Shown one piece after another: positions 1 to 56,113 of a stretch of 56,113 nt of DNA (positions are counted from its first letter, which is position 1; the number at the start of each line of letters is the position of its first letter). Location of the stretch: positions 62,001 through 118,113 of the forward strand of contig CAUYUJ010000111.1 of the NCBI GenBank assembly GCA_963575745.1, in the 5' to 3' direction. Source of the stretch: Prorocentrum cordatum (Eukaryota). A model generated the notes under the pieces. The model was given only the letters and a program-made list of their open reading frames with translations, ran no database searches and was not told the origin of the DNA. A program made the position numbers and the translations under genes.

Positions 1-10
1 TAATCAGTGC

Positions 11-835
11 GTGGCCAGCTTCGAGGGCATCGAGGCATCGTCAGCGGTCTATTGGGACAAATCTATTCGAACGGGAGGAGTAGAGGGACCTATGATTTTT
101 CTGGCAGTTTCTATTGTACTCTGGAGAGATGTTATCGACAGATGGAGGCAAGAAACGCAGTACGGCATCAAATTGGAAAATGATGAGCGCATGTTCAATG
201 GTGAGCGTATGACCCACAGTTTCTGGGCAGATAATCTTTTGTTGTATGCGAAGACCCGCACTGACCTTGAGTTGATGGTGCGTGACATGAGTATCCCCCT
301 GATGAATGCAGGAATGACCTGGAAGCCGAAATCTTTGATGTATATTTACTTTGGTGCGCCGCCTGGCATCCCGCCGTCCCCTGAGCAGGATATCCGTGTG
401 CTGGTGCCGTCTAGTGACGCCGCTCTTGGGACCCGAGAAGTGGTCCTACCGCGTGTTCAAGCGTTTGAGATCCTGGGAGCCACTCTGGAGGAGACCTGGA
501 AGGACCACTCGGACTCAGAGGCCATGCTCCAGAAAGCCCAGAGGATGTTCTTTGGGGAAATCGCGTATTACCGCTGTTCTGGGATTGGCTTGGCTGAAAG
601 ATTTACTCGCTATCAAGCTAAAGTGATTGCTGCATTATTATTCAACTGTGAGGGCAGAACGCCCCAGGTATACGCAAGCGGAGAACTGAAGGCTGGTCTG
701 AGTTTCAACGTAGGCGATACAAAGCGGGGCGACAGAGTTTTGCTGGACTTGGATTCCGAAGTGCGGTGCAGATATGGATATTTCGTTGTTGGGATTGGGC
801 TAAGGATGTCTCAGTTGCTGCAAGTATTCGTATGA
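11..835 (+). pseudogene. Reverse transcriptase C-terminal/thumb fragment of LINE copy 1; frame disrupted near 660-770
   Basis: IRTGGVEGP, HSFWADN, MTWKPKSL, FEILG and LLFNCEG match IRTGGPEGP, HFLWADN, MRWKESSL, MEVLG and VLYAAEG in copy 3. Homology continues in a different frame (766..2034). Confidence 0.8.
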
Positions 836-2034
836 GGAGATACACAACACACACAGAGGAGGAGGAGGGAGAGACGGTACCAAATCGGCGTCAGAGGAAA
901 ACTCGGGCGATGGCGGCGGCGGCGACTTCTCAAACATATCATGTATCTCAGATATCCCAGATGTCGAGTGGCTGTCGCCGGCGTACACCAGATGATCAGC
1001 CTGCCATACCTGAGGAGTCGGACATGTCACGTGAATGGATGATATCTAGGCTGGCCATGTTACATGGAAGGGGGAAGTGGACGGAACATCGTGACACATG
1101 TATTCTAGCAATGCCTGTAAAAGATAGGAAGCAGCTGACACGCATGAACATAGGCGGCCGCCCCCGTGGACATACTGCGTGGGACTGGTGCTTGTGCGAT
1201 CTCTTTGGTTGTGAGTGGTACCTCTCATTCGACAGTTCCGCTGGGTCCCGTGAGAAATACTGCAAGCATTTGCTGACTGTGATTGGTATGCAACACTTGT
1301 TCGACTTGTTTGTTCTACCCAGGCCGCCTGGTGTGAGACATGTGAAGGCAGAGGAGGAGGAGGAGAGTGAGATGAATGAGAGGATGAGCAAACGTATTGC
1401 CGCTAATTTTGAGAATGAAACGGAGTGGAGGTGTGAGAATATTGAGCGTCTTGGGATGGAGATCTTGGGAGATAGTAAGACTGTTGTAAACTGGATGTGT
1501 GGTGAGTGGCAGATTCGCAACAAGCAGTATGTACGACTGGTGGGAACACTACAAAATACGGTATCGATGCTGTCTGGATGGGGACTGACCTCACCTGCAT
1601 CGGGACAGAATCTGTATAAGCATTTCTTTCGTGAGGGTAATGAGCGTGCGGATAAATTGTCGTGGGAGGCCAGAGGTGGCCAAACTATTACTCGCTGGTT
1701 TGCATATGATAAGTTCCTCAGTACTCGTAAGACTGCTCTCCGTGGTGCATTCGATGGGGGTGTCAGTAATGAAGGATGTGGAGGTGGGTGGTGGCTTCAG
1801 ATTGGCGTTGTAGGTAGGGGTTCCAGCGTGCAGGTTGATTTTCCCATCTCCTCCTCCTCCTCCTCCTCCTCTTCCTCCTGCACCAGCTCGCACAGCTTCC
1901 ATTGGCACGATGTGGCCGAGGAGGCGATGAGCTTGCCTCCTGGTAGCACGGTAACCTGCTGTGAACTAGCTGCCTGCGCTGCCCTGACGAGAGCTGCTGC
2001 TAAGGTGGCGTGCGCTCTGCTACGACCTACCTAA
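766..2034 (+). pseudogene. C-terminal part of LINE copy 1 ORF2 with RNase H-like domain in permuted motif order
   Basis: Motif order GDS(1468)..VVNW, HFFREGNERADKL(1621), AFDGG(1747)..GGGW, TVTCCEL(1948), the same as in copy 3. Confidence 0.8.
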
Positions 2035-5000
2035 GATGGTGGGGGCTCAGTTGCACTGCTCCGCCGATTCGGATTCGGATTCTAGTGGCGGACCGCAAAC
2101 CGCAAAAAAAACAAAGGTTGATGGTTTACCGCCGGGGCGCCCAGTGGACGCTACCAAGTACCTCGTAACTCGTAGAGCTTCGCGCAGTCGGTTTTATCAA
2201 GATAATTCGAGCTTCAGAACAGCTACAGAGCTGGTAAGCACAGCTAATCGATTCAGAATGATCAGGCGCGTTCGCCTGTTGAAACCAGAGGTCTGAACTC
2301 GGTCTGCTAGCCGAGCTAGGTCCGCAAACCTATTCGTATTATTCGAGTCATCTTGACAGACGCTTTCGGTTTTCAGTACTTAGCTCGAGCTACAGGACAG
2401 CTACAGAGCTGATACGTACAGAATCTGATTCAGAATCATCAGTGGCCGTTGTCTGTTGAATGCAAAGCACAGAACTCGGTCTCCTGCCCGATCTAGAATC
2501 GCGAAACTATTCGTATTGTTCGAGTCATCTTGAGACATGCTGTCGGTTCTCTGCACTTAACTCGGGCTGTAGGGCCATGGCTGGTAATCACTGGAATCGA
2601 TTCGAAGACATCAGACGTGTCCGCCTTTCGAACCCAGAGCTCCGAACTCTGTCTGCTGCCCAAACTAGGTCCGCGAAACTATTCGTATTGTTCGAGTCAT
2701 CCTGAGAGGTGCTCTCTGCACTTAACTCGGGCTGTAGGGGGGGCTGCAGGGCTGGTAATCACAGGAATCGATTCAGAGACATCAGACGCGTCCGCCTGTC
2801 GCATTCAGAGGCCTGAACTTGGTCTGATACTCGAGCTAGGTTTGTTAAACTAGTCGTATTGTTCGAGTTATCTTCAGGGTTGCTGTCGATTTACACAGAA
2901 CTCGGGCTGTAGGAGAGCTACAGCTCAAACAGAAGAATCCAGAAGCATCGGGGGCGTTCGGCTGTTGCATCGAGAGGTCTGAAATCGCTTGGGCTGAAAA
3001 ACTGCTTGTTCTGCATTTTTTTTCGACATTATATATTGTCAGGAAGCTCTACGAGTCCCCCGGCGGTAAGAAAGGTTGACGGTTTACCGCCGGCGCCCAG
3101 TGGACGCTACCAAGTGGACGCTACCAAGTACCTCGTAACTCGTAGAGCTTCCCTTAGCAAGTACCTCGTAGAGCTCTTCGAAGCTGAGCTAAGAGGAATT
3201 CGGGCGCAGGGTGGAGCTAGTTGGCCGACCGCGCATTAAGAGACAATATGTTAACTTTGGGTCGAGTTTCTAATGTTTGTGCAAAATTTGAAAATTCGTT
3301 TTGAGAGCGGGTATTTTTTTCACGTGTAGTAGGTTATGCCGCGACTGCCAGTTAAATTCTCAGGTCCGTAGCTGCAATATTACTATCAAAACACTTGCTG
3401 GAACCGACGGCCGTTTCGAGTCATCTTGACGCGCATTAACGGTTTCTGTACTTATCTCGGGATATAGGACAGCTGCAGAGCTGATGCTTACAGAAACGAA
3501 TTTGGAATCATGAGGCGCGTTCATCTGTTCGATCTACAGCTCTGAACTCGGTCTGCTGCTCGAGCTGGGTCTGCAAACTTATTTGTATTCTTCGAGTCAT
3601 TTTGACGAGTGTTGTCCGTTTTCTGTACTGAACTCGCGATATCTTGAAACAAAATCTCAATGTGTAGTGGGCAGCGCCGCGCAAGAAAGCTCTACGAGGC
3701 TCCCGGTGGTAACCTGGTCGACGGTTTACCGCCGGCTCCCAGTTATTGCTGGAAGCTAAGAGTAATTCCGGCGCGCTGGAGAGCTAGTTGGCTCGAAAAA
3801 TCTCGACGGAACTTTTGCTGACTTTTGGTCGGTTGAAAATTTTGTTCTCAAAATTTGAACATTCGTTAGAGCTCTAGTATGTTTTCCCGTGATATTCGAT
3901 CTTATTCCCGCTCGCCATCTTGATCTCAGAGCGATCGGGTGAATATTATTATCGAACAGCACTGTGGCGGGATCGGCCGTTTTGAGTCATCTTGATACGG
4001 GTTGACGGTTTTCTGAACATAACTCGAGCTTTAGGACAGATACAGAGCTGGTAAGCGCAGCTAATCGATGTAGAATGATTCGGCGCGTTCGGCTGTTGAA
4101 TCCATAGCTCTGAACTCGGTGTGTTCGCCGAGTTAGGTCCGCAAACCTATTTGTATTATTCGAGTCATCTTGACAGGAACTCTCGGTTTTCTGTACTTAA
4201 CTCGAGCTGTAGGACAGCTACAGAGCTCATATTCACAGAAACCGGTTTAAAATGAGCAGTTGCTTTTGTTTGTCGAATCGAGAGCTCTAAACTCGGTCTG
4301 CTGCCCGATCTAGAATCGCGAAACTATTCGTATTGTTTGGTCGAGTCATCTTGAGAAGTGCTCTTGGTTTTCTTCACTCAACTCGCGCTAAGGGGCGCTA
4401 CACTGCTGGTGGTCACATGACTCGATTTGAAGACATGAGGCGCGTCCGTCTGTCGAATGCAGAGCTCGGAACTCGGTCTGCTGCCCGAATTAGGTCTGCG
4501 AAACTACTGCATTGTTCGAGTCATCCTGAGAGGTGTTGTCGGTTTTTCTGCACTTAACTCGGGCTGTAGGGGGGCTGCATGGCTGGTAATGACAGGAGTC
4601 GATTCGCAGACAGACGCGTCCGCCTGTCGCATTCAGAGGTCAAAAAATATTCACTATAAGTCGGAATGTTGGTATTTGCTGTCGGTTTTCTCAACTTAAG
4701 TCGAGCTAGGAAGCTCTACGAGTCTCCCGGCGGTAACCAAGGTTGACGGTTTACCGCCGGCGCCCAGTAGAGCTTCTCGGCGTCGATGAGCTAGAGGAAT
4801 TCCGGCGCGGGGTGGAGTTAGTTGGTCGACCCGACCAGAAAAGAAGATGTGATAACTTTTGGTCGGTTTTGCAATTGTTTAAAAGATATTTGACAATTCA
4901 TTTTGAGAAAGCAGATTTCTACTCCGAGCATTGGTATCTTAACTTTGTTTTCTGAGCAGCTCAGCTCTCTAGGCGCACTTCTACTATCGAAACACTTGGA

Positions 5001-7755
5001 GGAACCATCATCATGTCGACACGAAAAAAAAACATTTTTCTCTTTTTTGAGAAATGTTTCGAGAAGCTCTCTCTTTCGGTTCTGAGCACTCTTACACGTG
5101 GAAGGAGCTCTACGAGGTTCCCGGCGGTGACGAGGTTGACGGTTCACCGCCGGCGCCAGTGCTAATATTTGAAAGATATTTGACAATTCATTTTAATAAA
5201 GCAGATTTTGCGCGTCACATTGGCATAAAAACTCTTCTCTGACAGCAGTTCAGCTCTGCCGATGCATTTTCGCATGAGATGACTTCCAGGAAATGAGTGA
5301 ATATAAATATCGAAAAAATCCCAAATTAAGTTTTCCGAAAAATCTCTATTTTTTCACTCTGTGTCGATTCTCTGCATTCTCACGAGTGAGGAGAGCTCTA
5401 CGAGGTTCCCGGCGGTGACCAGGTTGACGGTTCACCGCAGGCGCCAGTAATTCGGCGCGCTGGAGAGCTAGTTGGCAAGAAAAATCTCGACGGAAGTTTT
5501 GATGACTTTTGCTCAGTTGAAACTTATGTTCTCAAAATTTGACAATTCGTTAGAGCTCTAGTATTTTTTCCCGTGATATTCGATCTTATTCCCGCTCGCC
5601 ATCTTGATCTCAGCTCGATCGGGTGAATATTACAATCGAAAAGCACTGTGGCGGAATCGGCCGTTTCGAGTCATCTTGATACGCACTGACAGTTTTCTGA
5701 ACATAATTCGAGCTTTAGGACAGCTACAGAGCTGGGAAGCACAGCTAAACGATTTAGAATGATTAGGCGCGTTCCCCTGTTGAATCCAGAGGTCTCAACT
5801 CGGTCTGTTAGCCGAGCTAGGTCCGCGAACCTATTTGTATTATTCGAGTCATCTTGATAGGAACTCTCCGTTTTCTATACTTAACTCGAGCTGTAGGACA
5901 GCTACAGAGCTGCTATTTACAGAAACCGATTTAGAATCAGAGCTCTGAACTCGGTCTGTGCCCGATCTAGAATCGCAAAACTATTCGTATTGGTCGAATC
6001 ATCTTGAGAAGTGCTCTCGGTTTTCTTCACTCAACTCGCGCTGAGGGAGGATACAGTGCTGGTGGTCACAGGGATACAGTGCTGGTGGTGAGGGGGAATC
6101 GATTTGAAGACATCAGGCGCGTCCGCCTGTCGAATCCAGAGCTCGGAACTCGGTCTGCTGCCCGAATTAGGTCTGCGAAACTATTCGTACTGTTCGAGTC
6201 ATCCTGAGAGGTGCTATCGGTTTTCTGCACTTAACTCGGGCTGTAGGGGGGCTGCAGGGCTGGTAATGACAGGAGTCGATTCGCAGACATCAGACGCGTC
6301 CGCCTGTCTTCAGATGTCAAAAAATATTTACTCTGATTCGGAATGTTGGTAGATGCTGTCGGTTTTCTCAACTTAAGTCGAGCTAGGAAGCTCTACGAGT
6401 CTCCCGGCGGTAACCAAGGTTGACGGTTTACCGCCGGCGCCCAGTTCCGGGGCTCTGGAGATCACGTAACTCGTAGAGCTTTCCTTGGCAAGTTGTTGCT
6501 GGAAGCTTAAGAGTAATTGCGGGGCGCTGGAGAGCTAGTAACTCGTAGAGCTTCTCTCAAGTTTTTGCTGGAAGCTTAAGAGTAATTCCGGCGCGCTGGA
6601 GAGCTAGTTGGCAAGAAAAATGTCGACGGACCTTTTGGTGACTTTTGGTCGGTTGAAAATTTTGTTCTCGAAATTCAATCATTCGTTTGAGCTCTAGTAT
6701 TTTTCCCGTGATATTCGATCTTATTCCCGCTCGCCGTCTTGATCTCAGCTCGATTGGGTATCTTTTACTGCCAAAAAGCACTCCGGCGGGATCGGCCGTT
6801 TCGAGTCATCTTGATACGCGCTGTCGGTATATTGGACTCAACTCGAGATATAGGACAGCTACAGAGCTGGTAAGCACAGCTAATCGATTCAGAATGATCA
6901 GGCGCGTTCGCCTGTTAAACCCAGAGGTTTGAACTCAGTCTGCTAGCCGAGCTAGGTCCGCAAACCTATTCGTATTATTCGAGTCATCTTGTCAGGCGCT
7001 CTCGGTTTTCTGTACTCAACTCGAGCTACAGGACAGCTACAGAGCCGATACGTACAGAATCTGATTCAGAATCATCAGTGGCCGTTGTCTGTTGAATCGA
7101 GAGCTCTGAACTCGGTCTGCGACCCGATCTAGAATCGCGAAACTATTCGTAGTGTTCGAGTCATTTTGAGAGATGCTGTCGGTTCTCTGCACTTAACTCG
7201 GGCTGTAGGGGGGCTGCATGGCTGGTAATCGCTGAAATCGATTCGAGAACATCAGGCGCGTCTGCCTTTCGAATCCAGAGCTCCGAACTCTGTCTGCTGC
7301 CCGAACTAGGTGCGCGAACCTATTCGTATTGTTCGAGTCATCCTGAGAGGTGCTGTCGGTTTCCTGCACTTAACTCGGGCTTTAGGGGGGGCTGCAGGGC
7401 TGGTAATCACAGGAATCGATTCAGCGACATCAGACGCGTCTGCCAGTCGCATGCAGAGGTCTGAAAACGGTCTGATACTCGAGCTAGGTTTGCCAAATTA
7501 TTTGTATTCTCCGAGTCATCTTGAGAGGTGCTGTCGATTTACGCACGTAACTCGGGCTGTAGGAGAGCTACACAGCTCGTACAGAAGACAATCCAGAAGC
7601 ATCGGGGGCGTTCGGCTGTTGCATCCGAGGGGTCTGAAATTGCTTGGGCTGATTTTTTTTGTTATGTGTAGTTTTTTTCGACATTATATGTTGTCAGGAA
7701 GCTCTTCGAGTCCCCCGGCGGTAACAAAGGTTGACGGTTTACCGCCGGCGCCCAG

Positions 7756-10044
7756 TTGGCAAGAAAAATCTCGACGGAACTTTTGCTGACTTTTGGTCGG
7801 TTGAAAATTTTGTTCTCGAAATTCAACCATTCGTTAGAGCTCTAATATTTTTTCCCGTGATATTCGATCTTATTCCCGCTCGCCATCTTGATCTCAGCTC
7901 GATCGGGTACCTTTTACTGCCAAAAAGCACACGGGCGGGATCAGCCGTTTCGAGTCATCTTAATACGCGGTGACGGTTCTATCAAGATAACTCGAGCTTC
8001 AGGACAGCTACAGAGCTGGTAAGCACAGCTAATCGATTCAGAATGATCAGGCGCGTTCGCCTGTTGAACGCAGAGCTCTGAACTCGGTCTGCTAGCCGAG
8101 CTAGGTCCGCAAACCTATTCGTATTATTCGAGTCATCTTGACAGACACTCTCGGTTTTCTGTACTTAACTCCAGCTACAGGACAGCTACAGAGCTGATGC
8201 GTACAGAATCTGATTCAGGATCATCAGTCGCCATTGTCTGTTGAATCCAGAGCTCTGAACTCGGTCTGCTGCTCGATCTAGAATCGCGAAACGTATCGTT
8301 CGAGTCATTTTGAGAGATGCTGTCGGTTCTCTGCACTTAACTCGGGCTGTAGGGGGGCTGCATGGCTGGTAATCACTGGAAACGATTCGGAAACATCAGG
8401 CGCGTCCGCCTTTCGAATCCAGAGCTCCGAACTCTGTCTGCTGCCCGAACTAGGTCCGCGAAGCTATTCGTATTGTTCGAGTCAATCTGAGAGGCGCTGT
8501 CGGTTTCCTGCATTAACTCGGGCTGTAGGGGGGGCTGCAGGGCTGGTAATCACAGGAATCGATTCAGAGACATCAGACGCGTCCGACTGGTGCATGCAGA
8601 GGTCTGAACTCGGTCTGATACTCGAGCTAGGTTTGCCAAACTATTCGTATTGTTGGAGTCATCTTGAGAGGTGCGGTCGATTTACGCACGTAACTCGGAT
8701 TGTAGGAGAGCTACAGAGCTCGTGCAGAAGACAATCCAGAAGCATGGGGGGCGTTCGGCTGTTGCATCCGAGAGGTCTGAAACTGCTTGGGCTGAACAAC
8801 TATTTTCTCTGTGTAATTTTTTCGACATTATATGTTGTCAGGAAGCTCTACGACCCCTCCGGCGGTAACAAAGGTTGACGGTTTACCGCCGGCGCCCAGT
8901 TGGCAAGAAAAATATCGACGGAACTTTTGCTGACTTTTGGTCGGTTGAAAATTTTGTTCTCGAAATTCAACCATTCGTTAGAGCTCTAGTATTTTTTCCC
9001 GTGATATTCGATCTTATTCCCGCTCGCCATCTTGATCTCAGCTCGATCGGGTACCTTTTACTGCCAAAAAGCACACGGGCGGGATCAGCCGTTTCGAGTC
9101 ATCTTAATACGCGGTGACGGTTTTATCAAGATAACTCGAGCTTCAGGACAGCTACAGAGCTGGTAAGCACAGCTAATCGATTCAGAATGATCAGGCGCGT
9201 TCGCCTGTTGAACCCAGAGGTCTGAACTCGGTCTGCTAGCCGAGCTAGATCCGCAAACCTATTCGTATTATTCGAGTCATCTTGACAGACACTCTCGGTT
9301 TTCTGTACTCAACTCGAGCTACAGGACAGCTACAGAGCTGATACGTACAGAATCTGATTCAGGATCATCAGTCGCCATTGTCTGTTGAATCCAGAGCTCT
9401 GAACTCGGTCTGCTGCTCGATCTAGAATCGCGAAACGTATCGTTCGAGTCATTTTGAGAGATGCTGTCGGTTCTCTGCACTTAACTCGGGCTGTAGGGGG
9501 GCTGCATGGCTGGTAATCACTGGAATCGATTCGGAAACATCAGGCGCGTCCGCCTTTCGAATCCAGAGTTCCGAACTCTGTCTGCTGCCCGAACTAGGTC
9601 CGCGAAACTATTCGTATTGTTCGAGTCAATCTGAGAGGCGCTGTCGGTTTCCTGCATTAACTCGGGCTGTAGGGGGGGCTGCAGGGCTGGTAATCACAGG
9701 AATCGATTCAGAGACATCAGACGCGTCCGCCTGGTGCATGCAGAGGTCTGAACTCGGTCTGATACTCGAGCTAGGTTTGCCAAACTATTCGTATTGTTGG
9801 AGTCATCTTGAGAGGTGCGGTCGATTTACGCACGTAACTCGGGCTGTAGGAGAGCTACAGAGCTCGTACAGAAGACAATCCAGAAGCATGGGGGGCGTTC
9901 GGCTGTTGCATCCGAGAGGTCTGATATTGCTTAGGCTGAAAAATTATTTTTTCGGTGTATTTTTTTTCGACATTATATGTTGTCAGGAAGCTCTACGAGT
10001 CCCCCGGCGGTAACAAAGGTTGACGGTTTACCGCCGGCGCCCAG
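7756..10044 (+). repeat. Two near-identical tandem units (7756-8899, 8900-10044) with an internal ~177-bp monomer
   Basis: The GAGTCA landmark recurs at about 7951, 8129, 8301, 8478 and 8655 (spacing 172-178). Both units share the same short deletion (gcgaaacgtatcgttcg). Confidence 0.9.
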
Positions 10045-11399
10045 TTGGCTAGAAAAATCTCGACGGACATTTTGAGGAATTTTGGTCGGTTGAAAATTTT
10101 GTTCTCGGAATTCAACCATTCGTGAGAGCTCTAGTACTTTTTCCCGTGATATTCGATCTTATTCCCCCTCGCCATCTTGATCTCAGCTCGATCGGGTACC
10201 TTTTACTGCCAAAAAGCACTGCGGCGGGATCGGCCGTTTCGAGTCATCTTGATTCGCGCTGTCGCTATACTGAACTTAACTCGAGATATAGGACAGCTAC
10301 AAAGCTGGTAAGCACACCTTATCTATTCAGAATGATCAGGCGCGTTCGGCTGTTCCAACCAGAGGTCTGAACTCGGTCTGCTAGCCGAGCTAGGTCCGCA
10401 AACCTATTCGTATTATTCGAGTCATCTTGACAGGCGCTCTCGGTTTTCTGTACTTAACTCGAGCTATAGGACAGCTACAGGGATGATACTTACAGAAACC
10501 GCTTCAGAATCATCAGTCGCGTTTGTCTGTTGAATCCCGAGCTCTGAACTCGGTTAGCTGCCCGATCCAGAATCGCGAAACTGTTCGTATTGTTCGAGTC
10601 ATCTTGAGAGGTGCCGTCGGTTTCCTGCACTTAACTCGGGCTGTAGGGGGGCTACAGTGCTGGTGGTGACAGCAATCGGTTTGGAGACATCAGCCGCGTC
10701 CGCCTGTCGAATCCAGAGCTCGAAACTCGGTCTGCTGTCCGAACTGGGTCCGCGAAATTATTCGTATTGTTCCAGTCACCCTGAGAGGTGCTGTCGGTTT
10801 TCTGCACTGAACTCGAGCTGTAGGGGGGCTGCAGGGCGGGTAATCACAGGAATCGATTGGGAGACATCAGACGTCCGCCTGTCGCATTCAGAGGTCTGAA
10901 CTCGGTCTGATACTCGAGCTGGGTTCGCCAAACTATTCGTTTTGTTCGAGTCATCTTGAGAGGTGCTGTCGATTGACGCACGTAACTCGGGTTCTAGGAG
11001 AGCTACAGAGCTCGTACAGAAGACAATCCAGAAGCATCGGGGGGCGTTCGGCTGTTGCATCGAGAGGTCTGAAATGGCTTGGGCTGAAAAACTATTCGTT
11101 CTCTGCATTTTTTCGACATTATATATTGTCAGGAAGCTCTACGAGTCCCCCGGCGGTAACAAAGGTTGACGGTTTACCGCCGGCGCCCAGTTGGTCGACC
11201 CGGCCAGAAAGGACAAAGTGGTAACTTTCGGGTGGTTTTGCAATTTTTTGAAAGATATTTGGCAATTCATTTTGAGAAAGCAGATTTTTCGCACCTGTAA
11301 ACGACTATGAGGGCCTCTCTGTCTTAATATGAGCTCTGTAGCCGCACTTTTACTATCAAAACACTTGGCGGAACCATCTTCATGTCGACACGAAAAAAT

Positions 11400-11401
<2 letters not shown>

Positions 11402-11477
<76 letters not shown>
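11402..11477 (+). repeat. Poly(T) tract of 76 nt inside a short type-B array unit
   Basis: The homologous position in the next unit (~11890) reads catgttttctatttt. Confidence 0.9.
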
Positions 11478-11479
<2 letters not shown>

Positions 11480-13184
11480 CTCGAGAAATGCTTCCAGAAG
11501 CTCTCTCTTTCGACTCCGAGCACTCTTACGCGTGAAATGAGCTCTACGAGGTTCCCGGCGGTGACCAGGTTGACGGTTCACCGCCGGCGCCAGTAACTCG
11601 TAGAGCTTCCCTCAGCAAGTACCTCGTAGAGCTCTTCGACATCGATGAGCTAGAGGAATTCCGGCGCGGGGTGGAGCTAGTTGGTCGACCCGACCAGAAA
11701 GGACAAAGTGACAACTTTTCGGTGTCTTTGTGAAAATTTGAAAGATTTTTGACCATTTATTTTGAGAAAGCAGATTTTTCGCACCTGTAGACGACTACGA
11801 GGGCCTCTGCGTCTTGATATGAGCTCTGTAGCCGCACTTTTACTGTCAAAACACTTGGCGAAACCAACTTTATGTCGACATGGAAAAAATCATGTTTTCT
11901 ATTTTCTGAGAAATGCTTCCAGAAGCCCTCTCTTTTCATGCTGAGCACTCTTAGGCATGCTAGGAGCTCTACGAGGTTCCCGGCGGTGACGAGGTTGACG
12001 GTTCACCGCCGGCGCCAGTTGTTGCTGGAAGCTTAAGAGTAATTCCGGGGCGCTGGACAGCTAGTTGGCAAGAAAAATCTCGACGGACCTTTTGATGACT
12101 TTTGGTCGGTTGAAAATTTCGTTCTCGAAATTCAACCATTCGTTAGAGCTCTAGTATTTTTTCCCGTAATATTCGATCTTATTCCCGCTCGCCATCTTGA
12201 TCTCAGCTCGGTCGGGTACTTTTTACTGCCAACAAGCACACGGGCGGGATCAGCCGTTTCGAGTCATCTTGTCACGTGGTAACGGTTTTCTTAACATAAC
12301 TCGAGCTTCATGACAGCTACAGAGCTGGTAAGCACACCTCATCGATTCAGAATGATCAGGCGCGCTCGCCTGTTGAACCCAGAGGTCTGAACTCGGTCTG
12401 CTAGCCGAGCTAGGTCTGCAAACCTATTCGTAGCATTCGAGTCATCTGGACATACGCTCTCGGTTTTCTGTACTTGACTCGAGCTACAGGACATCTACAG
12501 AGCTGATACGTACAGAATCTGATTCAGAATCATCAGTGGCCGTTGACTGTTGAATCCAGAGCTCTGAACTCGGTCTGCTGCCCGACCTAGAATCGCGAAA
12601 CTATTCGTATTGTTCGAGTCATCTTGAGAGATGCCGTCGGTTCTCTGCACTTCACTCGGGCTGTTGGGGGGCTGCAAGGCTGGTAATCACTGGAATCGAT
12701 TCGGAGACATCAGGCGCGTCCGTCTTTCGAATTCAGAGCTCCGAACTTTGTCTGCTGCCCGAACTAGGTCTGCGAAACTATTCGTATTGTTCGAGTCGTC
12801 CTGAGAGGTGCTGTCGGTTTCCTGCACTTAACTCGGGCTGTAGGGGGGGCTTCAGGGCTGGTAATCACAGGAATCGATTCAGAGACATCAGACGCGTCCG
12901 CCTCTCGCATGCAGAGGTCTGAACTCGGCCTGATACTCGAGCTAGGTGTGCCAAACTATTCGTATTGTTGGAGTCATCTTGAGAGGTGCTGTCGATTAAC
13001 GCACGTAACTCGGGCTGTAGGAATGCTACAGAGCTCGTACAGAAGACAATCCAGAAGCATCGGGGGCGTTCGGCTGTTGCATCCGAGAGGTCTGAAATTG
13101 CTTGGGCTGAAAAACTATTTTTTCTGTGTGATTTTCTTTCGACATTATATGTTGTCAGGAAGCTCTACGAGTCCCCCGGCGGTA

Positions 13185-13656
13185 GCTGATGAACTTACCC
13201 ATCTAGCACGGGAAGGCCAGATATTCAGAGAGCTGTTCCACCACCATATCTTTCGCCCTGATGTTCAAGACAACTTTCGAGTTATTGGCCTCCGCGGATC
13301 CTTCGACGGCGGAGTGTGTGCCCAAGGTGTGGGCGTCGGCTGGTTTCTGCAGATTGGATATATCCCTCGCTTCCATGATCCGTACCCTGACCCTGAACAT
13401 AGAGATAAGAGAGCTCGGGTAGTCTCCCTCTTCCCCCAAGCCTCCTCTCCTTGTCCAATCATATGGGAAGTAGTAGGGCGTTGTGCACAGGCACTCCCCT
13501 CCCATAGCAGTATCACTGACGCTGAGCTTTCGGGTCTCGAGGGCCTCTTGCGGGCCGCAGCCCAGGTGGCCCAAGACCTCCAGCTGCAGAGAGACTAGGT
13601 AGGCACTTAACGGGCGCTGGGGCGCTCGGTGCCTGGTCAGCCTCCCCCAAAAAAAA
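13185..13656 (+). mobile_element. 5'-truncated LINE, copy 2 (RNase H part, 3' UTR and A8)
   Basis: ADELTHLAREG..GSFDGG..GVGWFLQIG..SITDAEL is homologous to copies 1 and 3, with stop at 13598. Flanks are cccggcggta and caaaggttgacgg, so it splits one hairpin. Confidence 0.9.
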
Positions 13657-16239
13657 CAAAGGTTGACGGTTTACCGCCGGCGCCCATAACTCGTAGAGCT
13701 TCCCTTAGCAAGTTGTTGCTGGAAGCTTAAGAGTAATTCCGGGGCGCTGGAGAGCTAGTTGGCAAGGAAAATCTCGACGGACATTTTGAGGAATTTTGGT
13801 CGGTTGAAAATTTTGTTCTCGAAATTCAACAATTCGTTTGAGCTCTAGTATTTTGTCCCGTGATATTCGATCTTATTCCCGCTCGCCATCTTGATCTCAG
13901 CTCGATCGGGTTCCTTTTACTGCCAAAAAGCGTCCAGGCGGGATCGGCCGTTTCGGGTCATCTTGTCACGCGCTGTGGGTTTTCTCAAGATAACTCGAGC
14001 TTTAGGACAGCTACAGAGCTGGTAAGCACAGCTAATCGATTCAGAATGATCAGCCGCGTTCGCATGTCAAACCCAGAGGTCTGAACTCGATCTACCAGCC
14101 GAGCTAGGTCCGCAAACCTATTCGTATTATTCGAGTCGTCTTGACAGACGCTCTCGATTCTCTGTACTTAACTCGAGCTACAGCACAGCTACAGAGCTGA
14201 TACGTACAGAATCTGATTCAGATCATGAGTGGCCGTTGTCTGTTGAATCCAGAGCTCTAACTCTGTCTGCTGCCCGATCTAGAATCGCGAAACTATTCGT
14301 ATTCTTCGAGTAATCTTGAGAGATGCTGTCGGTTCTCTGCACACAACCCGGGCTGTGGGGGGGCTGCATGGCTGGTAATCACTGGAATCGATTGGAAGAC
14401 ATCAGGTGCGTCCACCTTTCGAATCCAGAGCTTCGCACTCTGTCTGCTGCCCGAACTAGGTCCGCGAAACTATTCGTATTTTTCGAGTCATCCTGAGAGA
14501 TGCTGTCGGTTTCCTGCACTTAACTCGGGCTGTAGAGGGGCTGCAGGGCTGGTAATCACAGGAATCGATTCAGAGAGATCAGACGCGTCCGCCTGTCGCA
14601 TGCCGAGGTCTGAACTCGATCTGATACTCGAGCTAGGTTTGCCAAACTATTCGTATTGTTCGAGTCATCTTGAGAGGTGCTGTAGGAGAGCTACAGAGCT
14701 CGTACAGAAGACAATCAGCATCGGGGGCGTTCGGCTGTTACATCGGAGCGGTCTGAAATTGCTTGGGCTGAACAACTATATTTTCAGTGTAATTTTTTTC
14801 GACATTATATGTTGTCAGGAAACACGAGTCCCCCGGCGGTAACGAAGGTTGACGGTTTACCGCCGGCGCCCAGTTCCGGGGCGCTGGAGAGCTAGTTGGC
14901 AAGAAAAGTCTCGACGGACATTTTCAGGAATTTTGGTCGGTTGAAAATTTTGTTCTCGAAATTCAACAATTCGTTAGAGTTCTAGTATTTTTTCCCGTGA
15001 TATTCGATCTTATTCCCGCTCGCCATCTGGATCTCAGCTCGAACCTTTTACTGCCAAAAAGCGTCCAGGCGGGATCGGCCGTTTCGGGTCATCTTGTCAC
15101 GCGCTGTCGGTTTTCTCAAGATAACTCGAGCTTTAGGACAGCTACAGAGCTGGTAAGCACAGCTAATCGATTCAGAATGATCAGCCGCGTTCGCCTGTTG
15201 AAGCCAGAGGTCTGAACTCGGTCTGCTAGCCGAGCTAAGTTCGCAAACCTATTCGTATTCGAGTCATCTTCTCTCGATTTTCTGTACTCAATTCGAGCTA
15301 CAGGACAGCTACAGAGCTGATACGTACAGAATCTGATTCATAATCATCAGTGGCCGTTGTCTGTTGAATCCAGAGCTCTGAACTCGGTCTGCTGCCCGAT
15401 CTAGAATCGCAAAACTATTCGTATTGTTCGAGTCATCTTGAGAGATGCTGTCGTTTCTCTGCACTCAACTCGGGCTGTGGGGGGGCTGCATGGCTGGTAA
15501 TCATTGGAATCGATTCGGAGACATCAGGTGCGTCCGCCTTTCGAATCGAGAGCTTCGAACTCTGTCTGCTGCCCGAACTAGGTCCGCGAAACTATTCGTA
15601 TTGTTCGAGTCATCCTGAGAGGTGCTGTCCGTTTCCTGCACTTAACTCGGGCTGTAGGGGGGCTGCTGGGCTGGTAATCACAGGAATCGATTCAGAGACA
15701 TCAGACGCGTCCGCCTGTCGCATGCAGAGGTCTGAACTCGGTCTGATACTCGAGCTAGGTTTGCCAAACTATTCGTATTGTTCGAGTCATCTTGAGAGGT
15801 GCTGTCGATTTACGCACGTAACTCGGGCAGGAGAGCTACAGAGCTCGTACAGAAGACAATCCAGAAGCATCGGGGGCGTTCGGCTGTTACATCGGAGAGG
15901 TCTGAAATTCCTTGGGCTGAAGAACTTTTTTTCAGTGTAATTTTTTTTCGACATTATATGTTGTCAGGAAGCTCTACGAGCCCCCCCGGCTCAAGAACGT
16001 CTCGGCTCAAGAACGTCTCTGCCTGGGGAACCTCCAGACGTTCTAGCGAGCCCTGGCCTCGGGGTGTGAGCCCGGCTTGCCTGGGTTCCCTCGAGGTTCT
16101 TGTCTGCTTACTCTACATCTCTTGTATTGTACGCTATATTCTTCTTCGTGGTATTGAGATTCTCTGGTGTGCTGCACTGCTGTTCATTGTCTGTCTGCAT
16201 TCTTTACTTCTTATTGAACGAGTGGTAGTTACTTGTGTG

Positions 16240-17642
16240 TGGATCGTTGTTGACATCACGTCGTACGACAGTCCTGAGGCTCAGCTGGCATTGAGGAGAG
16301 AGATAGGACTCGAGCATTGGGGTGAAAGTACTGAGGAGTGGTTTCGGCGTCAAAGGAATTTGGACATACCCACAGAAGACTACCAGGACGAGAGAGTCAA
16401 CTTTGATTACCTTGAGGAATACCAGCCGTGGGATCAGAAAGATCTGCAGGCACTGGAGGCAGCATCAAACAAACGTCAACGTGAGGACGATAGGAGCTGG
16501 TTAGATAAATACGGATTGAACGGTAATATTCTTGAAGATATGACTCATGTTGCAGCAGCGGCGGATGCCGCGATGACTGGGGATGGTGAGACTCGATCCA
16601 AACGTGCACGTGGAACAGAGATTGAGGAGGAGAGGAAAGTGATGTTAGAAAAGGAGAAGGATCCATTCAAACAGATGATGATGAAGCATGTTTGGAAAAC
16701 GGAGGATGCCCATGAGGATCTCATCCATGTTGTTCAATCGACGAAGACGGACATCAAAAGAGTTGATGACACACTCAAGTTGCATACGGAGAGAATGGAC
16801 AAATCAGATGCACGGACAGATATTTTGGAGAAACAGGTTAAGCAAATTTTGGCTGGATCTCCTGCAGCTTCGGTTTCGACTAGTGTGGGCCCTGGTGGCT
16901 CCTCTGGTGGTGGTGGAGGTTCGATCCCTCGCGTGCAACAGGAGCGATCGAGCCAGTTCACACCAACTTATCTCGAGCTGAAAGGGTGGGTTACGGATTG
17001 GTCGAATCAAGTAAATCGGGGAAATCAAATGATACCCTGGGCAGATGCGGCACAGTTAATATCAAATATGATTGGGACACTTCAGGGGGAGGAAAGGAAT
17101 GCTTACGATAAAGATAAAACTGAACGTTTAAACGGAGGAAGATATATGTACGGCAGTGTGAAGGTCGGTTTCAAAGAAGGGACACCGCGGGACACTCTTT
17201 GGAGAATAAAGAAATGGATGGATATGGTCTGTAAGGAACCCGCCGACCGCATTGCCCCGCCCCCAGGTTATACGTATCCAGGTGCCGATGTTCTCACTCA
17301 TGATATGGACACGCCAATCGATCCCAGAAAGATTCGTACGTTAGTGGAGTGTGCACCCTGGAAGCGTGATCATGTGAAAGCGGTTGCTCGTTTCTGTGGG
17401 ACTTGGCGTAGTATGACCTCGGCTCATGTTCAAATCGAGATCCGTGGGGAGGTGGGGCCACCGAGAAGTCAGATTTGGACTCAAGCTGTTCGAATTTCCG
17501 ACCCGTCTGTTTTGCGACGTATACGAATACCACAGGGGCTTGGGTTCTTCATGCTGATGCATGGGCTCGTATTGTTTCTTTTTATCCGGCGCTGAAGGTT
17601 CCCATGAATGATATACTTCAGGAAGTGAATCGTAGGCAGTGA
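16240..17642 (+). CDS. LINE ORF1-like protein (coiled coil followed by a possible RRM-like region); start approximate, probable frameshift near 17495
   Basis: Lies upstream of ORF2. A heptad-like stretch VQSTKTDIKRVDDTLKLHTERMDKSDARTDILEKQV precedes LELKGW. An alternative frame FRPVCFATY..EVNRRQ* ends at 17642. The track ORF start at 15799 lies in the array and is read-in. Confidence 0.65.
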
Positions 17643-17676
17643 CGTTTGCGGCGCCTCGTCCGAGGCATACGCTTAG

Positions 17677-20600
17677 GCGAGCTGGAACCTGAACAAAGCA
17701 GGGGAGGCTCATTTCAAATGTGCTGAGATTCTCCATCATATGAGGGCATGTGGTGGGCTCTTTGCATGTCAGGAAACTCAATACCTAGTGCACGGGGAAT
17801 TTGAACGCTTGGGGTGGCGCATCAAAACTAGTTCGTGTAGTAAGGCAGCTCTCATCTTCGACAGATCTTGGGCGGCTGCCGTCCGTATGTTTTTCACTTG
17901 TTTCACGAGGTTCGTTATCGGTGTCTTTGGGTCAGAGAAGTCACCACTCATTATTGTGTCAGCGTATTTGCCAGACCCTCATGTGGAGGATTGTGTAGAG
18001 ATTGCTGCGGAGGTATATGAGCAGATCGGTCGTGCTCGCAATGTTCTCCGCACTAAGTTTCCTCAGGCCAGCTTTTGTGTTCTGCTAGATGCAAACGTGG
18101 AGATTCCGCCTGGATGCAGATTTACGTATAATGGGGAGGAGTATGAGGCTACTGGAAAGGAAGGTACTCGTACGGACAGAAGGTGGGAGAGAGGAGGAGA
18201 CGGTACACAGCAGATTGAAAGGAGGAGTCGGAGGAGGAGGCTGAAGGAGCTGCTGTTAGAGTTCATGGAATCGCATGGACTGAAGGCCGCCAACACTTTC
18301 TGTACTAGGAGGCATACCTGGGAGTCGTGGGGGGAGAACAAGTTTCTGACTTCGAAGAGGGTCCTGGATTACCTAATGGTCCCTCACCGTTGGGAGTTCT
18401 CGGATCTGGAGGTGAAGTGGTGTTTCAAGAGGGGTGGGAAGAAGCAGTTCAGTAGATTATCCGATCACGCAATCATCACGGCGAGTTTCACTGACCCTGG
18501 GAACGTGATTGTTCGTCGCCCTGACCCCCAGCCTGGTCAGAAGTCTAGGCCGTCTCTGGTCGGATACAAGTGTTCGACTTGGGCTGATGAGCATCAGGCT
18601 CGACAGCATGTGGATTCGTATCTAGGCGGTGCTGCCTTTTCAAGGTGTCCGTCTGTGACCTGTCCACAGGGTCTGGAGAGTACTATGCTGGAGGCGTACT
18701 TGTCACCGACGGTGGACTACTCCACCACGGGTGCGAGAAGACCGAGAGAGCCGTCCAGGCCGGTGCAGCTCACAAGAGCGGAGGAGGAGGTTAAGATGTG
18801 TCCGAAGGAGGAAGTGGAGAGGTTGAGGAGGTTAAAGAATGAGGCTAATCGTCTACGCAGAGGTTATCGACGTGATATGATTATGTGCAGATGTCCCCCA
18901 ACAAAACGAAAGGTCAGATATACTATCAAACATTTAGTGGTGGATGGGAGGGAGACGGAGGACCGTGAGGAGTGGAAGGAGGAGCTCGACAAGTTCGTTC
19001 GTTGCAAGGTGTCGTCCGAAGAGATACGCAATTCCACCAACAGTGTGATGGAGGAGATCAGGATGAGGGCTGTACATGAGATACGTTCCACATCAGTTGT
19101 GGGAATTAGTATGGCGCTGCTTCTCAGAGCACGAGCTCGGCTGAAGACCCAGAGGGCTACTGGGCCAGACGGGATACCGTGCGAGATTCTAAGGAGCTTG
19201 CCGTGGTGTGCTCTCAGAGCGATCCAGAAGCTGTTCGATAAAATCATCAAGCTCACGATTCCGTATCCTCAGTCGTGGCGTGAGATTCTCGTCTCTTTTA
19301 TGCCAAAAACTCCAGGGATCACTAAGCTAAAAGACGGACGCTTGCTGTGTATGCAGAATGCTGTTTCGAGATGGTTCAGTTCCTGTGTTGTTCTCTTGGT
19401 TGAGGGTCATATTGAAAGAAAAGGAGTGTTTTGTCATATTGGGTTGTATGGTTTCCAGGAACACCGTCGTACACACGAAATCACGGCTAGCATCAAACAC
19501 ATAGGTCAACATGCTGCACAATGGGGAAAAGGGGAAACGGCACACTTGGCGAACGCTGATGTCCTTCAGGCGTTCGATCACTGCACGGTGGCCAATGTCA
19601 GGCGCGGGTTGGATCATGCGGATGTACCCCTTTACCTACAGTATGCTCTACTTGACCCCTTGTGCGAATGTGTAGGCACTGTCTATTATGATGGGATTGA
19701 GGTGGTGGAGGTTAGGTGGGACAAATGTATTCGGACGGGAGGGCCCGAGGGACCGTTGGCCTTCAATCTCATCGTTGCTGCTATGTGGGGCTCCACGATT
19801 CGAGAATGGGACGTACTAGGACTAGGTTATCGTATTGAGTATGTGACTGGCTCGACTAGCTGTGTTTCGATTATTAATCATTTCCTTTGGGCTGACAACT
19901 GTTATGTATTGGCTCGGAGTCGAGAGGAACTCACACGCATGTTACACGGTCTAACTACACAGTTACATGATTATGGAATGAGATGGAAGGAATCCAGCCT
20001 ATTGTATATGGTGTTCGGGGTCGAGCCGCCGCGAGATGTGGAAGGGGAAATACTTCACACTGCTGATCTTGCTCTCTCGGTGGGGTCGGAGGCGTCTGGA
20101 GTGTATCGATTTAGAAGGACGACGGAGATGGAGGTGCTGGGGGCTTATATTTGTTCTGAACTACATGTGAATGAACATCATGATTTGGACGCTCGTATTG
20201 ACTGTGCTCGCAGGGCCTTCTGGGGGCAGGCGACCTTCTTCCGCTCCACGGCCATCCCGTTGAAAGATAAATATGAGAGGTATGCTCAGAGAGTTCAGAG
20301 TATTGTGCTCTACGCGGCGGAAGGATGCACGGTCGATTCAAGTTCATTGAGCGCCCTTCATATCTTTGAGGGCAAGTGCCTGTCTGTAATGTCTCGCTGT
20401 ATACGGAGGGAGGGGGAAAGTTACCAGGAATGGAATACGAGGAGGTATGAACGTGTGAGACAAAAATTTCATGGTGCTCACTTTGTGGGCATTGTACAGA
20501 AGTTTCTCAGAGTGCATTGGATGTGGGCAATTGACGTCCAGGACTTTGCACACAGGCTGATCACAGATCGGGGGGAGTTGGAGGCGAACTCGATGAGAGC

Positions 20601-21597
20601 TTGGAGAGATTCTCGTTTCTCATGTCTGGCGTTTGGCCGACTGTGGGATAGAATGAGGACGGATTCAAGTGAGGCTCTCAGATGTTGGGGAAACTGGAAG
20701 GAGGCCAGCTCTATGAAAAGGCATCGGGGGGGACAGGAGAGCGTCGGACTCCGTCCGTGGTATTATTCATTGGAATCGTTTTACGGTTTATCCTGGTGGG
20801 AGTTCTTTGCTGGAAGTTTTGAGCATTTCATGGATTTCGCTACTAATGTTTGTTCTAGTACTATGTTGAAGTACTTCCAAAAGAAGTGTAAAGGGTTGGC
20901 GTCCTCAGGGGTGCCTGTATTCTTGAACTTGGATGAGGATGGAGGGGTTCATATCGGTCAGGATCGGGAGGATACACCAGCATATAGGGATCGCCTCAGC
21001 AAACGTATTGCGTTGCATAATATGCGTTGTACACAGTGGGACCTCGATACAGATGGGATACCACTGGACATCCAAGGGGACTCACTGCTTGTTATTAACT
21101 GGCTCTGCGGGAAATGGAAAGTATTAGCTCAGGTATATCAGAAAAGGGTGGATACTCTGATTAATAAGTTGGACGAAATGCAGGAAACTTACTTGGTGAG
21201 GCCTCCAGAGGCCGGCCGTGACTTCTTCTCTCATTCGTTTCGGGAATGGAACCAGAAAGCTGACTTACTGACCCATCAGGCCCGTCAGGGCCATGTGTAC
21301 GCCGATTTCGTTTACCTCAACGACTTTGAATCTCAGTGTTATATTCCTTGCCTTATCAAAGCCGGCTTTGATGGGGGAGTTTGTAGCCGCGGAAGTGCCT
21401 GTGGTGCATGGATACAGATTGGTCTGCGAAACAAGTATATCTTCTCGCGGACCGACATCATTTTCAAGGATGTGTATCTTGCGGCTTGGTGTCTACCACC
21501 GAGCGCCACTGTTACAGATACGGAACTATCGGCGGCGGAGCGCATATGCGAGGTGCTCCCACAGGTTGTGCAGACCTTCTTTGATCATTCGCAGTGA
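17677..21597 (+). CDS. LINE ORF2 polyprotein: APE endonuclease, reverse transcriptase and RNase H-like domain
   Basis: APE motifs ASWN (in frame, upstream of the ATG at 17740), CQET, SAYLP, LDAN, NTF, LDYL and SDH. RT motifs GPDGIP, YGF, ADVLQAFD, IRTGGPEGP and WADN. C-terminal GDS, REWNQKAD, FDGG and DTEL. About 1300 uninterrupted codons. Confidence 0.93.
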   Translation, partial: ASWNLNKAGEAHFKCAEILHHMRACGGLFACQETQYLVHGEFERLGWRIKTSSCSKAALIFDRSWAAAVRMFFTCFTRFVIGVFGSEKSPLIIVSAYLPDPHVEDCVEIAAEVYEQIGRARNVLRTKFPQASFCVLLDANVEIPPGCRFTYNGEEYEATGKEGTRTDRRWERGGDGTQQIERRSRRRRLKELLLEFMESHGLKAANTFCTRRHTWESWGENKFLTSKRVLDYLMVPHRWEFSDLEVKWCFKRGGKKQFSRLSDHAIITASFTDPGNVIVRRPDPQPGQKSRPSLVGYKCSTWADEHQARQHVDSYLGGAAFSRCPSVTCPQGLESTMLEAYLSPTVDYSTTGARRPREPSRPVQLTRAEEEVKMCPKEEVERLRRLKNEANRLRRGYRRDMIMCRCPPTKRKVRYTIKHLVVDGRETEDREEWKEELDKFVRCKVSSEEIRNSTNSVMEEIRMRAVHEIRSTSVVGISMALLLRARARLKTQRATGPDGIPCEILRSLPWCALRAIQKLFDKIIKLTIPYPQSWREILVSFMPKTPGITKLKDGRLLCMQNAVSRWFSSCVVLLVEGHIERKGVFCHIGLYGFQEHRRTHEITASIKHIGQHAAQWGKGETAHLANADVLQAFDHCTVANVRRGLDHADVPLYLQYALLDPLCECVGTVYYDGIEVVEVRWDKCIRTGGPEGPLAFNLIVAAMWGSTIREWDVLGLGYRIEYVTGSTSCVSIINHFLWADNCYVLARSREELTRMLHGLTTQLHDYGMRWKESSLLYMVFGVEPPRDVEGEILHTADLALSVGSEASGVYRFRRTTEMEVLGAYICSELHVNEHHDLDARIDCARRAFWGQATFFRSTAIPLKDKYERYAQRVQSIVLYAAEGCTVDSSSLSALHIFEGKCLSVMSRCIRREGESYQEWNTRRYERVRQKFHGAHFVGIVQKFLRVHWMWAIDVQDFAHRLITDRGELEANSMRAWRDSRFSCLAFGRLWDRMRTDSSEALRCWGNWKEASSMKRHRGGQESVGLRPWYYSLESFYGLSWWEFFAGSFEHFMDFATNVCSSTMLKYFQKKCKGLASSGVPVFLNLDEDGGVHIGQDREDTPAYRDRLSKRIALHNMRCTQWDLDTDGIPLDIQGDSLLVINWLCGKWKVLAQVYQKRVDTLINKLDEMQETYLVRPPEAGRDFFSHSFREWNQKADLLTHQARQGHVYADFVYLNDFESQCYIPCLIKAGFDGGVCSRGSACGAWIQIGLRNKYIFSRTDIIFKDVYLAAWCLPPSATVTDTELSAAERICEVLPQVVQTFFDHSQ

Positions 21598-24500
21598 TTT
21601 GACACACATTGTTTCTTCTTTTCCGTGTCTTGTATATTCCTGCAGCTTCGCTGCTCACTGACTTCCTCGATTAGCTGTGTGTACTTTGCGTTTGATTGTG
21701 TCATTGCGGCATGTGATTCTCTTTATTCCTTCAGCTTCGCTGTGTGGTATAAGAGCTGACTGCTTGCGTGATGAATAAGAGGCTCTGTTTTGCCTGAGAC
21801 TTTGTTGGACCTGGCCTCAGTGGCCAAGACGGTCCCAGCAAAGACGCAAAAAAAACAAAGGTTGACGGTTTACCGCCGGCGCCCAGTTGTTGCTGGAAGC
21901 TTAAGAGTAATTCCGGGGCGCTGGAGAGCTAGTTGGCAAGAAAAATCTCGACGGACCTTTTGCTGACTTTGGGTCGGCGCCAGTTGGCAAGAAACATCTC
22001 GACGGACCTTTTGCTGACTTTGGGTCGGTTGAAAATTTTGTTCTCGAAATTCAACCATTCTTTAGAGCTCTAGTATTTTTTCTGACCATATTCGATCTTA
22101 TTCCCGCTCGCCATCTTAATCTGAGCTTGATCGGGTAAATATTTCTGCAAAAAATCATCGCGGCGGTATCGGCTGTTTCGAGTCATCTTGATACGCGTTG
22201 TCGGTATTTTGTACTTAACACGAGCTGTAGGGCAGCTACAGAGCTCATTCTCACAGAAATCGATTGCGAATCATCAGGCGCGTTCGTCTGTTCCATCTAG
22301 AGGGCTGAACGCGGTCTGCTGCCCGAGCTAGGTCCGCGAAACTATTCGTGTTGTTGGAGTCATGTTGAGAGGTGCTGACAGTTTTCTGCACTTAACTCGG
22401 GCTGTAGAGGGGCTACAGGGCTCGTGCTCACAGGAATCGATTCGGAGACATCATGCGCGTCCGCCTGCCGAATCCAGAGCTCGGGACTCGGTGTGCTGCC
22501 CGAGCTAGGTTCGCAAAACTATTCGTATTCGTCGAGTCATCTTGAGAGGTGCTGTCCGTTTTCTGCACTTAACTCGAGCTGTAAGGGGGCTGCAGGGTTG
22601 GTAATCACTGGAATCGATTCGGAGACATCAATCGCGTCCACCTGTCGCATTCAGAGCCCTCAACTCGGCCTGCTGCCCGAGCTAGGTCCACGAAGCTATT
22701 CGTGTTGTTCGAGTCATCTTCAGAGGTGCTGTCGATTTCTGCACTTAACTCGGGCTGTAAGGGTGCTGCGGACTGGTAATCACAGGAATCGATTCGGAGA
22801 CATCAGGCGCGTCTGCCTGTTGCATTCAGATGTCTGAACTCGGTCTGATACTCGAGCTAGATTCGCGAAACTATTTGTATTGTTCGAGTGATCTCGAGAG
22901 GTGCTGTCGATTTTCGCACGTAACTCGGGCTGTAGGAGACCTACGGAGCTCGTGCGCACAGAAAACGATCCAGAAGCATGAGGGGCGTTTGGCTGTTGCA
23001 TCGAGAGGTCTGAAATCGTTTAGGATGAAAAGCTATTCGTTCTCTGCAATTTTTTTCGACATTATATATGCTCAGAAAGCTCTACGAGTCCCCCGGCGGT
23101 AAGGAAGGTTGACTGCTTACCGCCGGCGCCCAGTGGACGCTACCAAGTGCAATCTTTGTGCAATTTTAAAGTTCGTTTTGGGAACCGGTATTTTTCTCAC
23201 CTGTAGTGGGTTGTGCCGCGTCTGCGAGTGAAATTCACAGGTCCGTAGCTGCAGTATTACTATCGAAAGACTTGAGGGAACCGTCAGCCGTTTCGAGCAC
23301 CTCCACACGCGTTGACAGTTTTCTGTATCTCAAGATTTAGGAGAGGTACAGAGCTGCTACTTACAGAAATCGATTCAGAATCATCAGGCGCGTTTGTCTG
23401 TTCCATCGAGAGGTCTGAACTCGGACTGCTACTCGAGCTAGATCCGCGAAACTATCCGCATTACACGAGTGCTCTGAGAGGAACACGTAATTTTTAAAGC
23501 TTTTCAGCTCACGCGTAAGAAAGGTCCCCCCTTGTGTTCCAAGCAGCGTCGTGCAGAGAAGAGCTCTACGAGGCTCCCGGCGGTAACCTGGTTAACGGTT
23601 TACCGCCGGCTCCCAGTTCCGGGGCGCTGGAGAGCTAGTTGGCAAGAAACACCTCGACGGACGTTTTGACGACTTTTGCTCGGTTGAAAATTTCGTTCTC
23701 GAAATTGAACCATTCGTTGGAGCTCTTGTATTTTTTTCTCGTGATATTCGATCTTATTCCCGCTCGCCATCTCGATCCCAGCTTGCTCGCGTACCTTTTA
23801 CTGCCAAAAAGCGTCTAGGCGGGATCGGCCGTTTCGGGTCATCTTGTCACGCGCTGCCGGTTTTCTGAAGATAACTCGAGCTTTAGGACAGCTACAGAGC
23901 TGGTAAACACAGCTAATCGATTCAGAATGATCAGCCGCGTTCGCCTGTTGAACCCAGAGGTCTGAACTTGGTCTGCTAGCCGAGCTAGGTCCGCAAACCT
24001 ATTCGTATTATTCAGGGGCTCTCGGTTTTCTGTACTCAACTCGAGCTACAGGACAGCTTCAGAGCTGATACGTACAGAATCTGATTCAGAATAATCAGTG
24101 GCCGTTGTCTGTTGAATCCAGAGCTCTGAACTCGGTCTGCTGCCCGATCTAGAATCGCGAAACTATTCGTATTGTTCGAGTCATCTTGAGAGATGCTGTC
24201 GGTTCTCTGCACTCAACTCGGGCTGTGGGGGGGCTGCATGGCTGGTAATCACTGGAATCGATTCGGAGACATCAGGTGCGTCCGTCTTTCGAATCCAGAG
24301 CTCCGAAGTCTGTCTGCTGTCGAATTAGGTCCGCGAAACTATTCGTATTGTTCGAGTCACCCTGAGAGGTGCTGTCGGTTTCCTGCACTTAACTCGGGCT
24401 GTAGGGGGGCTGCAGGGCTGGTAATCACAGGAATCGATTCAGAGACATCAGACGCGTCTGCCTGTCGCATGCAGAGGTCTGAACTCGGTCTGATACTCGA

Positions 24501-25796
24501 GCTAGGTTTGGGAAACTATTTGTTTTTTGTTCGACTCATCTTGAGAGGTACTGTCGATTTACGCATGTAACTCGGGCTGTAGAAGAGCTACAGAGCTCGT
24601 ACAGAAGACAATCCAGAAGCATCGGGGGCGTTCGGCTGTTACGTCGGAGAGGTCTGAAATTGCTTGGGCTGAAAAACTTTTTTTTCAGTGTAATGTTTTT
24701 CGACATTATATGTTGTCAGGAAGCTCGACGAGTCCCCGGCGGTAACGAAGGTTGACGGTTTACCGCCGGCGCCCAGTTGGTCGACCCGACCAGAAAGGAA
24801 AAGTGGTGACTTTGGGTCGGTTTTGCGCAGATTTGAAAGATAGAAAGCAGATTTTTACGCCGAGCATTGGCATATGAACTCCTCTCTGACAGCAGCTCAG
24901 CTCTGCCGATGCATCTTCTTGAGAGTTGACTTCCCGGGACTGAGCGAATATGAACATCGAAAAAATCGAAAATGAAGATTTCCGAAAAATCTTTAGTTTT
25001 TGACTCTACTTCGATTCTCAGCACTCTTACCAGTGTAAGGAGCTCTACGAGGTTCCCGGCGGTGACTAGGTTTAAGAAAGTACGAGCGTGGACAGCGAGG
25101 GATGTTGGAGTTGAATATTCCGAGCTGAAAAGTTATCGAAAACAGCTCGCGCAGATGTTGCCCCATATATGGCAAAAGTGCTCGTTTCGATGTCGTCGTT
25201 TTTCAAAAAGATGTCGCTGCTTGTGAAAAAGATGTTGTTTTCAATGTGTTGTTGTTTCCAGAAATATTTCCCTGTGCAAACGCAAGTTTGCGACTCGAGT
25301 TGACGTTTTGATTGGGAGCGCGGGCAGCCGCTTGGCATCTTCCAGGTGGCATGGGTTGTGACAGCAGTGTCATTAGCTATACGTCGTTATCGATGTACGT
25401 ACGATAAGATTGCACGCGCAGAAGCCGTAGGCGTGATGATAGTAGGTTAAAGGGTACGTGCGGAGAGTACGTGTAGAGAGTGTCCGCGAAGAGACTGCGT
25501 ATACGAATCATGTCCACGTTCGTGTACAGGTGTCGTCGCTTGTGATGTCTACGCGTATGTGCATTGCAAACGAGGGCAACATTATCACAGCCCTGTTTAT
25601 CCTTTGAACTGCCACGAGCGGCTGCATTGCGATTGCGTTGCGTTTGGTCACATGTACCAGCGCTGCCCACAAGCCACGTGACTTGTCCATCAATGGTCGT
25701 TGCGATCGCGTTGCAGTTGCATTGCGATTGAATTGCGATTGCATGGCGGTTGCGTTGTGTTTGGTGGTCAATGGTGGCTTTTCTGGGTTTGTCAAA

Positions 25797-26975
25797 TTGT
25801 CGACGCTTCGCGTCCAACACCAGCCCATCCAGAAACGATGTCCAGGAGAGTTGAGGCCATCAGGGAAGCGGGGGGGGCATCCAGCAACACAGTGCGGAAG
25901 AAACTGTCACATGCCCCAAGAGGGGGAAGATGGAGGAGGAATCGTCGTCGTCGGAAGGGCGAGGACGAGGAGGGCGAGCAAGGAGGAGAAGGAAGAGAAG
26001 GAGGATAATGAGGAGAAGGAGGGAAAGGAGGGGAAGGATGAGAAGAACGAGGAGGGGGAGGAGGAGGGGGAGGAGGAGAAGGAGGAGGAGCGGGAGGAGG
26101 GGGAGGAGAAGGAGGACGAGGACCAGCAGAATAGCCAGAAGCATCTTGAATGTCTCTCGGATGTCTCTTGGAAGCCTTTTGGAAGCCTCTTCGGGCGTCT
26201 TGGGGGTCTCTTGGCGGTCAAGGGGGCCTCTTGGACGTCTTGGGTGCTTCGGGGGGGGTGCTCCTGGGGCCGCTTGGGGTCCTCTTGGGGGGTTCCTGGG
26301 GGCCTCTTGGCGGCCTCTTGGGGCCTCTTGGGGGCCTCTTGGGGCCATCTTGGAAGCCTCGTGGGGCCTCCTGGGCGTCTCTTGGGGCCATATTGGAGGA
26401 GATCTGTCAAAAAAGGCGGGTTCCTAAATTCGCGTCCCCTTGGGAGCGCCCAGCATCACATATTTTGCCCCTCTCGGGGCGCTCTTGGAACGCTCTTGGG
26501 CGCTCTTGGGGCCGTCTTGGGTTGGGGCTCTCGTGGGCCTCTATCGGGGCCCTCTTGGGCCATCTTGGAACCATCTTGAGGCCTCGGATGGCAATCGGAA
26601 GCAAACAGGCGAGAAAGCAAACACACATTGACGTTCCTTCGGTGTTTGAGGGATGTTGGCGTCTTCGGGATCTCCGTGGCGAGCTCGGAGGCCTCTTGGA
26701 GCCGTCTTGGAGCGGTCGTGGGGTCTCTTGGGGCAGCTTCGGAACCATGTTGAGGCACCGTAAGCTATCTTGAACCATCTTGGAAATCATCTTGGGCTCT
26801 CTGAGCCCCTCTTGGAGCCGTAATGTACCTTCTTGGACGCTCTGGCCGCTCGCGCCCCCCCCCGTCCAGGTCCAGGGGAAGGGGTAGGGGGAGGGGTAAA
26901 CCCCTCCCCGAAGGGGAAGAAGGAGGTTGGAAGAGTAAGCTCCTTGAACCACCTACGCCCAGAAGGCTGGTGGGA
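25797..26975 (-). mobile_element. Family-2 non-autonomous Helitron-like element, copy a
   Basis: Minus strand begins TCCCACCAGCC and ends GGGCTGGTG..GACGCGAAGCGTC GACAA. Inserted at A|T without a TSD. Interior of ctcttggg/ggcc and GGA repeats. Confidence 0.8.
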
Positions 26976-27691
26976 TGAGCAACGCACCCGATTTGTTTAG
27001 CCCCGTGGGGTTCGAACGCTTCCGTACCCATTTTGCCTCAAACCAACCAACTGTTGTTTCACCACTTGTCCCCACAGTTTCACCATATGATGTGCACGAG
27101 GGTGCGCTGCATGGAATGGAGTGCGGTCCCGATCCTGGACGGCGCGGCCGCGGCAGGCCCAGTCGACAGGCGGTGCGTGCAGCAGAGGGGTTGCAAGCTC
27201 TACGACAGGACGCACCGCCTCCACCCGTGGCGGCTGGAGCTGGCCAGGTCGTCGCCGTCGCCACCAGAAGATTGCTACGAGTGGAGCGCGAGATACCTCA
27301 AGATGTGTTTATGTCTTTATTTCGGCCTGGTCTGCCGAGCTGCCCCAATCAGTTGTCCCACTATGTATTGAAGTTGGCATCGCACCCCTCTGATGAGACG
27401 ACAGATGCGGCAGTTGCTGATTTCTGTGCTGAATTTTTCAACCCAGTGGTAAATGCATGGCAGGCGTCTTCGTTGATTGTGAGAGCACTGGATCTGCACA
27501 CGTTCCCGCGGTGGATCAAAGAGGCGACTCGCAGAGCAGCTGCAGCGGCCGAGCTGGTCGATCGAGAACGCAATGTGGCAGCACAGGTGCGAAGTTGTGC
27601 GTTGACAGGGGGGCAGGAGGTGTGGGCTAGCGATGCAGGGCTTACTCTGAACGCGCTGCAGTACAACATCGATCGCACGATTAACTATTCA

Positions 27692-27864
27692 GCGTGCTCT
27701 GTATCGCCTGCCCACCCTCCTTCCCCCCCCCCCACCCATCGCGCCATCGCCCCGACCCCTCGATCGCCGCGCCCGCCCACCTACCCCCCAGTTTCCGGCG
27801 TGGCAGTCGGGGGGGTGGGGCGTTGGCGCAGAGGGGGGCGCAACTTCTTCGCCCCTGCGCAAAG
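27692..27864 (+). other. Putative GC-AG intron, phase 0
   Basis: tca|gcgtgc ... caaag|gtt joins NYS to VALSS in frame. The interior is poly-C/G low complexity. Confidence 0.55.
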
Positions 27865-28671
27865 GTTGCGCTATCATCAATGCCTGGCCACGTGCAGTGC
27901 TTGGCGTTCGTTGAGTCGGCTCGGTACGACGAGGCCAGGATGTTGTTGAACGTCACGCAGCCCTCTGATGACAGTATCGGGAACCCGACCGTTGCAGATG
28001 CCTTGCGCCGCATCCAAGAGGCCTTGTCAATAGATCTGATCGTGGAGAGGGCGCCCGCAAAAGTGTTCCAGACCAAAATATCGTGGGGGGCTCTACTCAA
28101 GATCCAGAATGAGAACGGACATGCCACTTACTCAATCGTGACAAGCGAGGACGTGATCACAGCAGCCCAGGTTCTAGAAAACACAACCACGAACAACATA
28201 GCTGAGGCGCTTCGGAGTTCATCTGGCTGTCGGTGGCAGGCGGTGCAACGGTTCTTGTTTAAGACACGTCTCATTTGTTCAGATCGGTACGCTGCCCAGC
28301 TCAGTGCGGAACGATTAGTCACTGCATCACGTAAGGACTGGGTGCTTCTGCATTTCGGCTGCGAGGTCCACAAATCGACAGGTTGCCTGACCAAGTCGGT
28401 CGGCCTACTGGGGGCGACGGTGACAGGAGCTATACGCGTGGCGTTGAGCACAAACCTCGGCGGCTGGATGCGTGTGTTCAGGAAATGTTTGGTTTCCGTC
28501 GTCGAGGGTAGCATCGACGTCCGAGAAGGGCAATCCAGTGAAGATGCCAAGAGGTTCCGCAAACTTGCAGTTGCGATGTTCGTTCCAGGTAGGCACAGGC
28601 GACGGCTGACGCACATTCTTTTGTCGTGCTTGCCGAATGGCGATTGGGAGCTCCCCGACTGCGTGCAGGTA

Positions 28672-29770
28672 TTCTTGACGCTTCGCGTATCCCCACCAGT
28701 CCACCTAGAAACGATGCCCAAGCGAATTGAGGTGATCAGGGGCATACAGAGTAACAATGGGCTGGGGAACCATCTTGGCCCAGGAGGGGGAGGATGGAGA
28801 AGGAATCGGAGGAGGGGGAGGACGCAGAGAACGATGAGGAGGGGGAGGGGGAGGGGGAGGGGAGGAGGAGGAGGAGGAGGAGGAGGAGGAGGAGGAGGAG
28901 GAGGAGGAGGAGGAGGAGGAAGAATAAGGACGCAGATCGGCCAGAGGCCCGTTGTATGCCTCTTGGAGTTTCGTCGGGTATCTCGTGGGACTCCTCTTGG
29001 GACGTCTTGGGAGCCTCGCGGTGGTCCTGGGGGCCTCTTGGAGCGTCTTGGGTGCATCAGGGAGCCTTGTGGGGCTTTTTGGTGGTTTCTTGGGTGCATC
29101 TTGGAGGCCTTTTGGTCGCTTCTTGGGGGCTGGGCGCATCTGAGGCCCCCCTGGGTGCTACTGGGAGCTTCAGGGGGGCGCGTGGGGCAATCCTGGAGAA
29201 GATCGCCCAAATAAGGGGGGGGGTCACCAACTAGCCTCGCCCCTCGGTGGCCCTAAAGTTCGCTTCTGGGGCCCCCCATTGGAGAGCTATTGGGCGCGGT
29301 TGAGGCCGTCCTGGGGCTCTCTGAGGACCATCTGGGGACCCGCTTGGGCCATCTTGGGGCCATCTTGTAGCCTCGGAAGGCTATCGAAATCGGAATGGCA
29401 AGAAGGCGCGCCTCATCGATGTTCTTTCGGATGTTGAAGGAACCTGGCTTATTGGAAGCATCATTGGATCGCTCCGAGGCCCCTTGGAGCCCTCTTGGGG
29501 CGGCCTTGGGGCCCCTTAGAGCGTCTTCGGAGTTATCCTGGGCCATCTTGGGCTACCTTGGGTCATGGTGAGGCTCATCGTGGGCTCTCCGAGGCGCTCT
29601 TGGGGCAGTCTTGGGTCATATTGGGCGCTCCAAGCAGCGACCCGCCCCCCCTCCCTCTAGGTCCAGGGGAGGGGGGTAATAGGGGAGGGGTAAAGCCCTC
29701 CCCGAAGGGGAAGAGGGAGGAGTGGAAGATGACACGCCTTAAGCCACTCACACCCAGATGGCTGGTGGGA
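28672..29770 (-). mobile_element. Family-2 Helitron-like element, copy b, in a transposase exon
   Basis: ggta|ttcttgacgcttcgcgtatccccaccag ... ggctggtggga|ttcgtc. Removal gives gta ttc gtc ccg in frame. Confidence 0.85.
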
Positions 29771-31177
29771 TTCGTCCCGTTCGGGTGCACGACGCCGAAG
29801 GAGACAATTGCCAAGGTGGCGTCGCGTGGCATATGCCTCGCCTTGTGCCGCCAATTTCAAATATACAATAGGAAGAAGTGGACTGGTAACGACAAGGCCA
29901 TCTCAGATTTAGGGCTGCTTGAGTGTTGCCATCGGTTGCTATCGAGAACGTTTGCGCTGTGGCTTGTGAAGGCTGGTGCTCGCCGTCCTGCTGCAGCGGG
30001 CGACGACAGCGGCGCCGCTGCTCCGATGCCGATGCTACCAATTTCGGATAACCAAGGCGAGAATGTGAGTGGCTTTGGAGGTGCGATTTGTGACGCCATG
30101 GATGACACTGCTGACGCAGACGATCAATGCGGCGCCGCCTCGTCGAGCGGCCTCGGTGGCAAGCCAGCCCCTGCAGATGACCAGTTCGCTGAGCAGAATG
30201 CTAAAGCAAGGAGAATGGCAGAAGCGTGGCTTCTTAAGCAACGACCTGGGAAAGCACTGGCCGACCTCATCCTCATCCGTTGTATCATAGAGCCAGCGAT
30301 GGCAGTGCTCCGCAAACAACTTGTGATTGGCAGTGCACGGTGGGATCGGAAACAAAACCTGTTGTCCAGCATTGATAAGTTCAAGGGCATCAGCGCCCGT
30401 GATTATCGCATCCTCGTTTCTGCGCGCGGCCAGTTGGACATGGAGTATGACCGTCATGTGAGAATGCTCATGGAAAAGTCTGCGATATGGAGGTTGGTAC
30501 CCATCGAAGAGTGCACGATGTCGTTCAGATGCCTCGCCTTCAGGACAGCATCCAAACAAGCAGCCGAATGCGCTCGTGTTCTTGGCGTCGATCACGCTCG
30601 GCCTCATTTCAAGATTTTCGTGACTTTGTTGGATCCCAGCCTTTGCTCAGAATTGAAAACGATGTATGCGCGCACGCCGTGTTTGTTAGATCCATGGACC
30701 CGCGAGTTCCTCGCGACTTGGGACATCGAATCAGAAGATGCAAAGATGGTGTTGCTGCTCATTTTGCTTTTAGGGTATACAGATACAGCGTCAGTGGAAT
30801 GCATGCACGCGTGGGCCAGGCGCATTATCACGAGGCTCGGCACGCAGACGCATCGCCCGAACTTCTTCGACGTGTCTGCTCGGTCAGTACAGCAGCAACA
30901 CAAACGACGCAGTGCAGAGATTAATCCATGGCGCCCCCCTCAAGCACGTCCGCCCGACACGCGCGACACTGCTGCCGACGACGCGGGAGATGAAACGGAG
31001 CAGCCACCAGCACGGAAACAACCTAGACGAACTGGGGGTGGCGGCGCTTGGAGGAGCCATGTGTCCAGAATGTGGAGGCAGAAAATCACCGACCCTGTAG
31101 CAGTCAAAGAGGCATGGTTGAATCGCACTGATGCGGAGAAGCTCCAAGACGCCGTTGACGGCAAGCATGCGACAGAA

Positions 31178-31900
31178 TTATTGACGCTTCGCGTGTCCCC
31201 ACCAGCCCATCCAGAAACGGTGCCCACGCGAGTTGAGGTGATCAGGGAAGTGAAGGAGCATGCAGAGGAACCAAGGGCTGGTGCAACAGTCTTACTCCAA
31301 GAACGGGAGGACGGAGTAGGAATCGGAGGAGGATGAGAGGGAGGAGGAGGAAGAGGAGGAGGAGGAGGAGGAGGAGGAGGAAACGGGTTAGCAAAAAGGT
31401 CAGAGGCCTCCTGGATGCCTCTCGGAGTCTCTTCTGGTGTCTCTTGGGGGCTCCTTGGGCGCCTCTTGGGACGTCTTCTCCTGGAGCGTCTTGGGTGTCT
31501 CGGGGGGCCGTTGGGGGCCTTGTGGGGGTCTCGCGGATGTATCTTGAGGGCCCCTTGGGGGTCTCTTGGGGCCTCCTCGGCACCTCTTGAGGCTCTCTTG
31601 GGGCCCTCTTGGGAGCCTCGGGGGCGCTCGTGGGGCCATCTTTGGAGGAGATCGACCAAAGAAGGGGGGTCCTATATTCGCGCCCCCCCCAAGAAGCCAA
31701 ACTGGGGCCAACGCCTTAGTAACGCCAATGGTTGTGGCTTCCTCGCTGAGGCCGTTTTGGACGCTCTGACCGCTCGCCGCCTTCCCCGTCCAGGTCCAGG
31801 GGAGGTGGTGTGGGGGAGGGGTAAACCCCTCCCCGAAGGGGAAGAAACGGGTTGGAAGAGGAAGCTCCTTATACCACCTACGCCCAGAGGGCTGGTCGGA
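31178..31900 (-). mobile_element. Family-2 Helitron-like element, copy c, in a transposase exon
   Basis: gaa|ttattgacgcttcgcgtgtccccaccagccc ... gggctggtcgga|ttgcac. Removal gives gaa ttg cac in frame. Confidence 0.85.
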
Positions 31901-33042
31901 TTGCACAGGGCTGGTCTGCCTGGTTTCGGTCCTCGTCAATCCATTGCGGACCGACAGGTGCAATCGCAGGCCGTTGCTTTGTTCAATCGGCAGAATGTGC
32001 TCTCTGAGTCCAGTTTTCTCGCAGCCCCGATGGATGCACTTCAAATGTCCTTGTCTGAACACTCGGACGGGGCCTTGCGGGAGCTTATCAAGACAGTTCA
32101 GCGTGCAGATAGAGCAGCCAACCGCCAGCGTAGAGACGAGGAGGCGATGGTTGAGTCAAAGATTGCCGAGATCGCGAAGGAGCAACGCAGTTTGGTGGTG
32201 GAGTCGCTATTCAAGAGCACTGGGAAAGTTGATGAACGACATGTTGCATTCCGGACAGCCCCTATGAACGGTGCTTCGGCGGGCGCCCCAGCAGTGCGGG
32301 CCAGGGTCGATACCGATGTGTCTGGAGCAGTGGGTGCTGCCATGTGTACCGCATACGCCCGCGGACAAGCTTACCATCACCGTTCTTTGTCGAATGCTTT
32401 GGACACGTACTGGCATGCACGGAATGCGGTGGTCTGCCAACCGTGCTCCAGTGAGCCTGGTTTCCGCGTCGACGACGAAGACCAGGATCCTGATCACCGA
32501 GATTGCTACAAGGCAGGTTTCTGTTTACGGACTGCGGGGGGACGCAGGCTGTTCAAGTGGAGAAACAGCGTTCTGCGAGCGATCAAGTTCTTCACGCCCT
32601 ACAAGTCGCAGAGACGCCAGCTCATGCTTGATGGGTGGTACGTGCTGCGACTGCGTGGCCGTCGCAAGGCAGACTGTGTAGCGCCGTCAATGGATGCCAT
32701 GGTTCTTCAAGATTTTTTTGGTGATGATGATCCTGAGATTGCCGACGCCATCACAGATATGAATCGTGACACTGTGTACACGTGGTGGCACGCATCCCAT
32801 GTGAATTTGAGCCCGTATGTCATGGTCTTCCAACCTATGCGGTGTGTGGTGGGAGAGGCTGACTCCGACCACTCCGACGTGTGGCTCGAGGTGTGGCCTT
32901 GGGTGGGCAGTCACAAACTCGCCAGGGTTGTGATACAATTAAATTGTTCATATGTCTACCAACCGCAAGGCTCACTTCAATGCCTTAGCCCTTTTTTGTC
33001 ACCCTCTTTCATTCAGTTCGCAATCCCCTCGGCATCGAAATC

Positions 33043-33213
33043 TAGGTCACCCCTTAAGTCACCCCCAGGGGTGCGAAGATAACCATTTAACCATGCCTCG
33101 CGCCTCGCGGCCTGGGCTGGAGAGCCGTTCCTTTCCAAGGGGGCTGCGCGAGGGCGTCAAGATGACCGCGCGCCGCGCACCGCGGGGAGCGATGCGCGAA
33201 GTTAGGCGCCTTA
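33043..33213. mobile_element. ~170-bp MITE-like dispersed repeat, copy 1
   Basis: Similar along its length to 50847-51009 (taggtcacc..gataacca..tcgcggcctgggc..gcgatgcgcgaagttaggcg). Confidence 0.6.
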
Positions 33214-33685
33214 GGAACCACGTTTCCCTTAACTTGCCCGACTTGCCCTCCCCTTCCCCTGTTTGCAAACGCCGAAGGCGACGACGGGGGAGGGAGGGGG
33301 GCAGAGGGGCAAGTACAGGGAGAACGGGATGACGAATCAGCGACAGCCATAATGATAAGTGCAACGGCTGCAAGTTTAAGCATCGAAACATATATGATGC
33401 GAGATGGAAGGGCAACCGGATGCACTGCTAGTTAGAAGGGGGGCTGTGTGGAGCGGCAAGGGGGGAGAACGTACGAGATATGTACGGGCAGCTGCAAGGC
33501 AGCCCAGCACTGTGGCAGTGACTCGCTGCGCACCTTCTTGCGGGGTCGTCTGATTACTCTCTGTGGGCTGCCTATAGGGCACATTGCGTGACCGCGCGTT
33601 TGCACCCTGCCCTGTCCCGCCTGCCCTCCACCGCCTCAACCCTAGCCTAAACAAAATACACCAGCCGCATCTGTTCCAACGGCGT

Positions 33686-33830
33686 GCGCGCACACGCGCG
33701 CACACGCACACGAACACGCACGCACATACACACACGCACACACACACACACGCACGCACACGCACACGCACACGCACACGCAAACACACACACACACGCA
33801 AACACACACACACACACACACACCACCATC
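33686..33830. repeat. (CA/CG)n microsatellite
   Basis: Read directly from the sequence. Confidence 0.9.
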
Positions 33831-33995
33831 ACGACCAGCTCTGCACCCCGACATCCCATCCCACATCCCTCCCTTCCTCCCTCCCGCCTGCCACCCACTT
33901 CTCAGTATCAGCCTCCCCTCACCCAGTCCCTTATCCAGTGCATCATCACCATCACCAACATCACCACCAAGAAACGTATCACCATCCTCTGCCAA

Positions 33996-34668
33996 TCCCA
34001 CCAGCCCTCTGGGCGTCTGTGGTTTAGGGAGTTTCCCCTTCCACCCCATCATTCTTCCTCTTCGGGGAGGGGTTTACCCCTCCCCCGACCCCCTCCCCTG
34101 GACCTGGACGGGGGGTTTCGCGAGGTGCCAGGGCGTGCAAAGCGGCCTCGGCGAGGAAGCCACAATCATTGCTTGTACCATGGTTTTGGCACCAGTTTTG
34201 GCATCCTGATGAAGGGGGGCGCTAATTAGTACCACACCCCTCTCCTGCGATCGATCTCCTTCAAGATGGCCCCGAGACGCGCCCAGGAGGCCCCAAGAGT
34301 GCCCCAAGAGTGCCCCAAGATGGCCCCAAGAGGCCCCCAAGAGGCCCCCCAGGCGGCACCCAAGAGATCCCCAAAAGGCCCCAAGAGACCCCCTAGAGGC
34401 ACCCAAGATGCTCCAAGAGGCACCGCCGAGAATACCAAAGCATTCGTTTCACAGCAGGTTTTGGCCACATGTTGGCCTCCTGAGGGGGACTGATTAAGAT
34501 GACTCCAAGAGCACCTGGGAAAGCCCAACCTGACCTCCAAGATGGCTCAAGCTACCCAAGGATGTCTCATGATGGTTTCCCCAGTGTGCTGCCCACTGCA
34601 CTGATCGAGACAACTCCTCTGGGCATCGTGTCTGGATGGGCTGGTGGGGATTCGCGAAGCGTCAACAA
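33996..34668 (+). mobile_element. Family-2 Helitron-like element, copy d, in the opposite orientation
   Basis: gccaa|tcccaccagccc ... gggctggtggggattcgcgaagcgtcaacaa|ttcg. Confidence 0.85.
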
Positions 34669-35199
34669 TTCGAGTTGCAGTTAGAGTTAAGCTTTGAGCT
34701 TTCGTTGGGTGTAAATTGAAAGTTTAAATTCGTTTTTAAGCTGGCGCAAGTCGTGCGTGACCTGGCGCGGTGTACTACACGCGTGCGCGCGTGCGTGGTT
34801 GGCGTAGTATTGTCCATAACCGAAAAATCGCAACGTGGGCATGGGGTTCTGAAAAAAGGGGTCCCGTGGCGGCCACCGAGCGGACTTCAAACGAGCACAA
34901 GCGCCTAGTATGACGGTAAATTTCGTCAGCGTGCGACGTGCCCACGCGAGCGTGTGGTGAGCCTTGCGCAGCCCACAATCGAGAAGTCGCCATGCGAGCC
35001 TGTGAACTACAGCGAGCCCTTGGCGGTGCCCGAACGAGAATTGAGTTAGCATCAATTCGTGACGTGTCAGTCACATGGTTCGGCGTACGCAACGCGTGCG
35101 CACGCGGGGGCAATGGGCTGCGCATTGTTAGCTAGCCGATATGCTGGTCTGACAACGTAAGCGAACCCTCGGCGGTGACCGAAGGGAGTAATGACAAAC

Positions 35200-38100
35200 A
35201 GTGGGTAATAAGTAGTGGGTAGTGGGTAGTGGGCAGTGAGTAGTGAGTGGGTAGTGAGTAGTGGGTAGTGGGTAGTGGGGGGTAGGCAGTGAGTAGTGAC
35301 CCGCGCGTAGTGGGTAGTGGGTAATGGGTAGTGACTACTGGGTGGTATGTCGTGGGTAGTGGGTAGTGAGTAGTGGGTAGCGGGAAATGAAATTTGAGAA
35401 GTGAGAGACTGAGAAGTGAGTAGTGAGTAGTGAGACGTAAGTGGTGGGTAGTAAGTAGTGGGTAGTGAGTAGTGCGCAGTGGGAGGTGGGAGACGAGTAG
35501 AGGGTAGTGGGTGGTGAGTAGTGGTTAGCGGGGTAGTTTGTCGTGGGTAGTGGGTAGTGAAAAATGAGAAGAGGGTGGTGAGTAGTGGGTGGTGAGTAGC
35601 GAGGTGTGAGTGGTGAGTGGTGAGTAGTGAGTAAGGCGTAGTGGGTCGTGGAGAGTGAGTAGTGAGGAGTGGTTGGTACGTAGTGAGGAATGGGTGGTGT
35701 ATAGAAATTAGTGGGTAACGCAAGGATAGTGGTGGGTAATGGCTGGCGAGTGGTAAGACATTAGCAGCGGAGCGCGAGTAGTGAGTAGTGAGCAGTTAGT
35801 AGTGGGTAGTGAGTAGGGAGTAGCGGGTAGTGAGTAGTGGGTAGCGGGCATTGGGTAGTGCGCAGCGAGTTGTGGCTAGTGGGCCGTGGGTGGGTAGCGA
35901 GTAGTGAGTAGTGGGTGGTTCGAGGTGGGCAGTGGGTAGTGAGTAGTGAGTACCGAGAAGTGAGTAGTGGGCATGGGGTAGTGGGCAGCGAGTAGCGAGC
36001 AGCGAGAAGTGCGAAGTGAGTAATGGGTGTGGGTAGTGAGTGGCGGGCAGTGAGTAGGGGGAAGTGTGTAGTGACTGGTGAGTTCTGGAAATTAGAGCAT
36101 GAACTGGGACATTAGAAGTGAGTGGTGGGTGAGTAGCGTGTAATGAGCAGTGGGTAATGAGTAGTGAGTAGTGAGCAGCGAGAAGTGAATCGTAAGAGCA
36201 GTGCGGTGAGTGGTGAGTTGTGAGTAGCGAGCAGAGGGTAGGGGGCAGGGAGTAGTGGGTACTGCGTCGTGAGCATGGAGTAGTGGGTTGGCAGTAGTGG
36301 GTGACCCAGTAGAGAGTAGTGGGTAGTTAGTTGTCAGCAGTGTGCAGCGAGTAATGAAAACTGGGTAGTGGTTAGTGAGTAGTGAGAAGGGAGGATTAGT
36401 AGTGGGTAGCGAGTAGGGGGTAGTGGGTGGTGGGGGTCAGGTGATGAGTAGTAGGTAGTGGGTGGCGAAAAGTGAGGCGTGGGTAGTGAGTAGTGCATAG
36501 TGCGTAGTGAGTCGTGAGTAGTGAGTAGCGGGTATTGTGTAGCAAGTATAAGAAACTGTGGGGGATGGCGAATGAGTAGTGGAAAGTGGGCAATGAATCG
36601 TGACTAGTCCGTAGTGGGTAGTGAGTGGTGAGAAGCGAAACGTGAACAGTGGATTGCGAATAGTGAGTCGTGGGTAGTAGCTAACGGGTAACAGGTAGGA
36701 AATCGTGTGACGGGACAGATGAGTAGTGAGAAGTTGGCGGAAAGTGAGTAATGGGTCGCGAGTAGTGAGGAGTGAACGGTTGGCAGTGAGTAGTGGGTCG
36801 TGGGTAGTACGCAGTGAGTAATGAGTGGAGGGTAGTGGGTACCGAGAAGTGCGTACTGACTGAGCAGGGAGAAGAGAGTAGTGAATAGTGGGTAGTGGGT
36901 AGTGGGTAGTGAGTAGTGAGTAGATAGCAGTGAGTAGCGGGTAGTGAAACGTGGGTAGTGGGTTATGCGTAGTGGGTCGTGAATAGTGAGTGGTGGGTAG
37001 GGGGCAGTGGGTAGTGGGTAGTGAGTGGTGATATGTGGAAAGTGGTAAGCTAGTAGTGAATAGTGGATAGTGCATTCTGAGTAGTGGGTAGTGAGAATTA
37101 GGTAGCGGACACTGGCTAGTGCGCAGTGAATAGGGGGTAATGAGAAGCGGGTAGTGGGTAGTGAGTAATGCGTAGCGAGCAGTGAGTAGTGAGTTGTAAG
37201 TCGTGGGTACTGGGTAGCGGGCAGTGTAGTGGGTAGTGAGGCGTGAGTAGTGAGAAGTGAGTAGTGGGGCAGTGAGTCGTAGAGAATGAGTACTTGGTAC
37301 TGAGCAGTGAGCAGCGTTTAATGAACAGCGAGTAGAGGGTAGTGGGAAGTGAGGAGCGAGTGGTGGGTCGAGCGTAGTGAGTGGTGACTAGTGAGTGGTG
37401 GGTATGGGGCAGTGGGTAATGACTGGAGTTTACTGAGAAGTGAGTAGTGGGTAGTGGGTAGTGCATAGCGAGTCGCGCGTACGGGGTAGTGAGTAGTTGG
37501 TAGTGGGTCGTGGGTAGTGAGTAGTGTGGTGTGTGATCAGTAGTGGGTAAGGGGACGTGGGTATCGGGTAGTGAATAGTGCGCAGTGAGTAGTGGGCAGT
37601 GGGTAATGACTAGTGACTAGTGAATAGTGGGTAGTGAGTGGTGAGAAGTGAAAAGTGAGTAGTGGGTTGTGAGCAGTGGGTAGTTGGTAGTGGGTAGTGG
37701 GTAGCGGGTAGTGAACAGTGAGCAGTGAGTGACGCGTAGTGAGTCTCGAGAAGTGAATGGTGCGCAGTGAACAGCGGGGACTTCGTAGTGAGTAGTGAGT
37801 AGCGAGTAGAGGGTAGGGAGCAGCGGGTAGTGGGTAGTGTGTAGTGGGTATGGAGTAGTGGGCAGGCAGTAGTGGGTGACCGAGTAGTGTGTAGTGTGGA
37901 GTATGGGGTAGTGTGTATGGAGTATGAATAGTGCGTATGGAGTAGTGTGTAGTGCGTATGGAGTAGTGAGTATGGAGTAGTGAGTAGGGTAGTTAGTTGT
38001 CAGCAGTGTGCAGCGAGCAGTGAACCATGGGTAGTGGGTGGTGAGTAGTGAGAAGGGGGGGAGAGTAGTGGGTAGCGAGTAGGGGGTAGTGAGTTGTGGA

Positions 38101-40160
38101 AATCAGGTGGTGAGTACTGGGTAGTGGGTAGCGAGTAGTGAGTAGTGGGTAGTGAGGAGTGAGTAGTGGGTAGTGCGTAGTGAGTAGTGGGTGTTGCGTA
38201 GTGAGTATCAAGCTGTGAGTGATGCCTAGTGAGTAGTGGGAACAGGGCAATGAATTGTAACTACTGCGCAGTGGGTAGTGAATGGTGAGAAGAGAAAAGT
38301 TGGTAGTGGGATGCGAGCAGTGCGCAGTAGGTAATGTGTAATGGATAGCGGGTAGTGAATCGTGTGACGGGAAAGGCGAGTAGTGAGTAGTGGGCAGTGG
38401 GAAGAGAGTAGAGGGTAGCGGAACGTGATTAGTGAGCTGTGAGTAGAGAGAAGTGGGTAGTGGGTAGTGGGCAGCGGGTCGCGGGTAGTGTGCAGTGAGT
38501 AGTGAGTGTTGGGTAGTGGGTACCGATAAATGCGTACTGACTGAGCAGAGAATAGAGAGTAGAGAGTAGTGGGTAATGAGCAGTGGGTAGTGAGAAGTGA
38601 GTAGTGAGTAGTGCGTAGTGAATAGTGGGTATTGTGTAGTGAGTACCAAGCTGTGAGTGATGGCTAGTGAGTAATGGGAAGTGGGCAATCAATAGTAACT
38701 AAAGCGCAGTGGGTAGTGAATGGTGAGAAGTGAAGAGTTGGTAGTGGGTTGGGAGCAGTGGGTCGTAGGTAATGGGTAATGGGTAGCGGGTAGTGAACCG
38801 TGCGGCGGGAAAGGCGAGTAGTGGGTAGTGGGTAGTGGGAAGAGAGTAGAAAGTAGCGGAACGTGAGTAGTGAGTCGTGAGTAGAGGGAAGTGAGTAGTG
38901 GGTAGTGGGTAGTGGGTCGCGGGTAGTATGCAGTGAGTAGTGAGTGCTGGGTAGTGGGTGCCGAAAAGTGCGTCCTGACTGAGCAGAAAGTAGAGAGTAG
39001 TGAGTAGAGAGAAGTGAGCAGTGGGCAGTGAGTAGTGAGAAGTGAGTAGGGATTAATGAAAAGTGGGTAGTGGGCCGTGCGTAGTGGGTCGTGAATAGTG
39101 CGTGGTGAGTAGTGAGCAGTGAGTAATGAGAAGTGAGTGGTGGGATGTGGAAAATGATCACCTCGTAATGAATAGTGAACAGTGGATGGTGGCTTGTGGG
39201 TAGCGGGCAGTGGGACATAGGTAGTTGGCACTGGGTAGTGGGTATGAATAGGGGGTATTGGGAAGTGAGCAGTGGGTAGTGAGTAGTGAGCCGCGAGCAG
39301 TGAGTAGTGAGTTGTAAGTCGTGGGTGCTGGGTAGCGGGTAATGTAGTGGGTAGTGAGGAGTGAGTAGTGAGAAGTGAGTAGTAGGCAGTGAGTAGTAAG
39401 GCATGAGTACTTGATACTGAGTAGTGAGCATTGTTTGATGATCAGCGGGTAGAGAGTAGTGGAAAGTGAGGGGTGAGTGGCGGGTCGAGCGTGGTGAGTA
39501 GTGGCTAGTGAGTAGTGGGTAGGGGTAGTGGGTATTGACTAGTGATTAGTAAGAAATGAGTAGCGGGTAGTGGGTAGTGCGTAGTGGGTCGTGGGTAGTG
39601 AGTAGTGGGTCGTGGGTAGTGAGTAATGTGGCGTCTGATGAGTAGTGGGTAGTGAGAAGTGGGTAGCGGGTAGTGGGTAGTGTGCAGTGAGTAGTGGGAA
39701 GTGAGTAATTACTAGCGACTAGTGCGTAGTGGGTAATGAGTGGTGAGAAGTGAAAAGTGAATCGTGGGTTGTGATTACTGGGTAGTTGGTAGCGGGTAGT
39801 GGGTAGCGGGTAGTGGATCGTGAGCAGTGGGTGGTGCGTAGTGGGTCTCGAGAAGTGAATGGTGCGTAGTGAATAGCGAGGCGTGCGTAGTGAGTAGTGA
39901 GTAGTGGGTAGTGGGTAGTGAGTAGTGAATGATGGATCGTTGGTAGTGGGTAGTGGGTAGCGGGAAGTGGGTAGTGAGTAGTGCGTTGTGAGCAGTGGGT
40001 CGTGTGTAGTGAGAAGTGCGTAGTGGGTAGTGGGTAGTGAGAAGTGAGAAGTGAGTAGTGGGTAGCGAATAGTGCGTAGTCGGTAGTAAGTAGCCAGTAG
40101 TGGGTAGTGGGTTGTGGGTAGCGAGTAGTGGGCAGCGGGGCGAGGGTAGTGGGTAGTGAC
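35200..40160. repeat. Degenerate heptamer satellite (AGTGRGT)n, ~5 kb, with higher-order duplications
   Basis: agtgagt/agtgggt throughout. Landmarks repeat at 36326/37992, 37191/39309 and 38208/38648. Confidence 0.92.
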
Positions 40161-40227
40161 TAATATGTACCGACGCCAGCTGACGTAGACAGCGGCTGAA
40201 TCCTGCCCCCCCAAAAAAAGAACCCAC

Positions 40228-40954
40228 CTTCATAAAAAAGGGGACGCCGACAAGGCTGCGACGACGACCACGACGACCACGACGATGGCGACGACGATGA
40301 TGAAGACGACAACGATTACACCTCAATTTGGCACCATAAGGCCGTAGCCCGTCCTCATAAACAGGGGTACCCCGACGGGGCTGTGTGTGTGCGCGGTGTA
40401 CTCTACGTGGTGTGTTCTACGTGGTGTGGTCTGCGTGGTGTTTTCGTGTGGCGTGCGACGCCCACACGCACAAACAAAACAAAACACGCGCGCGCGAACA
40501 GACACGCACACACACAACACACATGCAGACACGCACAAGCACACGAACACACACACACACACACGTACACACGCACACGCCTCCACACACACACACACCA
40601 CCACAACAACCGCCACCACCACCACCACCGTCACCGTCAACACCACCACGCCAACACCACCGCCCACCACAAACACAAGCAAACACACAATCGCAGCCCT
40701 GTCGGCTTACCCCTTTTTATGAAGACGGGCTGACCGCCTTAGGGAGACAGGTTCAGTTGGAATTGTCGTGAGCGTCGTCGTCGTGGTCGTCGTCGTCGGT
40801 CGTCGTCGTCGCTGGTGTCGTCGCGGTCATCGTTTTCTCGGTCGTCGACGTCGTCGTGGCCGTTGTGGTAGCGGCCTTGTCGTCGTCCTCGTCCTCCTTG
40901 TCATGCTCGTCGGGGTCGTCGCAGCCCTGTCGGCGTACCCCTTTTTTTCTGAAG
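40228..40954. mobile_element. Nested inverted-repeat (MITE/foldback-like) structure
   Basis: Outer pair 40228-40260 / 40920-40954 and inner pair 40346-40383 / 40694-40731 of the same ~35-bp motif, separated by inverted GAC/GTC and GT/CA tracts. Confidence 0.65.
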
Positions 40955-41044
40955 ATGGCGTCTCTTGTTTGGGGAGCTGGGTTCAGCTGGTGTCGTCGTC
41001 AGCTGGTGTCGTCGTAATCAGCCTCGCCCTCTCCCCCCCCCCTT

Positions 41045-41263
41045 CCATCACCACCACCACCAACACACAGACACACAACACACACATACACACAACACAC
41101 ACGCATACGCACGCACACATCACACACACACACCACCAACAACACCACCAACGCCGACACCATCACCACCACCACCACCACCACCACACACATCACCACC
41201 ACCACACCACCCCGCCCCATCCCACCCTACCACACCCACCCGCCCACCCAACCACTCACCCAC

Positions 41264-41302
<39 letters not shown>

Positions 41303-41595
41303 CACAACCACCCACACCCACCCGCACATTCACCCTCACCCCCGCCCTCGCCCTCACGCTCCCCCCTCCCCCCCGCCACCCCGCCCTCACCCTCGCACCC
41401 CCCCCCGCCCCCCCCTCCCCAACCCTCCCCCCCCCCCCCCCACCCCCCACCCCCCCCCCACCCCCCCACACACACACACACACACATACACACACACACA
41501 CACAAACACAACACACACAAATACACACACAAACACACACACACACACACACACACACAACACACACACACAAACACACACGCACGCACGCACAG
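41045..41595. repeat. CA/CAC/poly-C low-complexity tract
   Basis: Read directly from the sequence. Confidence 0.9.
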
Positions 41596-41841
41596 TACAT
41601 TACGTGGGACATACGATGCAGCGTACACCACGTAGAACACATCACGATGTACATGCATTGCCAGCGCGTTAACCAAATCCCAGCAGCAACAATTTGGAGT
41701 CACAGCTTGCACGCCAGTGTGCAACCAACGTTCGAGGAGCGGCCAGTTGCAGCTAAGGGCCACCTAGGGCAGCTCTCTGCATGGCATGTCGTGTCTTCTG
41801 GTGTCTCAGATTCCCCCCAGCATACAGACAGTGTAATCATA

Positions 41842-42070
41842 TGGTTGACGCTGCGCGTTCCCCCCACCAACCCATGCAGACACGATGCACCAGCGAGTCC
41901 ACGTGGACAAGGAATGACTGTAGCATGCAGTTGAACACGGGGAGGGACAGTCACATTGTGTAGATAGAGGAAGAACTATGAGGAGGAATGCGGTGGATGA
42001 AGATCAACAGTTCGGAGGAGGCAAAGGATGCGGAGAAGCGGGCGGGGGGAAGAGAATGAGGATGAGGATG

Positions 42071-42105
<35 letters not shown>

Positions 42106-42217
42106 AATGAGGATGATGATGATGAAGACGATGATGATGATAATGATGATGCTGTTGATGATGATGGTGATGATGGTGATTGTGATTATGATGATGATGA
42201 TGATGATAATGATGATA

Positions 42218-42258
<41 letters not shown>

Positions 42259-42877
42259 AAGGATACTGAAGATCATGACGAGGATGCGGTGGGGCTGGGT
42301 GCGGTGTGGAAGCGTGGTGGTGTGTGTAGTGGTGGTAGGGTGTTCAATGAGCGTTGCCCCTCAGGAGCCACCGAATTCGCGCACTGGGGCCCTCTTCGGC
42401 CGATCTTGTGCGCCTGCGGGGCTGTCTTGCAAGCCTCTTCGGCCCTTCTTGGGGCCCTCTGGGAACCATGTTGAGGTTTCGGATGGCCGTCGGCGTCGGA
42501 GCCGATATGGCGAGAATGTCAACGCAATTGGTTTCCTTTTGTTGTGCTGGTTTGCGCATCTCGTGGGCGTCCTGGGGGCGTTGTTGCTATTTTGAGCCGT
42601 CTTGGGGGGGGGGTGTCTCGGGGCCCCTGGTGCACCTTCGATGCCACCTTGAGCAATCTTCCAGTATCTCGACCGCTATTGGATGCCGTCCTGGGTTGTC
42701 GAAGGCCCTCTAGGAACCATCTCGGGACATAATAGATCGTAGATGCGTCAACGGGCCGCGGCCCCTTCCGCCCAGCCCCAGGAAGTGCAAGAATGAGGGG
42801 CCCTCCCCCCTTGTAAGGAAAGAAGGGGTTGTCAGGGGTTGTAAGACTTAAAGAATGGGTTGGTGGGGGTAGTGGGA
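41842..42877 (-). mobile_element. Family-2 Helitron-like element, diverged copy e, containing a (GAT)n expansion at ~42058-42260
   Basis: cata|tggttgacgctgcgcgttcccccaccaaccc ... gtggga|ttgcg. Confidence 0.7.
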
Positions 42878-44025
42878 TTGCGTCGGCCTTAGGCATCTTG
42901 TGATTTCTTGGTTGATTACGACGGTTTTGCTACCATCGATACAGACAATTATGAGTGGTCCCTCAAATTCTTCACGTTGGACGGCTCCGACGTTGATGTG
43001 GACAGGGATGATATGGTGCTGGTTACCCAGCACGCGACTGCTTCGGACGTCCCCGAAGCTCAGGTGTGGCCACCGTTCAGAGGCCCGTCTCGTGGCGGCG
43101 GCGGCGGAGCCACCGGCCGCGGCCGTGGCAGAGGCCGCGGTGCCCAAGGCAAAGGCCGAGGGCTCCAGCCCCCAGATGCCCCAGATCACCCAGGAGATGA
43201 TCACGGGGGCCGCGGCAGAGGGCAGGGCCCCTGCCCAGTCTTGCCAGTCGCCGACGGCGACAACGACAGCTTCGACGAGGGCGTCGGCGCGGACGTCGGC
43301 GCGGACTTCCCTGAGGAGGGCCCCGACGTCGACGGCCTCGGCGGCGACAGCGACGACGACAGCCTGGACGAGGGCGCCATCGCGGCGGACCCTGGCAGCC
43401 TTGGCATGGCGACGAGGGGGGGGGAGGAAGCGGAGGAGAAGATTTGAACACATTTCGGGTTCGCCAACTGGCCCGATGTGGGTTCAGTTCCCTTTTGGAT
43501 GCCGTGCTGGCACTTCTAGTATTTCAAATAAAAAAACAACAAGTGGGGATGGGCAAAACCGAAGAGGAGGGGCGAAGAATGGCGGATAGAGAGAGTGAAC
43601 AAGAGGAGTGCATGATGAGGAAGGTAAGGATGATAAGGAGGACGACGAGGAACAAGGAGAGAGGGGGAGGACGAGGATGATGAGGAAAAGGGTTAGGCTA
43701 GCGGCTTGCAGCTAACAGCCACCAAGCGTTTCTCCCCCATTCTCACCCTTTGCTGGCACGTTCCTTTTTCGCTTCGCCCTCCTTGTCCTCCTCTGCTCCT
43801 CCTCGTCGTCCTCGCCCTTCTCCCACTCAATAATCAATAGTGCTCCGCTGCCCCTCCTCCCTGGTCACCCCTATCCCCTTCTCTGATTAGTTTTCTCTTC
43901 CACTCCAGTGGCGTCGGAGGTGATCGACGACTTGGCCGCCCAGGCCCTGGCCGACGACGCCCATCTCTTCATGAGTGATTCCGCACAGTCGGGGGGAGGG
44001 GAGAGGGGCAGTGTGCATTTGCTTG

Positions 44026-45031
44026 CTTCCTCTGAGGCGCGCGTCTTCTCCTCCCTGCTCCCTCCTCCCTCCTCCGTATGAGGCGCGCGTCTCCTCTCTC
44101 CGTCCTCCCTCCTCCATTTGAGACGCGTGTGTCCTTCCTCCCGCCCCTTTAGGCGCGCGCCTCCTCCCTGCTTCCTCTGGGGCGCGCGTCTCCTCTTCCC
44201 TCCTCCCTCTGAGGCGCGCGTCTCCTCCCTCCGTCCTCCATCTGGGACGCGCGTGGCATCCCTCCTCCCCTTTAGGCGTGCGCCTCCTCCCTGCTTCCTC
44301 TGAGGCGCGCGTCTCCTCCTCCCTGCTCCCTCCTCCCTCCTCCCTCTGAGGCGCGCATCTCCTCCCTCCGTCCTCCCTCCTCCATGGCGAGGGAAGGACC
44401 AAATGACGCTAGCAGAGGAGACGCACGTTCTGAGCGTGCGCAGTGTTCGCACCTCTGTCCAGGTATGTAATCTCGAGCTGCCCCCGCGTTGGACAACACA
44501 ATCTCGAGTTGTCTCAAGTTGCCCGAGCGCTGGACATCGTACTCCCGATCCGCCCCGCATGGATGCAGCGAGGCACTGCGCATCCCACTACCATGCCTGC
44601 AGTCTGCACATCCTGGCCTACGACGCCACACCACGGTGCACCACGACACCGCACCACACCGCGGGACACCGCTGGGCACCAGGACGCCGCGCAAACCAGC
44701 ACAAACAACAAACAGCAGAGAGGAGGTGCGCGCCTAACATGGAGGAGGATGCCACGCGCGTCTTAGACGGAGGAGGGGGGACGGAGGGAGGAGACGCGCG
44801 CCTCAGAGTGAGGAGGGAGGAGGGAGCAGGGAGGAGGAGACGCGCGCCTCAGAGGAAGCAGGGAGGAGACGCGCGCCTAAAGGGGTGGAGGGATGCCACG
44901 CGCGTCTCAGATGGAGGAGGGAGGACGGAGGGAGGAGACGCGCGCCTCAGAGGGAGGATAGAGGAGGGAGCAGGGAGGAGGAGACGCGCGCCTCAGAGGA
45001 AGCAAGGATGAGACGCGCGCCTCAGAGGAAG
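44026..45031. mobile_element. Foldback-type element with ~330-bp modular inverted arms
   Basis: Left arm (44026-~44385) has tandem cctctgaggcgcgcgtctcctccct. Right arm (~44720-45031) has tandem agggaggagacgcgcgcctcagagg. The spacer between them is unique. Confidence 0.8.
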
Positions 45032-45039
45032 AGGGAACA

Positions 45040-45275
45040 CTATTGAGGCATACGGGGCCATCTTGGGCCATCTTGGGAGTAATCTTGGACTTATTGAGGC
45101 GGTCTGGGGTCCATCTTGGGCTATATTGGACGCCCCAACTACCTGCGAACCGCCCCGTTCAGGTCCAGGGGAGGGGGTAATGGGGGGTGGGCAAACCATT
45201 CCCCGAAGGAGAAGAGGGAGGGGTGGATGTAAGAGAACACGTTGTAAGCCACCTTCGATCACAAGTTTCGTGGGA
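45040..45275 (-). mobile_element. Partial family-2 element (TCCCAC end only)
   Basis: ggccatcttggg repeats, aggtccaggggaggggg..ccccgaagg and a terminal gtggga, as in copies a-c. Confidence 0.55.
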
Positions 45276-46339
45276 CTGCAGTTGTTATTTCTTATGGGGG
45301 GGCTGGAAGATCGTGCGACGACCAGTGCAGCGTGGCGACCGACGAGGTGGTCTCGACGGAGCACTCGCCGTCGGCAGGGTGTGGGCCAGGGGAGGGCTCC
45401 GACAGCGACGGGCAGCCGCCGCCTGAGCTTCCTGTGCCTGTGCCCGTTGAGCCCGATTCTTTTCCTCCAGCTCCTGCTCCTCCTCCTCCTCCTCCTCCTC
45501 CTCCTCCTGCTGCTCCTCCTCCTCCGCCTCCAGTTGCGGCGGCTGCACCAAGCAGCCGCGGAGGCGTTAGGGAGGCACGCGCCTGGTGTTTGGAAGTCCC
45601 TGGTGGCCAGATCAAAGCTTATAAGAATGGGTGAGAATTTAGTGGCTCGTTGCACGAACTGTGACCACGGTAAATGTGAGCTCACTCGGAAAGCAGTCCG
45701 ACGACGGAACTTGCCACCAGGAAGTTATCACCAACAGGGTAGACCCGTAGGCATGTTGGTGGCGTGGCTCGCCAAAGGCGGTTGCGACAGAAAGTTTGAT
45801 CATTGGACGCCAGACAATGTTGCCCCCCCTTTTCATGAGAGAGCTGCTGGCCGTGATTATGTGAAAGCATTGGCCGATGCTGGCAATGCGCAGGCCCAGG
45901 GCATTCTCAGTTTCGAGCGCCCTGTAGACCCAGCGTTCGAGGGCGAGGAGCCCGCCTTATGTCCTTGAGAGTGAGCTCACAGCTCACGTTGAACTTTGAG
46001 TTGAACTGTATCAATTCAGCTTTGTACTGTAGCAAGCAAGGCATTCCTCCTCCTCATCGGCCGTCTCCGTCTCCTCATTCTCCTTCGCATCCCCCTATCC
46101 CTCAGGGGCCAGCCACAGCAACCATCAATTCCCCCATCCCTTCCTCGATCCATTCCCCCATCCATTCCCTCAGATCCTGGAGCAGCGGTGGCCCGTTCCC
46201 CCGTCCCTTCCTCCTCTTCCTTCTCCCTATCCGCACCCCATCCCACCCATATCACCCCTGCCCCCCGTCACATTGCTCTCGGCCCCGTCCCCGCCACGCA
46301 AACAAGTAGATGAGATGACCTGAAGAAGATGGGTGACCT

Positions 46340-46700
46340 GGGACAGGAGGGCAGGAAGGGGGAGGAGGAGGAGGAGGAGGAACAGGATGAGGAGGAGGGA
46401 GAAGGATGAGGGGCGGAGGCAGAGACGGAGGAGGATGGGAGGAGGACGAGGAGAAGGGGAGGAGGAGGAGGGGAGAGGAGAACGAGAAGGTGAGGAGGAG
46501 GATGAGGGGAGAAGGATGAGTAGGATGGGAGACAGAGAGGAAGGACGACGTGATGAGGAGGAGCGGAGGAAGAGGAGGAGGAGGAGGGAGGAGGAGGAGG
46601 ATAAGGAGAAGAGGAGGGAGGATGGAGGAGAGGGGAGGGAAGGAAGGAGGCGGAGGAGGGGAGGGGGGAGGAGGATGAGAAAGATGATGGTGAGGGAGAG
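46340..46700. repeat. (GGA)n purine-rich low-complexity tract
   Basis: Read directly from the sequence. Confidence 0.9.
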
Positions 46701-47091
46701 GCTATGCACTATGCACCGACGGACGCGACCACTTGAAGTGGTCCACTGCACATCGTTGCGGGGGGGAGGGTCAAAAAAGTGGTCCCAAACATATTGCAAT
46801 GATATTGTTTTTTACTCGCCCGAGGTGCAGTGCACCTCGCTGCGGGGAGTGCTTCCAACAAAGAAGTGCACTGGGCTTCGTGTCTTCGCAAGGTGCGCCG
46901 ACAATGTGCTGCAACCCTGCCGAGCGATGGCTCCCAAACGAAAACATCGCGTCGATCAACCTACATTGCCCAACAGATGTCGCACAAGCGTGGGCGCAAT
47001 CGCCACGAAAGACATCTACACACCATCACAAACGGCACATCCAACCGACACAATGTAGCACAAACTCGGCAACAACGATGTCGCAACGATG

Positions 47092-47190
47092 TCGCAAAAA
47101 GCTCGCAAAGAGCTCGCAAAGAGCTCGCACAGAGCTCGCAAAGAGCTCGCAAAGAGCTCGCAAAGAGCTCGCAAAGAGCTCGCAAAGATG
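47092..47190 (+). repeat. 11-bp minisatellite (TCGCAAAGAGC), about 9 copies
   Basis: Read directly; flanked by gcaacgatgt-type variants. Confidence 0.9.
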
Positions 47191-47379
47191 TCGCACCGAT
47201 GTTGCAACGGTGTCAGTTTTAGGAGAACAGCCTCATAGGTTTCAACATTTGTCAAACAGCTGTATCACTTTTCTATCTTGTTTAGTCACATGTTTCTGAC
47301 TGTGTCAAACATAGTTAACACAAGTTCTGGATGTGTGTGCAGGCGTATGCTCTGGGATTGTTCAATCAGTTTACATACG

Positions 47380-48465
47380 CCGAGCCAGAAACGATGCCCC
47401 GACGAGTTGCCCTGATAAAGGAAATGGGGGAGCAGACAGCGGAAACACGGTCAGGGACCATTCTGACCCTACGAGGGGGGGAAAGGAAAGGGAGATCAAT
47501 CGGAGGATGCTGAGGAGGAGAGATCGGAGGAGGAAGAGGACGAGGAAGAGGAGGAGGAGGAGGAGGAGGAAGACAAGGAGGAGGAGGGGAGAGAAAGTGG
47601 AGGACGAGGAGGATGAGGAAGAGGTGGGGAAGGGGGAGGATGGAGGAGTGAGGAGGAAGAATCGGCGGAGGAGGAGGAGAAGGATGAGGATGAATACAAT
47701 AGCTTCTTGGAGCGTCTGGGGGGCCTGGTAACCACTCAGAAACGTAACGTCGTGTTCTAGTGCTTGCCCCTCTTGGGGCCGTCTAGGTTCCCTCAGGGGC
47801 ATTCGTGGTCCTTATTGGGCGTTCCTGGGGCCGTCTGGGGCGCCCATGAAGGCTCCGAGAGGGCCCCAAGAGAGCCCCAGGAAGGTCCAAGTCCAAGAGG
47901 ACCCAAAACGAGCACCAAGAGGGCCCACTCAGCAACATATAAGGTGTGTCTGGGGTTTCCTCCTCTTGGGGCTGGGTTGGGCCCCATCAGGGGCCTTCTA
48001 GGGCGCCTCTTTGGGTGCTCCCAGGGCAGTCTTGGGCGCGTAGGGAGGCTCCCAGAGGGCCCCAGGAGAGCCCTGAGAGGGACCCACGAGTGCCTGACTA
48101 GGGGCCCACGGAGGCCCACTCAGAAACATTACTAGTTGCATGGGGCTCACCCTTCTTGGGGCCGCTGCGGGCCCCTCTTTGGGTGGCTCTTGCCTCCGAG
48201 AATCCTCAAGCGAGCCCCAAGAGGGTTCCAAGAGGGCCTGAAGAAGGGCCCACGAGGGCCCATTCAGACACATGTAATATTAGTGTGGTGCGTCTCCCTC
48301 TTGTGCCCTCCTCGGCCGCTCTTGGGCCCTCTTGGGCCAATTGGAAGCTGTCTTCCGCTCCCGATGGGTTTTGTCGATGGTTGGTAAGCGGGAGGGGCAG
48401 ACCCGTACCCGAAGGGGGATAGGGAGGACTGGAAGAGGAACCGCCCTACACACCTGTTGGTGGGA
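47380..48465 (-). mobile_element. Diverged family-2-related element lacking the hairpin end
   Basis: ccagaaacgatgccccgacgagttg near the left end, GGA and ctcttggg interior, and ggaagagg..ggtggga|t at the right end. Confidence 0.5.
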
Positions 48466-48623
48466 TACCCTGCCCCGTCGGCCACCTGTCACCCTAAACA
48501 ATTGTTGGTGGGGGTACCCTGCCCCGTCTCCGTGGTTTTGGACATGTTGGCTCCGATCTCTCAGGTTGGCCAGTCTTTGCGATCAGTTTAACGTCTTGGA
48601 GTCGCCTCCGCGCTCCAGATTGC

Positions 48624-48974
48624 GTGATGTCGGCCCGTGGCTCGCCCAACCTTCACAAAATGACGAAGCAGCAGCTCATCGATCACGTGCAGCACCTAAA
48701 CAAGGAACTCAAAGCAGAGAAGCAGATCACCAAACAACACCAGAAGTTCACGATCGGTATTGTTCGCGTGGTGGCCGCGAACGACACTGGTGTGGTCGCC
48801 AAGGCGAAATATGAGCTCCTGAAAAAGCGCAAGGTTTCGGAGAGTGGCAGCCAGACGACGATCACGCCCCTGGGCAGGCTCACTAAGTTGATGCCGCACA
48901 CGCCTGTCATCGAGCTTGGCCCCCCCTCGTCGGCCAAGAGTCCCAAGAAGTTGAGGCAGTTGACTGCCCGCTGA
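48624..48974 (+). CDS. Hypothetical small coiled-coil protein or exon
   Basis: Non-repetitive, protein-like composition (MTKQQLIDHVQHLNKELKAEKQ) among low-complexity DNA. No recognised family. Confidence 0.35.
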   Translation: MMSARGSPNLHKMTKQQLIDHVQHLNKELKAEKQITKQHQKFTIGIVRVVAANDTGVVAKAKYELLKKRKVSESGSQTTITPLGRLTKLMPHTPVIELGPPSSAKSPKKLRQLTAR

Positions 48975-49509
48975 GCGGTGTAGCACTGTGCTTGAGGACT
49001 CGGAGTAGAATCGGGTAGTGCAGGGGGGGGACGGGGGAGCGGGGAGGAAGGGAGGATGGGCTGGGGGGCAAGGGTGGGGAGGACAATGGCGACAAAAGGG
49101 GAAGGCTGGCGCAGAGCACGGGGTAAACGGACGCAAATGAGATGCGACTGTCGACAGGGTTGGTGGAGGAGGTAAGATAGGTGAGAGGTTAGGATATAGG
49201 TAGATGGAGGAGGTAAGATAGGAAAGAGGTTATACATGTAGGTGGAGGCCAGGTCAGGAAGGGAGCACGAGGGGTGCGGTGAGGTACGGGAGGTGACGAG
49301 ACGAGGACGGAGGATGTACGATAAGCAACGGTGTTATACGATAGCGGAGGAACCGACGAGAGGTACAATGAGGGAAAGGGCAGCGTTGCCTGCAGCTCTC
49401 TGCCGCTCTTTCTGCACGGCCGCCGTTCGGCGGGTGGGCCAGAACGTGACGTTCGAGGCCGCCCCGCGGGCACAGCTTTGCTCCGCGCGCCGCGCGTGCG
49501 TCGGACAGG

Positions 49510-50625
49510 GCGCATCGTCGTCGCCAACGCCATCGTCGACGTCGTCGTAGTCGACGTCGTCGTCGCCAACGTCATCGTCGACGTCGTCGGCTACGACAAC
49601 GTCGACGTCGACGGCGACGACGACCATGTCGACTATGACGATGACGCCGTCAACGGGGGCGACGCCGACGACAACGACGACGTCGACGTCGTCGGCGATG
49701 CCGACGACGACGTCGACATCGTCGTAGCCGACGTCGTCGTCGCCGACGCGTCATCGCCGACGTCGCCGCCGTCGTCGTCGCCGATGTCATCGGCGCCGAC
49801 GTCGGCGACGACGTCGACTACGACGAAATCGACGACGTGTGGTCGTCGCCGTTTTGGGGCCACCGTCGACCGTGATGCCTCAAGAGCCCATCGGAAGCGA
49901 AACAACAAAAAACAAGCAACACCGATGTGCCTTAGGTATGTGAGCTGTGGTGGCATCTTGGGGGGGTCATTGGAGGGTTGAGCAGGCACTTGAAACGATT
50001 TTTGGGGCCGCTCTGAGGACTCGTGGATGTCTGTCGGATGCTAACTTGGGCCATCTTGAAGTATCTGGAGCCATCTTGGAGCGTCGACTAGATCAGGGCG
50101 CGCTGTTGTCGCCAACGTCGTCGTCGACGTCGGCACCTCTTGACGGAGGGTGGCCGTCAACAAATGCCTCCTGGCGGCCGACGGGCCGTAACTCATCCTT
50201 CCCTCTTGGGCCTCTCTTGGGGCTTCGCTCACCCCCACTAGGGGTACCCCAGTAACAGCCGCCCGAACTCTTCGAGCCTCCCCCCAAGAGGGGCCCAAGA
50301 GGGGAGGATGAGGTGCGGTTCGTCGGCCCTAGGGCCGACGAATCGTACTCACCCTCCCCTCTGAGGCCCTCGCTGTCGTCGTCGACGACGGCGACGATGC
50401 GACTACGACGACGACGACGTCAACGGAGACGACGCCGATGACAACGACGACGTCGACGGCGATGGCGGCGACGTCAACGTCGACGTAGCCGACGTCGTCA
50501 TCGCCGACGTCGTCGTCGGATGTCGTCGGCGCCGACGTCGACGACCTTCGTCGACTACGACGGCGCCGACCACGACCACGACGACGACGACGTCGACTGC
50601 GACGATGTCGAACATCAACAGCGGC
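49510..50625. repeat. Two (GAC/GTC)n self-complementary microsatellite tracts (~49510-49850, ~50370-50625) with ctcttggg-type repeat between them
   Basis: Read directly; rich in gtcgac palindromes. Confidence 0.8.
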
Positions 50626-50846
50626 GACGTTTCGGCCTCTTGGGGCGTCCTTGGGGATCCTCGTGGCAATTTGTCGCCGTCCTAGGGACTTGGGCCATTG
50701 GTCCCCCCATGTGCCATCTTGGGATACGTTAACCCACTTGGGATGTCGTGTGCTCTCTGAGGCTGTCTGGAGGCCATCTTACCGTGGGAAGGCTCACCTG
50801 CCCTCTGAAAGGAAATACTGCGGTGAAACGAGGAAGCGCTGTAAAC

Positions 50847-51009
50847 TAGGTCACCAGGTCACCCCCAGAGGCGCGGGGATAACCACGCTTCGCGCGTCGC
50901 GGCCTGGGCCAGAGCGAGCGTCGGTTTCCCAATGGGGGCGGCGTGAAGGCGCGAGGGCGCGAAGATAACCGCGCGTCGCGGGGCGCGATGCGCGAAGTTA
51001 GGCGGCCTA
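50847..51009. mobile_element. ~165-bp MITE-like dispersed repeat, copy 2
   Basis: Termini taggtcacc / ggcggccta form an imperfect inverted repeat with TA ends. Internal IR cttcgcgcgtcgcg / cgcgatgcgcgaag. Confidence 0.6.
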
Positions 51010-51186
51010 CGTAACCGCCTCCGCCCAGCGGGTTCGTGGGATTAGCAGCCACATAGCGTCGACGCCATCCGTGGCCATCTGTGGCTCTTCTGAAGTTGCT
51101 TCCGTGCGTCCCCGAGCTGTGCACACTATCACCTTGCCAACCGTGCGTTGCCACCTGTTTCGCACGTCTCGGGGTACCTGGCACTC

Positions 51187-51845
51187 ATGGGGAAACGCGC
51201 TGTCGGCACGGAGCAACACAAAGGTGGAAAGGTTCGAAAAGGTGTGAGAAAACCAGCAGTCGAGTCAGACAGTGGGTCGAGTGGGCGGCAGCGTGGTGGA
51301 CGGCGTCCGTCTGGTTCAGGTTTGGAGCATTGCGACAGTTGCCCAGCAAACAGCCAGGATGTTAATTTTGCCAAGGCGGACAACTTGCCAAACGCGTCCC
51401 GCAGACAGTGCACGGAGTGTTACTGGTTGTGGACTCCTTTGGCATCAATCATGACATACAAGCAGTTCGCAGCCAAAATCAAGAACGACGAGGCTTTCAA
51501 GATGAGGGCTAAGATTGCCAGGGAGGCCCAACACGCGTTGAAGGATGTGGCATCGCCAGCTGACTTGGCGGCAGGCAGCAAGGTTTGTCTCGCCCAACCC
51601 AGAGAGAGTGCAGGCACAAAAACGATGCTAGGAGTCAGGCTCAGTCGCAAGGGCGAGCTCATCCAAGGCAAGAGCACCAGCCTGAAGGTTGGAGACGCCA
51701 CGTTCACAGCAAAGCAGCTGGGCTTGGAGAGCACGTATGTCGAAATGCCTGACTGCGGGTTCGGCCAGGAGATGAAGGGTTGGCTTATCGGGTCGTCGGG
51801 CGAGCAGAATATGCAGGTGGAGGTCTTCTACCAGACGGCCGCAGG
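51187..51845 (+). CDS. Exon of a hypothetical protein with a CxxC..CxxC putative zinc finger
   Basis: MGKRAVG..HCDSCP..RQCTECYWLW. Complex, coding-like sequence ends where low-complexity DNA begins. Boundaries approximate. Confidence 0.5.
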
Positions 51846-52789
51846 GGATGGGGAAGGGACGCCCAATGATCACCCCACCATGGACCATGTCGGAGTGGCA
51901 CACCCAGGTCATTATCTCCAGGACTGTCGTACCCCTCATCGCTAGTGTCATCAACGTCCTCATCAGCATCGACATCGCCATCTTGCAATCTTCAGCTGCA
52001 TCATCACCTTCCTCCTCATCATCCGGTTCCCGCTCCCCTTCCCCCTGGCTTCTCATCCTCCGCCCCCCCTTCTCCCTCCGTTGTTCCTCAAGTCATTATT
52101 CCACCTCTGCCTCCTCATCTTCTTCCTCCTCCTCCTCCTCCTGCTCCCCCCTCCTCCTCCGCCTCCACCGTCTCCTCCTCCTCCTCCCCCTCCTGCTTCA
52201 TTCCCCTCCTCCTCCCCCTCCTCCTCAGGCTCATCCTCATCCCCATCATCCCCGTCTCGTCCTCCTCCTCCGCTTCCTCTTCCTCCTCCTCTTCCCTTCC
52301 CCTCTTCCGCTCACCTTATCTGTTCGTTTTCGTGATGGCGACGGGGTGGCGGGGAGGGGGGTGGCAAGGGGGGAAGGGGTACGATGGGGGGATGGGGTGC
52401 GGAGATAGAGACGGAGTGGGGGAAGGCAGGGATGCAAAAAGGGCGGCGGGGAGAGAGAACGGGGCGGTAGAGGACGAGAAGAGGATAATAAGGAGGAGGG
52501 GCATTAGCAACTAAGGGCGCGGATGAGAAGGGCAACGGTGACGGGGGACGAACGCAAACAGGATGCCGCCTCGTTGCCGCCTCTTGCGCTGGGCGGGTCT
52601 GTAGTGGTTTGGTTGCCGCCCGTGCCGCCTCGGTGTCGCCTCGTTGCCGCTCCGTGCGGTGGTTGGGTGGCTCCGCCGAGGATTCGATTCGCCGTGATGG
52701 ATGCGTTGACCCGTGGCTGTGGCGGGCTCAAGCTGTGGGTGTCCTCGCTCGCCCGCCCGTTGCGGGGCGGGGGCATGTTGCGTCCCCAC

Positions 52790-53420
52790 TGCCAGCGTGA
52801 GCGCCCGCCACCTGCGAAAGCCACCCCCTGCCAGCCGCCACCTGGCTTTGGCAAGATCCCCTACGTGCCGCCGCTTGGCCGCCATGTCCCACCGCCCGCC
52901 AAGGCGCTTCGGCCTCGACCACCGCCAAAGCCGCCGCCTGAGTCGATCGTGGTCATTGCGGCCCAGACAGCGAAAGCTGTCGCGACTCCGAAGGCGCCCG
53001 TGCAGGCAAAGCCCGAGGGGCCCGAGGTGGGCCATGGCGATGCCGCGGCCGAGAAGGCTGCTGAGGAACCTGATGCACGCTCTGCCAAACGCCAGCGGCT
53101 CGAGCCGCTCCAGGAGGCGGACGCGGATGGCAGCACGGGCGTCGACTGGGTGCAGCAGCCCCTTGGCGTCCTTGGCTTTGGCGCCGACCTACCCGATTCG
53201 ACTGAGCTTCCCACCTGGTGGGGCAGCGTGGCGGCAGCGCATCGGCACATTGAGGAGGAATACAATCGCGGCTTCGAGGCGTACTTCAGCGCGCGCGTCG
53301 CCTGGAGGGCGTTCGCCGACGCGATGCGCGCCGCGGGGCAGGACGAAGAGCTCACGATCGCTGAGGGGCTCTACAAAGAGATGTGGGAAACGCGGGTCGA
53401 CCAGGTTGTGGGTTGTTGGG
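52790..53420 (+). CDS. Possible Pro/Ala-rich hypothetical exon, part of track ORF 52523..53644
   Basis: PPPAKA/PKAP repeats followed by a helical-looking segment (HIEEEYNRGFEAYF..AEGLYKEMW). No family recognised. Confidence 0.3.
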
Positions 53421-54439
53421 GGCCACCACCTTGCCTGCGACCACCATTAGCCCATGGCTTCATGGTGGCCGCGGGCAGGCTTACGTGCTTCATGATCCCG
53501 CCCTGTAGGCGGAGGATCTCTTTGACGCCTGGGACGCCATGGCCCAGGCCGAGCGGGTCGCGCAGCCCGCTGCTCCCTGAGGAGCGCTCAGTCTTGCACA
53601 AACTGAGGAGGGATCGCGGTGGAGGAAAGGAGGAGGCGACATGAGGAGAAGGAGGATGAGGAAGAGAACAATGATGCTGATGATGAGGAGGAGGGTGATG
53701 GATGCCGCAATATAATACATGTTGGTCCCTGGAAGCTTCGCGCATTCCCCACAGCCCCTCCCGAAACGCTGCCCAAGCAAGCCGCATAGAACACGGAAAT
53801 GGGTAAGGAGGATGATGAGGGTGCATGTTGGGAGGGATGGGGGGCGGGGGGGGAGGGCCAGGAGCTTGGGATTTCCAGGATAAGGAACAGAGGAGCAGCG
53901 GTCCATCCTTCCCCCATTCCCACCCTAAACGCGGAGAGGGGGGGGGGGACAACTGGTAACAGAACGCGAGGGGAAGGGAACGCGGCGACGCGCAGCCCGC
54001 CTGCTTCCTGGGCTGACCCCCCCCTCCTCCCCGCCATGATCGATGTCTGGACCCCTCCGACAGAGCCGTCGGTGGAGCTACGCTTAGTGGATCTCCGTAT
54101 GTGGCCATCGCCGATTGTTCGCTCACACGTCTGGGATAGTGAGGGTGCGACCACCACTTATGAATGGACCGCTCGCGTCTACGTGCATATACACATATAT
54201 ATAGATATATACATATGCACACACGTGTGCATTGAAGACCCCTATACGGCTATCATTGCCGCTCCCTGCTTTTTGGAAACGCCTGTGTGGCCAAACGTTT
54301 GGGCAGCGCTGTATCAAACCATTCCACGGCCTGCTTCCCCAGCTGGCGTGAAACTGGTGTCTTGGACACACTTGGGGAAGCAACGGTGGAGTGGGGGGAG
54401 GAAGAGTGGCCAAGGAAGGGCGGATGGCGTATTGAAGTA

Positions 54440-55440
54440 TCCTGGTGTTCCTGGGCCTCATGCCGTTATCGGGCCCCCACACGGCTCCCAAAGGGCCCAA
54501 GCGGGCCCAAGAGCGGCCGAAGAGGGCTCAACAGGGAGACGCGCCAGAACGATGTTACATGTTCCTGAGTGGGCCCTCTGGGGCCCCTCTCGAGGCCCGT
54601 GGAGCTCCTCGGAGCCAGGAGTTCACTAGAGGGGCCCTAGACGGCCCTTAAGAGCGGGAAGCACCAGACACATGTTATGTTTCTGAATGGGCCCTCTTGG
54701 GCCCTCGTCATGCTCTCTTGGAGCCCTCTCAGGGCTCTCTTGGGGCCCTCCCGGGGCCTCCTTACGCGCCCAAGACTGCCCTAGAAGCACCCAAAGAGGC
54801 GCCCAAGAGTGCCCCTGAGGGACACACGGCAGCCCCAAGAGGAGGACACCCCAGACCCATGTTATAGTTTGCGGAGTTGGCCCTATTGGGTTTTGGGCTT
54901 CTTTGGGCCCTCTTGAGCCCTCTTGTGGCCCTCTTGGGGCTGCCTCTCGGAGCCTTCGTGGGCGCCCAAGACGGCCCCAGGAATGCCCGAGGAGGGCCCA
55001 AGAGTGCCCCAGAGGGAACCTAGACGGCCCCACAAGGGGGAAGCCCCAGAACAAATTAGATGCTTCTGGGTGGCTACCTGGAGCTTTTTTGGACGATCAG
55101 GAGGCCCCAAACCGCCGCCCGCGGAAAGATCTTCTGGGCGAGAACCCATCGGACTTTCCTGGTGGCTTTGTGGGCAATGTCAGGCACCTGCGCCTTTCTT
55201 AGACGATTTGGGGGCCCAAACGGCTCCCCTCGTGAAGATCGTCAGCGAAGATCTTCCCGTTGGGGGCCTCGCGGGCCTGGCGGGGGGCCTCTGGGGCTGT
55301 CTATTGTCCTGGGGGCTGTTTGGGCAGTCTTAGATGCCACTTGGGGCGTTCGTTGGCGAGCTGGAGGCCCGAACGACTCCCGACATGAAGATCTTCAGTG
55401 AAGACCTTTCCGCTGGGACTCCCAGAGTGAAGCCTTCCTG
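54440..55440. repeat. ctcttggg/cccaagag low-complexity dispersed repeat related to 47750-48400
   Basis: Shared motifs in inverted orientation, e.g. acatgtt..ctgaatgggccctc versus gagggcccattcagacacatgt. Confidence 0.6.
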
Positions 55441-55479
55441 ACCCCCCCCCGCATACCACCCCCACCCCACCCGACCACC

Positions 55480-55566
55480 GTCGCATACATCACACGGACG
55501 CACGCACACACACACAATCACGCACGCACGCACACATGCACACGAACACACACACACACACACACG

Positions 55567-55609
<43 letters not shown>

Positions 55610-56113
55610 ACGCACGCACGCACGCACATACGCACACACACACACCATACACACACACACACACACGCGCGCACACGCACACTCACGCGCACACACACAC
55701 ACACACACCACCACCACCACCACCACCACCACCACCACCACCACCGCCACCACCACCACCACCACAACCACTACCCGCCACCACCACCACCCATACGCAC
55801 ATCCCCCCCCCCATCCCGCCCATCCCCCCCCCCAGAGTCCCCCCGCCCTCCCTCCCCCCATTCCATCCTCCTAGCCTCACCCTCGACCCATTCTCCCACT
55901 AAAACCGCCACCAACACACACACACAACACACACACACACACATCATACACACATCACCCATACACGTACACACCACCACCACCACCACCAACACCACCA
56001 ACACCATCACCATCACCACCATCACCACACACACCACCACGTCACCCCACCCCATCCCACCCCACCCCGCCCACCCAACCTCCCACCCACCATACACTCA
56101 CACCACCACCACC
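55480..56113. repeat. (CA)n/(CAC)n microsatellite tract
   Basis: Read directly from the sequence. Confidence 0.9.

What the first reader, a model, noticed from the sequence alone, without database searches (positions are those of the whole stretch)
1..21886. Three diverged LINEs inserted at the identical nucleotide of another element's terminal hairpin: a target-specific retrotransposon parasitising a tandem array
Seen: all three LINE 3' ends (2111, 13656, 21855) are A8 followed by CAAAGGTTGAYGGTTTACCGCCGG. The two visible 5' junctions follow CTCTACGAG(T/C)CCCCCGGC(GGTA). Intact units read CCGGCGGTAA|CAAAGG, so each insertion is at the stem-loop boundary, in the same orientation and with no TSD. 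The copies have unrelated 3' UTRs and only protein-level similarity, so these are independent events by different subfamilies. Only type-A hairpins are hit. Known: APE-type target-specific LINEs exist (R1, SART/TRAS, and Tx1L targeting a DNA transposon). Inference: this is an old family specialised on a Helitron-like hairpin; I do not recognise this pairing as described.
Basis: partly seen in the sequence, partly recalled or inferred. Interest (0 to 1): 0.92.

Follow-up and report, generated by a model that had tools for sequence, protein, structure and literature searches.

The report
Hairpin-targeting LINE family in a dinoflagellate
Three very different copies of a jumping gene (a LINE retrotransposon) sit at exactly the same base inside a conserved DNA hairpin of a repeated array, and distant relatives from other samples sit in the same hairpin, so this is an old retrotransposon lineage that has specialised on one small target.

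Summary
Three LINE copies (1-2111, 13185-13656, ~15990-21855) each end in A8 directly before CAAAGGTTGA(C/T)GG, the loop of a 10-bp-stem hairpin that occurs intact 16 times in a same-strand array (2112-25076). The copies share no DNA similarity, only 32-58% protein identity, while their host flanks are 85-94% identical. So they are independent insertions.

New evidence:
- ORF2 has an APE-fold endonuclease, an L1-like RT and an RNase H-like tail.
- Nine metagenome relatives were found. The four that fall in the same RT clade (support 0.998) all carry pieces of the same hairpin at their 5' ends, and the one with a visible 3' end joins the loop at the same position. The five outside the clade carry none.
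- The hairpin stem shows compensatory changes, and its loop is nearly invariant in two organisms.
- LINE 5' ends carry GGCTCAAG, the end of the dinoflagellate spliced leader. The host is therefore probably a dinoflagellate, and the LINE RNA is probably trans-spliced, sometimes taking host-unit sequence with it.

The 'Helitron-like' label for the host unit is unproven. 'No TSD' is not general for the clade. A whole-genome census could not be done. Verdict: a new target and clade of a known kind (target-specific APE LINE). I found no description in print.

The parts
1..2111 (+). LINE copy A. It is cut by the window start and holds the 3' part of ORF2 (RT C-terminal part and RNase H-like tail) in two overlapping frames (2-835 and 766-2034), so it has at least one frameshift. 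A 3' UTR follows, then A8 at 2104-2111.
2112..25076 (+). Host array of same-strand units 288-1311 bp long. Each unit ends in AG|CTCTACGAG-NN-CCC-hairpin-CGCC(C)AGT. Many units hold about four 177-bp sub-repeats. There are 16 intact hairpins and 3 split by LINEs. The array ends inside the loop of a further hairpin at about 25076.
7715..7748 (+). Example of an empty target: CCGGCGGTAA|CAAAGGTTGACGGT|TTACCGCCGG, a 10-bp stem with a 14-nt loop. The LINE 3' junction site lies between the AA of the 5' arm and the first C of the loop. Identical empty sites are at 8859, 10004 and 11150.
13185..13656 (+). LINE copy B, 472 bp, 5'-truncated. It holds the end of ORF2, a 3' UTR and A8 (13649-13656). Its 5' flank ends in GGTA and its 3' flank starts with CAAAGG, so the insertion is blunt.
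15988..16011 (+). 5' junction of copy C. Two copies of GGCTCAAG (15988-15995 and 16004-16011) match the last 8 nt of the dinoflagellate spliced leader. GGC is shared with the target (microhomology).
15990..21855 (+). LINE copy C, full length. The ORF1 frame is open to 17595 (first ATG at 16540). ORF2 is 17740-21597 (1285 aa, no stop): APE endonuclease, RT and RNase H-like tail. The 3' UTR is 21598-21847 and A8 is 21848-21855.
13161..13184 (+). 5' half of the hairpin site split by copy B (AGCTCTACGAGTCCCCCGGCGGTA).
21856..21887 (+). 3' half of the hairpin site split by copy C (CAAAGGTTGACGGTTTACCGCCGGCGCCCAGT). The matching halves for A and B start at 2112 and 13657.

Best explanation
This is a clade of APE-type LINE retrotransposons, most likely of dinoflagellates. 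It inserts specifically, and in one orientation, into the loop of a conserved hairpin that ends the units of a repeated array.

Proposed mechanism:
1. The ORF2 endonuclease nicks the bottom strand at the boundary between the A-T end of the stem and the loop (top strand GG(T/A)AA|C). Reverse transcription is primed there, which gives a precise 3' junction.
2. The second strand is cut at variable positions, from about 16 nt upstream to 13 nt downstream. This leaves a deletion, a blunt join or an 8-13 bp duplication. The 5' end is joined through 1-3 nt of microhomology.
3. The element has no need of its own promoter. It is transcribed with the host array, and its RNA gets its 5' end by spliced-leader trans-splicing. 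Full-length copies therefore begin with spliced-leader relics and sometimes carry host-unit sequence.
4. The hairpin is multicopy and is itself under selection, so it is a stable and harmless landing site. Several diverged LINE lineages coexist in it.

Shown: the common junction, the independence of the copies, the endonuclease fold, conservation of the target in the clade, covariation in the hairpin, and the leader relics. Inferred: that the endonuclease itself reads the site, and co-transcription with the array.
For: Same junction.
- 4 of 4 visible 3' ends in the family abut the loop right after the A-run of the 5' arm: window A, B, C and L004.
- 6 of 6 visible 5' ends abut or contain hairpin sequence: B, C, L004, L005, L006, L007.

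Independence. The window copies have no DNA similarity and 32-58% amino-acid identity, while host flanks are 85-94% identical.

The trait maps to one clade. In a FastTree tree of 34 RT sequences, a clade with support 0.998 holds WinA, WinC, P0003, P0004, P0005, P0008, P0010 and L004-L007. L010/L012/P0015 and L008/L009/L011 lie outside it. The covariance model and pattern searches find hairpin pieces in L004-L006 and none in L008-L012. In L007 the 21-nt hairpin piece at the contig start was found only by exact-motif search and by reading the sequence.

Element type.
- The N-terminal alignment has the motifs LQE, YLPD, DANVE, NTF, DY..VP and SDH.
- The AF2 model (pLDDT 74) matches ExoIII, TRAS1 EN, L1 EN and R1 EN at probability 1.0.
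- The RT profile hits human L1 ORF2p at E = 3.7e-11.
- ORF1 is homologous between window C, L004 and L007 (E about 1e-10 to 1e-12).

Target under selection. Across 27 hairpins from the window and from a second organism, 93% of cells are paired. Three of 10 pairs show compensatory changes in 4 to 8 sequences each. 0 of 500 shuffles reach the observed covariation. The loop GGTTGACGG is nearly invariant.

Spliced-leader relics. GGCTCAAG lies at the 5' end of window C (twice), L004 (GCTCAAG at the junction plus one full GGCTCAAG), L005 (twice, as TTGGCTCAAG) and L006, and about 180 nt inside L007. It equals the 3' end of DinoSL, DCCGTAGCCATTTTGGCTCAAG (PMC7245778, passages read). In L005 two relics sit directly before CTCTACGAGGTCCCCGGC and then the LINE.
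Against: - The share of genomic copies that lie in hairpins is therefore unknown, and the sample is 7 copies.
- The metagenome contigs end close to the LINE ends, so their flanks are short.
- In L005, and perhaps L004, the hairpin piece may have travelled in the RNA. That shows where the parent copy sat, not where this copy sits.
- Nothing tests whether the endonuclease reads sequence or structure, or whether it uses a nick made by something else.
- No RNA data support co-transcription.
- The dinoflagellate assignment rests on 8-10 nt leader fragments. No full 21-nt leader is present in any of the 30 loci held at the time, and the window was not scanned for the full leader.
- The constant A8 in three diverged copies is not explained by an ordinary poly(A) tail.
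Confidence: 0.8

Rival explanations
1. Passive hot spot. The hairpin (as a cruciform or single-stranded hairpin), or a nuclease that belongs to the host repeat, creates a nick or fragile point at the stem-loop boundary. LINEs of this clade use that free 3' end. The specificity would then lie in the target's own biology and not in the LINE endonuclease.
For: The junction is at a structural boundary of a hairpin that folds on both strands at -10 to -16 kcal/mol. The stem is kept by compensatory changes, as expected if the structure forms in vivo. Insertions occur in loops of different sequence: CAAAGG, CCAAGG and CCTGG.
Against: The endonuclease domain keeps its catalytic motifs in all members aligned. 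Sister-clade LINEs, one of which (L012) also carries a GGCTCAAG at its presumed 5' end, are not in hairpins. So the preference goes with the LINE lineage. Known site-specific APE LINEs owe their specificity to the endonuclease (R1Bm: PMC1919474, abstract seen in the listing).
Confidence: 0.13
2. The hairpin halves are the LINE's own terminal sequences and travel with it. On this reading there is no target specificity, and the 'array units' would be internally deleted LINE derivatives.
For: In L005 the 5' hairpin piece lies inside the transcript, downstream of spliced-leader relics. In the L004 contig a similar piece follows a relic.
Against: There are 16 intact hairpins with no LINE sequence nearby. 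Further hairpins lie on four contigs of a MAG in which no ORF2 was found: 18 by the strict pattern, and 19 on two of those contigs alone by a looser one. The A8 run lies between the LINE and the 3' half. The arms of each hairpin co-vary as one unit, with no chimeric hairpins among the 16 in the window. The three LINE 3' UTRs are unrelated, while the downstream half-sites are 81-100% identical.
Confidence: 0.03
3. One ancestral insertion was spread by amplification or unequal crossing-over of the array, and the copies then diverged.
For: Arrays do amplify units. The three copies share orientation and site by construction under this idea.
Against: The LINE copies have diverged beyond DNA recognition (32-58% amino-acid identity), while the array units flanking them are 85-94% identical. 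In the RT tree, copy A groups with P0008 and copy C with P0003/P0004, which are sequences from other records.
Confidence: 0.02

Closest known systems
Tx1L in Tx1D (Tx1 clade; an APE-type LINE that inserts into a specific site of a DNA transposon in Xenopus)
   Same: An APE-type LINE whose target is another repeated or mobile sequence rather than a host gene, with site- and orientation-specific insertion. PMC4640811 (introduction passages read) lists 'transposons' among LINE targets and names the Tx1 and R1 clades as the APE-type target-specific groups. The Tx1L/Tx1D pairing itself is recalled, not taken from a call.
   Different: Here the target is the loop of a short conserved hairpin at the end of array units of unknown nature. 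The hosts are probably dinoflagellates. ORF2 carries an RNase H-like tail. Membership in the Tx1 clade could not be tested because no reference sequences were available.
R1 and R2 elements of rDNA
   Same: Precise 3' junction, variable 5' junction, several diverged lineages sharing one multicopy target, and expression by co-transcription with the target. The R2/R1 co-transcription is recalled. R1Bm endonuclease specificity comes from the abstract of PMC1919474 in the listing. The R1 EN structures 2ei9 and 6a42 are among the fold matches.
   Different: The target is not an RNA gene (0 Rfam matches). The 5' end is made by spliced-leader trans-splicing, as inferred from leader relics.
Utopia and Keno (U2 snRNA gene-specific LINEs)
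   Same: Specificity for one site is kept over deep divergence. 3' boundaries are precise and 5' boundaries varied. Tandem insertions occur occasionally, and several lineages are maintained in one target (PMC4640811, passages read). Compare the tandem copy at the 3' end of L004.
   Different: Utopia uses a restriction-like endonuclease and Keno an APE. Both hit a host gene. Here the target is a repeat-borne hairpin.
Retrogenes with relic DinoSL in dinoflagellates
   Same: Spliced-leader fragments encoded in DNA at the 5' end of retroposed copies, sometimes in tandem (PMC7245778, section 7 passages; PMC6050394, abstract in the listing).
   Different: Here the retroposed RNA is that of the LINE itself, and the relics are only 7-10 nt long.
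Helitron2/Helentron termini (candidate for the host unit)
   Same: A hairpin and an inverted repeat lie a few tens of bp before the 3' terminus, with asymmetric terminal inverted repeats, and tandem arrays are known (PMC5148889, passages read). In the window, the 11-mer AGCTCTACGAG before the hairpin recurs inverted 8 times within about 110 bp after hairpins.
   Different: No Rep/helicase gene was seen. Only 8 inverted copies were found against 19 hairpin sites. The ends are CCCAGT, not CTRR or T-runs. The nature of the unit remains open.

Membership tests
APE-type non-LTR retrotransposon (LINE) | N-terminal apurinic/apyrimidinic-like (EEP fold) endonuclease with catalytic motifs | tested here: met
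   Motifs LQE, YLPD, DANVE, NTF, DY..VP and SDH in alignment A2. AF2 model with pLDDT 74. Foldseek hits to 1ako, 1wdu (TRAS1 EN), 2v0r/1vyb (L1 EN) and 6a42/2ei9 (R1 EN), probability 1.0, E 6e-6 to 3e-4. Pfam itself does not detect the domain in this clade.
APE-type non-LTR retrotransposon (LINE) | LINE-type reverse transcriptase downstream of the endonuclease | tested here: met
   Pfam RVT_1 is weak (27 bits against a cut-off of 29.6 in P0001) but above the cut-off in relatives P0008, P0010 and P0004. The profile of A1 hits human L1 ORF2p 8c8j at E = 3.7e-11.
APE-type non-LTR retrotransposon (LINE) | Hallmarks of target-primed reverse transcription: A-rich 3' end, 5' truncation, variable 5' junction | tested here: met
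   A8 at all three window copies. Copy B is truncated to 472 bp. 5' junctions are spread over about 30 nt of the target.
Target-specific LINE (functional class) | Independent copies share one insertion site and orientation | tested here: met
   4 of 4 visible 3' ends and 6 of 6 visible 5' ends of 7 copies. The copies are independent.
Target-specific LINE (functional class) | Most or all genomic copies lie in the target (genome-wide census) | not testable with these tools
   No genome is held for the window.
Tx1 clade or R1 clade (the known target-specific APE clades) | RT phylogeny places the element inside the clade together with reference elements | not testable with these tools
   No reference sequences of LINE clades were available. 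The tree holds only anonymous database proteins.
Canonical Helitron (Helitron1), for the host unit | 5'-TC and 3'-CTRR ends, with a hairpin 10-12 nt before the 3' end (definition from PMC5148889) | tested here: not met
   The conserved block ends 8 nt after the hairpin in CGCC(C)AGT in the window, and in TTGCCAT in the second organism. There is no CTRR.
Helitron2/Helentron, for the host unit | Asymmetric terminal inverted repeats plus a hairpin near the 3' terminus | tested here: inconclusive
   The hairpin is present and co-varying. The 11-mer AGCTCTACGAG has 8 inverted copies downstream of hairpins, but not in every unit. The 5' terminus is undefined, because units start at different points after AGT.
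Helitron2/Helentron, for the host unit | Autonomous partner encoding Rep and helicase | not testable with these tools
   There are no long ORFs in the array or on the four hairpin contigs of G001. No genome is available to search.
Dinoflagellate nuclear transcript (DinoSL trans-splicing) | DNA-encoded relic of the 22-nt spliced leader at the 5' end of retroposed copies | tested here: met
   GGCTCAAG or TTGGCTCAAG at or near the 5' ends of window C, L004, L005 and L006, often twice; in L007 about 180 nt inside; also in L012. The leader sequence comes from PMC7245778. Only the last 7-10 nt are present; no full leader is in any of the 30 loci held then.
RNase H domain of LINE ORF2 | RNase H fold with the D-E-D-D motifs in canonical order | tested here: inconclusive
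   The motifs occur in the order GDS, N-x-RAD, FDGG, TD-x-ELSA. The model has pLDDT 84. Only model residues 58-147 align to RNase H1 chains, at Z 3.8-4.2 and 22-25% identity. Foldseek lists none.

The most novel reading that the evidence does not exclude
The hairpin-ended units are not a Helitron relative but a new kind of eukaryotic element: a single-strand (HUH-type) transposon or an integron-like cassette system. Such an element would insert 3' of AGT in one orientation and build arrays. The LINE endonuclease would recognise the extruded hairpin as a structure. That would make this LINE clade a structure-specific retrotransposon that has co-evolved with another mobile system since before the two host lineages split.
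Probability: 0.15. Interest if true: 0.85.

Novelty: new variant of a known kind. Interest (0 to 1): 0.62.

Why it matters
Target-specific LINEs are the natural models for site-directed retrotransposition. According to the introduction of PMC4640811, the known APE-type ones belong to the Tx1 and R1 clades and hit rRNA genes, snRNA genes, telomeric and simple repeats, and a few transposons.

This case adds three things:
- A new clade whose target is about 35 nt of conserved hairpin. The target has been kept over a divergence of about 70% of ORF2 residues, in hosts whose retrotransposons are known mostly as bulk 'ancient LINE remnants' (PMC8045281, passages read).
- A retrotransposon that appears to use spliced-leader trans-splicing and read-through from its target in place of a promoter.
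- An uncharacterised array-forming repeat with a selected hairpin, found in at least two organisms.

A short, defined target with natural sequence variants would make the question 'does a LINE endonuclease read sequence or DNA structure?' directly testable in vitro.

Tried and rejected
- Rfam: no family in the window at gathering score. None at E <= 1 in one array unit. Only three weak miRNA-model matches (E 0.2-0.7, far below gathering) on the hairpin contigs. The hairpin is therefore not a described RNA family.
- Own genome search: none is held.
- The listing of cluster members: switched off.
- Protein atlas: does not hold P0001 or P0004.
- Hairpin motif in viral contigs: 0 exact 20-mers. 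Three hits to a 17-mer have no 5' arm and are chance. L002, from a Clostridia MAG, is a chance coding match.
- MAG G001: no ORF2 relative.
- Pfam on 117 ORFs of 25-56 kb: one low-complexity 'Mucin' match only.
- Earlier findings of this scan: nothing by place, sequence or words.
- Other GGCTCAAG occurrences in the window (34544, 52725) look like chance in context.
- C-terminal model: Foldseek gave no RNase H match.
- Rejected idea: that the array units themselves insert into the loop as SINE-like copies. This is rejected because all 16 window hairpins have matched arms.
- Literature: nine full-text searches found no paper describing a LINE that targets a Helitron-type or other repeat hairpin, no site-specific LINE in dinoflagellates, and no paper printing the loop motif. 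Subscription journals, Repbase Reports and bioRxiv supplements were not searchable.
Full report
**1. What is in the window**

Bases 2112-25076 are a same-strand array of units 288-1311 bp long. Many units hold about four 177-bp sub-repeats.

Every unit ends in a conserved block: AG|CTCTACGAG, two variable bases, CCC, a hairpin, then CGCC(C)AGT. The hairpin has a 10-bp stem (CCGGCGGTAA / TTACCGCCGG) and a 14-nt loop containing GGTTGACGG.

A covariance model built from the block finds 16 full copies in the window (69-84 bits). It also finds half-sites at each LINE junction and a truncated copy at 25037-25074, where the array ends.

Three hairpin types occur:
- Type A (GGTAA...TTTACC; loop starts [C/G][A/C/G]AAGG): 10 intact plus 3 occupied.
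- Type B (GGTGA...TTCACC): 4 intact plus the truncated one.
- Type C (loop CCTGG): 2.

**2. The three LINE copies**

| Copy | Extent | State |
|---|---|---|
| A | 1-2111 | Cut by the window start; ORF2 in two overlapping frames |
| B | 13185-13656 | 5'-truncated, 472 bp |
| C | about 15990-21855 | Full length; ORF1 frame open to 17595; uninterrupted ORF2 of 1285 aa at 17740-21597 |

Each copy ends in exactly eight A followed by CAAAGGTTGA(C/T)GGTTTACCGCCGG. Four empty sites read CCGGCGGTAA|CAAAGG.

Upstream, B follows ...CCCCCGGCGGTA and C follows ...CCCCCCCGGC. B is therefore a blunt insertion. C has lost up to five target bases.

The copies are not duplicates of one event:
- blastn finds a single 38-bp match (A-C), and tblastx gives 32-58% identity.
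- Their last 250 nt are 50-53% identical in global alignment.
- The 200 bp of array upstream of B, C and three empty sites are 85-94% identical.
- No further LINE fragment lies anywhere in the 56 kb.

**3. What kind of element it is**

Pfam sees only a weak RVT_1 in ORF2. A profile of ORF2 and its relatives hits the human L1 ORF2p core (8c8j) at E = 3.7e-11.

The N-terminal 270 residues align with relatives and show the motifs LQE, YLPD, DANVE, NTF, DY..VP and SDH. Their AlphaFold model (pLDDT 74) matches exonuclease III, APE1 and the endonucleases of TRAS1, L1 and R1 at Foldseek probability 1.0.

More distant relatives carry Pfam Exo_endo_phos and RNase_H. ORF1 is homologous between window C, L004 and L007. 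This is an APE-type LINE.

Its clade could not be named, because no reference LINE sequences were at hand.

**4. Is the association older than this window?**

A search of 1.84 billion representative proteins gave 930 relatives at E <= 1e-3 but only 32 at E <= 1e-30. A scan of metagenome contigs with the ORF2 alignment gave nine loci.

An RT tree of 34 sequences (query-anchored alignment, FastTree) has a clade with support 0.998. It holds window A and C, five database proteins and L004-L007. L010/L012/P0015 form the sister group, and L008/L009/L011 lie further out.

All four metagenome members of the clade show the hairpin:
- **L006:** ...CCCGGCGGTAACCAAGGTTGACGG|CTCAAGG..., the 5' arm and the whole loop before the LINE.
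- **L007:** starts CCCGGCGGTAACCAAGGTTGA| and then the LINE.
- **L004:** starts ...AGCTCTACGAG|GCTCAAG.... It ends ...CGCAAACTCGC-AAA|CCTGGTTG, which is the same loop position as in the window.
- **L005:** has CTCTACGAGGTCCCCGGC| before the LINE.

The five loci outside the clade show no hairpin, by pattern search with up to 5 mismatches, by eye or by the covariance model.

So 4 of 4 visible 3' ends and 6 of 6 visible 5' ends of seven copies involve the hairpin. These copies differ from each other by up to about 70% of ORF2 residues. The trait maps to one clade.

The 3' junction is precise. The 5' junction ranges from about 16 nt upstream (L004) to 13 nt downstream (L006) of it. The clade therefore produces deletions, blunt joins and 8-13 bp duplications, and 'no TSD' is not a family trait.

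**5. The target itself**

The exact 20-mer of loop plus 3' arm also occurs on two contigs of a MAG whose title says Nitrospinota. That MAG holds 18 matches to a degenerate hairpin pattern on four contigs of 41-43% G+C. One contig carries 10 hairpins in 4.8 kb and another 9 in 3.3 kb, all on one strand. It holds no ORF2 relative. These contigs look like eukaryotic DNA binned by mistake, from an organism other than the window's.

Twenty-seven hairpins (16 from the window, 11 from these contigs) were aligned:
- 93% of stem cells pair.
- Three of ten pairs carry compensatory changes: CG to GC in 8 sequences, GC to AU (or CG) in 8, AU to GC in 4.
- No shuffle out of 500 reaches the observed covariation.
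- Sliding the partner by one to three columns lowers pairing to 24-54%.

The loop GGTTGACGG is nearly invariant. As single-stranded DNA the block folds at -10 to -16 kcal/mol on either strand.

The hairpin is therefore a selected structure with a selected loop, present without LINEs, and its two arms are inherited together. This excludes the idea that the downstream half belongs to the LINE.

**6. What the host unit is remains open**

For a Helitron2/Helentron-like element:
- A hairpin sits a few bases before the unit's end.
- The 11-mer before it (AGCTCTACGAG) recurs inverted eight times within about 110 bp after hairpins.
- Tandem arrays are known for such elements (PMC5148889, passages).

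Against, or unknown:
- There is no CTRR end.
- No Rep/helicase was found.
- The 5' terminus is undefined.

A curious regularity was seen. After CGCC(C)AGT the next unit begins at different points of one longer leader sequence. In the longer copies each of those points is preceded by AGT. This would fit orientation-specific insertion 3' of AGT, but it is only a pattern. Rfam has nothing for the block.

**7.

Full-length LINE copies begin with GGCTCAAG:
- Twice at 15988 and 16004 in window C. These are 2 of only 5 occurrences in 56 kb.
- In L004, GCTCAAG at the junction and GGCTCAAG 14 nt further on.
- Twice as TTGGCTCAAG in L005.
- Once in L006.
- About 180 nt inside L007, and once in L012.

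This is the 3' end of the dinoflagellate spliced leader DCCGTAGCCATTTTGGCTCAAG. DNA-encoded relics of that leader mark retroposed transcripts (PMC7245778, section 7 passages).

The organisms are thus most likely dinoflagellates, and the LINE RNA is trans-spliced.

In L005 two relics directly precede CTCTACGAGGTCCCCGGC and then the LINE. Downstream of L004, a relic is followed by host-unit-like sequence ending in ...GGGAAGCTC. The simplest reading has four steps:
- Transcription starts upstream in the array.
- The leader is spliced to an AG in the host unit. Every unit has AG before CTCTACGAG.
- The resulting RNA, with host piece and LINE, is retrotransposed.
- The 5' joints show 1-3 nt of microhomology: GGC in C, GG in L006, G in L004.

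This step is inferred; no RNA data could be obtained.

**8. Mechanism proposed**

- The endonuclease nicks the bottom strand at 5'-CCTTTG^TTACC-3', or one or two bases further into the TT.
- Reverse transcription starts there.
- The run of eight A in all three diverged window copies, and of three A in L004 (whose target reads GGAAAC), suggests that part or all of the run is target-derived or templated. It argues against a free poly(A) tail and is unexplained in detail.
- Second-strand cleavage is imprecise.
- The hairpin offers many copies, no gene to damage, and a sequence that its owner cannot afford to change.

**9. Comparison and novelty**

The case works like Tx1L in Tx1D, R1/R2 in rDNA and Utopia/Keno in U2 genes: precise 3' and variable 5' boundaries, and several lineages kept in one target (PMC4640811, passages).

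It differs in four respects: its target (a repeat-borne hairpin loop), its probable hosts, its RNase H-like tail, and its use of the spliced leader.

Nine full-text searches found no description. The reviews and genome papers I looked into treat dinoflagellate LINEs only in bulk:
- PMC11453091: passages read; no occurrence of 'Helitron', 'hairpin' or 'palindrom'.
- PMC8045281: passages read.

I rate it a new variant of a known kind.

The main weakness is the small sample and the lack of a genome-wide census.

Noticed in passing
window 20857-21594 (ORF2 residues about 1040-1285); also window 13185-13595 and L004 4831-5580: The C-terminal domain of ORF2 has RNase H-like motifs in permuted order (GDS, N-x-RAD-x-LTH, then FDGG and TVTD-x-ELSA-x-E at the very end). 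A confident model (pLDDT 84) aligns to RNase H1 chains only over its first half (Z 3.8-4.2, 22-25% identity). This may be a circularly permuted RNase H.
   Followed up: partly
window 35200-40130: About 4.9 kb of degenerate (AGTGAGT)n, roughly 700 copies at 63% matches, with a G-over-C skew of about 0.7.
   Followed up: no
window 2136-24900 (starts of array units): After each hairpin block (CGCC(C)AGT) the next unit begins at a different point of one longer leader sequence. In the longer copies each such point follows an AGT, as if units were joined or inserted 3' of AGT.
   Followed up: partly
window 25037-25090: The array ends inside the loop of a type-B hairpin (…CCCGGCGGTGACTAGGTT|TAAGAAAG…). 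This is close to where 5' junctions of LINE relatives lie. No 3' half follows anywhere downstream.
   Followed up: no
L004 5700-5754: Eight bases of loop after the LINE's 3' end there is a spliced-leader relic (CTCAAG), followed by sequence like the end of a host unit. This looks like a second retroposed copy in tandem in the same hairpin.
   Followed up: partly
G001 contigs C80, C84, C99, C118 (loci L001, L003, L013-L030): A MAG titled Nitrospinota holds four AT-richer contigs (41-43% G+C) that consist of dense same-strand arrays of hairpin-ended units 180-970 bp long. This is probably eukaryotic DNA binned by mistake.
   Followed up: partly
window 25608-33082, + strand: A run of long open frames (323-632 aa) on the same strand as the array, with no Pfam match. 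One of them has five unnamed homologues (28-42% identity) in public data.
   Followed up: partly
window 21598-21847 and L004 5584-5700: The 3' UTRs of window copy C and of L004 both contain the motif CAGCTTCGCTG twice, although the elements share only about 30% ORF2 identity. Copies A and B lack it. This was seen by eye.
   Followed up: no

What the first reader, a model, noticed from the sequence alone, without database searches (positions are those of the whole stretch)
2145..25072. Polar array with invariant CAG|T ends and variably truncated starts joined at G|T
Seen: after each CAG the next unit starts at one of a few T residues in a shared leader (tggacgctaccaag / tacctcg / taactcg / tagagcttcc..caag / ttgttgctgg..gag / taattccgg..ctag / ttggcaag), mostly with (A)GT microhomology. 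Leader pieces are sometimes stacked (3101-3180, 6445-6610). A subterminal IR (CTCGTAGAGCTT / AAGCTCTACGAG), a 3' hairpin and internal tandem repeats match the described layout of non-autonomous Helentron/DINE-1-like elements. Inference: the array grows by HUH-type self-targeted insertion or rolling-circle concatemerisation rather than by unequal crossover. No Rep/helicase gene is visible in the window.
Basis: partly seen in the sequence, partly recalled or inferred. Interest (0 to 1): 0.75.

Follow-up and report, generated by a model that had tools for sequence, protein, structure and literature searches.

The report
Nested Helitron2-like transposon array
A 23-kb one-way repeat block in a dinoflagellate-type genome is a pile of small, protein-less, rolling-circle-type (Helitron2/HINE-like) transposons that landed in each other's front ends, a known kind of element and process seen here in extreme form.

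Summary
Window 2145-25072 carries 19 hairpin-bearing 3' ends, all on the + strand, each ending CGCC(C)AG or CTCCCAG and followed by T. The next unit starts at a few recurrent T positions of a shared ~80-nt leader.

The "truncated starts" are mostly not truncated elements. At least 6 of 15 are back parts (tails) of host copies split by a later insertion. Their short front parts lie upstream in exact last-in-first-out order (shuffle P about 2e-4). Rejoining front and back restores the intact leader with no duplication and no loss. Nine tails have no front part in the window.

The units have 11-nt subterminal inverted repeats, a 5' hairpin, a 10-bp 3' hairpin with one compensatory change, 177-bp internal satellites and no TSD. 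This is the Helitron2/HINE (DINE-1-like) layout. Three subfamilies share only their ends.

Copies are 77-93% alike and only one pair reaches 97.6%, so neither concatemers nor unequal crossover built the array. Three LINEs, 26-31% identical in protein, sit in hairpin loops as guests, not partners. No Rep/helicase lies in the window, so the enzyme is inferred. This scan already noted the same family, its nesting and the hairpin-targeting LINEs on other DNA of this genome.

The parts
1..2111 (+). LINE copy 1 (3' part, runs off the window's left end), ending in A8 at 2104-2111. It sits in the hairpin loop of a unit whose front lies left of the window.
   Evidence: 26-31% aa identity to the ORF2 of LINE 3; A8+CAAAGG junction
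2112..2144 (+). 3' half of the hairpin plus the CGCCCAG terminus of the unit interrupted by LINE 1
2145..3100 (+). Composite element: front pieces a+b, then a long-type (A) element with its 5' terminus at 2166 and an internal deletion. Its 37-nt a-b-c-d leader is identical to 3115-3151.
3101..3161 (+). Stack of front pieces (heads): a,a (14-nt doublet), b (3129-3135), c-d (3136-3161)
   Evidence: (period 14, 2.2 copies, 100%)
3162..3742 (+). Complete subfamily C element (5' TACCTCGTAGAGCT, 3' CTCCCAG) inserted at the d|e site of a long-type host
3743..4767 (+). Tail (from e) of the long-type host whose head is 3136-3161
   Evidence: Rejoined head+tail equals the intact leader
4768..5159 (+). 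Tail (from d) of a subfamily B host whose head is b at 3129-3135
   Evidence: 80% identity over 392 nt to the complete B element from its position 8
5160..5447 (+). Tail of a short-type host starting inside the body (TGCTAAT). Tentatively closes head a (3115-3128).
   Evidence: (compare a+TGCAAT contiguous at 23134)
5448..6444 (+). Long-type tail starting at f; no head in the window
6445..6538 (+). Tail piece f+3..f (6445-6466), itself cut at f|g, then head c-d-e-f (6467-6538)
6539..7755 (+). Complete long-type element inserted at the f|g site
7756..11190 (+). Three long-type tails starting at g (7756, 8900, 10045). The first two close heads 6467-6538 and 6445-6466 and are 97.6% alike. The third has no head in the window.
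11191..11593 (+). Subfamily B tail starting at g, with a T76 run at 11402-11477
11594..11619 (+). Head c-d of a long-type element inserted directly behind the preceding CGCCAG end
11620..12018 (+). Complete subfamily B element inserted at d|e
12019..13686 (+). Tail (from e) of the host with head 11594-11619. Its 3' hairpin is interrupted by LINE copy 2 (about 13184-13656, deeply 5'-truncated, A8 at 13649-13656). The end lacks the final G.
13687..14873 (+). Complete long-type element joined head-to-tail to the previous 3' end
14874..21886 (+). Long-type tail starting at f+3. Its hairpin is interrupted by full-length LINE copy 3 (about 15990-21855: ORF1 15796-17595, ORF2 17677-21597, A8 at 21848-21855).
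21887..21983 (+). Mini-unit: leader e-f-g plus 45 nt joined to CGCCAG. It is part of a 51-bp duplication (21931-22028).
21984..23133 (+). Long-type tail starting at g, the most diverged copy (77-83% to the others)
   Evidence: there taken from 21976
23134..23616 (+). Piece a joined directly to a subfamily C body that lacks its first ~110 nt
23617..24776 (+). Long-type tail starting at f+3
24777..25072 (+). Subfamily B tail starting at g, cut inside its hairpin loop (..GGTGACTAGGTT|). This is the right end of the array.
   Evidence: no further hairpin arm downstream

Best explanation
The interval is a one-way, self-nested pile of non-autonomous transposons with Helitron2/HINE (DINE-1-like) architecture.

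Each element has:
- a fixed 5' terminus, TA(A/C)CTCG;
- an 11-nt 5' subterminal repeat that can pair with a nearby leader repeat (forming a 5' hairpin) or with the 3' subterminal repeat;
- a body, which in the long type is a 177-bp satellite;
- a 10-bp 3' hairpin;
- a 6-7-nt tail ending in CAG.

New copies integrate in one orientation, without target duplication or loss, next to a T that usually follows AG or G. Written AG|T, or equivalently AGT|T, this looks like the element's own 3' junction CAG|T. Such sites lie in the small loops and at the foot of the family's own 5' hairpin, and directly behind its own 3' end. Resident copies are therefore the preferred targets.

Each hit in a leader splits the host into a short head (100 nt or less) and a long tail (0.3-1.2 kb). 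Repeated hits give stacked heads on the left and a polar row of tails on the right, each following a CAG.

Heads or tails without a partner can arise in several ways. A nest can be mobilised from an outer 5' end to the first 3' end, which gives composite leaders such as a-b-c-d. A 3' end can be bypassed. Or the partner may simply lie left of the window.

Shown here: the anatomy, the nesting, the site preference, the interleaving of diverged subfamilies, and LINEs as later guests.

Inferred: that a RepHel (HUH/Y2) transposase acting on single-stranded DNA does the cutting and joining.
For: 1. Ends. 8 of 8 full 5' termini start at the same nucleotide, preceded by G in 7 and A in 1. The 19 hairpin 3' ends are all on the + strand.

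2. Nesting. Of 9 head pieces, 6 are closed by the tail that continues them exactly, in last-in-first-out order. Shuffling the 15 tail labels reaches 6 matches in 25 of 100,000 trials. Leaving out the tentative pair, 5 matches give P=8.6e-4. If the a-a doublet is one head and 2145-3100 is a transposed composite, 6 of 6 heads close, none mismatch and 9 tails are left over.

3. Paralogous empty sites. Head plus tail reconstitutes the uninterrupted leader base for base, with no TSD and no deletion, in 5 clear cases and 1 tentative case.

4. Subfamilies. A, B and C share only about 33-70 nt of leader and about 40-50 nt of 3' end and are interleaved.

5. Divergence. The 12 long units are 77-93% alike, with 1 pair of 66 at 97.6%.

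6. 3' hairpin. 129 of 130 cells pair, and an A:T to G:C double change marks subfamily B.

7. 5' hairpin. DNA folding gives it in types A and B (z -1.96 and -2.37). The d|e and f|g sites fall in 4-nt loops.

8. Independent DNA. Metagenome contigs L003 and L004 show the same ends, a CAG|f+3 junction, a c-d-e head followed by a full element, and a 5' terminus behind ..TTAAG.

9. Reads of coded runs. Word depths reach 1e4-1e5. Listed joints include head f (B)|5' terminus (9 and 6 contigs), head f+3 (B)|5' terminus (1 and 1) and CAG|TAACTCG (21, 12 and 2 contigs).

10. Literature. The layout equals the one described for DINE-1/HINE and Helitron2: subTIRs, a 5' IR nested in the subTIR, a 3' stem-loop, central repeats, no TSD, T's at the boundaries (passages of PMC4067079 and PMC5148889). 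Self-insertion and composite 5' ends are described for Helitron2-type elements (PMC5148889 passages). A Helitron2-like RepHel is reported from a dinoflagellate (PMC8788227 passage).
Against: - No Rep/helicase ORF lies in the window (0 of 88 frames tested). No genome is held. No autonomous copy with these ends was seen by me, so the enzyme class is not shown.
- 9 of 15 tails have no head in the window. Heads (8 5' repeats) are far fewer than tails (18-19 3' repeats). Nesting alone explains this only if a stack of heads lies left of the window, or if heads were lost or bypassed.
- Under the strict parse, 3 heads (a at 2145, b at 2159, a at 3101) are closed by the wrong tails.
- The 14-nt piece a is not explained.
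- The target is T|T in only 12 of 20 junctions when the T is counted with the element (corrected for 21983). This is less strict than the TT described for Helentrons.
- The subfamily C 5' hairpin is weak (z -0.88).
- The read joints come from short contigs of a very abundant family, and only 15 of 489 joints were listed.
Confidence: 0.68

Rival explanations
1. The units really are 5'-truncated. The transposase starts at alternative G|T sites inside the leader (one-ended or alternative-origin rolling-circle copying), or rolls round a circle, and puts the shortened copies behind a resident CAG|T end.
For: 9 of 15 tails lack a head in the window and there are 8 heads against 18-19 tails. The same start (f+3) follows three different kinds of upstream unit in the window and one in L003. 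The break sites resemble the element's own 3' cleavage junction.
Against: Every start class except the two body-internal ones is also seen as an insertion site with the head present: d|e, f|g and b|d in the window, e|f in L003, and f+3 in read joints. Neighbouring units are diverged or of different subfamilies, so they are not products of one rolling event. From knowledge of Helraiser (recalled, not read here), the 5' end is needed for transposition.
Confidence: 0.12
2. The same nesting and anatomy, but a different enzyme: a tyrosine recombinase, an IS200/IS605-like single-domain HUH nuclease or another site-specific integrase, not a Helitron-type RepHel.
For: No RepHel is linked to these ends by any search of mine. 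Insertion without TSD next to a short motif that repeats the element's own end junction is also typical of IS200/IS605-type and recombinase-driven elements (established knowledge, recalled).
Against: The combination of asymmetric subterminal repeats, a 5' IR nested in the subTIR, a 3' hairpin a few bases from the end, central satellites and T-flanked, TSD-free insertion is the described HINE/Helitron2 layout (PMC4067079 and PMC5148889 passages). RepHel genes exist in dinoflagellates (PMC8788227 passage). Unchecked scan notes report RepHel remnants in this genome.
Confidence: 0.1
3. The units are retroposons (SINE-like) copied by the LINEs of the array through target-primed reverse transcription. 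The variable starts would be ordinary 5' truncation, as in R1-type head-to-tail arrays.
For: Invariant 3' ends with variable 5' starts are the classic retroposon pattern. Three LINEs in the array carry the same last 33 nt as the units, each after exactly 8 A's. One scan note on other DNA of this genome read a similar array this way.
Against: - The LINEs' shared tail is the host hairpin's 3' half. 2 of 2 visible LINE 5' junctions lie in the 5' arm or loop of a unit that continues upstream.
- No unit sits in a hairpin loop, which is where the LINEs land.
- Units have no A-tail and no TSD. 8 of 8 have precise 5' termini. Their starts are confined to the first 81 of about 1186 nt (P about 7e-16 if uniform).
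- The LINEs in the same array show what TPRT gives: a deep arbitrary truncation (copy 2) and 0-7 nt lost at the 5' junction.
- Rejoined hosts are exact.
Confidence: 0.04
4. An ordinary satellite whose higher-order units were multiplied by unequal crossover, the junction variety being later decay.
For: Units 7756 and 8900 are 97.6% alike over 1145 nt. A 51-bp duplication stands at 21931-22028 and a 14-nt doublet at 3099-3129.
Against: 65 of 66 unit pairs are 77-93% alike, with no general neighbour effect. Three subfamilies with unrelated bodies are interleaved. Head/tail pieces fit in nested order. The same family occurs in other contigs with other neighbours.
Confidence: 0.05

Closest known systems
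DINE-1 / HINEs (Helentron-associated interspersed elements; Thomas et al. 2014, PMC4067079, passages read)
   Same: Non-coding. Subterminal inverted repeats of 11-13 bp. A short IR whose 5' side lies inside the 5' subTIR. A stem-loop near the 3' end. Central tandem repeats that can fill half of the element. No TSD. T's at the boundaries.
   Different: The host is a dinoflagellate-type genome. The target context is (A)G T|T or A or G rather than plain TT. The strong preference for its own leader loops and own 3' end gives 20-kb polar nests. No Helentron (Rep/Hel/endonuclease) partner was seen.
Helitron2 group, incl. FoHeli of Fusarium and relatives (Chellapan et al. 2016, PMC5148889, passages read)
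   Same: Asymmetric terminal inverted repeats with the 3' repeat 20-40 bp from the end (here 45 nt). Hairpins at both ends. Self-insertion giving nested and composite elements with several 5' ends. [quoted passage not shown]
   Different: There the cases are few and the 5' duplications are short. Here dozens of events at five or six defined sites build the whole locus. Stated targets differ (TNAT|T; TTTT|T or C).
Tandem arrays of truncated centromeric Helitrons in plants (Xiong, Dooner and Du 2016; seen only as described in the review PMC12628747)
   Same: Head-to-tail arrays of Helitron-derived units that look like satellites.
   Different: Those arrays have many 5' ends and a single 3' end and are explained by rolling-circle amplification of a template that lost its terminator. 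Here it is the reverse (8 5' ends, 19 3' ends) and the units are diverged.
Helitron2-like RepHel element of Symbiodinium microadriaticum (Heringer and Kuhn 2021, PMC8788227, passage read)
   Same: Shows that Helitron2-type transposases exist in dinoflagellates. A plausible kind of autonomous partner.
   Different: No sequence link to the ends studied here was tested.
R1-type head-to-tail retrotransposon arrays (named in a scan note; recalled)
   Same: Polar arrays with fixed 3' ends and variable 5' starts.
   Different: The units here lack A-tails and TSDs, have precise 5' ends, and are nested with exact host continuity.

Membership tests
Helitron2 / HINE (DINE-1-like) non-autonomous rolling-circle elements | Asymmetric (subterminal) inverted repeats: one at the 5' end, the partner upstream of the 3' hairpin | tested here: met
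   CTCGTAGAGCT at nt 4-14 of 8 of 8 full 5' ends. AGCTCTACGAG 45 nt before the 3' end in 18 copies, plus 1 degenerate.
Helitron2 / HINE (DINE-1-like) non-autonomous rolling-circle elements | Stem-loop close to the 3' terminus | tested here: met
   10-bp stem, 99.2% of 130 cells paired, one compensatory pair change, 6-7 nt from the end
Helitron2 / HINE (DINE-1-like) non-autonomous rolling-circle elements | 5' inverted repeat or hairpin overlapping the 5' subTIR | tested here: met
   DNA folds of leaders: type A -15.7 kcal/mol (z -1.96), type B -17.4 (z -2.37), type C weak (z -0.88)
Helitron2 / HINE (DINE-1-like) non-autonomous rolling-circle elements | Central tandem repeats or satellite | tested here: met
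   177-bp repeats, 1.9-4.8 copies, in the long-type units
Helitron2 / HINE (DINE-1-like) non-autonomous rolling-circle elements | Insertion without target-site duplication | tested here: met
   5 clear paralogous empty-site reconstructions, no base gained or lost
Helitron2 / HINE (DINE-1-like) non-autonomous rolling-circle elements | Insertion in a TT dinucleotide (Helentron), or after T-runs before T or C (Helitron2) | tested here: inconclusive
   A T always abuts the element. If it is counted with the element's 3' end, the site is T|T in 12, T|A in 4 and T|G in 4 of 20 junctions. Read the other way, it is G|T in most.
Helitron2 / HINE (DINE-1-like) non-autonomous rolling-circle elements | Autonomous partner with the same ends encoding Rep (HUH, two tyrosines) fused to a Pif1-like helicase | not testable with these tools
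   No genome held. 0 of 88 frames of 150 aa or more in the window hit Rep or helicase families. Scan notes of RepHel genes elsewhere in this genome are unchecked.
Helitron2 / HINE (DINE-1-like) non-autonomous rolling-circle elements | Circular or joined-end intermediate | tested here: inconclusive
   CAG|TAACTCG junctions are common in contigs (21, 12 and 2 contigs) and occur twice in the window. Chromosomal tandem copies give the same junction.
Canonical Helitron (Helitron1) | 5' TC, 3' CTRR, insertion between A and T | tested here: not met
   Ends are TA(A/C)C...CCAG. The upstream flank is G in 7 of 8.
SINE-like retroposon mobilised by the resident LINEs | 3' tail shared with the LINE or an A-tail, target duplications, 5' truncation at arbitrary depth, same target as the LINE | tested here: not met
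   No A-tail and no TSD. Starts are confined to the leader. LINEs land in hairpin loops and units never do.
Satellite DNA expanded by unequal crossover | Neighbouring units more alike than distant ones; one unit type | tested here: not met
   1 of 66 pairs above 95%. Three subfamilies sharing only their ends.

The most novel reading that the evidence does not exclude
The family is self-homing. Its integration motif, AG|T(T), mimics its own 3' cleavage junction and is displayed in the loops of its own 5' hairpin and at its own 3' end. Every copy is therefore a landing pad, and the family builds directional, satellite-like islands by itself.

In addition, the head-less tails (9 of 15 here) are true products of initiation at these internal pseudo-origins. 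This would be a rolling-circle transposon whose 5' boundary is chosen among several nick sites.

These islands then serve as the niche of at least three very different LINE lineages that aim at the hairpin loop.
Probability: 0.2. Interest if true: 0.6.

Novelty: new member of a known kind. Interest (0 to 1): 0.4.

Why it matters
It shows, junction by junction, how a rolling-circle-type transposon family can make a directional 20-kb "satellite" without unequal crossover. It does so by repeatedly landing in a handful of sites of its own leader.

For annotation of dinoflagellate genomes, such blocks should be parsed as nests of heads and tails, not as arrays of truncated copies.

The family is very abundant in the source organism, with word depths of 1e4-1e5 in two coded runs. 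It is also the substrate for hairpin-targeting LINEs, so it is a major architectural component of that genome.

If an autonomous RepHel with these ends is found, the defined AG|T sites in hairpin loops give a direct test of target choice by a Helitron2-type enzyme.

Tried and rejected
- Own-genome search: no genome is held.
- Rfam at E up to 1 over 1-26000, to look for ribozymes or known RNAs at the unit ends: 0 matches.
- My first reading was LINE/SINE target-primed retrotransposition into the unit's own 3' end. I dropped it after the LINE 5' junctions were placed in host hairpins and the nest parse worked.
- Spliced-leader reading of the leader pieces. The pieces end in ..CAAG, but they are homologous leader segments shared by subfamilies A, B and C, not stacked relics. 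Only LINE 3 starts with two GGCTCAAG-bearing 16-nt repeats.
- Introner reading. G|TAAC...CAG looks like GT...AG, but splicing at those sites would remove the host G as well. The message would be one base short, so I did not pursue it.
- Metagenome scan with the 3' end pattern: 5 loci. 2 of them (L001, L002) are chance matches without the family's other features. L003 and L005 share the same flank and are probably one locus.
- Sequencing runs: no RNA holder listed.
- The run guessed to be RNA (X19) gave 57 laid contigs. I draw nothing about expression from it.
- Read joints: only 15 of 489 were listed, so no genome-wide head/tail tally could be made.
- The unique flank 25073-25790 has no copy elsewhere in the window, and the frames of 150 aa or more that cross it have no Pfam match. 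Why the last unit is cut in its loop stays open.
- Piece a (TGGACGCTACCAAG) occurs 4 times, always behind CAG or behind another a. An a-like stretch in L003 is embedded in other DNA before a 5' terminus. Its origin is unresolved.


Full report
**What is there**

The window is eukaryotic repeat DNA. No whole genome is held for it. Notes of this scan call the source a Prorocentrum-like dinoflagellate, which I did not check.

Between 2145 and 25072 a two-strand scan finds 19 copies of a conserved 3' hairpin arm, all on the + strand. Each is followed by CGCCCAG, CGCCAG or CTCCCAG and then T. One end (13686) lacks the final G, and one hairpin-less CGCCAG|T stands at 21983. With 27.5% T in the interval, twenty T's in a row have a chance of about 6e-12.

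I label them a, b, c, d, e, f and g, with one more start three bases into f (f+3), and two starts deeper in the short subfamilies.

The array continues to the left of the window, because position 1-2111 is a LINE sitting in the hairpin of a unit that begins further left. It ends at 25072 inside the hairpin loop of the last unit.

**Anatomy of one element**

Eight copies have a complete front end. All eight start TA(A/C)CTCGTAGAGCT, preceded by G in seven cases and A in one. The 11-nt CTCGTAGAGCT is the reverse complement of AGCTCTACGAG. That partner stands 45 nt before the 3' end in 18 copies, plus one degenerate copy.

Between that 3' repeat and the end lies a 10-bp hairpin. In an alignment of 16 window copies and 2 metagenome copies, 99.2% of 130 cells pair. 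Subfamily B carries an A:T to G:C double change at one pair.

The leader itself folds as DNA into a hairpin in which the 5' repeat pairs with a nearby partner: type A -15.7 kcal/mol (z -1.96), type B -17.4 (z -2.37), type C weak (z -0.88).

The long type carries 1.9-4.8 copies of a 177-bp internal repeat.

There are three subfamilies: A, about 1.15 kb; B, about 0.4 kb; C, about 0.58 kb. They share only about 33-70 nt of leader and about 40-50 nt of the 3' end, and their bodies differ.

This is the layout described for DINE-1/HINE elements and the Helitron2 group:
- subterminal inverted repeats;
- an IR whose 5' side lies within the 5' repeat;
- a 3' stem-loop;
- central repeats;
- no target duplication;
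- T's at the boundaries.

I read this in passages of PMC4067079 and PMC5148889. It is not the canonical Helitron layout (5' TC, 3' CTRR, A|T target).

**The "truncated starts" are largely tails of split hosts**

Wherever a full 5' terminus stands inside the array, the text just before it is a leader piece. The text just behind the guest's CAG continues that leader at the next base.

- c-d (3136-3161) + [C element 3162-3742] + e-f-g... (3743-)
- b (3129-3135) + [3136-4767] + d... of subfamily B (4768-)
- c-d-e-f (6467-6538) + [6539-7755] + g... (7756-)
- f+3..f (6445-6466) + [6467-8899] + g... (8900-)
- c-d (11594-11619) + [B element 11620-12018] + e... (12019-)
- tentatively, a (3115-3128) + [3129-5159] + TGCTAAT... 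(5160-); compare a+TGCAAT contiguous at 23134

In each case the rejoined host equals an uninterrupted leader elsewhere in the window, with no base duplicated or lost.

I then treated the array as brackets. Six of nine heads are closed by the right tail in last-in-first-out order, three are not, and six tails meet an empty stack. Shuffling the 15 tail labels gives six or more matches in 25 of 100,000 trials. Without the tentative pair, five matches have P=8.6e-4.

Two assumptions change the count. The first is that the a-a doublet is a 14-nt slippage copy (period 14, 2.2 copies, 100%). The second is that 2145-3100, whose 37-nt a-b-c-d leader is identical to 3115-3151, is a transposed composite. 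Then six of six heads close, none mismatches, and nine tails remain without a head in the window.

Nested self-insertion is therefore shown for part of the array. For the rest it is the economical reading, but it is not shown.

**Where the insertions go**

In an intact 81-nt type A leader, five T sites are used. Four of them are G|T, though only 5 of 21 T's follow a G (P=0.004). Three of those four read AG|T.

Two full elements sit directly behind another element's CAG (11593/4 and 13686/7).

Because the element begins with T and is followed by T, the cut can be written either as (A)G|T or as (A)GT|N. In the second form the next base is T in 12, A in 4 and G in 4 of 20 junctions. This is with the place 21983 corrected.

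The two busiest sites, d|e and f|g, lie in 4-nt loops of small leader hairpins. The sites e|f and f+3 lie at the foot of the 5' hairpin. The motif repeats the element's own 3' junction, CAG|T.

All 13 long-type tails start within the first 81 of about 1186 nt. Uniform truncation would give this with P about 7e-16.

**Independent DNA**

A scan of metagenome contigs with the 3' end pattern gave five loci. Three are relatives (L003, L004, L005). L003 and L005 share a flank and are probably one locus. L001 and L002 are chance hits.

- L003 shows CAG|f+3, an a-like stretch before a 5' terminus, and a c-d-e head followed by a full element, that is, insertion at e|f.
- L004 shows a 3' end, 19 nt of inverted unit body, then a 5' terminus behind ..TTAAG.

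Laying the contigs of four coded runs on 2100-16100 gave word depths of 1e4-1e5 in two of them, so the family is very abundant there. Among the 15 of 489 joints listed were:
- head f (B)|5' terminus (9 and 6 contigs);
- head f+3 (B)|5' terminus (1 and 1 contig);
- CAG|f+3;
- CAG|TAACTCG (a G put in behind 13686 in 21, 12 and 2 contigs).

The f+3 site has tails but no head in the window. It does therefore occur elsewhere as an insertion site with its head.

**What did not build the array**

The 12 long units are 77-93% identical. Only 7756 and 8900 are 97.6% alike. That pair, together with the 51-bp duplication at 21931-22028 and the 14-nt doublet, shows that local duplication occurs but is minor.

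Concatemers from one rolling event would be near-identical neighbours of one subfamily, and that is not seen.

The retroposon reading was my first guess, and one scan note reads a similar array that way. It fails on several counts. The units have no A-tail and no TSD. They have precise 5' ends and exact host continuity, and they never sit in a hairpin loop.

The three LINEs of the same array show what target-primed reverse transcription looks like. One copy is cut down to about 470 nt (about 13184-13656). The 5' junctions lose 0-7 nt of the host hairpin. The 3' junction is fixed at A8|CAAAGG.

Those LINEs are only 26-31% identical in protein. ORF2 of the full copy matches RVT_1 at E 4e-6, 27.1 bits, under Pfam's 29.6 cut-off. 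They are guests in the hairpin loop, not partners of the units.

**The enzyme**

None of 88 tested frames (of 89 with 150 aa or more) matches a Rep or helicase family. Rfam gives nothing over the array.

That a RepHel transposase moves these units is inferred from three things:
- the layout;
- the published presence of a Helitron2-like RepHel in a dinoflagellate (PMC8788227, passage);
- unchecked scan notes of RepHel genes and helicase remnants elsewhere in this genome.

[quoted passage not shown] Plant centromeric arrays, described in the review PMC12628747 (passages; the original paper was not seen), have the opposite polarity, with many 5' ends and one 3' end.

**Verdict**

This is a real, well-defined structure. 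It is a new family of a known kind of element, showing unusually strong and site-specific self-targeting.

"Truncated units" and "concatemerisation" do not.

Three points stay open:
- the nine tails without heads;
- the 14-nt piece a;
- the cut hairpin at the right end.

The same family, its nesting and the hairpin-targeting LINEs were already noted by this scan on other DNA of this genome.

Noticed in passing
window 1-2111; about 13184-13656; about 15990-21855: Three LINE copies only 26-31% identical in protein. Each ends with exactly eight A's joined to CAAAGG in the loop of a unit's 3' hairpin. Two of two visible 5' junctions lie in the same hairpin's 5' arm or loop. This is site-specific targeting of the hairpin, already noted by this scan on other DNA. 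The identical A8 in such different LINEs suggests a templated tail rather than a free poly(A).
   Followed up: partly
window 15987-16019: The full-length LINE starts with a 16-nt unit repeated 2.1 times. Each copy contains GGCTCAAG, which I recall as the last bases of the dinoflagellate spliced leader. It may be relic leaders of a trans-spliced LINE RNA.
   Followed up: partly
window 24777-25072: The array ends with a subfamily B unit cut inside its hairpin loop, 7 nt beyond the place where the LINEs insert. The next ~700 nt are unique in the window.
   Followed up: partly
window 2145-2158, 3101-3128, 23134-23147; L003 about 873-890: A 14-nt piece (TGGACGCTACCAAG) always stands behind a CAG end or behind itself. 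Once it is fused to a subfamily C body that lacks its leader. An a-like stretch in L003 lies in unrelated DNA just before a 5' terminus. Its origin is unknown.
   Followed up: partly
window 21887-22028: A mini-unit, leader plus 45 nt joined to the last six bases CGCCAG. It is followed by a near-identical restart of the body (51-bp period, 97% matches). This is an internal deletion or slippage product.
   Followed up: no
window 11402-11477: A run of 76 T inside a subfamily B unit. Reads seem to be cut there.
   Followed up: no
every full element, e.g. window 6538-7756: With the host G in front, the elements read G|TAAC...CCCAG, like a GT...AG intron. Splicing there would remove the host G too and leave the message one base short, so this is only a resemblance.
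   Followed up: no
window 35200-40130: A 4.9-kb array of the heptamer AGTGAGT (about 709 copies) with GC skew about 0.7
   Followed up: no
window 25800-34500 and 48000-55000: GC-rich (58-65%) region with several copies, in both orientations, of a ~0.9-kb unit carrying 11-bp CTCTTGGGGGC-type repeats and purine-rich triplet runs. No Pfam match in its long frames except weak low-complexity hits.
   Followed up: no
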